DNA of 64,000 bases from contig CAWHHI010000020.1 in assembly GCA_963829055.1 (NCBI GenBank), positions 256,001 through 320,000 on the forward strand. Reading direction: 5' to 3'. The notes under the pieces are model-generated. The model saw only the letters and a list, made by a program, of their open reading frames with translations, had not been told where the DNA came from and did no database searches. The position numbers and the translations under genes are program-made. The DNA comes from an uncultured Gemmatimonadaceae bacterium. Lineage in GTDB: Bacteria; Gemmatimonadota; Gemmatimonadetes; Gemmatimonadales; Gemmatimonadaceae. Positions 1-64,000 of this stretch are shown here, one piece after another; positions within the stretch are counted from its first letter, which is position 1, and every line of letters starts with the position of its first letter.

Positions 1-975
1 GTCGCTCGATCAGATGTACGCGCAGCGCTTCGGCCAGGAGACGCCGATTCCGTCGATGCAGCTGTGCATCGAGAACGTCGACCAGGCCGGCGGCTGCGCG
101 TACGGCTACGCCTGCGTCTACACGGACTCGATCAGCTGGGCGTCGCCGACCGAGCCGCTGCCCGTCATTCGCGATCCGCGCGTGGCGTTCGAGAAGCTGT
201 TCGGCGTCGGCGGCTCGCCCGAGGAGCGCGCGAGCCGTCGTCGAACGCGTCGCAGCATTCTGGACTTCGTCGCCACCGAGATGACGTCGATGAAGCGCGA
301 CGTTAGGCGCCGAGGACCGCGGCGCGCATGGACCGCTACCTCGAGGACATCCGCGAGGTCGAGCGCCGCATCCAGCGCATCGAAGCGCGCAACGATCGAG
401 AGCGGCGAGCCGCGCGAGCTTGCCGGCGCGCCGGCTGGCGTGCCCGACTCGTTCGCCGAGCACGTGCAAGCTGATGTTCGACCTGCAGGTGCTCGCGTTC
501 GCGGCCGACATCACGCGCGTGTTCTCGTTCAAGATGGGCCGCGACGGCTCGAGCCGCGTGTACCCGGAGAGCGGCTCGGACAAGCCGTTCCACCCGGCGT
601 CGCACCACGGCGGCAACGAGAAGGGCGTGAAGGAGTTCTACCTGATCAACAAGTATCACGTCGCCATGCTGCCGTACTTCCTCGACAAGCTGAAGAGCAT
701 GCAGGAAGGCGAGAGCAACCTGCTCGACAAGACGCTGATCATGTACGGCTCGCCGATGGGCGACTCGAACCTCCACAACCATCGTCGCTGCCCGCTCATC
801 CTGCTCGGCGGCGCGAACGGGAAGCTGGCGGGCAACACTGCACATCAAGGCGCCGGACGGCACGCCGATGGCGAACGCGATGCTCACGGTCGATGCACAC
901 GCTCGGCATGGACGACATGAAGACGTTCGGCGACAGCACCGGCACTGTCCGTAGCCTCCAACGCTTCAGGCTGTC
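1..975 (+). CDS. DUF1552 (HxxSHH) family protein, 3' part, frameshifted; end approximate
   Basis: Joined ORF pieces give SMQLCIE..GCAYGYACVYTDSISWASPTEPLP..PRVAFEKLFG, ADITRVFSFKMGRD, FHPASHH, LLDKTLIMYGSPMGDSNLHNH and FGDSTG. Confidence 0.85.
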
Positions 976-1015
976 ATTCCGAGCGATGCGCAGTCGAGCT
1001 CGCAGGAATCGCGAT
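972..1015. repeat. Degenerate half copy of palindromic repeat family C
   Basis: TGTCATTCCGAGCG..GCAGTCGAG..AGGAATCGCGAT matches the left arm of the other copies. Confidence 0.6.
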
Positions 1016-1046
1016 GCCTCGAAGAGGGCTCAGCGATCGTCGGCGC

Positions 1047-3013
1047 ATGATGCTCGCGCTGCTCCTCGGCGCCGCGACGCTGCTGCGTCCGCGACCCCGC
1101 ACTACCGCGCCCGATCGCCGACGCCCCGTCGCCGACGCCGCCATGCGCGGCGACGCGCGCGACGGTCCGCGCGCTGCTCAAGCAGGGCGCCGACGTGAAC
1201 GCCGCGCAGGGCGACGGCATGACCGCGCTGCACTGGGCGGCATCGCACGGCGACGTCGACGCAGGCGCGGATGCTGATCTACGCCGGCGCGCGCGTCGAA
1301 GCCGTCGACGCGCAACGGCAACTACACGCCGCTGCACCTCGCGGCGCAAGGCGGGCAAGTCTGTCGGTGGTGCAAGGCGCTGCTCGACGCTGGCGCGAAC
1401 GTCAACGCGAAGACGATCGTCGGGCGGCGCGACGCCGCTGCATCTCGCCGCCGCGCAGGGGAACGCCGACGTCGATCGAACGCGCTGCTCGACAAGAGCG
1501 CCGAAGGTCGACGCGCGCGAACGGCGCATGGAGCGAGACGCCGCTCATGTGGGCCGCGGCGTACAATCGCGTGGACGCGATGCAAGCGCTGCGTCAAGCA
1601 CGGCGCGAACATCAACGCCGCGTCGAAGGTCGAGGACATGCCGGCGCGCGAGACGCGCGGATCGTGCCGCGCGCGGCGCTTCGCAATCGACGAGTCGCGG
1701 CGCTCAAGGCGGCCGAGCAGCCGCCGCGTCCCGCCGGCGCCGCGCCGAACGCCCCGCGTGATTCATCAGCCGCGCGCGATGGCGCACCGACAGACTCCGC
1801 GGCGGCGCGGGCTTCGCGCACCACGCGGGATTCGACTGCGGGGAAGGCGTCGTACCCGAAGGATTCCGCCGCCATGAAAGGCGCCGCGCAGCCGCTCGTC
1901 ACGAACGGCCGCCCTAGCGCTCCTGGCGCACCCGCCGGCGCGAACCCGCCCGGTGGACGCCCAGCGCAGTCGGACTCGGCGCGCCAGGCGGATCGCGGAG
2001 TCGTCGTACGGCGAGCTCGTCGGCAACAAGGGCGGCCTCACGCCGCTGCTGTTCGCGGTTCGGCAGGGGAACGCCGAAGCCGCGATGGCGCTGCTCGAGG
2101 CGGGCGCGAACGATCAACCAGGTGAGCGCGGGCGATCACACGAGCCCGCTGCTCCTGGCGACGATCAATGGCCACTTCGACCTCGCGAAGACGCTGCTCG
2201 CGCGCGGCGCGAATCCGAAGCTCGCGAGCGACGCGGGCACGACGCCGCTCTACGCGACGATCAACGTGCAGTGGGCCGCGAAGTCGCTGTACCCGCAGCC
2301 GACGGCGCAGACGCAGCAGCAGACGACGTATCTCGAGCTGATGGAGGCGCTGCTCAAGGCGGGCGCCGATCCGAACGCGCGCCTGACGAAGCACCTCTGG
2401 TACATGTCGTACAACTTCGACCTGCTCGGCGTGAACACGACGGGCGCGACGCCGTTCTGGCGCGCGGCGTACGGCACCGACGTGCCGGCGATGAAGCTGC
2501 TCGTGAAGTACGGCGCCGATCCGAAGATCCCGACGATCAAGCCGGCCGGTCGTCAGCGCGGCGACGATGCGCCGGCCGAGGAAGACAGCGCGAGCAAGGC
2601 GGATCCGTCGGGGCTCGCGCCGATTCCGACCGGCGGCCCGGGCGTCTATCCCGATTCACGCCGCGTCAGGCGTCGGCTACGGCGAAGGGTACGCGGCGAA
2701 CTCGCATCAGCACGCGCCGGACGGCTGGCTGCCGTCGGTGAAGTACCTGGTCGAGGAGTTGCGACGCCGACGTGAACGCGCGCGACTTCAACGGCTACAA
2801 CCCGCTGCACCACGCGGCCGCGCGCGGCGACAATCGAGCTCATCGAGTATCTCGTGTCGAAGGGCGCGGACGTCACGGCGGTGAGCCGGAAGGGGCAGAC
2901 GATCGCCGACATGGCGAACGGCCCGGTGCAGCGAATCCCGCCGTTCCTCGAGACGGTCGCGCTGCTCGAGAAGCTCGGGCTCGAAGAACAACCACAAGTG
3001 CAAGTCGTGCTGA
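1047..3013 (+). CDS. Exported ankyrin-repeat protein, multiple frameshifts
   Basis: Hydrophobic N-terminus MMLALLLGAA; ankyrin motifs GDGMTALHWAA, ETPLMWAA, GLTPLLFAVRQG, GATPFWRAA, GYNPLHHAA; ends NNHKCKSC-TGA at 3013. Confidence 0.85.
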
Positions 3014-3080
3014 GACGATTGCATGGATGACGCCGACGGCCCCAGATAGCACCTAACGAGAGAACGGCAGAACACTGAAA

Positions 3081-3120
3081 CGGCCTCGGGAAGCGCAATG
3101 GCTCCCGAGGCCGCTTTTGT
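3081..3120 (+). terminator. Rho-independent terminator
   Basis: Stem CGGCCTCGGGA (3081-3091) / TCCCGAGGCCG (3103-3113) followed by CTTTTGT, downstream of the ankyrin gene. Confidence 0.75.
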
Positions 3121-3157
3121 CAGGTCCGATCCCAGCAATCCTGTGCAGGACGACCGA

Positions 3158-3413
3158 AACTGCAACTGCAGACAGGATGGCCAGGATTGGCCAGGATTGA
3201 GAAGATGACTGCCTCGGCGTCGGGGAGCGTGTCGCCGGGGCCTAACGAATGAAGGAACACATCTCAGGGCGAGTGGCGTCCCCAGCGGCCGTTCCTCTCA
3301 CACTGGGCTCGTTGCGGGAGGGACCCGAGTGCGACACGGAGCCTCTGTTCAATCCTGTCCATCCTGCCAATCCTGTCCTGCCGTTGCCGTTGCCGTTGCC
3401 GTTACCGTTACCG
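3158..3413. repeat. Palindromic repeat family B, copy 1
   Basis: GACAGGATGGCCAGGATTGG ... AATCCTGTCCATCCTGCCAATCCTGTC inverted ends and a (GCCGTT)n tail; homologous to 28696-28872. Confidence 0.85.
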
Positions 3414-3419
3414 GCTGAT

Positions 3420-3665
3420 CTAGTCGTTATGACTCCGCTCGTACTTGAGCTGCTCGTGGGTCTTGTCCTTGGCCTGCGCGGAATCACGCTTCTTCGCCGC
3501 ACCGAGCGCGCGTTCGCGGCTCCCCTCGGAGTTCACTGTCGGCAGTGACAGCAGACGCTCCAGTTCGGCGCTATCGCATGCGGCGCACTTCGGCGTTTCG
3601 CCCGAGCGGACGAGCGTTTCGAACTGATGATTGCAGCTCTTGCAGGTGTACTCGTAGATCGGCAT
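3420..3665 (-). CDS. FmdB-family zinc-ribbon regulatory protein
   Basis: MPIYEYTCKSCNHQFETLVR..PKCAACDS..LERLLS. Confidence 0.9.
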   Translation of the reverse strand: MPIYEYTCKSCNHQFETLVRSGETPKCAACDSAELERLLSLPTVNSEGSRERALGAAKKRDSAQAKDKTHEQLKYERSHND

Positions 3666-3733
3666 TCGATTCCCTGGTCATCACCTGTTCATAGAATGTC
3701 ACGCGGTCGCGGATATCGCGAGTCCAGTGAGCA

Positions 3734-4091
3734 GCATTCATGCATCGTCGCGCGGGGCCGGTGGGAACTACGATTTGGCGGATGACACGGAAAACGGCCG
3801 GATCCGGCTTTGCATTGACGCTGGCTCTCGCCGGACTCTGAAGATAATGGGAACGGCCGCTCGGGACGCACTGGTGTCCCGAGCGGCCGTTCCCAACAAT
3901 TCCCGGCTCGTTGCGCGAGGAACCGTCCCGAACGCGATCTATCCTGCTTCTTTCGCGTCATCCGCGAAATCGTCGTCCCCCCAAGCCGCGGCGCAATGAG
4001 GCCTGAATGCAAAGCCGTATCCGGTAGTTCCGCAGTACAGATCCGCCCAATCGTAGTCCCCACCGGCCCCGGCGCAAAGCAGCAGGAATGC
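3734..4091. repeat. Composite palindromic repeat family A, copy 1
   Basis: Perfect central 18-bp stem GGGAACGGCCGCTCGGGA (3849-3866) / TCCCGAGCGGCCGTTCCC (3877-3894); homologous to 7277-7850 and 59345-59840. Confidence 0.9.
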
Positions 4092-4139
4092 GAAGCCCAA
4101 TCCAGTAGTCGCGCAACGCAACCATACCGAAGAAAGACC

Positions 4140-6821
4140 CTACTCCGATCGCAACACTGCGTTCGGATCCACGCGAACAGCCCGCCGAGCCGGAATCGCA
4201 CTCGCGAGCAACGCGACGATGATCAGCGTCAATGCCACAGCACCGTACACCGTGACGTCCTTCGCCGACTGCGCGTACAACAGCGGCTGCACCCAACGCG
4301 CCGCGAATAGTGCAAGCACGGTTCCCAGGGTCACACCGGCGACGGCGAAGCGGATACCCTGGCCCACGACCAGCCGCGCAATGTCGGGTGCCTGCGCTCC
4401 GAGCGCGACGCGCACGCCGAGCTCCTGCATCCGTTGCGCGACGTTGTACGCCACGACTCCGTACAGCCCGACGGCCGCCACCACCAACGCCAGCCCGCCG
4501 AACGCGACGAACATCGTCGCGCCCACTTGCCACGACCGGCGCTCGCCATCGACGATCGCGCGCATCGGTCGCACCGTCACGTAGGTCTCGCCGGGCATGA
4601 CCGCCTGCAGCGCGCGCCGGACGAGGTCGACGGAGAGCTCCGGGTCATTCCGCATCCGGAGCACGACCGCGTAGCCGGCCGTCGGCCGGAACTGCTCGAT
4701 CGGCACGTAGTAGCGGTAGCGCTGCTCATCCGTGAGACTTTCCTGCGCCGCATTCTCGGCCACACCGACGACGGTGGTACACGGCATTGTGTCGGCGCCG
4801 AATCGGATGCACTTGCCTAACGCGTCCACACCCGGCCAGAGCACGTTCGCCATGCCCTCGCTCACGACGACGATGCGCGGACTTGTCGCGCGGTCATCCT
4901 TCGTGAACCCGCGGCCACGGACGATGCGCGTGCCCATGGTCTGGAAGTAGTCGGTCGTCCCCTGCTGATACGTGAACTCGCCGAGTCGACTCGCCGAGTC
5001 GACGCCGGGTACGGAGAAACGCGAAGTCGATGTGGTGTAGAACGGAATGCTGCTCACCCACGCCGCCCGCTCGACGCCGGGAATGGACTGCGAGGCCTCG
5101 AGCAGGCGCTTGCCCAACTGGACCGTCTCGCTGTCGCTCATGTTGGCCCCGCGGAGATTCCGCGTCACCGTCAACAGACGGTCCGCATCGTAGCCCAGGC
5201 GTGCTTCTCTCACGTGCTGCAGGCTTCTCACGAACAGACCGGCGCCAACGAGCAGGAGCATCGACAGCGCACCCTGCGTGATCAGCAACATCGATCGGGC
5301 GCGCGAGCGATGGTACGTCCCCTCACGAGCTCCCATCTTGAGCGTCGTGACGAGATCACCGCGCCTGCTGAACAGGACGGACGCGATGCCAGTGACCAAC
5401 CCCGCCACGAGCGCGACGGAGAGCGCCACCAGCAACGTCCGCGAGTCGGTCACGACATCCCACCGGGACACCTGCTCGATGAACAGCCGTCGGAGAGCAA
5501 CGCCACCCCACTGCGCCACCACGAGCCCCAACACGCACCCGAGCAATGACAGGACGATGCTCTCCGTGAGCGACTGGGCGACGAGCCGCGCACGACTGAC
5601 GCCGAGCGCGACCCGGAGCGCGACTTCGCGCCGCCGACGAAGCGCACGCGCGAGAAGCAGATTCGCCACGTTTGCGCACGCGATCAGCAGCACGATGGCC
5701 GCCACACCGGTCACCCAGAGCAAGGTTCGCGACTCGAGTCCGGGGTCGGGCCCCGCGGCTTCACGCAACGCAGACGCGACGGCTCGGGGACGAGCCTCCT
5801 CGGCCGGCGGAAGCGATGGGCGTCCCGCACGCTCGACGTTCCAGCTGCGCGCGTGCGCCGTCGTGAGGTCGGCGTTCGCCGCGGCCAGGCTGACGTCAGG
5901 CTTGCGGCGCACCATCATCTGCATCCAGCCCCACGAGTAGTCGAGGTAGTACTCCTTGGCGCCGGGTCCCAGCTGCGTGCCCGCATACGTGGTGATGGGA
6001 ATGTAGACCGCCGGCGATGCGCCTTCGGACGCACCGCTGAACCCCTCAGGGGCGACGCCGATGATCGTGTACGTCGTGTTGCCGATGCGGATCGTCTCGC
6101 CGAGCACGTTCCGGCGACCGTAGTCCGTCTGCCAGAACGTGTGATCGAGCACGGCGACGGCGGCGCCAATGGGCGTCGAGTCTTCCGCGGCGACGAAAAA
6201 GCGGCCTAACGCGGGCCGTGCATCGAAGAAGCCGAAGAAGCTCGCGCTCACCGCCTCGACCGGGCGCTGGCGTGCGGCCTGGCCGACGCCGATGGCCACC
6301 GCGCCGTCCGCGTACGCCGCGTAGTCCGAGAACGACGTCGTCCAGCGGCGCAGATCCAGGTACCGCGTGTACTCGAACGTGCCGCGCGTGACCTGACGGT
6401 CGCGATCCGTCAGCTGCAGATACACGCGGTGCACGTGGCCAGGATCCCTGAGGTACGGGTGCGGCCGGAACATCAGCCGATCGACGACGCCGAACATCGC
6501 GGCGTTGGCGCCGATCCCGAGGCCGAGCGTGATGATCGCGCTCACTGTGAAGCCCGGCGATCTGCGCAGCCCGCGAAACGCGTAGCGGATGTCCTGCTGC
6601 AGGTGGTCGAGCCACGGAACGGACCATCGCTCTCGCGCTTGCTCCACGACGCGGGTCGAATTCCCCAGTTGCCGGCGCGCTATCAATGCATTGTCCTCGG
6701 CGCTCGCTCCTCGCGCATCACGCTCGAGCTGCGCGCGGTGGAAGCGCAGCTCCTCCTGGAGCTCGGCGTCGAGTCGATCTCGCCGCACCCAGTCGATGAT
6801 TCTGGAGAACCATTCACGCAT
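4140..6821 (-). CDS. ADOP-type duplicated ABC permease (MacB_PCD/FtsX x2)
   Basis: Intact 893 aa ORF: ELQEELRFH, QDIRYAFRGLRRSPGF, LGLGIGANAAMF, LLIACANVANLLL, ELGVRVALGA, IPARRAVRVDP. Confidence 0.93.
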   Translation of the reverse strand: MREWFSRIIDWVRRDRLDAELQEELRFHRAQLERDARGASAEDNALIARRQLGNSTRVVEQARERWSVPWLDHLQQDIRYAFRGLRRSPGFTVSAIITLGLGIGANAAMFGVVDRLMFRPHPYLRDPGHVHRVYLQLTDRDRQVTRGTFEYTRYLDLRRWTTSFSDYAAYADGAVAIGVGQAARQRPVEAVSASFFGFFDARPALGRFFVAAEDSTPIGAAVAVLDHTFWQTDYGRRNVLGETIRIGNTTYTIIGVAPEGFSGASEGASPAVYIPITTYAGTQLGPGAKEYYLDYSWGWMQMMVRRKPDVSLAAANADLTTAHARSWNVERAGRPSLPPAEEARPRAVASALREAAGPDPGLESRTLLWVTGVAAIVLLIACANVANLLLARALRRRREVALRVALGVSRARLVAQSLTESIVLSLLGCVLGLVVAQWGGVALRRLFIEQVSRWDVVTDSRTLLVALSVALVAGLVTGIASVLFSRRGDLVTTLKMGAREGTYHRSRARSMLLITQGALSMLLLVGAGLFVRSLQHVREARLGYDADRLLTVTRNLRGANMSDSETVQLGKRLLEASQSIPGVERAAWVSSIPFYTTSTSRFSVPGVDSASRLGEFTYQQGTTDYFQTMGTRIVRGRGFTKDDRATSPRIVVVSEGMANVLWPGVDALGKCIRFGADTMPCTTVVGVAENAAQESLTDEQRYRYYVPIEQFRPTAGYAVVLRMRNDPELSVDLVRRALQAVMPGETYVTVRPMRAIVDGERRSWQVGATMFVAFGGLALVVAAVGLYGVVAYNVAQRMQELGVRVALGAQAPDIARLVVGQGIRFAVAGVTLGTVLALFAARWVQPLLYAQSAKDVTVYGAVALTLIIVALLASAIPARRAVRVDPNAVLRSE

Positions 6822-6869
6822 CGCGGCGTCCTCTGGATGATGAGTCTCGCGGATACCCCATCGGCGCGC

Positions 6870-7205
6870 TCACGCCGGCCTCATGACACGGGCGATGGCG
6901 TCGAGCAGATCAGCGAAGCTCGATTCCTGCTCGCCGAGCTGGCGTCGTCCGAGCGTCGTGATGGTGTAGTACCGGGCGCGCTGGTTGTTAGGCGTCTGGC
7001 CCCACTCCGCCTTGATCCATCCCTTCTGACGCATGCGCTGCAAGGCCGGGTACAAGGACCCTTCCTCTACGCGCAGAACGTCACGCGAGAGACGCTGGAT
7101 GTGCTGCGCGATCCCGTAACCGTGCATCGGCTGAACGGTCAGTGATCCGAGGATGAGCATGTCGAGCGTGCCCGGGAGCAGATCGCGTTTTCCTGCAGGA
7201 GCCAT
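6870..7205 (-). CDS. PadR-family transcriptional regulator (type linked to ADOP permeases)
   Basis: LLPGTLDMLIL..MHGYGIAQHI..EEGSLYPALQR..AEWG..NNQRARYY. Confidence 0.93.
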   Translation of the reverse strand: MAPAGKRDLLPGTLDMLILGSLTVQPMHGYGIAQHIQRLSRDVLRVEEGSLYPALQRMRQKGWIKAEWGQTPNNQRARYYTITTLGRRQLGEQESSFADLLDAIARVMRPA

Positions 7206-7210
7206 GTGTG

Positions 7211-7266
7211 CCAGTAGAGAGTCTAGGGGATAGATGTACTATGTCCTTTGCAGTGGAGCGATGCAA
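7211..7266 (-). promoter_or_regulatory. Putative sigma70 promoter and PadR operator
   Basis: Minus strand reads TTGCAT-N17-CATAGT; imperfect palindrome CCAGTAGA-GAG-TCTAGGGG (7211-7229) lies just before the ATG. Confidence 0.45.
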
Positions 7267-7276
7267 GCCTCGTCGC

Positions 7277-7850
7277 GCATTCCTGGTTCATCGCGCCGGG
7301 GCCGGTGGGGACTGCGATTGGGCGGATCTGATGCCTGCGGAAACCCCCGGATACGACTTTGCATTCACGCATCATCGCGCCGCGGTCGGTGTTAACTACG
7401 ATTTCGCGGATGACACGGAAAACGGCCGGATACAGCTTTGCACCGACGCTGGCTCTCGCCGGACTCTGAAATAATGGGAACGGCCGCTCGGGACGCAGGC
7501 GTCTCCCGAGCGGCCGTTCCCAAAGAATCCCGGCTCGTTGCGCGAGGGGCCGTCCCGAACGCGATCGATCCTGCTTCTTCCGCGTCATCCGCGAAATCGC
7601 CGTTCCCCAGGCCGCGGCGCGATGATCCGTGAATGCAGAGCCGGCCTGTCATTCCGAGCGCAGTCGAGGAATCGCGATCGTCCCGATAGAGGGGCCACCT
7701 CTGCCAGTACCGCTCACGATTCCTCGACTGCGGCCTGACGGCCTCGCTCGGAATGACAGCCGCGCTCGGAATGACACCTATCCGGCAGTTTTGCAGTTCA
7801 TCCGCCCAATCGCAGTTCCCACCGGCCCAGGCGCGATGAACCAGGAATGC
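7277..7850. repeat. Composite repeat family A, copy 2, with about 50-bp terminal inverted repeats
   Basis: GCATTCCTGGTTCATCGCGCCGGGGCCGGTGGGGACTGCGATTGGGCGGAT at 7277 and a near-perfect reverse complement ending at 7850. Confidence 0.9.
7647..7776. repeat. Family C REP-like element nested in family A
   Basis: TGTCATTCCGAGCG..GAGGAATCG..GATTCCTCGAC..CGCTCGGAATGACA. Confidence 0.9.
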
Positions 7851-7863
7851 AGCCGCGCGGATC

Positions 7864-9581
7864 CTATCGCTTTGCCTCGTCTCGCCAGCGCTCGAGCGCG
7901 GCAACACGGGCTTCGAGCGAACCGACGCGATCCGCCTGAGCACCCGGCTTCCCCCCGGGAGGCGTCGGCACGCCATTTCCCGAACCGGACGGAGCATGCA
8001 CCGCCGCGTGTGTCGCGCTCGGAATCGCCCTACTCGGAATCGCTTGTCACTCGGGATCGTCGTGCCTAACGGGCGCTTCGCCACACCCCGTGCCGAGAAC
8101 CACAGAAACGCGCGGCCGAGCGGGCCAAGCCAGACCACCCGGAAGAGCCGCTCACCGATCGGCATGCGGAACGGACTGCGCACGAGCAGGAGAAGGCTTA
8201 TTCCGAGCAGGCTGAGGCCAGAACCCGCCATCAGAAGGTTCCGTAACGTCGACGGCACCGACTCGGCTGGCGGCGTCTCGTTGATCGCGACCTGCGCCTG
8301 GTTCGTCAGCGTCCACTGGAGGTGGAGCGAGAACTGAATGAGCAGCAGGGCGACGGGCAGCTGCAGCAAGGCAATGATCAGTGTCTTTCGTCGCCGGCGC
8401 CGCGTATCCGGATCCATGCGCAGTTGCTGACGCATGCTCTCGCGCTCATCGACCGTCGCGCGCATGCCAGTCACCACATCCTCTGTCCGGAACCCGAGGA
8501 CCGCGAGCCGGCGCGCGGCCGAGGAAGCCAACAGCGCACGGGTGAAGCCGATGGAACCAAGGAAGATCCCCGGTATCGCCGCCCATGCCGCGCCGACCTT
8601 GCTGCTGAACGTCTGCAGCATCAGCCAGCTCATGATCGTCAGGAAGACGAGCACCAGGCCGAGCGTCCCCGCCTCCTGCGCGAACAGTCTGATGGGCAGC
8701 GGAATCTCCGGAGCGGCGAGCTGGGCCTCGTCGATTGCCTCGACCAGCGCTTCCGCCGTAGCGAAGCGGGCGGCTGGCTCTTTTGCCACACAGCGGTCGA
8801 TGGCTACCCCGAGCGCCTCGGGAAGATCGGCGCGCAGTGACGTCGCGGGCGGCGGTGTCTCGGTCAGCTGCTTGACGAGAATCTGCTGCGTGCTGTCACC
8901 CGTGATGACCGACTGTCCCGTCAGCGCGAACAGCGCCACCAGGCCTAACGAGTACAGATCGCTCCGGCCATCGACCACGTCTCCGGACGCCTGCTCCGGA
9001 CTCATGTACTCCGCCGTGCCGACCACTTCGCCGACGCGCGTCAGGCCTTGCGTGAATCCCTTCGGCTCGACCTTCGTCACGATCGAGCGCGAGATCCCAA
9101 AATCCATGAGCAGGGCGCGGCCCGTCGCGCGCTCGAGCATGATGTTGTCGGGCTTGATGTCGCGGTGCACGACACCGCGGCCATGCGCGTACGCGAGTGC
9201 GTACCCGATATCCTGCAGCAGACGTACGATGCTCCGTACATCCAGCGGGCCCGCGCGCCGCACACGCTCCGCGATGCTCTCGCCTTCGACGTACCCCATC
9301 GCGAACGCGAGGACGCCCTCGCGCTCCTCGACAGCGTGCACCGGCACGATGTTCGGGTGCGAGAACGACGCGGCCGTCCGCGTCTCCCGCAGAAATCGCT
9401 CGCGCAGCGCGGAGTCGCCGGCGAATTCCGCCGGCAGGACCTTGAGCGCGACCTGTCGATCGAGCCGCAGGTCGCGCGCGAGATACACGGCGCCCATGCC
9501 GCCGCGACCCAACTCACGCTCGATGGCATAACGATCACCGAGCTGCTGACGAATATCGGGGACTGCGGTCGGTGCGGTCAT
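7864..9581 (-). CDS. Hanks-type Ser/Thr protein kinase with membrane C-terminal region; frameshift near 8045
   Basis: LGRGGMGAVY, VALK, HRDIKPDN, DFG, GTAEYMSPEQ, DLYSLG; the shifted frame ends ..SLEARVAALERWRDEAKR-TAG at 7864. Confidence 0.9.
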
Positions 9582-9673
9582 GGCCTGGGGTGAAGAGTCC
9601 TACGAAGACCGCCTCCAAGATGCGGTCCGACGCGGACATCCGCACGCGTCGCAGCCACTCCGGCGACTGTTCC

Positions 9674-9721
9674 TTGACTTGAAGTGGGGCAATTCACATA
9701 TTCGGTAACCAATCGGTTACC
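9674..9721 (+). promoter_or_regulatory. Sigma70 promoter with ArsR-type operator
   Basis: TTGACT (9674)-N17-CATATT; perfect inverted repeat GGTAACC-N4-GGTTACC (9704-9721). Confidence 0.7.
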
Positions 9722-9733
9722 CATCATCGCTCC

Positions 9734-10078
9734 ATGTCCCGAGCCCGCGCCAGCGCCGACGTATTCCACGCCATCGCCGATCCGACACGCCGCGCGATCC
9801 TGGATCGCCTGCGTGGCGGCGGCGTCGCGGTCGCCGAGCTCGCGGCGGGATTCGACATGACTCGGCCCGCGGTCTCGAAGCATCTGCGCGTGCTGCGCGA
9901 CGCACAGCTCGTTCGCGAAGACCGCGAAGGGGGTGACGGACGCCAGCGCGTGTACCGCCTCACGCCCGGCCCGCTCCGCGACCTGTCTCAGTGGGTCGAG
10001 TCATATCGGAGCTTCTGGCCGACAAATCTCCTGAGCCTCAAACGCCACCTCGAAGGTAGGAAGGACTCCTCTCGATGA
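9734..10078 (+). CDS. ArsR/SmtB-family transcriptional regulator
   Basis: DVFHAIADPTRRAILDRL..MTRPAVSKHLRVL..GRQRVYRL. Confidence 0.92.
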   Translation: MSRARASADVFHAIADPTRRAILDRLRGGGVAVAELAAGFDMTRPAVSKHLRVLRDAQLVREDREGGDGRQRVYRLTPGPLRDLSQWVESYRSFWPTNLLSLKRHLEGRKDSSR

Positions 10079-10518
10079 AGCTCGCCACGCTCATTGCGGC
10101 CGCCGCTACGGTGACTCTCGCGGCGCCACTTTCACTCGTCGCGCAGCAGGCGACAGCCACACAATCGACGCCGTCCGCGCCCCCGGGATTCGAGATCCCG
10201 AAGGACATGACGACGTACTATGTCGCGCTGTACGTGCGCGGGCCGAAGTTCATGGCGAACGACTCGCCGGACCATCAGGCGCTCACGCGGCGGCATCTCT
10301 CGTACATCCGCCGCATGATCGAGGAGAAGAAGTACGTGTTCGCCGGCCCGCTGCTCGATGAAGGAGACAAGCAGGGGTTGGCAATCGTCTCCGCCGCGAG
10401 CGCCGAGGAAGCGAAGCGTATCGCCGAGAGTGACCCGGCGATCGCAGCGGGGCACATGGCCATCGAGCTGCACCCCGCGATGCTCCCGTCGCTGAAATCC
10501 GTCGCGGTCAAGTACTGA
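10075..10518 (+). CDS. YciI-like protein with signal peptide
   Basis: Signal MKLATLIAAAATVTLAAPLSLVAQ; HLSYI..FAGPLLD..AEEAKRIAESDPAI; ATGA overlap with the ArsR gene. Confidence 0.75.
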   Translation: MKLATLIAAAATVTLAAPLSLVAQQATATQSTPSAPPGFEIPKDMTTYYVALYVRGPKFMANDSPDHQALTRRHLSYIRRMIEEKKYVFAGPLLDEGDKQGLAIVSAASAEEAKRIAESDPAIAAGHMAIELHPAMLPSLKSVAVKY

Positions 10519-10559
10519 GCGGCCGTCGCGCGGGACCTAACGACAAACAACGGAACGAG

Positions 10560-11012
10560 ATGCGTGCACTGGCGAACGTCGACGGCGGCGTCGTGAAAGC
10601 GGAGATCGAGATCGAAGCGCCGCCCGAGCGGGTGTTTCACTCGCTGACCGATCCTGGCGAGCTCGCGGCGTGGTGGGGTTCGGACGACATGTACCGGACG
10701 CACGACTGGCAGATCGACCTCCGGGAGGGCGGGAGGTGGAGCGTGCAGACTCGCGCGACCGATGGCACCCAGATGTCCGTGCACGGGACCTACATCGAGA
10801 TCGACCCGCCGCGCCGTCTCGTGTACACCTGGTGCCCGAGTTGGGACGACTTCGCGGAGACGACGATTGAAGTCGACCTGCAGCCGACGACCGGTGGGAC
10901 TCGCGTGCTCGTGACGCATACCGGCTTCGGCGACCGGGCCACCGCCGCGGAAGGCACCGGCGAGGGCTGGAAGCGCGTGCTCGAGTGGCTGGGGGAGCAC
11001 GTTAGCCGGTAG
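10560..11012 (+). CDS. SRPBCC/AHSA1-domain protein
   Basis: IEIEAPPERVFHSLTDP..WWG..DLREGGRW..PPRRLVYTW..GW. Confidence 0.9.
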   Translation: MRALANVDGGVVKAEIEIEAPPERVFHSLTDPGELAAWWGSDDMYRTHDWQIDLREGGRWSVQTRATDGTQMSVHGTYIEIDPPRRLVYTWCPSWDDFAETTIEVDLQPTTGGTRVLVTHTGFGDRATAAEGTGEGWKRVLEWLGEHVSR

Positions 11013-11088
11013 CCTGGGGCCGAGTCGGTAGTCCAAGGTGTAAGTTCGAAGGGTACGGAAGCGAACACATCCCCGTCCCGAGTCTCAG

Positions 11089-13992
11089 ATGTCCGAGCAC
11101 ATGCCGCCCGAGGATGACCCGATCATCCGCGGCCTCCGCAACGCAGGCATCCGACCGCTGCCGCCTCGCGGTACCGGTCACCGGCCGACGCTCCCGCGAT
11201 CGGCGCTGCTGGTGATTGGCCTGGTGCTGCTCTGCGTCGCGTTCGTTCCATTCCTGGCAGGCCGTCTCACCGATTGGCTCTGGTACCGGGAGATTGGTTT
11301 CGAGCGCGTCTTCCTCACGAAGGTCATCGCCCAGTGGGCCCTTGGGCTTCCCACCGCGCTGATCGCGTTCGTCGTGATGTACGGCAACGCGCGGTTCGCG
11401 TTGCGCGGGGGCGAGCTGCGACGGCAGGCACCGGTGAGCGCCGTGCGATCGGGCGCGGACCTGCGCCAGGCGGCACACAACCTGTTCGAGCGCGGCATCG
11501 AGTGGCTTGCGCTACCGGCAGCGGCGGTGCTCTCGGTGCTCGTCGCGCTCGGTGCCGCGGGCCAGTGGCGCACGCTATTGCAGGCGGCTTACGCGACACC
11601 GTTCGGCGTCAGCGATCCGGTGTTTGGCCGAGACGTGGGCTACTACGTGTTCACGCTCCCGGCCATCGAGCTCGTGACGGGGCTCCTCTACGGGCTTCTC
11701 CTGCTCACGCTCATCGCCGTCGTTCTTCCGATCCATCTCTTTCGGGGCGAGATCGAGCGGTCGCCGCGCGGCGGCATCTCGATCGGGCCGCGTGCCCAGA
11801 CGCATCTGGCGGCGCTCGTCGGCCTGGCGCTCATCGTGACTGCGGTCCGCATCCACTTCGTGCGCATTCCCGGCTTGCTGTTCGGAGAGCATCAGCCGCT
11901 CATCGGGGCGAGCTACGTCGATCTCCACACGCGGCTCCCTGCCCTCCACGTGTTGAGCGTCATCGCACTCGCGGGCGGGCTGCTCATTCTGTGGGCCGGC
12001 ATGCGCGGTCGGCTGGTGGCGATGGCGGCGCGCGTCGTCGTCGGCTACCTGATCGCGACCGGATTGACGGCCCTCGTGCCCGCCGCCTATCAGCGCCTGG
12101 TGGTGCAGCCTAACGAGCTCGCGCGTGAAACGCCGCAGATCCTCAACCACATCCACGCCACACGTCAGGCATGGGGGCTCGAGGGGATCGAAGAGCGCGA
12201 GCTGAGCAGCGACACTCGCCTGACGCCGCAGCTGGTCGCGGCGAACCGGGCGACGATCGACAACGTCCGCCTGTGGGATCGCGAGCCGCTACTGCAGACG
12301 TTCGGGCAGATCCAGTCGATCCGCACGTACTACGACTTCCTCGCTGTGGACGACGATCGCTACCGGATCGGCGGCCAGCTGCGTCAGGTATTGCTGTCGG
12401 CGCGCGAGATGAACACGTCGTCGCTGCCGACGCGCGGGTTCATCAACGAGCATCTGACCTACACGCACGGCATGGGCGTGACGTTAGGTCCGTCCAACGC
12501 GGTCACGAGCGAGGGCCTGCCGGTCCTGTTCATCAAGGATCTGCCGCCGGTGTCGACGATCGATGTGAAGGTCACGCGGCCGCAGATCTACTACGGCGAG
12601 ATGTCGAACGACTTCGTGCTCGCGCCGAGTCGGCAGCGGGAGTTCGACTATCCGGCAGGGGAAGGCGATGCAGCAGCGTACTCGTCGTACGACGGACGCG
12701 GTGGTGTGGACGCGTGGATCGTTCGCTCGGCGGCTGCTGTACGCGATTCGCTTCGGGTCGCTCAACATCCTGCTGTCGAACGATCTCACGGATCGCACGA
12801 AGATTCTCTACTACCGCGACGTGAACGAGCGCGCCGAACGGGCGCTCCCGTTCGTGGCGTTCGATCGCGACGCGTACCTCGTGATCACCGACGCCGGGCG
12901 CCTCGTGTGGATGCTCGACGGCTACACGACGTCCGACCGGTACCCGTATGCGCGCGGAGTTGGCGACGGCGTGAACTACATGCGCAACAGCGTGAAGGTG
13001 ACGGTGGACGCGTACGACGGGAACGTGCGTGCGTACCTCGCGGCACCTAACGATCCGATCATCCGGACGCTGACGCGGATCTATCCGGGGCTGCTGCAGC
13101 CACTGGATTCGATGCCCGCCGACCTGCGCGCGCACGTCCGGTATCCACAGGACCTCTTCCAGCTGCAGAGCGCCTTGTTCGCCACGTATCACATGGCGAA
13201 CCCCGAGACGTTCTACCATCGCGAGGATCAGTGGCAGATCCCTAACGTGGCCAGCGGCTCCAGCGCGAGCGAATCACAGGGGCGGTCCGCATCCGAGGCG
13301 TTCCTGCGTCACATGGTGATGCGTCTGCCGGGCGAACGTGACGCCCGAGTTCATCCTCATGCGGCCGTTCACGCCACGGCAGAAGGACAACCTCGCGGCG
13401 TGGATGGTGGCGCGGAACGACGGCGCGAACTACGGCAAGCTCGCGGTCTACCGTTTCCCGCGGCAGAGTCTCGTGTTCGGCCCGAACCAGATCGTGAATC
13501 GCATCAATCAGGATACCGAGGTCGTCGCGGCAGATCACACTCTGGGATCAGCGCGGGTCGGAGGTGCTGCGCGGAGAGCTGCTCGTACTGCCGATCGAGG
13601 GCGCGCTGATCTACGTGCAGCCGCTGTACCTTCGCGCGCAGGGCGGACGCATTCCCGAGCTCAAGCGCGTCGTCGCGGCACACGAGGGGCGCGTCTCGAT
13701 GGCGGAAACGCTGGACGGCGCGCTCGCCGCATTGCTCGGTGGGAGTGTGCCGGCCGCGGATTCGACTGCCGCCGTGGTCGCGTCGACTCCAAGCGAGACG
13801 CCGCCTGGAGCGAGCGGCGCAGCGCCGCCAACGGTCGCCGCGGGCGCGGCCGAGCTCACGAAGCAGGCGCGTGAGCACTACGATCGCGCGCGGGCAGCGC
13901 AGCGCGCCGACGACTGGGCGACGTACGGCGCCGAGATGCGCCGGCTCGGTGAGGTGCTACGACAACTCGAGGCCGGAGGAAAGAGGCCATAG
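11089..13992 (+). CDS. UPF0182-family membrane protein, frameshifts near 12715, 13335 and 13525
   Basis: [79 protein letters not shown]. Confidence 0.92.
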
Positions 13993-14205
13993 GAAGGAGG
14001 CCTGAGGAAGGAGGAGTTGTCATCCCGAGCGTCAGCAGTTGTCATCCCGAGCGCAGCGAGGGATCTCTCGACGTCATCGTGGATCTCGTGGCTCGGCCGA
14101 GCTACGATGAACGGTCGAGAAGATCCCTCGCGGATGCTCGGGATGACATGCCCTTTTCCGCCGTCCGCCGTCCGCCGTCCGCCGTCCGCCCTCCTTCCTC
14201 AGGCT
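13985..14205. repeat. Composite: AGGAAGGAGGCC arm, nested family C element (14018-14148), (CCGTCCG)4 and inverted arm
   Basis: GCCTGAGGAAGGAGG on the left versus CCTCCTTCCTCAGGC near 14190; TGTCATCCCGAGCG..CTCGGGATGACA in between. Confidence 0.8.
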
Positions 14206-14227
14206 GCCGCCGGATGCTCCGCGTCGT

Positions 14228-14908
14228 CTACTGGTCGCCGAGTGGAGTGATCTTGACTCCGCCGTTAGGCGCGTCGAGCAGGAGCACCGTCCTGATCCAC
14301 AGCGCGTCCACGCGAATCGGCGCGCTCTCGGCCAACACCTGCGTCCCACCTTTCGGCGTCACCCGGATCACCCAGTTGCCCGGGGTGCTCTCCATGAATG
14401 GCGTCTTGGCCTCGAACGGGAATGGATCCATGAACTTCACGAACGTCGAGAAGTCGGGCTGCGTGCGGTAGACGTCGATCGCCGGCGCGTTCGCGGCGAG
14501 GTGTATCACGCGCAGCTTGCCCTTTCCGGCAACCGGTGTCGCGCCGGTATCCCCGAGCGCGACCGGAGTGAGCGCGCTCGGGGTCCCGGTCACCACCACG
14601 CGCGTCGTGTCGCCGGCGCGTAGCGTGACGGTCGTCCCACCCTGGGACGGGGCCGTACCTGCGGGCACGACCTTCACCTGATGCTGACCTAACGAGAGCG
14701 CGATGGGACTCGACGGAACGCCGTACGCCACGCTCGTGAGGCGGGTCTGGCCGTCGACGACGACGTCGACGGACGCGACCGCCGCGACGCCGGGTACGAC
14801 CTGCAAGCGACCGTCGGTATTGCCGGTAGTAGCCGGGCCGGAGGGATCATCGGAGCAGGCGGCCGCGGTGAGCAAGGCTGGCAGCAGCCACAAGGTTCGA
14901 GCGTTCAT
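14228..14908 (-). CDS. DUF4397-domain lipoprotein
   Basis: Lipobox-like LLTAAAC; GRLQVV..VDVVVDG..YG; GKLRVIHLAANAPAIDVY. Confidence 0.75.
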   Translation of the reverse strand: MNARTLWLLPALLTAAACSDDPSGPATTGNTDGRLQVVPGVAAVASVDVVVDGQTRLTSVAYGVPSSPIALSLGQHQVKVVPAGTAPSQGGTTVTLRAGDTTRVVVTGTPSALTPVALGDTGATPVAGKGKLRVIHLAANAPAIDVYRTQPDFSTFVKFMDPFPFEAKTPFMESTPGNWVIRVTPKGGTQVLAESAPIRVDALWIRTVLLLDAPNGGVKITPLGDQ

Positions 14909-15000
14909 GCGAGGCTCCCATCTTGAATGGAGGTTGGTTCTCTCAATCCTTGAAACCCCGGGGGCGCTCGGGGCGTCACCGCCAGCCGGCAAACTGCAAG

Positions 15001-15181
15001 CTGGTTGCTGGGTGGTCGTGCTGGGTGCTGGGTGACGCTGGGTGGGAGCTATGTCATCCCGAGGAGCGCAAGCGACGAGGGACCTTCTGTAATGTCATTG
15101 TAGCCGGACAGGCCACAATCACGTTCACAGAAGATCCCTCGCTGCCGCTCGGGATGACAGCAGCTGACGCTCGGGATGACA
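15001..15181. repeat. Family D (GCTGGGT-rich) segment followed by a family C element (15052-15181)
   Basis: 15001-15044 is nearly the reverse complement of 56884-56925; TGTCATCCC..GGGATGACA ends. Confidence 0.8.
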
Positions 15182-15185
15182 GACG

Positions 15186-16100
15186 TTATTCGATCGCTAC
15201 GTATGTGCCCGACGCTCGTCTCCGCGTGTTCTTCTCCACGAGCATCAGCGCATCCGCCTCGGCGATGAGATCGTTCAGCTTCACGCTCGGGCCGGCCGTG
15301 AAGCACAGTACGCCCGCGCTGATGGACAGCCGCGGGACACCGGCGTCCGCGTTGTCGTTGCGTAACGCGATCTGATGCTGGAGCTTGGCCAGCACGTGGT
15401 GCGCGTCCTCCTGGGTCGCTCCGTCCGCGAGCACGACGAACTCGTCACCGCCCATGCGTGCTACCAGGTCGGTACGACGGAACGCCGACTGAAGCGCGCG
15501 CGCCGCATCCACCAACAGCCGGTCGCCCGCTTCGTGACCCATCGTGTCGTTCGCTGCCTTGAGACCGTCGACGTCCGCGAAGATCAGCAGACACAGCGAC
15601 GCGCCGCGCTCGAGCAGCTGCAGGCGCTGGTCGGCCATCGTGAGGAACGCGCGCCGGTTGTGTAGCCCCGTCAGCTCGTCCGTGAGCGACAGCGCACTGA
15701 TCTCTTCCAGCAGCCGATGCCGTTCGCGTGCATAACGAATCGCGCGCTCGAGCATGTCGCTCGTCACACGACCCTTCACGAGATAGTCGGCGGCCCCGGC
15801 GTGCATCGCGTTGAGATCGGTCGTGCGATCCGCCTGCCCGGTCAACATGATGACCGGCGTTCGGCATCCCCGCGCGCGCGCCTCGCGAAGCAGGTCGAGC
15901 CCCGTCTCGCTGCCGAGATGAAAATCCAGGAGCGCCACGTCGAACGGCGTCTCCGTCAACAGGTCGAGTCCCGCGGTGCGCGTGCTCGCCCACTCCACGG
16001 TGACCTGACCGCCAAAACCTTCGGCGAGCAGGTCCCGGGTCAGGACGAAATCATCCTCGTCATCCTCCACGAGGAGCACACGCACCACGACGTCATGCAT
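15186..16100 (-). CDS. Response regulator-diguanylate cyclase (REC-GGDEF)
   Basis: VLLVEDDEDD..LLDFHLG; TDELTGLHNRR; RMGGDEF. Confidence 0.93.
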   Translation of the reverse strand: MHDVVVRVLLVEDDEDDFVLTRDLLAEGFGGQVTVEWASTRTAGLDLLTETPFDVALLDFHLGSETGLDLLREARARGCRTPVIMLTGQADRTTDLNAMHAGAADYLVKGRVTSDMLERAIRYARERHRLLEEISALSLTDELTGLHNRRAFLTMADQRLQLLERGASLCLLIFADVDGLKAANDTMGHEAGDRLLVDAARALQSAFRRTDLVARMGGDEFVVLADGATQEDAHHVLAKLQHQIALRNDNADAGVPRLSISAGVLCFTAGPSVKLNDLIAEADALMLVEKNTRRRASGTYVAIE

Positions 16101-16557
16101 GCTGGTGTGTGCCTCCCGGGAGCTCGACGATCTCGAACCAGTACGTGCCTAACGCGCGTACGATGTCCACGAGCCGGTCGAACGTCACCGGCTTCGAGAT
16201 GAAGGAGTTGGCGCCGAGGTCGTAGGACCGCAGCACGTCTTCCTCGGTCTTCGATGTCGTGAGGATGACGACGGGAATGCGGCGGAGGTCCGGATCGCGC
16301 TTGATCTCCTGGAGCGCCTGCCGGCCGTCCTTTCGCGGCATGTTGAGATCGAGCAGGATGAGTCCCGGACGCGGCGCGTCGACGACGGCGTACTTGCCGC
16401 GACGCATCAGATAGTCCATGAGCTCCTGCCCGTCCTCCACACAGCGGAACGTGTTGCCGAGGCGACTCTCGCGCATCGCGTCCGCTGCCATCATGCGGTC
16501 GTCCGCGTCGTCATCGGCCATGAGGATCGTGATGGTCCCCGGTGCTTCATGCTGCAT
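16093..16557 (-). CDS. Single-domain response regulator (Rcp1-like)
   Basis: ILMADDDADD..RPGLILLDLNMPRKDG..IPVVILTTS..SYDLGANSFISKP..YWF. Confidence 0.93.
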   Translation of the reverse strand: MQHEAPGTITILMADDDADDRMMAADAMRESRLGNTFRCVEDGQELMDYLMRRGKYAVVDAPRPGLILLDLNMPRKDGRQALQEIKRDPDLRRIPVVILTTSKTEEDVLRSYDLGANSFISKPVTFDRLVDIVRALGTYWFEIVELPGGTHQHA

Positions 16558-19500
16558 GCTGCCGCTCTCCGATTCGCTCCTGAGTGGGAAGGGCCAGAAC
16601 GAAGCGTGAGCCCTTTCCGGGCACACCCTCCGCGTGGATCGTACCGCCATGTCGTTCGACGATCTTCTGGCAGATCGTCAGGCCAATGCCCGTACCCTCG
16701 TACTCCGAGCGTCCGTGGAGTCGATGGAACGGCAGGAAGACGCGCTCCGCGTCCTTGTTGTCGAAGCCGATGCCGTTGTCCTCCACGAAGATCTCGGTCT
16801 GTCCGGGCGAGCGACGCAGCGCGTAGACCTGCACCACTGGCGCCTCGCCCGGTTTGTGGAACTTGAGTGCGTTGCCGATGAGATTCTGAAAGACCTGACG
16901 AATCTGCACGGGGTCACCTTCGATGCGCGGCAGCTCCCCGACGTTCACGGTGCCGCCGGTCGACTGGATACGGACCTCGAGGTCGCTCAGCACCTCGTGC
17001 ACGAGCGGGACGAGGTCGATCAGCTCCGCTTCTTTCTTCTTCGTCGTGATGCGCGAGAGGCTGAGCAGCGCGTCGATCAGACGCTGCATGCGCGCCGCCG
17101 CGCCGTTCATGCGTTGCAGGTAATCGCGTCCCTGATCATCCAGCGCGGCCGAGTACTGCTTCGTCACGCGGTCGGAGAACGCCTGGATCTTGCGCAGCGG
17201 CTCCTGCAGGTCGTGCGATGCCACGTACGCGAAGTGCTCGAGATCGCGGTTCGACGCCTCGAGGTGGACGTTCTTTTCCGCGAGCTCGTGCGTGTGCCGT
17301 GCGACGAGCGCCTGCAGCCCGCGCCGCTCGCGTCGGAGCGAGCGCACGTGGAAGAGCGGGAGTCCGGCAGCGGCGCAGAGCAGGCCCAGCACGCCTAACG
17401 TCCGGAACCACCACGTCTGCCAGTACGCCGGCAGGATCTCGAACGCGAGCCCCGCCGGTACGGAGCTGGACGCGCGCCCGTTCACCGCCAGCACCTCGAA
17501 GCGATAGTTCCCTGGCGCCAGTCCGGCGTAGGTGATGGTGCGATCGGATGTCAGCGCCGACCAACGCTCGTTCGTCCCGGCCAGGCGGTAGCGAAAGCGC
17601 ACCGCCGACTCATCGCGGAATGTCGGTGACGAGAAGCCGATGCGCACCGACCCCACGACTCAGTCGAGCGATCGCGTTCGGTGTGCCGGTGACGATGGGT
17701 GATCCGTCGAGTGTCGCCTCCTCGATGAAGATCGGCGGCTCGATCGGCTTCACCGCGCCAAGCGCTTCGGTGTATCGCAGCAGACCGGCACCGGTTCCGA
17801 ACCAGAGGTTACCCTCGCGGTCCTCGAACGAGGCGCTCGCCGTGCCCTCGAGGTCGATGAGTCCATCGCCACGCCCGTAATGCGTCAGGTCCTCACCGGT
17901 GAAGCGGTCAATGCCTTCGCTGCCGAACAGCCAGACATGGCCGCGAGAGTCGCCGAGGATCTGCCAGATGAAGTTGGAGGCGAGGCCGTCGTGGCTCGTG
18001 AAGCGTCGAACGCCGCGGTCGTTGATCCGCAGCGCGCCGTCACCATTCGTGCCCGCCCACATGTTGCCCTGGGAGTCGAGCTGCAGGTCCCAGACGGTCT
18101 GATCGCTTCCACCTTCGTTCGGGCCGATGATGCGGACCGAGTCGCCATCGAGGATAGCCACACCGCCGGCGGTACGGCCCAACCAGAGCCGGCCCTGCTG
18201 GTCACGCGCCATGGAGATGATGCCGGACTTCGTGACCTCCGCCGGACCGATCGTCGTTATGCGCCCTCGTTCCCAGCGCGCGAGCCCGCGTTCGGTTCCG
18301 ATCCACACGCCGCCCTTCTCGTCCGGCAGCAAGCAGTACACCGCCTCGCCTGGCAGGCCCTCCTTCTCGCCATAGAGCCGCGTGCGGCCATTCTGGTACC
18401 ACACGAGCCCCCCACGCGTGCCAACGAGCATCCCGTCGTTAGGCTCGCGGGCCAGACCGTAGACGCGCTGGTCGGGCACTCCGGGGAGTGGAATCTGGCG
18501 GAAGCGCTCGCCCTCTCGCACCGCGACGCCGTTCCGCGTGCCAATCCACATCCTGCCTTGCTGATCGAACACCATGTCGCGCACGAACGGACTCGGCAGC
18601 CCATCGTCCGTCGTGTACGTGCGGAACGGCCCTGGAGCGTGCTTGCTCGCGCCGTTCTCGGTGCCGAACCAGATGTCGCCTTCGCGGTCGACCATGATGC
18701 GGATGACGAGATCGGACGACAGCCCATTCGCCTTGCCGATGTGGCTTACCTGGCCATTTTGAATGCGGAGCGCCCCGGTACGCGTCGCGACCCAGATCGT
18801 CCCAGTCTGGTCCATCGCGCCATCGATGAACGCGGTGCCCGGCGGGATCAATCCCTCGGCGATTGGAGTGACGGAGTCGCCGAAGCGGAGGTAGAGGTGC
18901 CCTTCGACGCCGATCAACAGTCCGCCGCGTGCCGCCGAGATGAACTGAACGGCGGTGTCGCCCGGGAGCTGGATCGCGTCGCGGACGAATCGGTCACCCT
19001 CGCGGCGTACCAACCCGTTAGGCGTCGCGACCCACACGCGTTTCGCCGAGTCCACCACGACGCTGATGACGCGCTCGGCCGGAAGTCCGTCCGCGGTCGT
19101 GTAGTTGCGGATCGTTCCGTTGGCCAGGTGCGAAAGCCCGACCAACGTTCCGATCCACGCGCCGCCAGTGCCGTCGAGTGTAATCGTGCGTGCGTTGTCG
19201 CTGACGAGGCCGTCGCTCTGGCGGCGGCACCGGAACTGGCCGTTCTCGCGAATACACAAGCCGCCCGACGTGGCGACGAGCATGCGCCCGCGGTCGTCCT
19301 CGACGATGTCGAAGACCGAGTTGGACGAGAGGCCGTTCTCCTTCGTGTACGTCCGGAACTGGCTGCCGTCGAGTCGACTGAGCCCGCCGTACGTGGCGAA
19401 CCACATGTAGCCGAGTCGGTCCTGGTACATCCCCATGACCTGGGCCTGGGGAAGTCCGTCGGCGCCCGTATACTGGCGAAAGTTGAGCGTCTGCGCGTGC

Positions 19501-19625
19501 ACGCTGAGCGCAGTGATCGCGTTGAAGGCAACGGCGACAACGGCGACGACGAGTGCACGAAGACCTAACGATGGCCTGGAGGAGCGATCGTTGGTCGTCG
19601 GTGCATGGTTCGAGCTGCAAGCCAT
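16547..19625 (-). CDS. Sensor histidine kinase: beta-propeller repeats, Y_Y_Y domain, TM, HisKA and HATPase; frameshift near 17640
   Basis: Repeated DxxGxxWxGT/YTxxDGL units; FRYRLAG..YAGLAPGNYRFEV; YWQTWWF; FAYVASHDLQEPLRKI; NLIGNALKF; GTGIGL. Confidence 0.92.
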
Positions 19626-19817
19626 TCTCGTGCGTCCCGGCAATGTGTTTGAGGCGGTCGATGCGACTAGTAGGAGGACGACCCGCGGGACGCCCCCGTT
19701 ATAGGTATCGGGGAAATCGGCTAGAATCTGAACAGCCGAGTGGACGGCCTGATAAGCGGGCGAGATGCCCTGTCTGCCAAGGCCGTGCGCCGAGTGACAC
19801 GTCGGTGGTGCGATGCA

Positions 19818-21468
19818 TCACCTCGTGTCAGGTCGCCCGCGACGCAGAACGGACAGGACGAGCTCACGTTCTCGAGGCGTCAGCTCTCCCGTCGCCATGA
19901 GCACCACGACCACCAGCGTCGACAGCACGGCCAGCTCGACGAACACCATCGCGCCCGACGTCACCCACCGCGTGCCGACGACAATAGCGACGGTCGTCGC
20001 AAGCACCACGCGCAGGATGGTTGCCGGCACAGCGCGAGCTGACGCTCGCGCGGCGTCAGCTCGCCCATCACGATCAGGAGCAGCGATCACCGCGAGCGAC
20101 AGCACCGACAGCTCGACGAACACCATCGCGCCCGTCGTCGCCCACCGCGTGCCGACGACGATCGCCAGCACGGTCGTCGCGAGCGCTGCGCGCAGGGTCG
20201 CCGGCGGGCCACATGTGCCACGCACGTCGCACCGCCACCAACGCGAGCACCGCACCGACAGCCGCCACCGCCATCGTCACGACGGCCGCGCCGCTGGCGC
20301 CGTATCGCGGGATCACGAGCAGGTGACCCGCGACCGCGAGTGGCACAATGGGCAGCGCCGCGATCATCGCCCACGTCGCTTTGCCGGCCGCGGTGAGCAA
20401 CGCTGACGCGACCGAGATCACCACCACGGCGATCGCGCCGAAGATCAGGACGGACAGGAGCGCACCGGTCGGCGCGAACCGGGCGCCGAAGATCAGCGTC
20501 GCCAGTCCGGTCGAGGCGCCGGCCGCAACACCGGCGAACGGGAACAGCAGCAGGACGCCACGCAACGCGTTATGCACGAGCGAGCGCGCGCCGGCGTCAT
20601 CACCGAGGCGGATGGCGCGGCTCAGCGTCGAGAGCAGCAGCGTCGTCACCGACAGCGCGATGAGACCGGGCACGATCGTCAGGTTCTGGGCCGCACCGTA
20701 AATGCCGGCGATCGCCGCACCGGCGCCGAGCCCTTTGAGCATGAAGAGATCGAGCCTGTCGAAGAGTCGGAGCGACACGGCTGCCGCGAACAGGGGCACG
20801 GCGTACGACCACATTGCGCTGGCGTTGCCGCGACGCGCATCGCCGAGGCGCGGCTTCACGAACGAGCGCGCGACCGCGAGCTCCACCACTGACGCGCCGA
20901 CGATACCAGCGAGCGCGCCGTCGACGCCGAAGCCCGCGCTCACGAGCGCCAGCATGAGCACCATGCGGCCCATCCACCGCCACGCGGCGACGGTCGCGCG
21001 TCGTCCGTACTGACCCGTGCCGATCATCACCTGCTGGTGCGCCTGCGTCACCATGAACAGTGGAACGTCCAGGGCCAGCAACCGTAAGTGACGCGACAGC
21101 GACGGCTCGTGCATCAGCGCGCCTAACGACGGCGACGCGACCCACAGCACGAGCAGGCCCAGCATGCCCGTGATCGCGAACACGCGCAGCACCATCCCGC
21201 CAGCCGGACGCCAATCATCGGCGTCCGCGACATGCGCGTCCGCGATATGCTTCACGGCTGCGCGCGCGAACAGCGACGTGAGCGTCCATTCCAGCCACGC
21301 GACGATGGCGACCGTCAGCGTGAAGAGGCCGTAGTCGTCCGGGCCGAAGCGACGCGCGAGAAACCCGGCGGTGATGATTGCCGTGGGGAGCGACACCGCT
21401 TCGGCGACGAAGACGCGGGACGATCCTCCGAAGACCTCGCTCGTCGCCGACGCCGCGCGCACGCTCAC
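19818..21468 (-). CDS. Wzx-like oligosaccharide flippase with duplicated C-terminal segment; frameshifts
   Basis: LARRFGPDDYGLF, RLDLFMLKGL..AGIYGAA, LVIPRYGASGAA; many TM segments. Confidence 0.85.
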
Positions 21469-22478
21469 GATGCCGTCATTTCACCGCGTCGCGTGTGGCT
21501 CGTTTGCTTCGTGTGTTTCATCCGGTGCCACTCGTACGCCGCGAGCTTCGCGTGCGTGTCGCCCGCCCCGAACGCATAGCCAGCCATCTGTCCGATGCCG
21601 TCGAGCACGAGCCCGATCGTCAGCGTCGGGACGACGCGGGCGAGGAACGGCGCCCCGCGTCCGAGCCGTCGCGCGTGACCGAGCGTGCGCGCGAGCCTAA
21701 CGAGCGGAATGGCCGGCGAGGCGGCGACGAACGCCAGGCGGCGGACGAGCGACCACTCCGCCGAGCGCGTGTCGGCGAACGCGCGTCCGTTGAGGAACAT
21801 CACCGGCAGCCACGACGACCAGAACCCGAAGTTCGTGTGGGCCGTGTGCGCGGCGGGCTCGAGGAGCAGGCGATGTCCCTTGCCGCGCAGATCCCACATG
21901 AGGACGGTCTCCGCCTCCATCAAGGTCTCGAGCGCTGTCCCGTACTCGATGAGGACCGCACGCTTGTAGCTGCTGTTGTGACCGGGCAGGAACTCCGTGT
22001 CCTGCCGCACGATAGGCGCAGCCCACGGTCCGTACCCGATGAGAAAATCGGCCCAGCTGACGATCGAGTCGGGATTCGCGTTATGCATGGCCGGCCCCAC
22101 CGCCGCGACCTCTTCGCGATGGGCGGCGAGCAATGCCTCGGCCCATGTGGTCGACGGAAAGCAGTGCTCTTCCCCGAACGCGACGATGGGCGCGCTCGCG
22201 GCGCGGATCCCAGCAGCGCGTCCCGGCCCCGTTGGCGTGAGCGACGCCATCGGAACGACGCGCACGCCGGCCAGCGGCGCGACGAGATCGTCGTCAACGT
22301 CGATGCGCGCTGCTTCGGGCGCGACGATCACGAGCTCGATACGCTCGCGCACCGTCTGCCGCGTCAGGCACTTGACCGTGCGGCGGATGGTCTCGAACGA
22401 GTCCGGCGTGATGAGTACGACCGACAGCGCTGGCGTCGCGTCGCTCGAAGCGGGGGACGGTTCAGGCTCCTGAGACAT
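21465..22478 (-). CDS. Glycosyltransferase family 2
   Basis: LSVVLIT..IELVIV..RAAGIRAASAPIVAFGEEHCFP..PGHNSSYKR. Confidence 0.85.
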   Translation of the reverse strand: MSQEPEPSPASSDATPALSVVLITPDSFETIRRTVKCLTRQTVRERIELVIVAPEAARIDVDDDLVAPLAGVRVVPMASLTPTGPGRAAGIRAASAPIVAFGEEHCFPSTTWAEALLAAHREEVAAVGPAMHNANPDSIVSWADFLIGYGPWAAPIVRQDTEFLPGHNSSYKRAVLIEYGTALETLMEAETVLMWDLRGKGHRLLLEPAAHTAHTNFGFWSSWLPVMFLNGRAFADTRSAEWSLVRRLAFVAASPAIPLVRLARTLGHARRLGRGAPFLARVVPTLTIGLVLDGIGQMAGYAFGAGDTHAKLAAYEWHRMKHTKQTSHTRRGEMTAS

Positions 22479-23560
22479 GCACCTGTGCTCGAGAAAGCAG
22501 TGGCGCCGATGCCGATTCTGCTATTGGCGCGTCGACAGCGACGAGTCGGCCTGACCGCGCCGATTGCTCGGCGGCTTCGACGACGGCGATCGTGCGGAGA
22601 CCGTCCGTCAGGCTCGGGGTCGCCGGCGTTCGGTCGGTGATGGCCTGGACGAACGCTGACATCGCCGATGGAAATGACGGGTCGTGCATGGGTGAGCGCA
22701 GCTTGCGGATGGCGTAAGGCAAGGCGCGCATCTCGCCAGCGAAGCGCGTCGCCGCCACACCGAGCGTACCGCTGGCGCTCGCCGGTGTCACTTCGACGCG
22801 GAGAGAGCGATAGCGATCGATGGTGAGGCGGCCAGCCGAACCGTGGAGCTCGATGCGGTCGTCGTCGATGGTGCCGAGAGAGCACATCATCTGCTCCGAC
22901 ACACCCGCTCGTTAGGCCGAGTTGTAGTGCCGCTGTGTCGTGCTCGGATTGGATGGAGCGAACGTCGGCGCTCACGTGTGCGATCTCCGTATCGAGCAGA
23001 AAGCGAACGAGGTCGATGTGATGCACGGCAAGATCGAGCAGCACGCCGCCACCGCTCTCGCGCCGCTGCTTCCACGCAGGGGTCGAGCGTTTCGGGGTCG
23101 CGAACACCGTGCGGATGCTCACCGGTGTGCCTATCGCGCCACTCGCGATTGCTGCGCGGGCTTCGACAACGAGGGGGTTGTAGCGATAGTTGAATCCCAT
23201 CATCGCCGTGAGCCCGCCTTGCCGCCACGCGTCGAGGACGCGAGTGGCGTCGGCGACACTCGTGGCAAGTGGCTTCTCGACGTAGACGTGTTTTCCTCGT
23301 TCGAGCGCCGCTACGGCGGCATCCGCATGGAGCATCGGTGGGAGCGCGATGATGACCGCGTCCACGTCCGACATCTCGAGCACGGCGCCGTAGTCGGCGA
23401 CGGCGCGGGCTTCGGGGGCGAGGGGTCGGGCGGCGTCGAGGTTCGCTGGCGATGTGTCCGCGAGGGCGATCACGCGCCCCCCGCGGATGCGAGAGAGCGA
23501 GCGAAGGTGCGCGGCGCGCGAGATGGCGCCACAACCGAGAATACCGAGCCGGACCGACAT
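22462..23560 (-). CDS. Gfo/Idh/MocA oxidoreductase, frameshift near 22900
   Basis: LGILGCGAI, GKHVYVEKPLA, GFNYRY, GGGVLLDLAVHHID. Confidence 0.9.
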
Positions 23561-23685
23561 GTCGTAAGCTAGCAAGGGACCTTGTCATCCGCCTGTGCGT
23601 GGCCGCACATTGGGGCAGGAGTCGACGGGCAGCCGGAGGCTCGATTACCCGTCGCGTCTGGCGTTAGGCCCTGGCCCTCTTTCGA

Positions 23686-24165
23686 ATGGCCCGCGCGCTC
23701 ACCTACCCTTCCCCGTTCGAAGAATCGCGAGTCGCGCGCCTGGCCAAGCGCGTGTTGCTGGCGAGCATCGTGGTCCAACTCCCCATCGGCGCGATGTCGA
23801 GCTACCGCGCGTGGGTGCAGATCAAGGACCTCACGCTGACGACGACGAGCGCCGTGATCGCACCCGGTGTGGTGGTCCGCGCGGATCTCGTGAGCTGGGC
23901 GCGTACGGAGTCGGACGCCCGCATCGAGCTCGTTCAGGGGCGGCACGTCGAGATGCTCGGCGAGGTCTACCTGCACCGCAACCACGAGCCGGTGTTCGAC
24001 CCGCGACCGCGGCACGGCGCCGTGGTCGTGATGATCCGTCCGGCGCACCTCGCGGGCTTCTCGACCGGCCCCGCGACGCTGCGCGCGAGCGCGGTCGGCC
24101 GTCCGCAGTGGCTCCGGGTGCCTCCCCCGACGCTGCGCGAGCAGGCGGTCACGATCCGCCCGTAG
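23686..24165 (+). CDS. Hypothetical membrane-anchored protein
   Basis: 159 aa ORF with one hydrophobic N-terminal segment and protein-like composition; fills the gap between genes. Confidence 0.55.
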   Translation: MARALTYPSPFEESRVARLAKRVLLASIVVQLPIGAMSSYRAWVQIKDLTLTTTSAVIAPGVVVRADLVSWARTESDARIELVQGRHVEMLGEVYLHRNHEPVFDPRPRHGAVVVMIRPAHLAGFSTGPATLRASAVGRPQWLRVPPPTLREQAVTIRP

Positions 24166-24207
24166 ACCGTCGTCGCGCGAGTCCAGTCCCCGCCCGTCAG
24201 CCTGCCC

Positions 24208-24804
24208 GTGACTGAATCCCGTCAGCTCCTCCAGCACTTCCTCGCCGCACTCGCGTATCGCACGCAGAAGGCCGTGCGTGGTGCGCCCGATACATTCGCG
24301 GATTTTCGCATCGGTCCCACGAGCCGCACGCCGAAGGAGCTCGTGTGGCACATGACCAGCGTCATTGGCTATGCCCGGACGATGTTCCACGGCGGGCGCT
24401 TCACTCCGCCGGATCTTCCGACGTTCGCCGACCACGTCAACCGCTTCCACGAGACACTCGAAGCACTCCGTGCCGATTTCGGTGACGAGTCGCTCACCGC
24501 ACGCATCACGGATCAGCAGTTCCTCCAGGGACCGTTGTCGGACGCGATGACGCACGCGGGCCAGCTCGCGATGCTCCGCCGACTCGTCGGATCGCCCGTG
24601 CCGTCCGAGAACTTCATCTTCGCGGACGTGCGCCGCGAGAACGTCTCGGCTGCTCAACCGGAGCCGGCCGCGCCGGACGAGTGGTGGCGGGCGGACGATG
24701 CTCCTCGACCGCCGGGGGCGTTCAAGAGCGCCAGCGACGACAGGGTGGCGGACCGAACCGAGGCGCCAGGCAGTCTCGCGCAGGATCGTCGGCTTCCACA
24801 CTGA
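24208..24804 (+). CDS. DinB-superfamily protein
   Basis: HFLAALAYRTQKA..RTPKELVWHM..LQGPLSDAMTHAGQLAMLRRL. Confidence 0.8.
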   Translation: MTESRQLLQHFLAALAYRTQKAVRGAPDTFADFRIGPTSRTPKELVWHMTSVIGYARTMFHGGRFTPPDLPTFADHVNRFHETLEALRADFGDESLTARITDQQFLQGPLSDAMTHAGQLAMLRRLVGSPVPSENFIFADVRRENVSAAQPEPAAPDEWWRADDAPRPPGAFKSASDDRVADRTEAPGSLAQDRRLPH

Positions 24805-24982
24805 CGACGTCGGCGACTGGGTGGCGGATCTCGAGTGCGGACATTCCCAACACGTGCGGCACGATCCGCCGTGGCAGAACCGTCCGTGGGTCGTGACGCC
24901 TGAAGGGCGGGCGCACTATCTCGGAACGGAGCTCCGCTGCGTCGTGTGTCTCGAGAGCGGTATCGATCGGCCGAAGCGTTAG
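24698..24982 (+). CDS. DUF3565-domain protein, start uncertain
   Basis: IVGFHTDDVGDWVADLECGHSQHVRHDPPWQNRPWV..LGTELRCVVC. Confidence 0.8.
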   Translation: MLLDRRGRSRAPATTGWRTEPRRQAVSRRIVGFHTDDVGDWVADLECGHSQHVRHDPPWQNRPWVVTPEGRAHYLGTELRCVVCLESGIDRPKR

Positions 24983-25558
24983 GTGGCTCGGGAGCAGCGC
25001 ATCATCCTCGTTCGCCACGGTCGGTCGGCGCACATCGAGAGCCCGGGCTGGATCGACGTGGACGGCGTGCATCGCTGGCAGGGGGCGTACGACGACGCCG
25101 GAATTCTCGCCGAGAGTGTGCCGCCGAGAGCGCTCGTCGATGTCGCCGCCAGCGCGGAGTGCCTGATCACCAGCGACATGCCTCGCGCGCTCGCATCCGC
25201 GGAGCGGCTCGCGCCGGGGAAAGTCGCTCGCGTGTCGCCGCTGCTTCGCGAGATGCACCTCGAGGTTCCGCGCTGGGTGCGCGCGCGATGGCCCCTGCCG
25301 GTGTGGGCGGTGTGCATCCACCTGCACTGGCTCGTCCGGGAGCGGCGTGGGGAGATCGCTGCTCCGTCGGAACTGCAGCGTGCCGCGGACGCGGTCGCCC
25401 TGCTCGACGATGCGTCGCGTGAGGCAGGGACGGTGGTCGCGGTGACTCACGGCGCGTTCCGGCGGCTACTCGCGCTGCAACTCGTGGCGGCCGGCTGGCG
25501 AGCCGAACGTCGAGTGGGTGGCTATCAGAACTGGAGCTCGTGGCCGTTCAGCCGCTAG
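24983..25558 (+). CDS. Histidine phosphatase superfamily protein
   Basis: IILVRHG, SDMPRALASA, LLRE, VAVTHG. Confidence 0.8.
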   Translation: MAREQRIILVRHGRSAHIESPGWIDVDGVHRWQGAYDDAGILAESVPPRALVDVAASAECLITSDMPRALASAERLAPGKVARVSPLLREMHLEVPRWVRARWPLPVWAVCIHLHWLVRERRGEIAAPSELQRAADAVALLDDASREAGTVVAVTHGAFRRLLALQLVAAGWRAERRVGGYQNWSSWPFSR

Positions 25559-25560
25559 GG

Positions 25561-25726
25561 TGTCATTCCGAGCGGAGGCCGAAGGCCGCGGGTGCCCTCG
25601 GGCGCATGAGGAATCGCGATCATACGGGTAGAGGGGCCCCTCTATCGGGACGATCGCGATTCCTCATGCGCCCACTTCGTGGGCACCCGGCTGCGCTCGC
25701 TCGGAATGACACCCGCTCGGAATGAC
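25561..25726. repeat. Family C element between convergent genes
   Basis: TGTCATTCCGAGCG..GAGGAATCGCGAT..ATCGCGATTCCTC..CGCTCGGAATGAC (right end doubled). Confidence 0.9.
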
Positions 25727-28639
25727 TACCGCCTCGGCTCCGGGTGGACCGTGATCGGCTGCGTGAGGGTCTTGCCGTTCGCGGTCAGACGAACCGTGTA
25801 GTTGCCGACGATTGGCGGCGCCTCGGCCGCACCCCGCCCGCCGCCACCACCGCCGAATCCGCCAGTCGGCGTGAGGTTCCACGCGACGCGGTGCATGCCC
25901 GCCGCGCTCGACATCGGCTCGGGCGCCTGACGCCACAGGGGCGACGTGTTGGGAATGCCGCCTGGGCGTCCGCCGCCGAATCCACGGCCTGCCGGCTGTT
26001 GCTGGCGGGACGGGTCGGTGGAGTAGGTCGCCACGACCGCGTTGGCCGAGTCGAGGATCTCCACGGTCACAGGACCGCTGGCGGGCGATCGGAGGTAGTA
26101 GTCGATGTACGCGGCGTTAGGCGGGTTCGGCGCCTGCGGCTCGTCCTTCTGGAGCGGCGTGCCGTTGTCGCCACCCTGCTGGACGTTGATCGCATCCGAC
26201 GGCTTGAACAGGTAGACGTCCGCCTTCGCGATCTCGTCGCTCGCCTGACGCAGCACCGCGATGTCGTCGATGACCCAGAAGCCGCGCCCGTGCGTCGCGA
26301 CGATGAGGTCGTTCTCGTAGATCTCGAAGTCGCGCACGGACGTGACTGGGAGATTGAGCTGCAGCGGTTGCCAGCTGTCGCCATCGTCGAACGACAGGAA
26401 TGCGCCGCGCTCCGTTCCCGCGAACAGCAGTCCCTTTCGCTTGGGATCTTCCTTGACCGTGTGCACGTAGACGCCAGCCGGCAGACCGTTCGTGATCTTC
26501 TGCCAGCTCTTCCCCAGGTCGCGCGTGCGGTAGATGTACGGGTCGAAGTCCTGGAGCTGATGGCGGTCGACGCTCGCGTACGCCGTGTTCGCGTCGAAGT
26601 GGGACGCCTCCATCATCGTAACACGGCTCCATGCCGTGACGGCGTTAGGCGTCACGTTCTGCCACGTCGCGCCGTCATCAGGCGAGACCTGAATCAGGCC
26701 GTCGTCGGTGCCGATCCAGAGCAGCGGCGCGCGAAGCGGTGACGGCGAGATGGTGTAGATGACGCCGCGTTTTCCGTTGCGGTCCGTGTGCGCGGCGGCT
26801 GCGGCGTCGAGGTTCGACGGGACGCCGGGGTCGGGCCGCGTCAGGTCGTCGCTGATCCGCGTCCACGTCTGTGCGCCGTCCGTCGTCTTGAACAGGAACT
26901 GATTCGCGTAGTAGAGCGCGTGCGGGTCCGCCATCGAGAACACGAGCGGCTGCGTCCAGTCGTTGCGCGCCTGCTCGGGCGCCTGCGGCGCAGTCGTGCC
27001 GCGAACCGCGGTGTTCGTCTCGAGGTTCCAGCGCGTGCCGGTGCCGCCGAAGATGATGCCGGGATTGAGCGGATCGCCCGCGGTCATGCCACTCTCGCCA
27101 CCCGCACCGATCGGCTCCCAGTCTCGCATCGAGATCTCGGCGAACTTGCCGCGCGACCGCACGGCGACGGCGCCCGAGTCCTGCTGCGCGCCCGTCACCC
27201 AGTACGGGAAGCGGCGATCGACCGAGAGATGATAGATCTGCGCCGTCGGCTGATTCAGCCACGAGCTCCACGTCACGTCGTGCGGGTCGTCCGCACGAGC
27301 GTTGCGCGTGATGATCGCGCCCTGATCGCTGGCGACGATCATCGTGTTCGTGTCGTCCGGCGAGATCCACGCCTGGTGGTAGTCGTCGCCACCGGGCGAT
27401 CCGCGCAGCGCAACCCATGTCTTGCCGCCGTCGTGCGTGCGGCTGACCGAGACGTTAGGCACGTAGACCGTGTCGGCGTCCTTCGGGTCGACGACGAGCT
27501 TCTCGAAATACCAGCCGCGCCCCCAGAGCGCGGGATCGCCCGACATCTTCGTCCACGTCGCGCCGGCGTCGTCGGAGCGGAAGAATCCACCCTGCCCCGG
27601 CGGCGCCTGCGCTCCACCTCGCCCGCCGCCTGCGCCGGCTGGCGGCGCGGCCGGCGCGCGGCGCGTTAGGATCGGGAACGAGACAATCGACCACCGCGTA
27701 CAGGCGCCGCGGATTGCTCGGCGCGACGGCGATGCCGCTCCGCCCGATCCCCTCCTTCGGCAGGCCGGTGGTGAGTTGCGTCCACGTCGTACCGCCATCG
27801 GTGCTCTTGAAGATGCCGCCGCCCGGCCCGTTCGTCGGGGCGTACGTGTACCACGGCGGACGGCGCGTATTCCACAGACACGCGTACACGACGCGCGAGT
27901 TCGTCGGATCGATCACGACGTCCACGGCGCCGACGTCGTTGTTCTTGAACAACACCTTGCGCCACGTCTTGCCGCCGTCGGTCGACTTGAAGACGCCGCG
28001 GTCGGCGTTAGGTGCGTAGAGGTGCCCGATCGCGGCGACGAACACGATGTTCGGGTTCTTCGGGTCGACGGCGATCTTGCCGATGTGCTGCGTCTCGTCG
28101 AGTCCGAGATGCGTCCAGTGCTTGCCGGCATCGGTGGACTTGTAGACGCCGTTGCCGTACCCGACCGAATCACGAAGCGTCGACTCGCCGCTTCCGACGT
28201 AGATGGTGTCCGGGGCCGACGGCGCGACCGCAAGCGCGCCGATGGACGCGACGGGCTGCCCGTCGAAGATCGGCGTCCACACTCGGCCTGCGTCGATGGA
28301 CTTCCAGACGCCGCCGTTCACGGACCCGAAGTAGAACTCGTTAGGCCTCCCCGGGACACCGCTCACGGCGTCGACACGACCACCGCGGAAGGGGCCGAGC
28401 ATGCGCCACCGGAGGCCGGAGAACAGCGTGGCCATCTCGTCGGATGACGGACCGGTCGACCCGCCGACTCGGGTTCCGGATGGAACGAGCCCGCGCGCAA
28501 CGGACGGTCCGAACATCGAGACGGCGCCGCCGATCTGGGCGGCGCGAACGAGGAATCCGCGCCGCGACACTTCGCTGTCTGAAGACAGGATGGCGTCGGA
28601 TGTGGTTTCGGAATCCGTCTCATCGCGCTCGTCGCTCAC
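25726..28639 (-). CDS. Vps10/BNR (Asp-box) repeat glycosyl-hydrolase-like protein with Tat signal; frameshift near 27660
   Basis: SRRGFL twin-arginine motif; LRWRMLGPFRGGRV; repeated KSTDGGxTW; GAQQDSG; LIVATHGRGFWVIDD. Confidence 0.88.
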
Positions 28640-28695
28640 GTTCCCTCCAACATAGTGGTATTGCTAGACAGCTTTGGGAAAAAAGAAGAACAACA

Positions 28696-28872
28696 AACAG
28701 CAACAGCAGGACAGGATGGCCAGGATTGGCAGGATTACAGGATGACTGCCACACCTCGAGCGGCGACTCGGCGGGGCCTAACGAATGAAGGAACACATCT
28801 CGGAGCCTCTGTTCAATCCTGTCCATCCTGCCAATCCTGTCATGTAGTTGCCGTTGCAGTTGCAGTTGCCGT
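28696..28872. repeat. Palindromic repeat family B, copy 2
   Basis: Shares GACAGGATGGCCAGGATTGG, GGGGCCTAACGAATGAAGGAACACATCTC and GGAGCCTCTGTTCAATCCTGTCCATCCTGCCAATCCTGTC with copy 1. Confidence 0.85.
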
Positions 28873-28894
28873 CATCCTGCCCTGCAGTTGTCGA

Positions 28895-30140
28895 CTACTT
28901 CTTGAGCGTCGCGCCCGTGAGCTGCGCGATGGCGCTCAGGGTCGTCTGCGCCGCGTTCATGCCGAGCAGAAAGTCCTTGTCGCTGTACGTCGTGAACACG
29001 TCGGTCGGCTGGTGCCAGTTCGGATCCCAACCAGCGCCGATCTCGCGACCACGCTCGTTCTCCCGCAGACTGATCGACGGGATCAGGTCCTGGAATGGCG
29101 CGCTGTCCGTGTTCGTCATGTGCGGACCCACCTGCGCCGGATAGTCCGTCGCGTACTTCTCGTTCGCGGAGTGGAGGATCCAGGCGAGCTTCTGCGACGC
29201 CCTCGGACATCTTCGAGTTCGACTGGAACTCGATGTTCACGTCCGCCTCCGGGCGCTGCTCCTTGCTCACCGTGCCGTCAGCGCGGGGCATGCCGTGATC
29301 CCACATCATCATGTCGTGCTGGATCATGCCGAGCCACTTGGGCTCCGGATATTTCTTCGATCCCGCCGGCGATTCCTTGCCCTGCAGCGCCTGGCGTTGT
29401 TCGACGTACGCGCGCGCGCCGTTGAGGCCCGTCTCCTCGTTGTTCCAGAGGATGAAGCGGATCGAGCGGTCGGTCTGCACATCCGGGCTGCTGAAGACCC
29501 GCGCGAGCTCCATCACGATCGCCGTTCCGGAGCCGTCGTCGTTCGCGGCCTCGCCCCAGCCGTGACCGTCCATGTGGCCACCGACGATGTACATCTCCTC
29601 CGGGTGCGTCGTGCCGACCTTCGTGCAGTACACCTCCTGGCGCTCTCCGGGCGTCGTCGGCTCCATGTTGATCGCCCGGATCTGCGGGTCGGGCTGCGCC
29701 AGCGAATCGGTGTTCACGCCAGTGCGAGCACGATTGCCGCGGAGACGTCCGCCGCCCGACGCCTGGGTGCTCCGAGCCGCCGCCGCGCGCCGTGCCGCAA
29801 TGGCCGCACTGTCCTGCGGCTGTGGTGGGCGCTGTCCGCCCGCCGCGGGCTGATAGTCGTACTTGATGCGCTCGGTGTTCGTGCAGCCGTAGCTCTTGAG
29901 CTGCGCCTCGATCCAGTCGACCGCGTCCCGGTTGCGCTTCGTGCCCTGCCGGCGGTCGCCGAACTGCGTGAGGCCCTTCACCGTCGCCTTGTATTTCGCC
30001 AGCTCGAGGCGGCTGACCATGGCGCGTATGGGGTCATTCGCGGTATCGGCCGGCGCATTGGCGCCGCCCTGCGCGAAGACGGGTGTGCCGAGGATGGCGA
30101 CCAACGACCAGGCCGCAACGATCGGGGATTTCACTCGCAT
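28895..30140 (-). CDS. Secreted M28-family metallopeptidase, frameshift near 29200
   Basis: IVGGHMD, AANDDGSG, NNEETGLNG, QHDMM, WHQPTD. Confidence 0.88.
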
Positions 30141-30326
30141 GAATTTCCTGTTAGGCAACGGGTGAACGGGTGAGCGGGAGATGATAGCGCACGTGAAGCG
30201 CTTCGTCATGCTGGCGACAGCTACGCCGGTCTAGGTTGAGCAAAAAGACCGGCGAACTCAGCTCAAGTACGCTGTCTCGAGGCGGCACGTTGGGGCAGAG
30301 TCCGGCGCAGACGGGGAGGAAATGGC

Positions 30327-30478
30327 TGTCATTCCGAGCGGAGGCCGCAGGCCGCAGTCGAGGAATCCTACGCGTGCCGGTAGAGGGGCCCCTCTACCCG
30401 GACACCGACGATTCCTCATGCGCCCACCTGCTGGGCACCCGCGCTCGCTCGCCGAATGACAACCGCGCTCGGAATGAC
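30327..30478. repeat. Family C element overlapping the start of the next gene
   Basis: TGTCATTCCGAGCG..GAGGAATC..GATTCCTC..GCGCTCGGAATGAC. Confidence 0.88.
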
Positions 30479-31281
30479 GCTCATCCTGTCGGCGTGCGCG
30501 CACGGCGACCAGCCAACCCACGTCGCGCGCGACCCCTGGCTCCGCGCCCAGCCGCTCTTCCTTTATTCAGCCGCCGACACGACGCGACCACCGCGCGCCG
30601 TGATCTTCTTCTTCGGGAACGACATCGGATTCTGGCAGCCACACCGCCAACTCGCCGGCTCCCTCGCACAATCGCAGTACGCCGTCGCCGGCTTCGACAT
30701 GCGCTCACTCCTGCGAACACTCCCGGAGCGCCACCCCGCGCGAGACAGCGCCTTCGCCCTGGCCATCCGTCCGCTCATCGCGCGGGCGCGACACGAGCTC
30801 GGTGGCGACTCCGTTCCACTCATCATCGCCGGCCACTCGATCGGAGCAGAGCTTGCGATCTGGACTGCGGCCCACGCGCGACCCGCAGGTACGACCGCGG
30901 TGCTCGCCATGTCGCCGGGCTCACGCAGTCATCTCCAGAGTATCGCTGAGCGACATCATGAACGGACCGGAGCCTACCGGACCAGATAGCTACACGGTCG
31001 CCGACGCCGTCGCCGCTGTCCCATGCGACGAGCGCGTCGCTATCGTCCGCGGCACCCGCGACCGGTACGTCAAAGCCGACTCGGCGCTCATTGCCGCGGG
31101 CGGCGACCGCGTCCGACGATTCCTCGTTCCGCTCGCGGGCCATTCACTGAAGCGGCTGGCGATCGCGGGCTTCGAGACGAAGCGGGCGCTCGACTGGCTG
31201 CTCGCGACTCCGCTGACGGTCGTTAGGCAGGCGGCGGGCGATTCGCTGTCGCGCGCTCCGGGTCCTCCGCCTCCGCGGTGA
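30456..31281 (+). CDS. AcvB/VirJ-like alpha/beta hydrolase, probable lipoprotein; frameshift near 30935
   Basis: LILSAC lipobox; FFFGNDIGF, VAGFD, IIAGHSIGAE (GxSxG), RGTRD, AGH. Confidence 0.65.
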
Positions 31282-32028
31282 CCGCCGGCGTCTGCCGCGC
31301 GATGGTCGTGCCGGTCACGCAGATCGCCAGCCACGCCGTGCCCGCCGCGAATCCGCCGAGGACGTCCGTCGGAAAGTGGACGCCAAGGTAGATGCGACTC
31401 ACGCCGACGAGCAGCGCGAGGACCGCAGCCGAAAGGATGATGTAGCGTCGCTGTACGCGCCGCGGCCGCCAGTGGGTCGCGAGCATGTACGCCAGCATGC
31501 CGTACCCGATGGTGGCGGCCATCGTGTGTCCGCTCGGGAAGCTGAACGACATGACGTGCAGCCGCTCCATTGCCAGCGGTGGCCGGCTACGATGCACGAG
31601 CAGCTTGAGCAGCTTGTTGACCAGCACCCCGCCGACGAACGCCGACAGCCAGCACACCAGGAACAGTCGCCGGCGCTCGCGCCAGAGGACGAACGCTCCC
31701 GCGGCCGCAATCAGCGGGAATCGCGGGAACGTCACCGAGCCGCGTGATGAGCCCGAAGACGCGTAGACCGAGCGGCGTGACGCGGCCATCCACCCACGTC
31801 ATGCGCCGCCACGTCGAAGCGCACGACGGCCGCGTTGTCGAGCACCTCCTCGAGCAGCGCGCCGAACAGCCAGAGCGCGAGTGCCGCGACGCCGAGGCCG
31901 ACGGTCACGTGCAATCCCAGGTAGGCTTTGGGATCCAGGCGGGCCGCGACGAACCGCGCGACGCCAGCAAAGCGACCGGCGGGACGCGTTCGGGTCGGAT
32001 CGCTCGAAGACGAGGTGGAGACGGCCAT
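31223..32028 (-). CDS. PAP2-family phosphatase, frameshifted
   Basis: LKLLVHRSRP, SFPSGH, SRIYLGVHFPTDVLGG. Confidence 0.9.
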
Positions 32029-32141
32029 GATACGAACCTACACCACGCACCTTTCGTGAGCGTAAAGGTTCTGTCCCGGCACGTACCACTAGTATTGAGG
32101 ACGCGCGTTGCGCGCGGGCACCAGCCAAAGGACGGGTCATA

Positions 32142-32840
32142 GTGCGAACGCTCGGCGTGCTTGGCGGGATGAGCTGGGAATCGACGGCCGAGTACTATCG
32201 GCTGCTCAACCGCGGTGTGTCGGAGCGACTCGGCGGGCTGCATTCGGCACGGCTGCTCGTGCATAGCGTGGATTTCGCCGACGTCGCGGCAATGCAACAA
32301 GCCGGCGACTGGAGGGCGGCGGGCGCGCTGCTGGGCGAGGCAGCGGCGGGCCTCGAGCGCGCTGGAGCCGAGGCGATCGTGCTGGCGACGAACACCATGC
32401 ACTACGTAGCGGCGGAGATCGAACGCGCCATCGCTATCCCGCTCCTTCATATCGTCGACCCAACGGGCGAGGCACTCGCGCGACACGGTGTGACCCGTGC
32501 CGGACTGCTCGGGACGCGGTACACGATGGAGCTTCCGTTCTGGCGAGAGCGGCTGCTCGCGCGTTACGGCATCGATCTCGTCGTGCCGGATGATGCGGAC
32601 CGCGCGCTCGTGCATCGCGTGATCTTCGACGAGCTGTGTCGAGGACGGATCGACGCCGGCTCGCGGGCGGAGTACGTCGCAGTGACGGAGCGGCTGCGCG
32701 CGAAGGGTGCGGAGGCAGTGATCTTCGGCTGCACGGAGATCGGGCTGCTGCTCGGGCCGGACGACGTGTCGCTGCCGGCGTTCGACACGACGGTGTTGCA
32801 CTCGGCGGCGGCGGTGGAGTTCGCGGTGACGGGGCCATAG
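32142..32840 (+). CDS. Asp/Glu racemase family protein (YgeA/RacX-like)
   Basis: GVLGGMSWESTAEYY, ATNTMH, GCTEI. Confidence 0.93.
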   Translation: MRTLGVLGGMSWESTAEYYRLLNRGVSERLGGLHSARLLVHSVDFADVAAMQQAGDWRAAGALLGEAAAGLERAGAEAIVLATNTMHYVAAEIERAIAIPLLHIVDPTGEALARHGVTRAGLLGTRYTMELPFWRERLLARYGIDLVVPDDADRALVHRVIFDELCRGRIDAGSRAEYVAVTERLRAKGAEAVIFGCTEIGLLLGPDDVSLPAFDTTVLHSAAAVEFAVTGP

Positions 32841-32899
32841 GAAGGAGGCCGCAGGAAGGAGGCCGGAGAATGCAGGCCTCAGGAAGGAGGCCATAGGCC
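32833..32899. repeat. Tandem AGGAAGGAGGCC units
   Basis: Three copies; the first 18 nt are identical to 13985-14002. Confidence 0.75.
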
Positions 32900-32955
32900 G
32901 GCAGCAGTTCGTACTAGGCGTTAGGCACATCTCGGCCACTCGAGGAGGGGTTCGT

Positions 32956-33427
32956 ATGCACCGTATTCTCGTGTGCTTGCTTATCGCAGGCGTCATGACG
33001 ATTCGGCCGGCGCCGATATTCCGCCCAGGCGCCAGCCGCTACGGCGACAGCGCCGCTGCCTTCCATCACGTTGCCGCCTGCGCTCGATCGCGTGCTTCGT
33101 GATTATGAGCGGGCGTGGCGGGCGCGGAATGCGGACTCGCTGGCGGCGCTGTTCACCCAGGACGGGTTCACGCTCTCGTCCAGCCAACCCATGCGACGCG
33201 GGCGCGCCGCCATCCGCGACGGGTACGCGAACAGCGGCGGGCCGCTCGCGCTCCGCGCGGTCGCGTACGCGGCGGACGACACCGTGGGGTACATCATCGG
33301 CGCGTACGCGCGAGAGAGCGGCGATCCGGATATCGGAAAGTTCGTGCTCGCCCTCCGGCGCACGTCCGGAGGGCCGTGGCGGATCGCCGCGGACATGGAC
33401 AATGGCAACGGTCCGCCACGTCGTTAG
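32956..33427 (+). CDS. Exported NTF2/SnoaL-like (DUF4440-type) protein, frameshift near 33020
   Basis: RBS GAGGAGG; MHRILVCLLIAG signal; YERAW..LAALFTQDG..GRAAI..GKFVLALRR..WRIAADMDN. Confidence 0.75.
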
Positions 33428-33431
33428 GCTG

Positions 33432-34739
33432 TCAGAATTGCGCCGCCTCCGTCGACCCGGCGAGCGCGACCGTCGATGCGATACCGCCGGACACGAGCTG
33501 CGTCACCGCATCGAAGTACCCGGTACCGACCTCGCGCTGGTGGCGCGTCGCGGTGTAGCCTAACGCTTCGGCCGCGAACTCCGCCTCCTGCAGCTCCGCA
33601 TACGCGGCCATGCCGCGCGTCCGATACGACTCGGCCAGCTGGAACATGCCGTAGTTCAGCGAGTGGAAGCCGGCGAGCGTCACGAACTGGAACTTGTAAC
33701 CCATCGCCCCGAGCTCGCGCTGGAATCGCGCGATCGTGCTCGCGTCGAGCTTCTTCTTCCAGTTGAACGACGGCGAGCAGTTGTAGGCGAGCATCTTCCC
33801 CGGGAATTTCTCGTGCACGCTGTCGGCGAACTGACGCGCTTCGTCGAGATCGGGCGTCGATGTCTCGCACCAGAGGAGGTCCGCGTACGGAGCATAGGCA
33901 ACGCCGCGGGCGATCGCGCAGTCGAGCCCACCCGAGATGCGGAAGAAACCTTCCGGCGTTCGCTCGCCCGTGATGAAGGGGCGGTCTCGCTCGTCGACGT
34001 CGCTCGTCAGCAGTCGCGCGCTGTCGGCATCGGTGCGGGCGATGATCACGGTCGGCACGTCGAGCACGTCGGCGGCGAGCCGCGCGGCGACGAGGGTACG
34101 AATGAACTGCCCCGTCGGCAGCAGCACCTTGCCGCCCAGGTGGCCACACTTCTTCTCGGACGAGAGCTGATCCTCGAAGTGCACGCCCGACGCGCCCGCC
34201 TCGATCATCGCCTTCATCAGCTCGAACGCGTTCAGTGGACCGCCGAACCCTGCCTCCGCATCCGCCACGATGGGCGCGAACCAGTAGTGCTCGCCGCGCT
34301 TGCCTTCGGATGCTTCGATCTCATCGGCTCGCATGAGCGCCTGATTGATGCGCCGCACCACGGATGGAACGCTGTTGGCCGGATACAGGCTCTGGTCCGG
34401 GTAGGTCTGTCCCGAGAGGTTCGCGTCGGCGGCGACCTGCCAGCCGCTGAGATAGATGGCCTCGAGTCCGCCGCGGACCTGCTGGACGGCCTGGTTGCCG
34501 GTGAGTGCGCCGAGTGCGTGGACGTAGTCGCGCGTCGTGAGCAGCTCCCAGAGCCGCCGTGCGCCGACCTGCGCCAGCGTATGGTGTACGACGACCGAGC
34601 TGCGCAGGCGCTCGACGTCCTCGGTGGTGTACGGGCGCTGAACGCCGGCCCAGCGCGACTCGGCGCCACCGACTGGCGTGGTGGCGTCAGCGTTAGGCAG
34701 CACCGGGTCGGTCGTCAGGTCGTTGATGATGGTCGCCAT
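33432..34739 (-). CDS. aceA: Isocitrate lyase
   Basis: [55 protein letters not shown]. Confidence 0.98.
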
Positions 34740-34831
34740 CGCGTTGTCCTCTGGAGTTCGTGTGATTGCCGCGCAATGACGCCGTCATCTGTGACGTCGC
34801 CGGCCGCGTCCGTGGAGTCGGTCGGATCAGG

Positions 34832-36542
34832 TCAGTCGAGCCGGTCGTACGCGACGACCGTGAGGAATTCGCGCAGGTCGTAGTCGAGCGTGAGCGACGA
34901 GAAGATCTCGCACGCGTCGTCGAAGTGGCCGGTCTGGAACGCGTCCTCGCCGACGTCGCGCCGGATGGCGGTCACCTCGTCCTCGATCATGGCGGCCACG
35001 AGGCGCGGGCAGACCTCGCGGCCGTCATCGAGCCGAGCGCCGTGACGAAGCCATTGCCAGAGCTGCGCCCGGGAGATCTCCGCGGTCGCGACGTCTTCCA
35101 TCAGGTTGTACAGCGGGACCGCGCCCGCACCGCCGAGCCACGCGGCGAGATAGCGAATGCCGACGCGGATGTTGAGGCGGAGTCCATCCTCGGTGCGAGG
35201 TCCCGTCGGGATGCCTAACAAGTCTTGCGGCGGTGACGTGGACGTCTTCGCGGCGGACGTGACGCTGGTCGTCGCCGGTCATTCCGGCGGCGAACGCGTC
35301 TCGTGCGACGAGCACGAGCGCCGGGTGCGCGACCCAGGTGCCGTCGTGTCCGTCACCGGCCTCGCGCTGCTTGTCCGCGGCCACCTTCTCGAGTGCCGCG
35401 GCGTTCGCGAGCGCATCATCACGCACGGGGATCTGCGCCGCCATGCCGCCGATGGCGAACGCATCTCGGCGGTGACACGTGCGGACGACGAGCTGCGTGT
35501 AGGCCCGCATGTTCGGCTGCGTCATGGTGACCGCGGCCCGATCCGGGAACACCGCGCCGGGGTCGTGGCGACGCATCTTGATCGAGCTGAAGATGTAGTC
35601 CCAGCGACCGCAGTTGAGCCCCGAGGCATGCTCGCGGAGCTCCCACAGGATCTCGTCCATCTCGAACGCCGCCGGCAGCGTCTCGATGAGCACCGTCGCG
35701 CGGATCGTGCCGTGCGGGATGCCTAACGTGTCCTGGGCGTGGCGGAAGACGGTGTTCCAGAAGCGCGCCTCGCGATGACTCTCGAGCTTGGGCAGGTAGA
35801 AGTACGGGCCCGTTCCGCGCTCGACGAGCGCGTGCGCGTTATGGAAGAAGTAGAGACCGAAATCCACGAGGGCAGCCGGCACGGGCCGGCCGTCGAGCAG
35901 CAGGTGGTGCTCCATGAGGTGCAATCCGCGCGGCCGCACGACGAGCGTCGCGCGCTTCGGGGCGAGCCGGTAGGACTTGCCCGTCACGGGGTCCTCCAAC
36001 GCGATGGTGCCGCGCACGGCGTCGCGCAGGTTGACCTGGCCGTCGATGATGTTCTCCCAGGTCGGCGAGCACGCGTCCTCGAAGTCCGCCATGAACACGT
36101 CGGCGCCGGAGTTGAGCGCGTTGATCATCATCTTGCGATCGACCGGCGCGGTGATCTCGACGACGCGGCGCCGGAGGTCGGTGGGGGCCGGTGCCACCGT
36201 CCATTCGGCGTCGCGGATCGATTGCGTCTCGGGCAGGAAGTCGAGTCGGTCTTCACCGCGCTCGAGGCGTTCTCGCCGGTCGGCGCGGGCCGCCAGGAGC
36301 TCGCGAACCGCAGGTCCGAAGCGGTCCACGAGGTCGGCGACGAACGCCAGCGCTTCCGGCGTGAGCACGACGGCCGACCCGCCCGGCGCCGCTCGGCCAA
36401 CGGGGTGGCGGACGTCGACCCGGCGCGCGGTGGCGGCGTCGGCGCCGCTTGGCTCGGAGCCGCTTGGCGACGATGCCACGGACACCGGATGGCGTGGCCC
36501 GCGCGGGAATTCGGGCTCGAATCGAAGCGGTTGCGCTGTCAT
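34832..36542 (-). CDS. aceB: Malate synthase A, frameshift near 35225; start uncertain
   Basis: [64 protein letters not shown]. Confidence 0.95.
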
Positions 36543-36652
36543 TGGGTTCCTCGAGCTCAGCGCACCGGCGCGATGCCGGGCGACGGTGACTTCCGCTCGA
36601 TACCGCTCCATGGTGGTGGAGCGCGTGAGAGCGTGGGTGTAGCGTCGCCTGC

Positions 36653-36763
36653 TTTGCAAACTGGCAACCATGGCAGTGCCTGACAACCAACATTCAGGAA
36701 TTCAACGAGTTGGCCGGTCGCCAATTGTGAAGACGCTTGCTGTGAATCTGAAAAGTTTGTAAA
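36653..36763. promoter_or_regulatory. Putative RamB/ScfR operator boxes
   Basis: TTTGCAAA (36653-36660) and TTTGTAAA (36756-36763) in the divergent intergenic region. Confidence 0.65.
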
Positions 36764-36788
36764 TCACAGATCCATCGCGGAGGCGACC

Positions 36789-38228
36789 GTGGCAGACCCC
36801 GTGTTCCTTGGCCGACGCATCCGGTCGCTCCGCGTGCGACTTGGCGTCAGCCAGGCCGACCTCGCGAAGCGACTCGGGATCTCGTCGAGCTACCTCAACC
36901 TCCTGGAGCACGACCGGCGGCCCGTCACCGCTCCGCTCCTGCTCGAGCTGTCCCGCGTCCTCGACGTCGACCTTCGCGTTCTTGCCGGAGGCTCCGCGGA
37001 CGCCGAGCTGGTGGCGACGCTCACCGAGATCTTTGGCGAGCCCCTGTTCGAGGATCATCCGCTGACCGCCGCGGACGTGCGTGCGCTCGTCGCCGCGAGC
37101 CCCGACGTCGCGCGCGCGATCGTCCGCCTTCACGAGGGCTACGCGAGCACACGGGCGTCACTGGAGATGCTCGGTCACCAGCTGCTCGACGACCCCCAGG
37201 AGCTCGGCAACCTCGACCGCGCTCGACTCTCGTCGGAGCAGGTGTCGGACTTCATCCAGCGCCACGGCAACTACTTTCCGACGCTCGAGACCGAGGCGGA
37301 CCGTCTGCTCGCGGACAGCGGTGGCGACGGCGAGGATCTCTTCGGCCGCCTAACGCGGTACCTCGAGCGGACGCACGGGGTCCGCGTGCGCACCGTGACC
37401 GTCGGCGAGATGCGCGGCGCCGTCCGTCGCTTCGATCCCGAGCGCCGCGAGCTCCAGCTTTCCGAGATCCTCCGGCGCGGGTCACGGAACTTCCAGCTCG
37501 CCGTTCAGGCCGCCCTTCTCGGCAGCTCGCGCGCACTCGAGGCGCTGACGGTCGACCCGAAGCTCCCGAGCGACGAGTCGCGCTCGCTCGCACGCGTCGC
37601 ACTGGCCGGCTACCTCGCCGGTGCCGTGCTCATGCCGTACGACGCGTTCCTCCGCGCGGCCGAAGCGGAGCGATACGACATCGAGCTGCTCGGTCACCGC
37701 TTCCGCGTCGGCTGGGAGCAGACCTGTCACCGCCTCACGACGCTCCGACGTCCGGGCGCCGAGGGTGTGCCGTTCTACATGCTGCGCGTGGACATCGCGG
37801 GGAACATCTCCAAGCGCTTCAGCGCGGCAGGCATCCGGTTTCCGCGATTCAGTGGGCTGTGCTCACTGTGGAACGTACATGCGGCGTTCCTGCAGCCTGG
37901 GCGTGTCCGCGTGCAGCTCTCGCGGATGCTCGATGGACACACGGTGCTGGCCGTCGCGCGCACGGTGCAGCGGCATTCGGGCAGCTACAAGGCGCTCGAG
38001 GCGCCATACGCCGTGGGCATCGGCTGCGATTCGTCCCACGCGCGCCGACTCGTCTACTCCGACGGGCTCGACATCGACAATGCGGCGGCGGCGGTGCCGA
38101 TCGGCATCACCTGTCGGCTGTGCGAGCGTGCGGATTGCACCGCGCGCGCCGTGCCGTCGCTCGGAGGCGCGCTCCGGATCGATGAGAACGTACGCGGCGT
38201 GTCGTTCTTCGCGCCGGTGCCTTCATAG
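36789..38228 (+). CDS. RamB/PrpR/ScfR short-chain acyl-CoA regulator (XRE HTH and C-terminal Cys motif)
   Basis: SQADLAKRLGISSSYLNLLEHDRRP, EQTCHRLTTL, RVDIAGNISKR, PIGITCRLCERADCTARA. Confidence 0.93.
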   Translation: MADPVFLGRRIRSLRVRLGVSQADLAKRLGISSSYLNLLEHDRRPVTAPLLLELSRVLDVDLRVLAGGSADAELVATLTEIFGEPLFEDHPLTAADVRALVAASPDVARAIVRLHEGYASTRASLEMLGHQLLDDPQELGNLDRARLSSEQVSDFIQRHGNYFPTLETEADRLLADSGGDGEDLFGRLTRYLERTHGVRVRTVTVGEMRGAVRRFDPERRELQLSEILRRGSRNFQLAVQAALLGSSRALEALTVDPKLPSDESRSLARVALAGYLAGAVLMPYDAFLRAAEAERYDIELLGHRFRVGWEQTCHRLTTLRRPGAEGVPFYMLRVDIAGNISKRFSAAGIRFPRFSGLCSLWNVHAAFLQPGRVRVQLSRMLDGHTVLAVARTVQRHSGSYKALEAPYAVGIGCDSSHARRLVYSDGLDIDNAAAAVPIGITCRLCERADCTARAVPSLGGALRIDENVRGVSFFAPVPS

Positions 38229-38297
38229 CATCACGACCATAGCATCACGACGGCTGATCGTTGGACGAAAAAGCATGACCGGCTCCGTCGCGGAACA

Positions 38298-38603
38298 GCA
38301 CTACGGAACGCAGAACGCGCAGGGCCGCTGCGCGGCCATCGCAGAAGGACGCAGAAAAGAGCCGCTCGGGACACGGTGGGGACACCGAGCCTTTGAGAAA
38401 GGGGACAACCTCGGGACGCATTGGCCAGTCCGAGGCCGAGGTCATCCCGAGCGGCAGCGATTGTCATCCCGAGCAGACGCGAGGGTCGACGTCATCGGAG
38501 CCAGTCCGGCCAGGTGTACGCGAAGATCCTCGTCGCTGCCGCTCCTGGGATGCGCATTGCGTCGCGCGCGAAGCGCGCCTGCGTATTCTGCGTTGCGCAG
38601 TGC
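38298..38603. repeat. Composite palindrome (CGCAGA-type arms) with nested family C element (38441-38552)
   Basis: GCACTACGGAACGCAGAACGCGCAGG (38298-38323) is an imperfect inverted repeat of CCTGCGTATTCTGCGTTGCGCAGTGC (38578-38603). Confidence 0.7.
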
Positions 38604-38635
38604 CGACGCCACACCCCAGCATGGGGCCACCAGCT

Positions 38636-41600
38636 CTAGACTTCGAGCCGATCTCCAGGCCGCGCCGCCACGGCATACAGCGCAGGCATCAGGTAGACGC
38701 TGATCAGCAGCCGCGAGAACAGCCCACCGACGATCACGAGCGCGAACGGCCGCTGCGAGTCCGACCCGACCCCGCTCGACAGCGCGGCCGGCAGCAGGCC
38801 TAACGCGGCGACGAGCGCGGTCATCATGATCGGCCGGAGCCGCAGCAGCGCCGCCTCGCGACGTCGCGTCGGCGATACTCTTCCCCGTCCGCCGCAGCTC
38901 GTTCACGTACGAGATGTAGACGATCGCCGTCTGCACCGACACGCCGAACAGCGCCAGGAACCCGATCCCCGACGACACCGAGAACGGCGTTCCCGTAAGC
39001 TCGAGCGCGAGCAACCCGCCGATCGGCGCCGAGAGCACCACGCCCACGACCGTGATGAACGGGAACTTGAAGTTGTTGTAGAGCGCGAACAGGATCACGA
39101 AGATCAGCGTCAGCGTCACCGGCAGAATGAACTGCAGCTGCGCGCGCGACGCCGTGTACTCCTCGTACTCGCCGCCCCACACGACGCGATAGCCGGCCGG
39201 CATCGGCACCGCCGCGGCCACCTTCCGCTGCGCCTCCTGCACCGCGCCCGCGAGATCTCTGCCCTCGACCGAGTACTGGACTCCGATGAACCGGGAGTTG
39301 TCCTGCCGGTAGATGAACGACGCGCCGTTCGCGAGCTGGATGTCCGCGAGCTCGCGCAGCGGCACGCGCTGCCCGTCCGCCGTCGCGACGAGAATGTTGC
39401 CGATCTGCTCCGGCGTCTCGCGATACTGCGGCTGCGAGCCGAACGACGAGATCGAACAGCCGCTCGCCCTGCGCGACCTGCGTCGCGGCCGCTGCCGCCG
39501 ACCGCGGCCTCGATCAGCCCGTTGATGTCGGCGACGTTGATCCCGTAGCGCGCGATCTTCGCCCGGTCGATGTCGATCGTCAGGCTCGGCTGACCGAGCT
39601 CCTGCACCACCGTCACGTGCTTCACGCCGCGCACCTGGTCGAGCACGCGCTTCACCGCGCGCCCCTTCTGCTCGAGCACCGCGAGGTCGGTGCCGAACAC
39701 CTTCACGTCGAGCGAGCTCTTGAGCCCCGTCTCCGCTTCGTCGACCGCGTCCTCCGCCGGCTGCGTGAAGTTGAACGTGATGCCCGGGAACACCTTGAGC
39801 TTGTCGCCCACCGCCGCGATGAGCTCGGGCCTTCGTCGCGATACGCGCCGTTCCACTCGCTGTACGGCTTGAGCCCGACGTAGAACTCGGCGTTGAAGAA
39901 GCCCGTCGGATCGGTGCCGTCATCGGGACGGCCGTGCTCCGACGCGACGACCGTCACCTCGGGGAACGAGCGCAGGATCTCGCGCACCTGCGGCACGATC
40001 TTCGACGACTCCTCGAACGAGATCGTGTACGGCATCGTCGCCCGCACCCACAGCGCGCCCTCGTCGAGCTTCGGCATGAACTCGGCGCCGATGCGCGGGA
40101 TGAGCAGCATCGAAAGCGCGAACACGGCAGTCGACAGCGCCGATCGTCCACCACGGGCGCGCGAGCGCACGCGTCAGGCCGCGCGCATACTGCGCGCGGA
40201 TCCACTCGTAGACGGGATTCCGCCGCTCGCGCACGCCGCGCTCGCAGCAACCACGCGCACAGCACGGGCAAGCAGCGTCAGCGTGACGATGAGCGCGCCG
40301 ATCAGCGCGAAGATCGTCGTGTCCGCCATCGGCTCGAACAGCTTGCCCGACGGTCCGCGCAGCACGTAGATCGGCAGGAAGCTCGCGATGATCACCGCCA
40401 CCGCGTAGAAGATCGGCCGGTCCACCTCGGCCGCCGCGGCAATGATCGTGTGCACGACGCCGAGCCGTTCCACCTCAGGGTCAGCCAGCCGTCGATAGAT
40501 GTTCTCGACCATGACGACAGCGCCGTCGACGAGAATGCCGAAGTCGATCGCGCCGATGGACAGCAGGTTCGCCGGAATGTCGCGCAGGTCGAGGCAGATG
40601 AACGCGAACAGCAGCGACAGCGGAATCGTCACCGCGACGATGAGCCCGGACCGGAAGTCGTACAGGAAGAAGATGAGGACGATCGACGACGAGCACGATG
40701 CCGCGAAGCAGGTTGTCCTCGACCGTCCGCGTCGTCAGGCGAATGAGGTCGCTGCGATCGTAGAACGGAACGATCTTCACGTCCTTCGGCAGGATCTCGT
40801 TGTTCAGCTCGTCGCGTCTTCTTCTGGATGCCCTTGAGAACGGTCTGCGCCTGCTCGCCCGTGCGCAGCGTGACGACGCCCTCGACGGCGTCGTTCTGAT
40901 TCTGGAAGCCGAACTGGCCGAGTCGCGGCGCCGCGCCGATCACGACCTGCGCCGATGTCCTTCACGAGCACCGGCGTTCCGTCGTGCACGGCGAGGACGA
41001 CGTTACCGATGTCTTCCGTCGTCGCGACGCGGCCGAGGCCGCGCACGTAGTAGAACTGCCCGCCCTCGGAGTAGAAGCCGCCGCCGGCGTTGCCGTTGTT
41101 CGCGCCGAGCGCCGTCGCGACGTCGCGGCACGCTGAGCCCGGCGCCGGCGAGCTTCGCCGGATCGATCAGCACCTGGTACTGCATCGTCTCGCCGCCTAA
41201 CGACTCGAGGTCGGCGACGCCGGGCACGGACTTGTAGCCGCGATCGATCACCCAGTCCTGCAGGATGTGCAGATCCCGCGCGGAACGGTCAGGGCTCTGC
41301 AGCACGTAGCGATAGACCAGCCCCGACGGCGAGAACAGCGGCGACACGCCCGCCGACACGCCCTCCGGCAGCTCGACGTCGGGCACGCGCTCGAACACGC
41401 GCTGGCGCGCGAAGTAGTTGTCGGTGCCGTCCACGAACGTGAGCGTGACGTCGGACAGCCCGTACAGCGAGACCGAGCGCATCACCCGAAGTCCGGGCAG
41501 ACCGTTCATCTGCAGTCTCGACGGGCGCCGTGATCAGCCGCTCGACCTCCTCCGCGGCGTGACCCGGCCACTGCGTGATGATCTCCACCATCGGCGGCGA

Positions 41601-41858
41601 GAGATCCGGATACGCATCGACAGGCAGACGCTTGAACGACCAGAACCCGAGCGCCGACGATCGCCAGCGCCGCGAGCACGACGAGCAGCCGCTGGCGAAG
41701 CGAGATGGCGACGATGCGGTTGACGAACGATGGCCTGCGCGCGGCTTCCTCCGCCTCGGCGTGCGCGAGCTCGTGCCTCCACGTATCCGACCGTTACCGC
41801 CTGACGGTGCCCCGTCATCGACCACGGGACTCGACGGTGTTTCGACGCGATCGCTCAC
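38636..41858 (-). CDS. CusA/CzcA-family heavy-metal RND pump, many frameshifts
   Basis: LPVDAYPDLS, AEEVERLIT, NLLSIGAIDFGILVDGAVVMVENI, EFMPKLDEG, MTALVAALGLLPAA..QRPFALVIVGGL. Confidence 0.92.
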
Positions 41859-43102
41859 TGGCTCTGCGCGAACTGCACGAACAGCGCGCCCTCGGAGATG
41901 ATGCGTTCGCCCGCCTTGACTCCGGCCTTCACCTCGTACTGGTCGCCGACGCGAGAGCCGAGCGTGATCTGGCGCCTCGCGAACGAGGTGCCCTTCGCGC
42001 TCGTCACTTCCACGAACACGAACGGCAGGTTGTCGTCGTCGCGCAGCACCGACGTCACCGGGATGAGCAGTCCGCTCCGTCCGCGCGACGCGTGAATCGC
42101 GACCTGTACGTACATGTCCTTCTTGAGCAGTCGCCGCGTGTTCGGCACCACGACGCGAACCGGCGTCGCCTTCGTGTTCGGATCCACGAGCGCGGCGATG
42201 TACGCCACGCGTCCGACGAACGGCGTCGGCGATGCGGTCGTCGTCACCTCCGCACGGTCGCCCACCTGCACGGCCGAGAGGTCCGACTCGAACACGCTCG
42301 TCTGTACCCACATCGTCGCGAGGTTCGCGATCGTGTACGTCGGCGTGGACCCCGCCTGCAGCAGCTGCCCCGGGTTGATGAGCCGCTCGACGACGGTACC
42401 GTCGATCGGCGCGCGAATCGCCGCCTGCATCGTCGGCACGTCCTTGCCGTCGCGGAGCGCCGCGATCGACGCGTCGTCCACGCCTAACGCGCGGAGCTGC
42501 TGCAGCGCGGCGTCACGGTCGGCCCCGGCCGCCACAGCGTCCGTCTGCGCCTGCTCGAGGTCGCGCTTGGCGATCGCGTCGTTCTTCCAGAGCTGCTCGT
42601 CGAGATCCGCGACGCGCTTGGCCTGCACCCACGCGGCCTGCGCTTTCCGGAAGTCGGCGACCGTGGACGCAAAGTCCGGCGAGGACACGAGCGCCAACGC
42701 CTGCCCCGCGCGCACCGACGCGCCCGGCTCCGCCAGAATGCGGGTGACCGGCCCGGAGATCGGCGCGAGCACCTGCGTGGACACGTCGGCGTCGAACTGC
42801 GCCGTGCCCGTCGCCTGAATGGTCGGCCGGAAGTCCGACTGCGCCACCGGCTCGATGTGGAGCCGCGCCAGCTGCTCGGCCGGAACGATCACGGTGCCGG
42901 CGCTCGCGCCGTTCCCCGTATCCGCCGGCGACGCTGCGTTCGCCGCCGGTGTCCCGGCCGCGCTGCGCGCCGAATCGGACTCGGCGTTCGATTGCGAGCA
43001 GGCACCTAACGCGAAACTCGTCACCGCGATCGTCGTCCACGCAACCGCCTGTCGGCCAACCGAGCGCGAACGCGCGGGTGTGATTGCCTGATTACCGCGC
43101 AT
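41855..43102 (-). CDS. RND periplasmic adaptor (CzcB-like), lipoprotein
   Basis: ALGAC lipobox; APISGPVTRI, IRAPIDGTVVER, LATMWV, GVKAGERIISEG. Confidence 0.92.
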   Translation of the reverse strand: MRGNQAITPARSRSVGRQAVAWTTIAVTSFALGACSQSNAESDSARSAAGTPAANAASPADTGNGASAGTVIVPAEQLARLHIEPVAQSDFRPTIQATGTAQFDADVSTQVLAPISGPVTRILAEPGASVRAGQALALVSSPDFASTVADFRKAQAAWVQAKRVADLDEQLWKNDAIAKRDLEQAQTDAVAAGADRDAALQQLRALGVDDASIAALRDGKDVPTMQAAIRAPIDGTVVERLINPGQLLQAGSTPTYTIANLATMWVQTSVFESDLSAVQVGDRAEVTTTASPTPFVGRVAYIAALVDPNTKATPVRVVVPNTRRLLKKDMYVQVAIHASRGRSGLLIPVTSVLRDDDNLPFVFVEVTSAKGTSFARRQITLGSRVGDQYEVKAGVKAGERIISEGALFVQFAQSQ

Positions 43103-44434
43103 TGGACCCTCCGCTCTGGAGCGTGGAAAGTGGAGCACCTGTCGCACGCTCGAGATCGGCGATGGCGTCGTTCACCGCGGCGAGCGCCGCGGCGTATTGT
43201 GTCTGGGCATCGAGCAGCGTTCGCTGCGCGTCGATCACCTCGAGCGCCGACGACCCGCCGAGCGTGTAGCTGGCCGACGCGATGCGGAACGCCTCTCGCG
43301 CCGAGGGCAGCAGTTGATCGCGCAGGTAGACCGCCTGTCGGTACGACGTCGATGCCGTCGCGTAAGCGTTGCGAAGATCTTCGCCGACCTGCGCCGCGAC
43401 ATCGCGATACTGCGCTGAGAGCTCATTCTGCCGATGCTGCGCCTCGGCCACCTCACCGCGCTGGTGTTGCCAGAAGAAGATCGGCAACGCGAACCCGATG
43501 CCCGTCTCGTATTCAGAGACGCCGCCGTACGGCCGGCTCTGAGTCAGGCTGAAGTCCAGATCGGGGACGAGGTATCGCTGCGCGAGCTGCGCTTGCGCGC
43601 GTGCACCCGCCTGCTCGCTCTGCAAGCCGCGCAACTCCGGGCGACGCGCTATCGCGATTGCCTCGAGCTGCGCGAAGTCCGGCGGCACCGCAGGAATCGT
43701 CAGGCTGTCCGCCGCCTCGACGGACGCGCCGAGCACGCGACCCAACAATCGGTTGAGCGCGGCCCGTGCGTTCGCCACGCCGCGCTCGTTGGCGATGAGG
43801 TCATTTTCGGCTTGCGCGACGCTCACCTGCGCCTTGATGACATCGAGCTTCGCGACCGTGCCGGCGTTGAAACGGGCCTGGGTCTTGTCGAGAAAACCCT
43901 GCGTCAGCGTCCGAGCTTCCTCCAGATCTCGTCGATGCTGGAGCGACACGAGCAGCGAGTCATAGGCCTGGTTCGTCTGGAACACGATGAGCTGGCGCTG
44001 GAGCGTGTACGACTGATCGATGCTCCCGAGCTCGCCGCGCGCGACCTTCCCTTGCAAGATGATCTTGCCCGGGTAGGGAATCGTGATGCCGGCCGACACT
44101 TCTCTTGCGGTTCCACCGCCTGGACGGAATGCAGCCGGCTGGCCCTCGATGCTGACGCCAATCGATGGCTCGGGCAGCGCGCGAGCCTGCGTGACGCGGG
44201 CTTGTGCCTGCGCAACCTGTTCACGCGAGACCTCCAGCGTGGGGTTGCGGGCAAGTGCCTCATGGATGGCCTGTTGCCGCGTGAGGCGGAGGACGTGCGT
44301 TGTGCTGTCGGGCCGCTGCTGCGCGCTCGCGTCGCGAACGTGCCAGCAGGCAGAGAGGACCACCACAACCACCGCGACCGCAGCGCGCCGCGCGATGGAG
44401 AATGCGGTGGATGAAACCGAAAACGATGACGCAT
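43092..44434 (-). CDS. TolC-family outer-membrane factor (CzcC-like), frameshift near the 5' end
   Basis: LTRQQAIHEALARNP, RFNAGTVAKLDV, RRPEL, SYTLGGSSALEVIDAQRTL. Confidence 0.9.
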
Positions 44435-44596
44435 GCCGATTGCCCGTTGACCGGATGAGCCACGTGACCGGAACGGTCGCGTGGATGAGCTCCGTACGGC
44501 GTCGGCCTAACGAGTCGATGGCCTGCGGGCGGCGCTACCGGATAGGCAGCGCTCACGTTCCCGCGGCGGTGCTCGCGGGTATTCCGCGAGCCTCGA

Positions 44597-44983
44597 TCAG
44601 CCGAGCCGGGCGGGCACGGGCGGAGCGCGAGCGACGGTGGGATCACGCCGCTCGGCGTTGGGCTGGAGGAGCGGTGCGGCAGGTGGCTGCGCGGCGAACC
44701 GGCTGACGTGTGGCGCGAGCGGGTCCGAAACCGGCGCCGTGCTGGTGAGGTGGCGCGCGACGCATGCCGCGCAGTTCGCCTCGTTGTGCACGTAGTGAAG
44801 GCGCTCGGACTGCTGCTCGATGTGCGCTCCCAACTGCGTTGGGGCACGACCTTCACCCAGCGGCACCACCGCGGAGACGAACAGCTGCACCAGGCCGAGT
44901 AGCACGAACACGACGACCCCCGCCCGCGATCGCGGCCGGGACGGTCGAGTGGTTCGGTCAGCTTGGCGAATGGTGGCGATCAT
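44597..44983 (-). CDS. DUF2946/CruR-like leader protein (TM, HxxxxCxxC, RAPP)
   Basis: Hydrophobic segment VVVFVLLGLVQLFVSAVV; HYVHNEANCAAC; C-terminal ARAPP. Confidence 0.7.
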   Translation of the reverse strand: MIATIRQADRTTRPSRPRSRAGVVVFVLLGLVQLFVSAVVPLGEGRAPTQLGAHIEQQSERLHYVHNEANCAACVARHLTSTAPVSDPLAPHVSRFAAQPPAAPLLQPNAERRDPTVARAPPVPARLG

Positions 44984-45149
44984 CGAGTGAGTGTTACGAA
45001 ACTACGACCCCGTTACGCGAGAGACCAGCACGGCGTTGGTTTCGGGGGAGAACGGCCCCGGCGAAGGCTCACCGGGGCTACCTTGCCCGTGCCTAACTCG
45101 CCGGGCCGGGCTGCAGGCACCAACCAGCGCGCAGCGCTATTTTGGCTTC

Positions 45150-46930
45150 ATGCCGACATACAAGGCTCCGCTCGCCGATATCCGGTTCGTTCTCGACGAC
45201 CTCCTCGATGTCGGGCAACTTACCGCGCTGCCCGGCTACGCCGACGCGACTCCCGACCTGCTCGCGACCGTGCTCGAGGAAGCCGCCAAGCTGTGCGAGG
45301 AAGTGCTCGCCCCGCTCAACCAGTCCGGCGACGCCGAAGGGTGTCACTACGAGAACGGGGTCGTCCGTACTCCGCGTGGTTTCCGCGAGGGGTACGACGC
45401 CTACCGCGAGGGCGGGTGGCCGGCCATGGTCGCGCCGCCAGAGTTCGGGGGACAGGGGTTGCCCCACATTGCGGGCGTGGTGCTCGACGAGATGCTCTGC
45501 TCGGCGAACCTCTCGTTCAGCATGTATCCCCTGCTCGCGCACGGCAGCGTCGGCGCGCTCGAGCGCTGGGGCGACGAGGAGCTCAAGCGTCGATTTCTGC
45601 CGAGGCTCGTGGACGGCTCGTGGACCGGCACCATGTGCCTCACGGAGCCGCACGCCGGCACCGACCTCGGATTGATTCGGACGCGCGCCGTGCCCGCGGG
45701 CGACGGCGCGTACCTCGTGACCGGCACGAAGATCTTCATCTCGGCCGGGGAGCACGATCTCACGGACAACATCGTCCACCTCGTGCTCGCGCGACTCCCC
45801 GACGCGCCGCCGGGCACCAAGGGCATCAGCCTGTTCGTGGTGCCAAAGCGCCTGCCGACGGACGAGGGACTGCGCCGGATCGCCGAACGGCGTCGTCTGC
45901 GGGTCGATCGAGCACAAGATGGGGATCAAGGCGAACGCGACGTGCGTCATGAACTTCGAGAACGCGCGTGGCTGGCTCGTCGGCGACCCGCACAAGGGCA
46001 TGCGCGCCATGTTCACGATGATGAACGGCGCGCGACTCGGCGTCGGCATGCAGGGGCTCGGCCTGGCCGAGGTGAGCTACCAGAACGCCGTGGCGTACAC
46101 CAGGGAGCGCCTGCAGGGCCGGTCCGCGCACGGCTCGCCAGCACCTAACGCCGATGCCGACCCGATCATCGTGCACCCGGACGTGCGGCGCATGTTGATG
46201 ACGATGAAGGCGTACATCGAGGGCATGCGCGCACTGGCGTACTGGGTCGGCATGCTGATCGACGTCGAGGAGCGTCACGCCGATACCGCCACGCGCGAGG
46301 AAGCGACCGACCTCGTCGCGCTCATGACGCCGGTCATCAAGGCGTTCTGCACCGACGTCGGCTTCGAGATCACGAACCTCGCGCTCCAGTGCTTCGGCGG
46401 TCACGGCTACATCCGCGAGTACGGCATGGAGCAGTTCGTGCGCGACGCGCGGATCGCGCAGATCTACGAAGGCACGAATGGCGTGCAGGCGATGGACCTG
46501 CTCGGCCGCAAAGTGCCTGACGGCAACGGCCGCCTCGTGCAGCGGTTCGTCGCGCTGGCCGAGCGAGATCTGGCCGAGGCGGCGAAAGCAGCCTGCGCTC
46601 CGCGCGATGGCGGAGCGCGTGCGCGACGCGCTGCACGCGCTGCTCCAGGTTACCGGAACGGTGATGGCGCGCGCGGCCAGGGATCCGGACGAGATCGGCG
46701 CCGCCGCGACCGACTACCTGCGCATGTTCGGCCTGGTCGCGACCGGATGGATGTGGGTGCGCATGGCGGCGACGGCGATCGCGAAGGCCGGCGAGGGCGC
46801 GACCTCACTGCCCAAGGTCGACACGGCGAACTTCTACGTCATGAAGCTGCTGCCGCAGACGCACGCGCTCGCCGCGCAGATCGAGGCCGGCGCGCCGCCC
46901 GTCATGGCACTCGACGCGTCGGCATTCTAG
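45150..46930 (+). CDS. Acyl-CoA dehydrogenase (long DmdC/FadE5-like type), frameshifts near 45880 and 46600
   Basis: MPTYKAPL, GTMCLTEPHAGTDLG, EHKMGIKAN, MNGARLGVG, GGHGYIRE, IYEGTNGVQA. Confidence 0.93.
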
Positions 46931-46931
46931 T

Positions 46932-47024
46932 CGTCATTCCGAGCGAGCGAGAGCGAGTCGAGGAATCGCGATTGTCCCGATAGAGGGGCCCCTCTGCCCG
47001 TGATGATCGCGATTCCTCGACTGC
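46932..47024. repeat. Family C element, right arm truncated
   Basis: CGTCATTCCGAGCG..GAGGAATCGCGAT..ATCGCGATTCCTCGAC directly after the stop codon. Confidence 0.8.
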
Positions 47025-47089
47025 CGGCCCTGTCGGGCGTACTCCGCCAGTCCTTCGGAGCGGCCGAATCGCGCTCGGCCACGAGTGAC

Positions 47090-47351
47090 TGACGCCGCTC
47101 GCAATTGCCTGAGACGTGATGGTCGGCAGTGGCGGTAGCCGTAGCACTCGCGCCCAGTCCTTCCGCGGTGGAGCGGCCCGAAGAACGGGTGCTCCGGCGC
47201 GAGCGGAGCGCCATGCGCGCCGCATCAATGAGATGGGCAACCATCGCGTGCGCCGTGAAGCGCCCCACCGCGGAGCCGCGGCCGGATCGAGCCGCGAGAA
47301 GCGAGTGAGGATCTCCCGTCGTGCGTCTGCGTCCCACATGGATTGCGTCAT
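47090..47351 (-). pseudogene. DUF1569/DinB-like gene remnant
   Basis: MTQSMWDADARREIL..PRWG, AHAMVAHLIDAARMAL joined directly to PEHPFFGPL..KDW..YRH..DHH..LRQ, with several indels. Confidence 0.55.
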
Positions 47352-47502
47352 CGCCAAACGATTCGAGTATGCACAGCGACTCGACTACTTCGACAATGTA
47401 GCAATCCCGTCGGCTGCACATGGCGAGCTTTTCGCAGGGACGACGATGCTCGCACGACTGCCCTTCACTCCGCTCAACTGAAAGGACGTACAGGTATCGT
47501 TC

Positions 47503-48030
47503 ATGATCGCTCGCACTCCACTCACCGGGAACGCCGACCCATCGCCGACGGGCCCGCTCGGCCCAGGCACTGTCGCGCCCGACTTCTCGCTGCCCAGCGG
47601 TCCGAATTCGACCCTGCAGCTGTCCACGCTGCGCGGGCGTCCGGTCATACTCGTGTTCTATCCCGCCGACTGGAGCCCCGTCTGCGGTGACGAGCTCGCG
47701 CTCTTCAATGAATTGCTGGACGAGTTTCGACGGTACGACGCCGAGCTGCTCGGCATTTCCGTCGACGGTATCTGGTGTCACCAGGCGTACCGCGACGCGC
47801 GGCATTTCGCCTTTCCGCTGCTCGCGGACTTCGAACCGAAGGGCGCGGTCGCCCGGGCGTACGGCGTGTATCGCGATCAGGACGGGACGGCCGAGCGCGC
47901 GCTGTTCGTGCTCGACACGGGCGGCGTGATCCGGTGGAGCTACGTGTCGCCAGTCGGCGTCAATCCCGGAGCGGACGGCATTCTCTCCGCGCTCGAGGCG
48001 CTGCCGGCGCCGACGGGGGCATCGCAATGA
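47503..48030 (+). CDS. Peroxiredoxin-like redoxin (AhpC/TSA, AhpE-like)
   Basis: APDFSL, FYPADWSPVC, GISVD, LLADFEPKGAVARAYGV, ERALFVLD. Confidence 0.9.
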   Translation: MIARTPLTGNADPSPTGPLGPGTVAPDFSLPSGPNSTLQLSTLRGRPVILVFYPADWSPVCGDELALFNELLDEFRRYDAELLGISVDGIWCHQAYRDARHFAFPLLADFEPKGAVARAYGVYRDQDGTAERALFVLDTGGVIRWSYVSPVGVNPGADGILSALEALPAPTGASQ

Positions 48031-48566
48031 GAGAGCGCGTGATCGAGATCCGGCCCGACGATCACGTTTCCGGATCGCCTAACGCGCCAGTCACGCTCGT
48101 CGAGTATGGTGACTACGAATGCCCGCACTGCGGCGCCGCGTTTCCGATCGTCGAGAACATCCGCCGGCGGCTCGGCGATCGCCTCCAGTTCGTGTACCGC
48201 CACTTCCCGCTGACGCAGTCGCACCCGCATGCGGAGCACGCGGCCGAGATCGCGGAGGCGGCCGGCGAGCGTGGAGCGTTCTGGGCCATGCACGAGACGC
48301 TGTTCGCGAACCAGAGTGCGCTCGACGACGTGAGCCTCGTCGCGTATGCCCAGAGTGTCGGCGTGGACCCGCAGTGGGCCGCGGAGGCGCTGGCGGCCGG
48401 CACGTTCGCGCCGCGCGTCCGCGAACAGTTCATGAGTGGCGTGCGCAACGGAGTGAACGGGACACCGACGTTCTTCATCAACGGCAGGCGCTTCGACTAC
48501 TCGCTGAACGAGCGCGTGCTGCTGGCGACGCTCGAGGATGCGGCGCTCGCGAACAGCTCGAGCTGA
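48027..48566 (+). CDS. DsbA-family thioredoxin-fold protein
   Basis: VEYGDYECPHC, YRHFPL, GVNGTPTFFING. Confidence 0.9.
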   Translation: MRERVIEIRPDDHVSGSPNAPVTLVEYGDYECPHCGAAFPIVENIRRRLGDRLQFVYRHFPLTQSHPHAEHAAEIAEAAGERGAFWAMHETLFANQSALDDVSLVAYAQSVGVDPQWAAEALAAGTFAPRVREQFMSGVRNGVNGTPTFFINGRRFDYSLNERVLLATLEDAALANSSS

Positions 48567-48627
48567 CCGGCCCGACCGACTGCCCGAATGGCTGCTCCAG
48601 ATTCATCACTACCAGCAGGAGACTCAC

Positions 48628-48963
48628 ATGTCAGAGACGAAGCGCATCGCCACCGACCAGCTCACACGATACTTCGACGCCTTCAGCAAGCGGTTTCTGA
48701 TGGGCGACGCGAAGAAATCCGCAGATGTGGAGATTCTCGGTGACGTGGGAGATCAGCCTGTCGCGAGCGGCGTGAGGCTGCTCGGTGTGGACTACGACCC
48801 ACACACGAACGCGCTCGAGCTGGAGCTCGAGTCGGGAGACCATCGCGCATACAATCCGCGCGAAGTGTGGGCCGTGGAGGAGGCGGACGGATTCATCAGC
48901 TCACTGCAGGTCGTTCGGGATGACGGTCAGCGCGAGATCGTCAACATCCGGCGTGGCACGTAG
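48628..48963 (+). CDS. DUF5335-like protein
   Basis: RBS CAGGAG; YFDAFSK..VEILGDVGDQ..LLGVDYDP. Confidence 0.7.
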   Translation: MSETKRIATDQLTRYFDAFSKRFLMGDAKKSADVEILGDVGDQPVASGVRLLGVDYDPHTNALELELESGDHRAYNPREVWAVEEADGFISSLQVVRDDGQREIVNIRRGT

Positions 48964-49104
48964 GCCACGCGAGAAGGCACGCGAAGTGGCAGAAGGCTGC
49001 CGAATTGCTCGGGCCTGACACTGATAAATCGTGCTTTGTCCGGCCGAGCCAGCTTCGGCGGCCCCGCAAATGCGCTCTATGGGGTTTCCTCGTTAGGGAG
49101 TGTC

Positions 49105-49374
49105 ATGGTCTCGTCGTCCCAGCTCGAAGGATCGCCGCTGCTGGCGCTGCAGCCGTATCCGAATCGTCCGCCGCCGTCACCCGATGGTCCCTGCGAGCGT
49201 CGATACGTCGACGACAGGGGCACCGCGTGGTGCGTGCATGAGCTCATCCGCGACGACGGCCCGCCGTCACTGTATTTCGAGTGCTCTGCGTCGTTCCGCC
49301 GAGTCAAGCACTACCCTGCCAACTGGCGTGAGATCGGGCCGGCGCAACTCGAGGCTCTGAGTCACAGTACCTGA
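49105..49374 (+). CDS. Small hypothetical protein
   Basis: RBS GGGAG; RRYVDDRGTAWCVHE..SLYFE..RRVKHYPANW..LEALS. Confidence 0.55.
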   Translation: MVSSSQLEGSPLLALQPYPNRPPPSPDGPCERRYVDDRGTAWCVHELIRDDGPPSLYFECSASFRRVKHYPANWREIGPAQLEALSHST

Positions 49375-49591
49375 CCGTCACTGCTCGCGACGCTGGTTGC
49401 CGAGTCTCGCCTGCTCCGCGACTGCTGCCGCGACATCGCGTGGGGCGACGCGCAACGCCTCACTGCACCGTGGCCATTCCGTTGCTTTAGCGCGGCAGGA
49501 CGTCGCATGCACCCGCGCGCGTACCCGGCCGTCCTTGCGCGTGCGCACGGTGTGGAACACTATCAACTTTGCGGTTGTGCTCGGGAGACTT

Positions 49592-52500
49592 GTGGCCAAT
49601 GGAAAGCGCACGCCTGCAGTGGCCAAACGCGCGTCCAAGGCCGCGAGCCGGAACAGCACGCATTCTGACACCACGCCCCCGATAGTCCGCGGGCCAACGG
49701 TCGTCGGCATTGGCGCGTCCGCCGGTGGCCTCGAGGCATTCACTCGCCTCATCAGCCGCCTCCCCGCGGAAACCGGGTTGGCGTACGTGCTGGTGCAACA
49801 CCTCGACCCCGCCCACGAAAGCCTGCTGGCCGAGCTGCTCGCACGCACGGCGTCTGTGCCGGTGGTCGAGGCACGGGACGGCATGAAGCTCGAGCGCGAC
49901 CACGCGTACGTCATTCCGCCGAACGCCACGATGACCCTCAGGGACGGGCATCTTCGGCTCGTCCGGAGGAACCAAACGCAGGGACTGCACCTGCCGATCG
50001 ATGCGTTCCTCTGCTCGCTCGCGGATGCGCACGGCAGTGAGGCCGTTGGCGTGATCCTGTCGGGTACCGGATCCGATGGATCGCGCGGCATCGAAGCCAT
50101 CAAGGCCGAGGGCGGAATCACGATCGCGCAGGACCCAGCCTCGGCGCGTTTTGCGAGCATGCCGCAGAGCGCGGTGGCGAGCGGTTATGTCGATTTCGTA
50201 CTGACGACCGAAGGCATCGCCGACCGGCTCGCGGAGCTCGGGCGCCACCTCGCCGAATTGCCGCCGGCGCGAGACACCAACGCCGAGCCATCGGCCGAGG
50301 AGCTGGAGGAAGTGAACCAGATCCTCGTGGCGCTCAAGGCTCGGACGAAGGTCGACTTCAGGGGGTACCGCCGCGGAACCATTCAACGCCGCATCCTCCG
50401 GCGAATGCTTCTCCACCGGCAGGACTCGCACAGGGACTATCTAGCCCACCTGCGAGAGAACCCCGACGAGCTCGACGCACTCTACGAGGATTTGCTCATT
50501 GGGGTGACGAGCTTCTTCCGGGATTCCGACGCGTTCGATGTGCTGCAGCGCGATGGCTTCCCCGCGATGATGGCGGCGCACCCGCCGGAGAAGCCGGTTC
50601 GGGTGTGGGTCGCGGGATGCTCGGGCGGCGAGGAGGCGTACTCGATCGCGATCGCGCTCCTCGAGTTTCTCGGCGACAAGGCTGGCGAGACCCCGATCCA
50701 GATCTTCGCGACGGATCTGAGCGAGGTCGCGATCGCCAGAGCGCGAACGGGGCGCTACCCTGATGGAATTGCCGCGGTGATCTCGCCGGAACGGTTGGAG
50801 CGATTCTTCGTCAAGGAGGACAGCGGCTACCGGATCCTCAAGGCGGTGCGCGACCTGTGCGTGTTCTCGCGCCAGGACCTCGTACGCGATCCGCCGTTCT
50901 CGCATCTCGATCTGATCACGTGCCGCAACGTGCTCATCTACCTGGAGCCGGTGCTACAGCAGCGCGTGTTCCCGATCTTCCACTATGCGCTGGAACCGAA
51001 CGGCCTGTTGTTGTTAGGCAGCGCGGAATCGGTGACCGCCGCGTCGGAGCTGTTCACGGTAGTCGATAAACGCCACCGGATCTTCTCCCGCCGCCCGACC
51101 GCTGCCCGCCCCCTCGATCTCGATCTGTCGGTCGGAGAACCGCACGTCACGTCCCGCCGTGTGATGCGCAGGCCGTTCGCGATCGCGCCGTCCATCGACG
51201 AGGTTCAGGCCGAGGCGGACCGCGTCCTGATTGCGCGTTATGCGCCGGGCGGCGTAGTGGTGAACGACCAGCTCGACATTCTGCAATTCCGCGGGCGCAC
51301 CAGCGGATTTCTCGAGCATCCCTCGGGAGTGGCGAACCTCAAGTTGCTCGAGCTCGTGCTCCCCGAGCTCGTCGCGCCGCTGCGTCTCGCGATCCAGACT
51401 GCGCGCGCGAGCGACCAGAAGGTCTCCACGTCCGGCATCGTGCTTGGCAGTGGCAAGACCGGTCGCCTGGCGACTATCGAGGTGCTTCCGTTCGCGGCAC
51501 CATCCTCGGGAGAACGGTATTTCGTCGTCATGATCCAGGAGACGCCCCTCGCCGCGTCGCCTGCCACGGTGGTAGTCGCGGATGTCAAGCGTGCACCTGG
51601 ATCGCGACGCCAGATGGGGCAGATCAAGGACCTCCGCGAAGAGCTCGCGGCGCTCAAGGTGTACGTGCAGGGCGTCATCGAGGACAGCGAAGCGGCAAGT
51701 GAGGAGCTGCGTGCGGCGAACGAAGAGGCGCAGTCGAGCAACGAGGAGTTTCAGAGCGCGAACGAGGAGCTGGAGACCACGAAGGAAGAGATCCAGTCTA
51801 CGAACGAAGAGCTGGAGACCGTCAACGAGGAGCTACGCCACCGGAACCGCGAGCTGAGCGACCTCTCGAGCGACCTGGCGAACGTGCTCGCCGGGATCGC
51901 GATCCCGATCGTCATCGTGGGAAGCAACCTGCGCCTGCGGCGGTTCACGCCGGCCACCGAGCGCGTCATGCGCGTGATCCCGACAGACGCCGGGCGCCCG
52001 CTCGATGATGTGAAGCTTCGCGTGAACATTCCCGACCTGTCGCAGCGCATCATGAAGACGATCGAAACCCTCATCGTCTCCGAGCAGGAGGTGCAGGATG
52101 ACGATGGCCACTGGTGGTCGCTGACGATTCGTCCGTACGAAACCGTGGATCGTAAGGTAGAGGGCGCGGTACTGGTCTTCGCGGATGTGGACGCGAGCAA
52201 ACAGTACCGGGGACGGATCGAAGAAGTGTCGGAGTCACGCCGGCAGTTGCTCGTCACGTCGGAGGTGGCGCGAGCGGAGGCCGACACGGCGATGAAGTCT
52301 GCAGAAGTAGCGAACCGCGCGAAGAGCGGGTTTCTGGCGAACATGAGTCATGACCTGCGCACGCCGCTCAACGCCATCGCTGGCTACGCCGAACTGATGG
52401 AGCTGGGCATCCGCGGACCGGTCACGGAGGAACAACGGATCGACCTCGCTCGCATCAGACGCAGCACGCGTCATCTGCTTTCGCTTATCAACGATATCCT

Positions 52501-53026
52501 GAACTTCGCGAAGCTCGACCACGGTCGCCTCGACTTCCTGATTATCGACGTCCCACTCGACGGGATCGTCGCGGAGCTCCAGGAGATGATCGCGCCGCAG
52601 TTTCGCGCGAAATCCATCACGCTCGACTGCGCCGGCTGCTCCGGCATCGCGCGGGCGGATCCCGAGCGCCTCCGTCAGATCCTGCTGAACCTGTTGACGA
52701 ACGCGCTCAAGTTCACACCGCCTCGTGGGCGGGTGCGCATTGCGACGTCGGAATCCAGCGATCGAGTCACGATCGATGTCATCGACACCGGCGTGGGCAT
52801 TCGCGCGGGGATGCTCGAAGGCATCTTTGAGCCGTTCGTGCAGGTCGACCGCAGCATGACCAGCGGCAGCTCGGATGGCGTCGGACTCGGCCTCGCGATC
52901 AGTCGCGACCTCGCGCGCCGGATGGACGCGGAGCTCACCGTAGAGAGCACGGTTGGCGAGGGGTCGCGATTCTCCCTCACGATGCCTCGCGGCGCGGACC
53001 TGCCCGGCGCACCGCCGATCGCCTAG
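49592..53026 (+). CDS. CheB-CheR-PAS-coiled coil-histidine kinase fusion
   Basis: GASAGGLEA, VQHL, LSGTGSDG (CheB); RVWVAGCSGGEEAYS, CRNVLIY (CheR); SHDLRTPL, NALKFT, GVGLGL; GTG start after GGGAG. Confidence 0.93.
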   Translation: MANGKRTPAVAKRASKAASRNSTHSDTTPPIVRGPTVVGIGASAGGLEAFTRLISRLPAETGLAYVLVQHLDPAHESLLAELLARTASVPVVEARDGMKLERDHAYVIPPNATMTLRDGHLRLVRRNQTQGLHLPIDAFLCSLADAHGSEAVGVILSGTGSDGSRGIEAIKAEGGITIAQDPASARFASMPQSAVASGYVDFVLTTEGIADRLAELGRHLAELPPARDTNAEPSAEELEEVNQILVALKARTKVDFRGYRRGTIQRRILRRMLLHRQDSHRDYLAHLRENPDELDALYEDLLIGVTSFFRDSDAFDVLQRDGFPAMMAAHPPEKPVRVWVAGCSGGEEAYSIAIALLEFLGDKAGETPIQIFATDLSEVAIARARTGRYPDGIAAVISPERLERFFVKEDSGYRILKAVRDLCVFSRQDLVRDPPFSHLDLITCRNVLIYLEPVLQQRVFPIFHYALEPNGLLLLGSAESVTAASELFTVVDKRHRIFSRRPTAARPLDLDLSVGEPHVTSRRVMRRPFAIAPSIDEVQAEADRVLIARYAPGGVVVNDQLDILQFRGRTSGFLEHPSGVANLKLLELVLPELVAPLRLAIQTARASDQKVSTSGIVLGSGKTGRLATIEVLPFAAPSSGERYFVVMIQETPLAASPATVVVADVKRAPGSRRQMGQIKDLREELAALKVYVQGVIEDSEAASEELRAANEEAQSSNEEFQSANEELETTKEEIQSTNEELETVNEELRHRNRELSDLSSDLANVLAGIAIPIVIVGSNLRLRRFTPATERVMRVIPTDAGRPLDDVKLRVNIPDLSQRIMKTIETLIVSEQEVQDDDGHWWSLTIRPYETVDRKVEGAVLVFADVDASKQYRGRIEEVSESRRQLLVTSEVARAEADTAMKSAEVANRAKSGFLANMSHDLRTPLNAIAGYAELMELGIRGPVTEEQRIDLARIRRSTRHLLSLINDILNFAKLDHGRLDFLIIDVPLDGIVAELQEMIAPQFRAKSITLDCAGCSGIARADPERLRQILLNLLTNALKFTPPRGRVRIATSESSDRVTIDVIDTGVGIRAGMLEGIFEPFVQVDRSMTSGSSDGVGLGLAISRDLARRMDAELTVESTVGEGSRFSLTMPRGADLPGAPPIA

Positions 53027-55279
53027 TGCGGACCCGGCGATCCCTCCGAGCGCTGCCTGCCTCGCAGAATATCCAGGCGGAGCTCCGTCCACCCGCGGAG
53101 TTGATAGTACTCCACGCGGATCTCGTGGCGGCCGGCGCCTAACGCGGCAGCGTCCACCTTCGACTCGTGCGGCGCCCAGCTGTCGATCGCGAGGCGGCCA
53201 TCGACCCACACGCGCACGCCGTCATCGCTGATGGTTCGTAGCGTGTACTCACCGGGTCCGAGGGTGACAGCGCCCGTTGCGCTGATGGCAAAGCGCTCTT
53301 GCGGCAGGCCGGCAATGGTCGGCCGATACCACACGTAATCGAGCCGCGACGGTCGTTGTGACAGTGTGGGCTGGCCGCGCAACAGTGTCGCGAAGGCATC
53401 GGCGTTGGCTGGCGGGTCGCTCGTGCTGTCGCGCCACGTGAAGAACCGAACGTTCCACGCTATGGGTGGCTCGAAGCGTCGATACGAGAAGCGCGTCGGA
53501 CTCTGATCGCGCGTGTTCGACCCACGGCGATACTCGAGCGTGAGCGCCCAATCGTGTTCATTCCCCTTCGTGGGCGTGACGATGATGCTGTCAGTCCCGA
53601 TATCACCCACGCGCCCGCTGTCGTGAGACACGCGCGCGATCCCACGCCGTTCGACGACCCGCCAACGACCTGCCGGCCCGAGGACGCGCAACGTCAGGGG
53701 ATTGACGCGCGAGCTATCGGCGGGCCAGAGCAATGGAGCTCTCCAGTCGTACGGCCCCCACTCGGTGACGATGATGGCGGAGCGCGCGCGTCGCGCCAGC
53801 GAGTCAGTGCCGGGCTCGAGGCCACCTGACATCTTCGGAGGCGCGAGCCGCGAGAACTCTGGCGGGAGCGCCGGCAGGTCTACGATCTCTCCCGCGCGCT
53901 GGGCCGCACGCCCGGACTCGCGCGTGGTGTCGGCCATGCCGCGCTCGTCGGCAACAATCCACCGCGACGTGTCGGCGAGCACGTAGATCGAGTCGGCGCG
54001 CACCACCCGATTCCCCGTTAGGCGCGTGCCTTCTGTCGCCGAGGCGCGCACGGCGACCCGCGGACCGTTGAAGATGTTCTCGCGTGAGCCGATAGTCTCG
54101 GCTCCGCGTATCACGGTGCTTCGGGTATCCCCAGTCCGACGGCTCGATGGGGTTCGCCCAGAGGTAGACGGCGGTGGAATCTTCGGTGAACCGGTTGTAC
54201 GAGATGTCGTTGTTCTGCCCGTGCTCGATCGCGATCCCGACGCGGTTTCGCCGGAAGTCGTTGCCGATGATTTTCGAGTCGTAGCTGTAGCCGCCCCACA
54301 AGCCGTGATCGGAGCCCTCGATCAGGTTGTTGATGAACGTGTTACGGCTGAACGTCGCTTCCATGCCGTTCGTGGGCGCGAAACTGAAATCGTTCCCGTA
54401 GAACAGATTGTCGTTCGCGCCGCCCTCGCCGGTGTCCATGGTGCTCTGGCCGGCCCAGAGGAAGAGGCCATCGCCGCTGTGCGTCATGGAGTTGTACGCG
54501 ACGACGTTGCGGCAGCTCTGCTCGTAGACGAGCAAGGCGGCCGAGTCCTGGCCGCGCCGGTAGAAGCCGTGGCTGTAGCCGCGCACGTTGTAGTCGGCGT
54601 GGTTGTGCGCGATGAGGTTGTCGCTCGACCGATAGAGACCGAACCCGATTCCGGAGTTGAACGAGACGACGTTGTTCCAGAGACGGAGGCTGTCGCTGCG
54701 CACGAGCAGGAAGCCGTTCATGCCGTGCTCCGCGCGATTGCCGCGAATCTCGCCGCCGCGCACGTCCACGAGATACGCGGCGGCGCCGAAGCGCAGCCAC
54801 TCGTCCTTCTCGTTATGGTGGAACGAGAGCCAGTCGGCGATGCTCTCGTGCTCGATGAGGCTGAACAACCGTGGTTTCCAGTTGTCGCCCAGGTCGTTGT
54901 CGGTCAGCGTGAGGTTGCGCGTGCCGCGCGCGAGGATGCCGACCTTGTAGCCGCGCACGCGCGCGTGCTGGATGCGCACGTTCGCGCCGCCGTCGACGCG
55001 GATCCCGACGCCGGCGCCCGCGTCGGGGTCGGCGTTAGGCGGCGCGCCGTCGAGCGTCGCGCCCGCGAAGTCGACGGTGATGTCGGTGCCGCGGATGGTG
55101 ACCGCGGCGTCGTCGAGCGCCCTGGGCGCGGACAGCCGATACACCTTGGGCGCGATGCGCACCGACCTCGTGATGACGAGCCCCGGCCGGAGCTCGATGG
55201 TCGGCAGCTGGGCGGCGAGATGCTGGCCGAGCATCGCCCACATCGCGGCGCCGACGACGGCAGCTCTGAGTGATCTCAT
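53023..55279 (-). CDS. Secreted right-handed beta-helix (NosD-like) plus PA14-domain protein, frameshift near 54085
   Basis: Signal peptide; Asn-ladder repeats (NNVVSFNSGIG, DNLFYGNDFS); PA14 GEYTLRTISDDGVRVWVDG..GRHEIRVEYYQ. Confidence 0.82.
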
Positions 55280-55506
55280 GGCGCCAAGCTACGGAATCGC
55301 GTGCGGTTCGGGAGACGGGCTGGCTCCTCAGACGACAAGAGGAACGGATGCAGCGAATCGAACGGATGGACTCCATGGTCGTCCCGAGGAGCCGCCAGAG
55401 CCTGTCCCTGAGGAGCGCAACGTCGAAGGGATGGGACCTGCTGTGCCTCACCCCGACCGACGGGCGCTAAATTGCCCGGCAGCACGCCACGCATCACTGG
55501 AGTCCA

Positions 55507-55876
55507 ATGGCCCCCAACCCGCTCGTCAGACTACGCAAGGTGTGTCTCGCCCTGCCCGAGGCACACGAAGTCGAGGCGTGGGGGGAACCGACGTTTCGCA
55601 TCCGAAACAAGCTGTTCGCCATGTACGCCCACGCCGAGAACCACCATGGCGGCGGACAGGCGGCCGTGTGGTGCAAGGCCGCGCCCGGCAACCAGGCCGC
55701 CATGGTGCAGGCTGACCCCGACCGCTTTTTCGTCCCGCCCTACGTGGGCTCCAGCGGCTGGATCGGCATTCGCCTCGACGCGCAACACCGACTGGAAGGA
55801 GCTGGCCGAGCTCATGCACGACGCCTACCGGCTCGTCGCGCCAAAGCGGTTCCTCGCCGCCCTGGACGCGCGGTGA
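55507..55876 (+). CDS. MmcQ/YjbR-family protein, frameshift near 55785
   Basis: LRKVCLALPEA..WGEPTFRI..KLFA..FFVPPYVG..GWIG; DWKELAELMHDAYRLVAPK. Confidence 0.88.
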
Positions 55877-55991
55877 CGCACGCCGCAAAACGGGCTGCGA
55901 CGCCAGCGCCCGACACTCGTCTATTGAATACGCGCCCGCGCACGCCAATACATATGCGCGTCAACTTCAATTCATTCAGGAGGAGGTTGTT

Positions 55992-56180
55992 GTGGACGAC
56001 AAGCAGCTCGCAAAGCTGATCCGAAAGAACCTCGCGAAAGTCGAGAAAGCCGCGAACGCAAAGCAGAAGCGCACGTACGACCCGACCCTGGCCGCGACCC
56101 GTGGCACCACGAGCGAGGACGGCGATGTGGAAGTGGAGCGCGAGCAGTTCTTCAAGGAGATGAAGCGCCGCGAGTTCTAG
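55992..56180 (+). CDS. Small basic hypothetical protein (62 aa)
   Basis: Strong RBS AGGAGGAGG before GTG; GC3-rich codons. Confidence 0.65.
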   Translation: MDDKQLAKLIRKNLAKVEKAANAKQKRTYDPTLAATRGTTSEDGDVEVEREQFFKEMKRREF

Positions 56181-56219
56181 CCTCCCGGCCGCACCCCGGG
56201 CCGAACCCTCACGTTCCGG

Positions 56220-56767
56220 ATGCACCCACGCACCGAAGAGCTGCTGCGCCACCTCGACGCCAATCGCGTCGTGCTCCGCGCAGCAGTCGACTGATGTCCC
56301 CCCTTCGCTGCGCGAGACGCGCCCCGCTCCCGATCGCTGGTCCGTCGCCGAGGTGCTCGAGCACCTGGCGCGAGTCGAGGAGCAGCTCACGCGTCTCCTG
56401 ACGGCGAAGCTATCCGAGGCGCGCGCTGCCGGCACTCTGGGTCCCGAGTCCAACAGCGATCCGGTCATCGACGCACGCGCCCACCGCATTGTTCTCGACC
56501 GGCGCACTCGCGTCACTGCCGGCGACCGCGTCCTCCCGCGCGGAGAGCTCGACTCCGCCGCTGCACTCGCGAAACTCGAAACCGCGCGCGACAAGCTGCG
56601 CGAGCTACTCATTGCGCACGACGGCGTGAGCGATCGCCGCGGTGTCGCACCCGCATCCGGTTCTCGGACCGATCGACGGATACCAGTGGTTCGCGTTCGT
56701 GGGCTCTCACGAGGCACGACACGCCGCCCAGATCCGTGAGGTCGGAGAAGCAGCGCGAAACGCCTGA
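56220..56767 (+). CDS. DinB-family protein, frameshifted
   Basis: RPAPDRWSVAEVLEHL; HPVLGPIDGYQW..HEARHAAQI. Confidence 0.85.
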
Positions 56768-56883
56768 CTCGGCGGCTGCACGCTGGGCACATCTGCCGAC
56801 GGCTGCATGCTGCGGCCGCACGCTGCCCGCTGCTGCTAATACTCGCCCGGTCACCCACGCGCTGCTCGCTGCACGCAGCGGCA

Positions 56884-56925
56884 ACCAGCGTCACCCAGCA
56901 ACCAGCACGACCACCCAGCCACCAG
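56884..56925. repeat. Family D segment
   Basis: ACCAGCGTCACCCAGCAACCAGCACGACCACCCAGCCACCAG, nearly the reverse complement of 15001-15044. Confidence 0.7.
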
Positions 56926-57072
56926 CGCTGTCCGACGGCCACTCCGACCTTGGACAGTCACTCTGGACGTTGATTGGCTCTGGCCCCCGCAACGCACCAA
57001 CCCGATTGTCGTCGAATTGGCCCCAGCCCCGTCTCCGCGGCTGTCGGCGCCGTCCCCACGATCGGAGGCCAC

Positions 57073-57720
57073 ATGCCCTTGGCGTCGTTCGAGACACCGC
57101 TGGAATCGACGGCCACCCGCGCCTTCCACGACGGTCCCATCCTGGACTGCGCACCACCCACAACTTCACCGCGACTAGACACCACTGATCCGACGCTCCG
57201 CATCCGGGCACACCGCGTCTACCCGGCGTCGCGCGAGGAACTGTTCGCCAGCTGGACGCGACGCACCGCCTGGGACTCCTGGATGCGTCTGCGCTCCCGA
57301 TCGCGCTCGACGCTGTCGCCATGCCGCGGCGGCGCCTTCCGCCTCGAGCTCGCGGAAGGACCGGCGATACACGTCATCACCGGCGTCGTCCATGACATCC
57401 GGCCGGACGAGCTTCTCTCCCTCGGGTGGGTGCATCAGAACACGAACGACCACGGGTCAACGGTCGATGTCACCTTCCAGTCCGCGCACGACGGAACGGC
57501 GCTGACGCTCGTCCACCGCGGCATCACCAGCCGGCGCGAAGCGTCGTGGCTCATGCGCCTCTGGTCCGCTGTGCTCGGGCGGCTCGAGACCTACGTCGCC
57601 GGCGGAGTGGCGTCGTCCACGCGGTGCGACACGCGGCATGTACGTGTGCAAGCGCGGCCGCCACTGATCGGGCGCGTCGCTTACGTGCACACGGTTCGCC
57701 GCGCATCATCCGACGCATGA
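57073..57720 (+). CDS. SRPBCC-domain protein
   Basis: RBS GGAGG; RVYPASREELFASWT..W..GGAFRL..LSLGW..TALTLVH..W. Confidence 0.75.
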   Translation: MPLASFETPLESTATRAFHDGPILDCAPPTTSPRLDTTDPTLRIRAHRVYPASREELFASWTRRTAWDSWMRLRSRSRSTLSPCRGGAFRLELAEGPAIHVITGVVHDIRPDELLSLGWVHQNTNDHGSTVDVTFQSAHDGTALTLVHRGITSRREASWLMRLWSAVLGRLETYVAGGVASSTRCDTRHVRVQARPPLIGRVAYVHTVRRASSDA

Positions 57721-59286
57721 CGAGGCGCCGCGCCCCTGAAGGCATTCCGGTTCTGATCGCCCTCGACACCAAGGCGAGCGGGTCGCTCTCGCGGCAGATC
57801 TATCGCGCGCTGCGCGACGGCATTCTGGCGGGCCGACTCACGGGTGGCCTGCGACTCCCGTCCACCCGCGCGCTGGCAATCGACCTCGGCGTGTCGCGCA
57901 ACACCGTCGTCACGGCGTTCGACCAGCTGCTGGCGGAGGGCTACGTCGAGAGCCGAGTCGGCCGTGGGACACGCGTCAGCCAGACGATGCCGGACCACCT
58001 GCTGCACGCGCGCTCGCGGCCGCGCGTCAGGATCGTGACGACCGCTCCGGGGAACTCTGCTCCGGGGAGCGCTCCCTCCGCGCGCGGCGCGTTGCTCGTC
58101 GATCACGCGCGTCGCAGGTCGGCGGTGGACGAGGGGACGGTCGCGTTCGCGCCCGGCGTTCCCGCGCTGGACCTGTTTCCCTGGCAGACGTGGAGTCGCC
58201 TCGTCGCGAATCGGGCCCGCGAGCTCGGCGCCAGCATCTGGCCGGCTACGCCGATTCGTTAGGCTACCGGCCGCTGCGCGAGGCGGTCGCGCGTTACGTC
58301 GCGGTCGCGCGTGGCGTCAACTGCACCGCGGATCAGGTCCTGATCGTCGGCGGGTCGCAACAGGGGATCGATCTCGTCGCCCGCGTCGCCACCGATCCTG
58401 GCGACTCGGCGTGGATCGAGGATCCGGGCTACTATGGCGCGTTAGGCGCGTTCGCCGGGGCGGGCTTGCGCGTCACCGGCGTGCCCGTCGACGCGGACGG
58501 CATGAGTGTCGCGGCCGGTCGCGTCGGCGCGCCGGCCGCGCGTCTCATGTACGTCACGCCATCGCATCAGTTCCCGCTTGGCGTCACGATGTCGTTGTCG
58601 CGACGGCTGGAGCTGCTCGCGGCCGCGGCGGAGATGCAGGCGTGGATCGTCGAGGACGACTACGACAGCGAGTTCCGCTACGTGAGCCGCCCGCTGACGG
58701 CATTGCAAGGCCTCGATACCGAGAGGGCGCGTCGTGTACGTCGGCACGTTCAGCAAGGTGATGTTCCCCGCACTGCGCATCGGCTTCGTCATCGCCCCGC
58801 AATCGCTGCTGCCAGCGATCACCGCGGCGCGCAAGTTCGCCGGCACGCAACAGGCCGTGCTCGAACAGATGGTGCTCGCCGATTTCATCACCGATGGACA
58901 CTTCGAGCGACACGTGCGACGCATGCGCGCCGTGTACGCCGAGCGGCAGCAGCGATCTCATCGATGCGCTGCGAGCGGAGTGTGCGGGCGTGCTCGATGC
59001 GTCGCCGGCGGGGTCGGGCATGCATCTCGTGGGTTGGCTGCCGCCGGATGCGGATGACGCGGACGTATCGCGCCGAGCAGCCACACGAGGCGTCGATGCG
59101 ATTGCGTTGTCGGCGTTCGCGGTCGGCCGCGGCGTCGGGCGACCAGGCGTGCTGCTCGGCTACGCGCACGTGAATCGCGCGACGATGTTCGCCGCGGCTC
59201 GTGGCCTGGCGGGTGCGATACGAGAGAGTCTCGCACAACGGCCGCGAGCGCTCGCGGGGCGAGCGAGTCGAGGCGCGTCCGACTAG
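57717..59286 (+). CDS. MocR/PdxR-type GntR regulator with PLP aminotransferase domain, frameshifts
   Basis: RLPSTRALA..GVSRNTV, EDPGY, YVTPSHQFPLG, EDDYDSEFRY, GTFSKVMFPALRIG. Confidence 0.92.
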
Positions 59287-59344
59287 CGATCCGGGGCCAG
59301 CCGGGAACGATGCCGCACGCGCCGAATCCACGCTGATGCAGGCG

Positions 59345-59840
59345 TCGCTGCGCCGGTGCCGGTGGGAACTACGATTGGGCGGATCAACTGCAAAACTGCC
59401 GGATACTGCTTTGCATCGACGCTGGCTCATCACCGGGCTCTGAAGTAATAGGAACGGCCGCTCGGGACGCAGGAGTCTCCCGAGCGGCCGTTCCCAAAAT
59501 TCCCGGCTCGTTGCGCGAGGAGCGGGATCTACCGAGCGGTATCCTGCTTCTTCCGTTTCATCCGCCCAATCGCAGTTCCCACCGGCCCCGGCGCAACGAT
59601 GCCGGGAATGCAAAGCCGGCCTGTCATTCCGAGCGGAGGCCCGAAGGGCCGCAGTCGAGGAATCGCGATCGTCCCGATAGAGGGCTCCTCTACCCGTATG
59701 ATCGTCGATTCCTCGACTGCGCCCTGAGCGGCCTCCGCTCGCAATGACAGCCGGCGCGCTCGCTCGGAATGACAACTATCCGGCCGTTTTGCAGTTCATC
59801 CGCGCCATCGTAGTTCCCACCGGCCCCGGCGCGATGATGC
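59345..59840. repeat. Composite repeat family A, copy 3, with nested family C element (59622-59774)
   Basis: Same central GGAACGGCCGCTCGGGA hairpin and ATCCGCCCAATCGCAGTTCCCACCGGCCCCGG arms as the other copies. Confidence 0.9.
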
Positions 59841-59865
59841 CCGGTAAATCAAGTGCATCGCGCCA

Positions 59866-62800
59866 TCACGGTTTCCATACCGGCACTCGGCCACTCGTCC
59901 ACGGCACCCCAGCCGTCTCCGCCTGATCCCCCACGCGCTTGAGATCCTGCTCGACCAGCGTACGCAACCGATCGAGCAGCCCACCGAGCTCCGCGGCCGC
60001 GATGTCGTACTGACGCTTCTGCGTTGCCGTCGCGTCCTCCATCGTGTTCGACCACAGACTGTTCGCGATGCCGTTCACGCGGTTGAGCAACGACGGCGGC
60101 GTCGGCTCGCTGCGTCGCGCCATCGTCGGATCGCCCGCGAGCGCCATTTGAATGTCGCGCAGCCGCCGTCTCGATGCGCCGCACTTCGGCATCCAGCTTC
60201 GTCATCCGCGCTCGGCGTTTCCTGGACGGCGCGCTTGAGCAACTGCACGCGGCTCATTGTTTCATTCGCTACCGCGTTCGCGCCGAGCAATGCGCGTTGC
60301 AGCGCGGCCGTCTTCTGCTGGAATGCGACGACCGCCGGCGGAGCGTGGCGTCGTCCCCGAGTCGAGCGGCGCGACCATGAACGACTGCGGATCGCCTATC
60401 GCGGTGACGACGCCATCGACGCGCTTGGCGAGCGCCACGGTGTAGCGCCCCGGCGCCACCATCGGCCCCGCGGGACCGCCACCACCGAACGGCGTTTCCT
60501 GATCGGGCTCGTCGTTCGCGCCGCCGCCGCCCCACCTCCTCCAGCACCACCGGCGCCGGCGCCGGCGGCCACTGGATTCGGCGTCGGGTACCGCAGGTTC
60601 CACGTCACGCGCTGCACGCCCGCCGTCGTCGGACCCGTTAGGCGCCGCACGACACGACCCTCGGCGTCCGTCACCGTCAGGATCATCGCCGGCGCCTCCT
60701 CCTGATCCTCCACCTTGAGCGAATCCCATGGCGGATACATCACATCCTGCCCACGACGCGCCGCATCGCGCTCAGCTGCCTGACGACGCGCGCGACGACT
60801 GCGCAGCTCGCGGTTGAGGTGATACGTGAACACCGCGCCCGGCGCCGGATTCGGCGTCAGGAAGAACGATGCGCCCTGGAAGCTCGCGCCCGTGCCGCCG
60901 AGTGGGCTCGAGAGCACGTACATGGACGCGCGCTTCACCGGGAACAGCGTCGCCTCGCGCGCGACGACCTGGCGGCGTTAGGCCGCGCAGCGGCGAGAGG
61001 TCATCGAGGATGTAGAAGCCGCGACCGAACGTCGCGACCACGAGGTCGTCCTCGCGCTTCTGAATCGCCAGGTCGCGCACCTGGATCGTCGGCAGCCCGC
61101 CGCGGAGACGCGTCCAGTGCTGGCCGCCGTTCGTCGTCGACGTAGAGACCGAACTCCGTACCAACGAACAGCAGGTTGCGATCGATGTGGTCCTCGATCA
61201 CGACGTACACCGTCCCTCGCTCGGGGAGATTGCCGGCGATCGACGTCCAGCTCCGTCCGAGGTCGGTGCTCTTGAGCACGTACGGCTTGTAGTCGCCCGA
61301 CTTGTGATTGTCGAACGATGCGTAGACCGTGTTCGCGTCGTGCTGCGACGGCGTCACGCGCGAGACGAACGTCGTGTCCGGCACGCCCGGGAAGCGACTC
61401 GATCTTCCGCCAGCTCTGTCCGCCGTTCTCGCTGATCTGAATCAGTCCGTCATCGGTACCGGCGAACAGCAGGCCGTCCTTCACCGGCGACTCGGCGAGC
61501 GTGACGACGCTCCCGTAGAGCGACGTCGACGTGTTCTTCGCGACGGCGTCCACACTCCACACGCGATCCATCATCTTGAGCCGGTTCCGATCGATCTGAC
61601 GCGACAGATCGGGGCTCACCGCGCTTCCACGACGTGCCGCGATCATCGCTCCGGTACACGCGATCCGACGCGAAGTAGAGCCGGGTGTTCGCGTGCGGGC
61701 TGATGATGAGCGGCGAGTCCCAGTGCCAGCGCAGCGGCTCCTCGCCTGGCTCGGACTGTGGCACGATGTTGATCGACTCACCCGTCGCGAGATTGAAGCG
61801 CTGCAGGTTGCCGTGCTGCGACTCGGCGTAGACGGTGTTGGGGTCCTTCGGGTCGACGCGCGACTGGAATCCGTCGCCGCCGGCGGTGACGAACCAGTCG
61901 GCGTTCGTGATGCCATGCTCGGTGCGCGTGCGCGACGGGCCACCTAACGAGAAGTTGTCCTGCGTGCCGCCGTACACGCGGTAGAACGGAAGCGCGTTGT
62001 CGGTGTCCACGTGGTAGAACTGCGTGACCGGCAGGTTGGCGAAGAACTTGTACGTCTGCCCGCGGTCGAACGACTCGTACAGTCCGCCGTCGCATCCGAT
62101 GAGCAGGTGCTCGGTCTCGTCGGGGTCGATCCACACGACGTGATTGTCCACGTGCTTGTTGCGCTCGCCGAGTCGGCGAAAGTTCCTGCCGCCGTCGTCG
62201 GTGATCATCGTCTGCACGTCGACGGCATACACGCGATCGACGTTCACCGGATCGGGGAAGATCTCGTTGTAGTACAAGCCACCCGCCTGGTAGCCGCTCA
62301 TGCGCTCCCAGTTCACGCCACCGTCGCGCGAGCGAAAGAATCCGCCGCGTGCGTTCGCGGCTTCCGCGATCGCGTACACGACGTCCGGATTCGCCGGCGC
62401 GACAGCGAGACCGATGCGCCCGAGATCTTCCGTCGGAAGACCTGTCTGCGACTTCTTCCACGTCGCGCCGGCGTCGGTCGACCGCCAGAGTCCCGACTGC
62501 GGGCCACCGGCGATGTAGCCCCACTGTCGGCGGAAACGCTGCCACGTCGTGGCAATGAGCGATGTCGGGATTGCGCGGGTCGAGCACGATGTCGCTCGCG
62601 CCGGACCACTCGCCGCCGTCGAGCACCTTCTTCCATGTCTTGCCGCCGTCCGTCGTCTTGAACAGCCCGCGATCGCCACCGCGACTGAAGAGCGGTCCCT
62701 GCGCGGCGACGTACACGACGTCGGAGTTTCGCGGATCGATGAGGATCTTGCCAATGTGCTCGGACTGCTTGAGCCCGACGTTCTGCCAGGTGCGTCCGCC

Positions 62801-63344
62801 GTCGATCGACTTGTAGACGCCGTCGCCGTAGGAAACGGAGCGTTGCGCGTTGTTCTCACCGGTGCCGACCCAGACCACGTTCGGGTTCTTCGGGTCGATG
62901 ACGACGTTGCCGATCGAGTACGACGCCTGGTTGTCGAAGATCGGCGTCCAGGTGGTGCCGGCGTTCGTGGTCTTCCACACGCCGCCTGACGCGACGGCGA
63001 CGTACCAGGTGCGCTTGTCGCGCGGATGCACCGCAATGTCCGACAACACGTCCGGACGTGACGGCCGGGCCGATCGATCGGAAGCGCAGGCCGTTGTACG
63101 GGGACGGTGGCTCGGAATCCCCGCGCGCTCGTTGCGTGGTGTCGCGCGCGCCGCCCGCGCCGACGCGTGCGGTGTCTCCGCGCGAGGCGCTGTCCCCACG
63201 CGCGCTGGGTCGCCGAGCGGCGTCGCGTCGCAGGCTGTCACGCGCCTGACGCGTGGTGTCGCGGACCTGTGCGTGGAGACCGGAGGCAGGAAGAACGACA
63301 GCGGCAGCCACCAGCGTGGCCGCGGAAACGACAGACAACCGCAT
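59866..63344 (-). CDS. Second Vps10/BNR repeat glycosyl-hydrolase-like protein, Sec signal, many frameshifts
   Basis: LRFRSIGPAVTSGR, GGVWKTTNAG, YGGTQDN, GGDG, LRWHWDSP, LVVATFGRGFYILDD. Confidence 0.88.
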
Positions 63345-63404
63345 GGAAAGTCCTGGCGAGAGGCGGGAGAAAATTGCGCCAGGAACGTGATGCCGACTAG
63401 CGGT

Positions 63405-63540
63405 TGTCATTCCGAGCGGAGCCGGCAGCGGGAGTCGAGGAATCCTCGGCGTCACGGCAGAGGGGCCCTCTACGGTACGCCGCGATTCCTCGACTGCGTC
63501 GCTCGCTCGGATGACATGCCGCGGCTCCGCTCGGCATGAC
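63405..63540. repeat. Family C element
   Basis: TGTCATTCCGAGCG..GAGGAATC..GATTCCTCGAC..CTCGGATGAC. Confidence 0.85.
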
Positions 63541-63571
63541 GGCCGTCGTCCCGCCTTCCGCCTTCCGGCCC

Positions 63572-64000
63572 TTACAACGCCAACGCCGACTTGAAGACCG
63601 GCTTGTTCTCCGTCAGCACCTTCGCGACGCCCTTCCACGCGTCGCCGGTGTTCACGTCGCGCTTCCACTCGAGCAGCGACACGCGGAGTCCCGCACGCCG
63701 CGCCGTCGTCGAGCGTCTTCTGCAGCGTGTCGCCCGTGCCGAACGGAATGTCCATGAACAGCGCCTTGAGCGGCTTCTTCATCCCGATGAGGTAGTAGCC
63801 GCCGTCGAACGACGGACCGATCACCGACATCGGCCTGGTCGAGCCGCGCGTACGCTTCGCCGATCACCGCTTCGGTCACGCCCGGGCAGTCGACGCCGAT
63901 CAGGATCACGCGGTCCGCGCCCTCCGAGAACGCGCGCTCGAGCGCCGCGAGCATCCGACGGCCGAGGTCGCCGTCGCCCTGCGCGCGGTAGTCGAACAGA
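63572..64000 (-). CDS. DUF2064/TIGR04282-type nucleotidyltransferase-fold protein, 3' part, frameshifted
   Basis: QGDGDLGRRM, ILIGVDCP, GPSFDGGYYLIG, RDVNT. Confidence 0.85.

What the first reader, a model, noticed from the sequence alone, without database searches (positions are those of the whole stretch)
301..61949. Highly iterated non-palindromic heptamer CCTAACG/CGTTAGG written into genes through rare codons
Seen: at least 54 exact copies by hand count. 29 read CCTAACG on + (e.g. 3052, 4816, 8944, 12109, 13046, 37349, 46144, 61943) and 25 read CGTTAGG (e.g. 301, 12482, 26115, 27453, 28339, 58257, 60976). There are about 5 more CCTAAC[A/T] variants. A zero-order model at about 69% GC predicts roughly 7. 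Nearly every CTAA/TTAG I noticed sits in this context, usually preceded by a purine. It appears as Pro-Asn (CCT AAC), Leu-Thr (CTA ACG), Leu-Gly (TTA GGx), Val-Arg (GTT AGG) and as stop codons (24977, 31221, 33422), using codons expected to be rare at this GC. Conserved residues are kept (kinase DLYSLG, UPF0182 QPNE), so no single-base miscall explains all frames. Known analogues are cyanobacterial HIP1, Neisseria/Pasteurellaceae uptake sequences, Chi and KOPS; the lack of strand bias argues against Chi/KOPS. Inference: a lineage-specific genome-wide signal at about 1 per 1.2 kb, such as an uptake sequence, a nucleoid-protein site or a methylation self-mark. I do not recognise it as described.
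Basis: partly seen in the sequence, partly recalled or inferred. Interest (0 to 1): 0.85.

Follow-up and report, generated by a model that had tools for sequence, protein, structure and literature searches.

The report
Hyper-abundant self word in Gemmatimonadales genome
This soil-type bacterium has written the 8-letter DNA word GCCTAACG about 6,400 times through its genome, against its own codon habits. The word behaves most like the "self tags" a few bacteria use when taking up DNA, but what reads it is unknown.

Summary
The window has 54 exact CCTAACG/CGTTAGG (29+/25-), against 2.6 expected from dinucleotide shuffles. The whole 7.78-Mb genome has 6,391, against about 249 from an order-2 Markov model. 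It is not an assembly artefact: six fragmented same-genus assemblies carry 3,400-6,700 copies each.

The signal sits in the DNA, not the protein. Pro-Asn before a G-initial codon is written CCT AAC in 60% of cases, against 4% before C. 57% of all TTA codons lie in the word, and synonymous shuffling gives 342 genic copies against 4,138 observed.

There is no replication or transcription strand bias. Copies avoid each other within about 300 bp. Density peaks just after stop codons. Orthologous sites are kept 2.4 times more often than other 7-mers.

The distribution is patchy: 18 of 61 relatives, 6 of 401 in the class, and none outside the order. No methylase, ComP, ComEC, PilQ or integron integrase follows it. 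The word equals the R' core of integron attC sites in relatives. One phage type carries it at 3.3/kb under purifying selection.

Best reading, at 0.4: an uptake-sequence-like self tag with an unknown reader. This scan noted the same word earlier in other Gemmatimonadales genomes. My two targeted searches of the held library found no description.

The parts
301..307 (-). word copy; Leu-Thr (C CTA ACG) in gene 118-456(-)
3052..3058 (+). word copy, intergenic/uncalled
3241..3247 (+). word copy, intergenic/uncalled
4816..4822 (+). word copy; Leu-Gly (CG TTA GG) in MacB/FtsX-like gene 4140-6773(-)
6205..6211 (+). word copy; Leu-Gly in gene 4140-6773(-)
8065..8071 (+). word copy; Leu-Gly in Ser/Thr kinase gene 7392-9587(-)
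8944..8950 (+). word copy; kinase motif LYSLG; kept in all 5 same-genus genomes aligned
10536..10542 (+). word copy, between called genes; kept in G001 and G005
12109..12115 (+). word copy; Pro-Asn (QPNE) in UPF0182 gene; kept in G001, G002, G005
12482..12488 (-). word copy; Leu-Gly in UPF0182; relatives read CGCTCGG or similar
13046..13052 (+). word copy; TAA ends the broken UPF0182 frame 11089..13050; reads Pro-Asn in frame 12668..13609; kept only in G005
13241..13247 (+). word copy in the UPF0182 continuation; relatives read CCCGAGG/CCCGACG (an amino-acid change)
14263..14269 (-). word copy; Pro-Asn in gene 14228-14827(-)
14688..14694 (+). word copy; Leu-Gly in gene 14228-14827(-)
16148..16154 (+). 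word copy; Leu-Gly in gene 16093-16539(-)
17394..17400 (+). word copy; Leu-Gly in histidine kinase gene 16547-17659(-)
18437..18443 (-). word copy; Pro-Asn in gene 17610-19553(-)
19016..19022 (-). word copy; Pro-Asn in gene 17610-19553(-)
19564..19570 (+). word copy, intergenic/uncalled
21122..21128 (+). word copy; Leu-Gly in gene 20074-21480(-)
21696..21702 (+). word copy; Val-Arg (C GTT AGG) in gene 21465-22442(-)
22910..22916 (-). word copy, intergenic/uncalled
23662..23668 (-). word copy, intergenic/uncalled
24977..24983 (-). word copy, intergenic/uncalled (not a stop of any called gene)
26115..26121 (-). word copy; Pro-Asn in BNR/Sortilin gene 25726-27687(-)
26643..26649 (-). word copy; Pro-Asn in gene 25726-27687(-)
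27453..27459 (-). word copy; Pro-Asn in gene 25726-27687(-)
27664..27670 (-). word copy; Leu-Thr in gene 25726-27687(-)
28006..28012 (-). word copy; Leu-Gly at the end of called fragment 27717-28019(+)
28339..28345 (-). word copy, intergenic/uncalled
28777..28783 (+). word copy, intergenic/uncalled
31221..31227 (-). word copy holding the TAA stop of ORF 31223..31789(-)
32919..32925 (-). word copy, intergenic/uncalled
33422..33428 (-). word copy a few bases downstream of the isocitrate lyase stop
33559..33565 (+). word copy; Leu-Gly in isocitrate lyase gene 33432-34751(-)
34691..34697 (-). word copy; Pro-Asn in isocitrate lyase gene
35722..35728 (+). word copy; Leu-Gly in malate synthase gene 35025-36446(-)
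37349..37355 (+). word copy; Leu-Thr in ScfR-type regulator gene 36774-38228(+)
38799..38805 (+). word copy; Val-Arg in AcrB fragment 38442-39443(-)
41196..41202 (+). word copy; Leu-Gly in fragment 41003-41515(-)
42483..42489 (+). word copy; Leu-Gly in HlyD-type gene 41855-43051(-)
43005..43011 (+). word copy; Leu-Gly in gene 41855-43051(-)
44506..44512 (+). word copy, intergenic/uncalled
46144..46150 (+). word copy; Pro-Asn in acyl-CoA dehydrogenase gene 45886-46983(+)
48078..48084 (+). word copy; Pro-Asn in gene 48003-48566(+)
49091..49097 (-). word copy, intergenic/uncalled
53138..53144 (+). word copy, intergenic/uncalled
54016..54022 (-). word copy; Pro-Asn in beta-helix gene 53804-55261(-)
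55033..55039 (-). word copy; Pro-Asn in gene 53804-55261(-)
58257..58263 (-). word copy, intergenic/uncalled
58440..58446 (-). word copy, intergenic/uncalled
60636..60642 (-). word copy; Leu-Thr in gene 60396-60971(-)
60976..60982 (-). word copy, intergenic/uncalled
61943..61949 (+). word copy; Leu-Gly in BNR/Sortilin gene 61450-62559(-)

Best explanation
The word (consensus Y-[G>A]-CCTAACG-H, i.e. GCCTAACG/CGTTAGGC) is a real genome-wide signal on double-stranded DNA, kept up by selection or molecular drive. An as-yet unidentified sequence-specific protein is inferred to read it. The most likely mechanism is the one known for DNA uptake sequences (DUS of Neisseriaceae, USS of Pasteurellaceae). 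In that model the competence machinery prefers fragments that carry the word. Recombination of such fragments into the chromosome then spreads every new copy, so the word accumulates at about one per kilobase, in either orientation, wherever the coding sequence can bear it, and one copy per fragment is enough. What is shown: the abundance, DNA-level origin, strand symmetry, mutual avoidance, turnover, conservation, clade restriction, absence from foreign-looking DNA and presence in a phage. What is inferred: that uptake or recombination is the process that reads the word.
For: (1) Density and symmetry. There are 6,391 copies (3,154/3,237), 0.82/kb, on all 20 contigs. G022 has 1.77/kb. The DUS density quoted in PMC7371117 (passage seen) is one per 400-1100 bp. 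(2) DNA-level writing. P-N-(G..) is CCT AAC in 1,194 of 1,977 cases (60.4%), against 28 of 647 (4.3%) before C. (..C)L-T is CTA ACG in 22.1%, against 0.3% after G. (.CG)L-G uses TTA in 36.1%, against 2.6% elsewhere. Synonymous shuffles give 342 genic copies against 4,138 observed, and 57% of all TTA codons lie in the word. (3) One copy per segment suffices. The pair correlation is 0.07-0.36 below 50 bp, about 0.3 at 50-100, about 0.5 at 100-200, and 1 beyond 400 bp, in both relative orientations. The same holds in G022 and in the phage (gap CV 0.57, no gap under 96 bp). (4) Fewer constraints go with more copies: 0.70/kb genic against 1.18/kb non-genic, 1.4-1.85/kb in the 75 bp after stop codons, convergent spacers 1.29/kb against divergent 0.69/kb. 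(5) Conservation with turnover. 20 of 46 aligned site-genome pairs are kept, against 17-19% of all 7-mers. Lost or gained sites differ at 2-4 of 7 bases, and some change the amino acid. (6) Clade restriction, and none in foreign-looking DNA. 18 of 61 relatives and 6 of 401 in the class have word > control. Stretches of 40-50 kb at three contig ends hold 0-1 copies. (7) Uptake hardware is present: ComEC in G000 and in 59 of 61, and a PilQ-like secretin in 60 of 61. (8) One phage type carries the word at 3.0-3.4/kb (26 copies against 0.79 expected), while 79 related phage loci hold 20 copies in 784 kb. Between two 90.5%-identical variants, 23 of 24 words are shared against 52.5% of all 7-mers. 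USS accumulation in temperate Pasteurellaceae phages is described in PMC6776037 (section 11, passages seen).
Against: No uptake has been measured. The competence genes found are equally present in relatives without the word, and every PilQ match is below the curated cut-off. The only known receptor family, ComP_DUS (PF16732), was found in 0 of 7 genomes of the genus and not in G022 or G041. The word is shorter (7-8 informative bases, no flanking AT tracts) than DUS or USS. Close inverted pairs, which form terminators in Neisseria (recalled), are depleted here. The phage density (3.3/kb) is 2-4 times that of any host genome sampled. In Pasteurellaceae, phage USS saturate near host level (about 750/Mb; PMC6776037). 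The phage's lifestyle and host are unknown, and it has no match in 61 relatives.
Confidence: 0.4

Rival explanations
1. An intracellular self mark or architectural site. A host protein binds the double-stranded word on any DNA inside the cell, either for chromosome organisation or segregation, or to halt or spare a DNA-processing or defence enzyme. The logic is that of Chi, but without orientation. Phages of these hosts copy the word to gain the same treatment.
For: The even, orientation-independent spacing scales with density: avoidance below about 300 bp at 0.8/kb, about 150 bp at 1.7/kb and about 100 bp at 3.3/kb. The phage carries more copies per kb than any sampled host and keeps them under purifying selection. 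The patchy distribution across genera is the kind typical of accessory systems. Foreign-looking DNA carries none.
Against: No candidate reader was found. There is no replication-oriented skew as in Chi or KOPS. A newly acquired system that needs thousands of marks could not protect a naive genome. Long gaps are not avoided in G000: 28 gaps over 6.4 kb against 31 expected. The phage data are also explained by the USS precedent.
Confidence: 0.3
2. A signal linked to integrons or tyrosine recombinases. The word is the R-box (core site) that integron integrases of this order recognise. Its spread through the chromosome reflects the binding, secondary-site use or capture of cassettes, or an uptake or reader system tuned to the cassette core.
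For: In 4 loci of three word-poor relatives (G013, G015, G017), 22 of 25 CGTTAGG sites end a 91-134-nt attC hairpin of the form GCCTAACA...YCGTTAGGCR. Two attC-like hairpins with the same boxes lie next to the IntI gene of G008. The second-best enriched variant in G000, CCTAACA (462 copies, 4.8-6.5 times), is the other arm of those attCs. Integron integrases are unusually common here: 38 of 61 genomes over the curated cut-off, including G000 at C20:208041-208958.
Against: IntI does not follow the word: it is present in 11 of 18 word-rich and 27 of 43 word-poor genomes. The genome-wide copies are not attC sites. The 11 same-orientation copies beside the G000 intI show no hairpin or inverse core, and only about 55 weak inverted-pair loci exist among 6,391 copies, with no arrays. 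The tolerated variants do not follow GTTRRRY: CGTTATG is enriched, while CGTTGGG, CGTTAAG and CGTTAGA are not. Genomic secondary sites of integrases need only GWT (bioRxiv 10.1101/2022.09.11.507474, passages seen). GTTAGGC as the archetypal core in other phyla is recalled, not tested.
Confidence: 0.12
3. A product of modification plus biased repair, in the manner proposed for HIP1 or very-short-patch repair. A methyltransferase marks the word, and a mismatch-repair bias converts near-words into the word.
For: The word is short and non-palindromic, like type IIG, III or ISP recognition sites. An Eco57I-like methylase domain fused to a SNF2 helicase and a D12-class methylase exist in G000. CCCAACG, one C-to-T step away, is depleted to 0.38 of the G008 level.
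Against: No Vsr, C5, N6_N4 or N6_Mtase family match was found in G000, which is 85.9% complete. The Eco57I/SNF2 gene is in 58 of 61 relatives whatever their word count, and the D12 gene is in 10 word-poor genomes and was not found in G022. There is no mass balance: the word gains about 790 per Mb, while all 21 one-step neighbours together are not depleted (1,747 against 1,360 per Mb in G008). Gains involve 2-4 changes. A pure mutation bias does not explain the mutual avoidance.
Confidence: 0.08
4. An artefact of sequencing or assembly (systematic miscall at one motif), or a by-product of amino-acid or codon usage.
For: G000 has broken reading frames that relatives have intact: UPF0182, AcrB and the methylase-helicase gene. 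Some 'stop codon' copies may therefore be frame-shift ends.
Against: Six independent, highly fragmented same-genus assemblies and G022 carry thousands of copies, some at orthologous sites. No one-step neighbour is missing. Synonymous shuffles give 12 times fewer copies. The phage contigs carry the word too.
Confidence: 0.01

Closest known systems
DNA uptake sequences: DUS of Neisseriaceae and USS of Pasteurellaceae
   Same: A short non-palindromic word at about one per kb on both strands. It is written into genes at the cost of rare codons and some amino-acid changes, and is more evenly spaced than chance. It is clade-specific, scarce in acquired DNA and accumulated by phages of the clade. The DUS density and its reduction in genomic islands come from PMC7371117, and USS in prophages from PMC6776037.
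   Different: A different phylum. Only 7-8 informative bases and no flanking tracts. No ComP homologue. No inverted-pair terminators. No dialect in a word-poor relative. The same word recurs in separated branches. Uptake is untested.
Integron attC core site (R' box GTTRRRY, inverse core RYYYAAC)
   Same: The sequence is identical over 8-10 positions to the R' box and its flank in the attC arrays of relatives. Integron integrases are common in the order.
   Different: The chromosomal copies are single, unpaired, inside conserved genes and without hairpins. The integrase does not follow the word.
HIP1 of cyanobacteria (GCGATCGC)
   Same: A hyper-abundant octamer of unknown reader, written into genes and varying between lineages.
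   Different: HIP1 is a palindrome linked to methyltransferases (recalled, Elhai 2015, not read here). This word is asymmetric, and no methylase follows it.
Chi and KOPS/AIMS skewed oligomers
   Same: Over-represented asymmetric 7-8-mers. Phages may copy Chi (recalled).
   Different: Those are co-oriented with replication. Here 46.8% against 51.4% lie on the + strand in windows of opposite GC skew, and same-orientation neighbours are 51.7%. The enrichment is also far larger.

Membership tests
DNA uptake sequence (DUS/USS) | Word-bearing DNA is taken up or transforms preferentially | not testable with these tools
   Needs a cultured word-bearing strain and uptake assays
DNA uptake sequence (DUS/USS) | Hyper-abundant short word, about 1/kb, equal on both strands | tested here: met
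   6,391 copies, 3,154/3,237, 0.82/kb
DNA uptake sequence (DUS/USS) | More even spacing than chance | tested here: met
   Pair correlation 0.07-0.56 below 200 bp. 2.3% of gaps are under 100 bp, against 8.0% for Poisson
DNA uptake sequence (DUS/USS) | Dedicated receptor (ComP minor pilin in Neisseriaceae) | tested here: not met
   PF16732 found in 0 of 7 genomes of the genus, not in G022 or G041. 2 of 61 are over the cut-off, both word-poor
DNA uptake sequence (DUS/USS) | Competence machinery present (ComEC, type IV pilus secretin) | tested here: inconclusive
   ComEC in 59 of 61. PilQ-like in 60 of 61 but none over the curated cut-off. Both are equally present in word-poor genomes
DNA uptake sequence (DUS/USS) | Scarce in recently acquired DNA; accumulated by resident phages | tested here: met
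   0-1 copies in 40-50 kb at three contig ends. Phage contigs at 3.0-3.4/kb. No prophage hallmark was found in G000 to test directly
Chi / KOPS | Orientation skewed with the direction of replication | tested here: not met
   46.8% against 51.4%; neighbours in the same orientation 3,293 of 6,371
HIP1-type / methylation-linked word | Palindromic word with a co-distributed DNA methyltransferase | tested here: not met
   Not a palindrome. PF03852, PF00145, PF01555 and PF02384 have no match in G000. The D12 and Eco57I-like genes do not follow the word
Very-short-patch repair product | Vsr endonuclease, and one specific one-step neighbour depleted in proportion to the gain | tested here: not met
   No Vsr. 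Only CCCAACG is depleted, by about 146/Mb, against a gain of about 790/Mb
Integron attC site | R''-L''...L'-R' imperfect hairpin of 55-140 nt at cassette ends, in arrays | tested here: not met
   The genome-wide copies lack an inverse core and a hairpin. Only the sequence of the R' box is shared
Integron attC site | Dependence on an integron integrase | tested here: not met
   TIGR02249 over the cut-off in 11 of 18 word-rich and 27 of 43 word-poor genomes

The most novel reading that the evidence does not exclude
The word is a genetically encoded self mark that an unknown host system reads on double-stranded DNA. It is deliberately the same as the recombination core of this order's integron cassettes. 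The uptake or gate-keeping machinery of word-bearing lineages would then be tuned to admit or spare both kin DNA and integron cassettes, and their phages would survive by copying the mark. That would tie together three things so far treated apart: uptake-sequence-like self tags, integron cassette traffic and phage mimicry.
Probability: 0.15. Interest if true: 0.92.

Novelty: new variant of a known kind. Interest (0 to 1): 0.78.

Why it matters
Here a word of the same class saturates genomes of an abundant but little-studied soil phylum. It has three handles that make the question testable. First, it switches on and off between close genera, so its reader should be findable by phylogenetic profiling. 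Second, it equals the integron attC core of the same order. Third, a phage keeps it under selection. On the practical side, the word is a sharp marker for binning, for spotting foreign or chimeric DNA in these genomes, and for assigning hosts to phages.

Tried and rejected
- Maximal-order Markov ranking of 6-8-mers did not flag the word, because its own sub-words carry the signal. The last part of that script crashed on a bug of mine. Lower-order models and context counts were used instead.
- A single-base miscall of a common neighbour (I suspected CCGAACG) was rejected: that word is present 3,534 times and at the G008 level.
- Methylase hunt: no association.
- Competence genes and ComP: no association.
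- Integrase association: none.
- A run of 11 same-orientation copies beside the G000 intI looked like a cassette array but has no attC structure. A genome-wide hairpin scan gave only weak symmetric pairs and no arrays.
- Dialects. The word-poor G008 sample (200 kb) has no hyper-abundant 7-mer; its top ratio is 3.6 at 36 copies. Only this one word-poor genome was sampled.
- Prophage depletion in G000 could not be tested: no HK97 capsid, portal (PF04860) or TerL (PF03354) match.
- Host of phage L229: no DNA match in 61 relatives.
- L212 (1.0/kb; 16 of 20 copies on one strand) has only weak phage-family matches and was dropped from the phage claim. L247 (portal and protease genes, 1.3/kb) is a weaker second case.
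- A fourth viral scan found no further dense contigs.
- Literature. The bare word hits only primers and the like (3,234 papers, listing seen). Word + methylation + motif gave 0 papers. Gemmatimonadetes + 'uptake sequence' gave 0 papers.

Full report
**1. What is there**

The window holds 54 exact copies of CCTAACG/CGTTAGG, 29 on + and 25 on -. Dinucleotide-preserving shuffles give 2.63 (largest 8), and a zero-order model gives 7.2. The window lies at C20:256001-320000 of a 7,784,024-base genome in 20 contigs, which is 85.9% complete and 3.95% contaminated. Every contig carries the word at 0.64-1.09 per kb. The total is 6,391 copies (3,154/3,237), against about 249 from an order-2 Markov model.

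A logo built on all CTAA sites and on all exact copies gives the consensus Y-[G 0.78/A 0.13]-CCTAACG-[not G], with no further flanks, in genes and spacers alike. Two one-letter variants are also enriched: CCTAACA (462 copies) and CATAACG (820 copies).

Judged by the best hits of the window's isocitrate lyase, the organism is most likely a member of the Gemmatimonadales: 78% identity to a MAG titled Gemmatimonadales and 76% to one titled Gemmatimonadetes. The outer-membrane efflux genes fit this. This placement is an inference.

**2. Not an artefact**

G000 does have reading frames that are broken where relatives have them whole. These are UPF0182 around 12668-13050, AcrB in four pieces at 38442-41515, and a methylase-helicase gene on C8. 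I therefore suspected a systematic miscall, but three results rule it out.
- Six same-genus assemblies of 260-1,170 contigs carry 3,403-6,707 copies each, against 598-754 of the reversed control word. G022, of another genus, carries 9,004 in 5.1 Mb.
- Copies sit at orthologous positions; 12109 and 8944 are examples.
- No one-step neighbour word is missing.

**3. A DNA-level signal**

I called genes crudely by codon log-odds, giving 7,157 fragments that cover 75.5% of the genome. In these calls the word occupies the four frames that avoid a stop:

| Frame | Reading | Copies |
|---|---|---|
| CG TTA GG | x-Leu-Gly | 1,628 |
| CCT AAC G | Pro-Asn | 1,194 |
| C CTA ACG | Leu-Thr | 795 |
| C GTT AGG | Val-Arg | 521 |

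(All.)

Sense copies (1,989) and antisense copies (2,149) are balanced. The choice of synonymous codon depends on the neighbouring base, not on the protein:
- Pro-Asn is CCT AAC in 60.4% of 1,977 cases before a G-initial codon, but in 4.3% of 647 before a C-initial one.
- Leu-Thr is CTA ACG in 22.1% of cases after ..C and 0.3% after ..G.
- Val-Arg is GTT AGG in 6.1% against 0.1%.
- Leu before Gly is TTA in 36.1% of cases after .CG and 2.6% otherwise.

Five synonymous shuffles within genes give 309-364 copies, against 4,138 observed. 57% of all TTA codons, 21% of CTA, 14% of CCT and 9% of AGG lie inside the word.

**4. Where it sits**

Density is 0.70/kb in called genes and 1.18/kb outside them. 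It peaks at stop codons: 291 of 870 TAA stops and 238 of 1,861 TAG stops lie in the word. Some of these may be ends created by frame breaks. Density also peaks in the 75 bp downstream of stops (1.4-1.85/kb), with no preferred orientation. Convergent spacers hold 1.29/kb, tandem spacers 1.07/kb and divergent spacers 0.69/kb.

Orientation does not follow replication. 46.8% of copies are on the + strand in 100-kb windows of positive GC skew and 51.4% in windows of negative skew. A shift that small could simply reflect the word's own C-richness. Neighbouring copies share orientation in 3,293 of 6,371 pairs.

Copies avoid each other at short range whatever their relative orientation. Observed/expected pairs are 0.07-0.36 below 50 bp, about 0.3 at 50-100 bp, 0.34-0.56 at 100-200 bp, 0.73-0.81 at 200-300 bp, and 1 beyond 400 bp. 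The range of avoidance shrinks as density rises. In G022 (1.73/kb in the sample) there are 23 gaps under 100 bp against 73 expected. In the phage (3.3/kb) no gap is under 96 bp.

Three contig ends hold 0-1 copies in 40-50 kb where about 16 per 20 kb are expected: C11:1-40 kb, C6:1-50 kb and C6:590-623 kb. They carry ordinary metabolic genes, a transposase and a D5-type primase. Two of the three have 70-73% GC. I read them as foreign or chimeric DNA.

**5. Evolution**

I aligned window 1-20000 to five same-genus genomes (73-84% identity in the pieces used). 20 of 46 site-by-genome pairs keep the word, against 16.7-19.2% of all aligned 7-mers. Sites that differ do so at 2-4 of the 7 bases. Examples are CGTTAGG against CGCTCGG and CCTAACG against CCGTCCG or CCCGAGG. 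Some of these changes alter the protein: Pro-Asn where relatives have Pro-Ser or Pro-Glu/Asp.

Against the word-poor relative G008 as baseline, only CCCAACG is depleted (0.38). The 21 one-step neighbours together are not depleted: 1,747 per Mb against 1,360 per Mb in G008. The word itself rises from 30 to 821 per Mb. A repair bias acting on a single mismatch cannot have made it.

**6. Who has it**

Among 61 relatives, 18 have more copies of the word than of its reversed control:
- all 7 genomes of the genus (ratio 5.7-9);
- G022 (14);
- G052, G039, G028, G037, G033, G041, G048, G010, G050 and G027 (5.6 down to 1.1).

Most others have ratios of 0.05-0.4. In an even draw of 401 genomes of the class, only 6 exceed the control: G000, G266, G288, G360 and G426 in family f1, and G378 in f2. 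None of the 278 genomes in families f4-f10 does.

The same word tops the 7-mer lists of the G022 and G041 samples. The G008 sample has no comparable word, so I saw no 'dialect' in the one word-poor genome I sampled. Identity values of a shared gene place G022 and G041 further from G000 than several word-poor genera. The trait is therefore patchy. These tallies include the unpublished genomes named by the tool (G021; also G187, G078, G075, G083 and G374), but nothing rests on them singly.

**7. The search for a reader**

- G000 has no match to Vsr, C5 methylase, N6_N4 methylase or N6 methylase families.
- It has a D12-class gene and an Eco57I-like methylase domain fused to a SNF2 helicase, both on C8 and both frame-broken.
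- The fusion gene is in 58 of 61 relatives. The D12 gene is in 17 of 61, of which 10 are word-poor, and it was not found in G022.
- ComEC is in 59 of 61. A PilQ-like secretin is in 60 of 61, all below the curated cut-off.
- ComP_DUS is in 0 of 7 genomes of the genus.

None of these genes follows the word.

**8. The integron coincidence**

Integron integrases over the curated cut-off occur in 38 of 61 relatives. One is in G000, at C20:208041-208958, 47 kb before the window.

In word-poor genomes a good share of the few copies stand in rows. In four such loci of G013, G015 and G017, 22 of 25 CGTTAGG sites close a 91-134-nt attC hairpin that reads GCCTAACA...YCGTTAGGCR. G008 shows two such hairpins beside its integrase. 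The word is thus the R' core, with its flanking bases, of this order's cassette sites. The enriched variant CCTAACA is the other arm.

- It does not follow the word: present in 11 of 18 word-rich and 27 of 43 word-poor genomes.
- The chromosomal copies are not attC sites.
- The tolerated variants break the GTTRRRY rule.

Integrase secondary sites in E. coli need only GWT (bioRxiv 10.1101/2022.09.11.507474, passages seen). I keep the link as an unexplained and possibly meaningful coincidence.

**9. Phage**

Scans of IMG/VR for two copies 200-230 bp apart brought up three contigs of one phage type: L229 (7,780 bp, 26 copies), L454 (7,109 bp, 24 copies) and L423 (4,622 bp, 14 copies). Their GC is 0.59-0.60. 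They carry virion structural proteins (phrog_3287, phrog_2941) and an endolysin.

Shuffles of L229 give 0.79 copies. 79 loci of related phages (38-45% identical in the structural protein) hold 20 copies in 783,653 bases. L229 and L454 are 90.5% identical, yet they share 23 of 24 words, while only 52.5% of all 7-mers are identical. The word is therefore under purifying selection, or constantly rewritten, in the phage too.

The host is unknown: L229 has no match in 61 relatives. The lifestyle is unknown as well, because these are fragments.

Temperate phages of Pasteurellaceae accumulate USS up to about the host level, while probable lytic ones do not (PMC6776037, section 11, passages seen). The finding therefore fits the uptake model, although 3.3/kb is above every host I sampled.

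**10. Verdict**

This is a real, strong, selected or driven DNA word. Its behaviour matches DNA uptake sequences point for point where I could test. The receptor and the uptake itself remain untested or unmet. I give the uptake-like self tag 0.4, an intracellular binding site or self mark 0.3, an integron-linked role 0.12, modification or repair bias 0.08, and artefact 0.01.

In the held library, the word with 'methylation' and 'motif' matched no paper, and neither did Gemmatimonadetes with 'uptake sequence'. The bare word hit only primers and the like, judged from the listing. Papers of subscription journals are outside that library. This scan has noted the same word before in other Gemmatimonadales genomes.

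Noticed in passing
window 14018-14199 and 15052-15181: Two ~130-180-bp stretches flanking gene 14228-14827 match each other in inverted orientation. They also match many other places in G000 (C4, C6, C10, C11, C13, C3, C20) and in same-genus genomes at 75-94% identity. This looks like a dispersed MITE-like repeat.
   Followed up: no
window 11086-13975; 38442-41515; G000 C8:73551-78414: UPF0182, AcrB and a methylase-helicase gene are split over several frames in G000. Relatives have single frames of about 1,070-1,085 aa for the last of these. The cause is either indel errors of the assembly or pseudogenes, and it may explain the 85.9% completeness of a 20-contig genome.
   Followed up: partly
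G000 C11:1-40000; C6:1-50000; C6:590000-623330: These contig ends have 0-1 copies of the word where about 30-40 are expected. They carry housekeeping-type genes (a second isocitrate lyase with an ScfR regulator, glutamine synthetase, chorismate synthase), a DDE transposase and a D5-type primase. C6 ends have 70-73% GC. They are probably foreign or chimeric DNA, so word density is a sharp check for mis-joins.
   Followed up: partly
G000 C20:208041-208958 (47 kb upstream of the window) and C20:209827-218228: An integron integrase gene scores 265.7 bits against a cut-off of 265. Next to it are 11 successive copies of the word, all in one orientation and 0.5-1.2 kb apart, but without attC hairpins. 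Two attC-like hairpins lie at C20:192696-192795 and 197207-197346.
   Followed up: partly
L193 (G013:C3:1-9000), L194 and L195 (G015:C43, C80), L196 (G017:C113): These are classic integron cassette arrays with near-identical 91-134-nt attC sites every 0.4-1.4 kb, in word-poor relatives. Integron integrases are over the cut-off in 38 of 61 genomes of this order, a very high share.
   Followed up: yes
G000 C8:73551-78414 and relatives (L126-L129): A gene of about 1,000-1,130 aa joins an Eco57I/MmeI-like methylase domain to a SNF2-type helicase. It is conserved in 58 of 61 genomes of the order, so it behaves as a core gene, not a mobile restriction system. Its function is unknown.
   Followed up: partly
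L229, L454, L423 (IMG/VR contigs): One phage type carries the host-type word at 3.0-3.4 per kb, evenly spaced, and 23 of 24 copies are kept between variants that are 90.5% identical. The word could serve to assign its host.
   Followed up: yes
L204 (IMG/VR contig, 13,409 bases held, GC 0.416): A low-GC viral contig holds 14 copies of the full 8-letter word in 13.4 kb. It may be a cassette-array-like structure inside a virus.
   Followed up: no
L212 (IMG/VR contig, 20,221 bases held, GC 0.624): It holds 20 copies of the word, 16 of them in one orientation, in a contig whose genes mostly run one way. It has only weak phage-family matches.
   Followed up: partly
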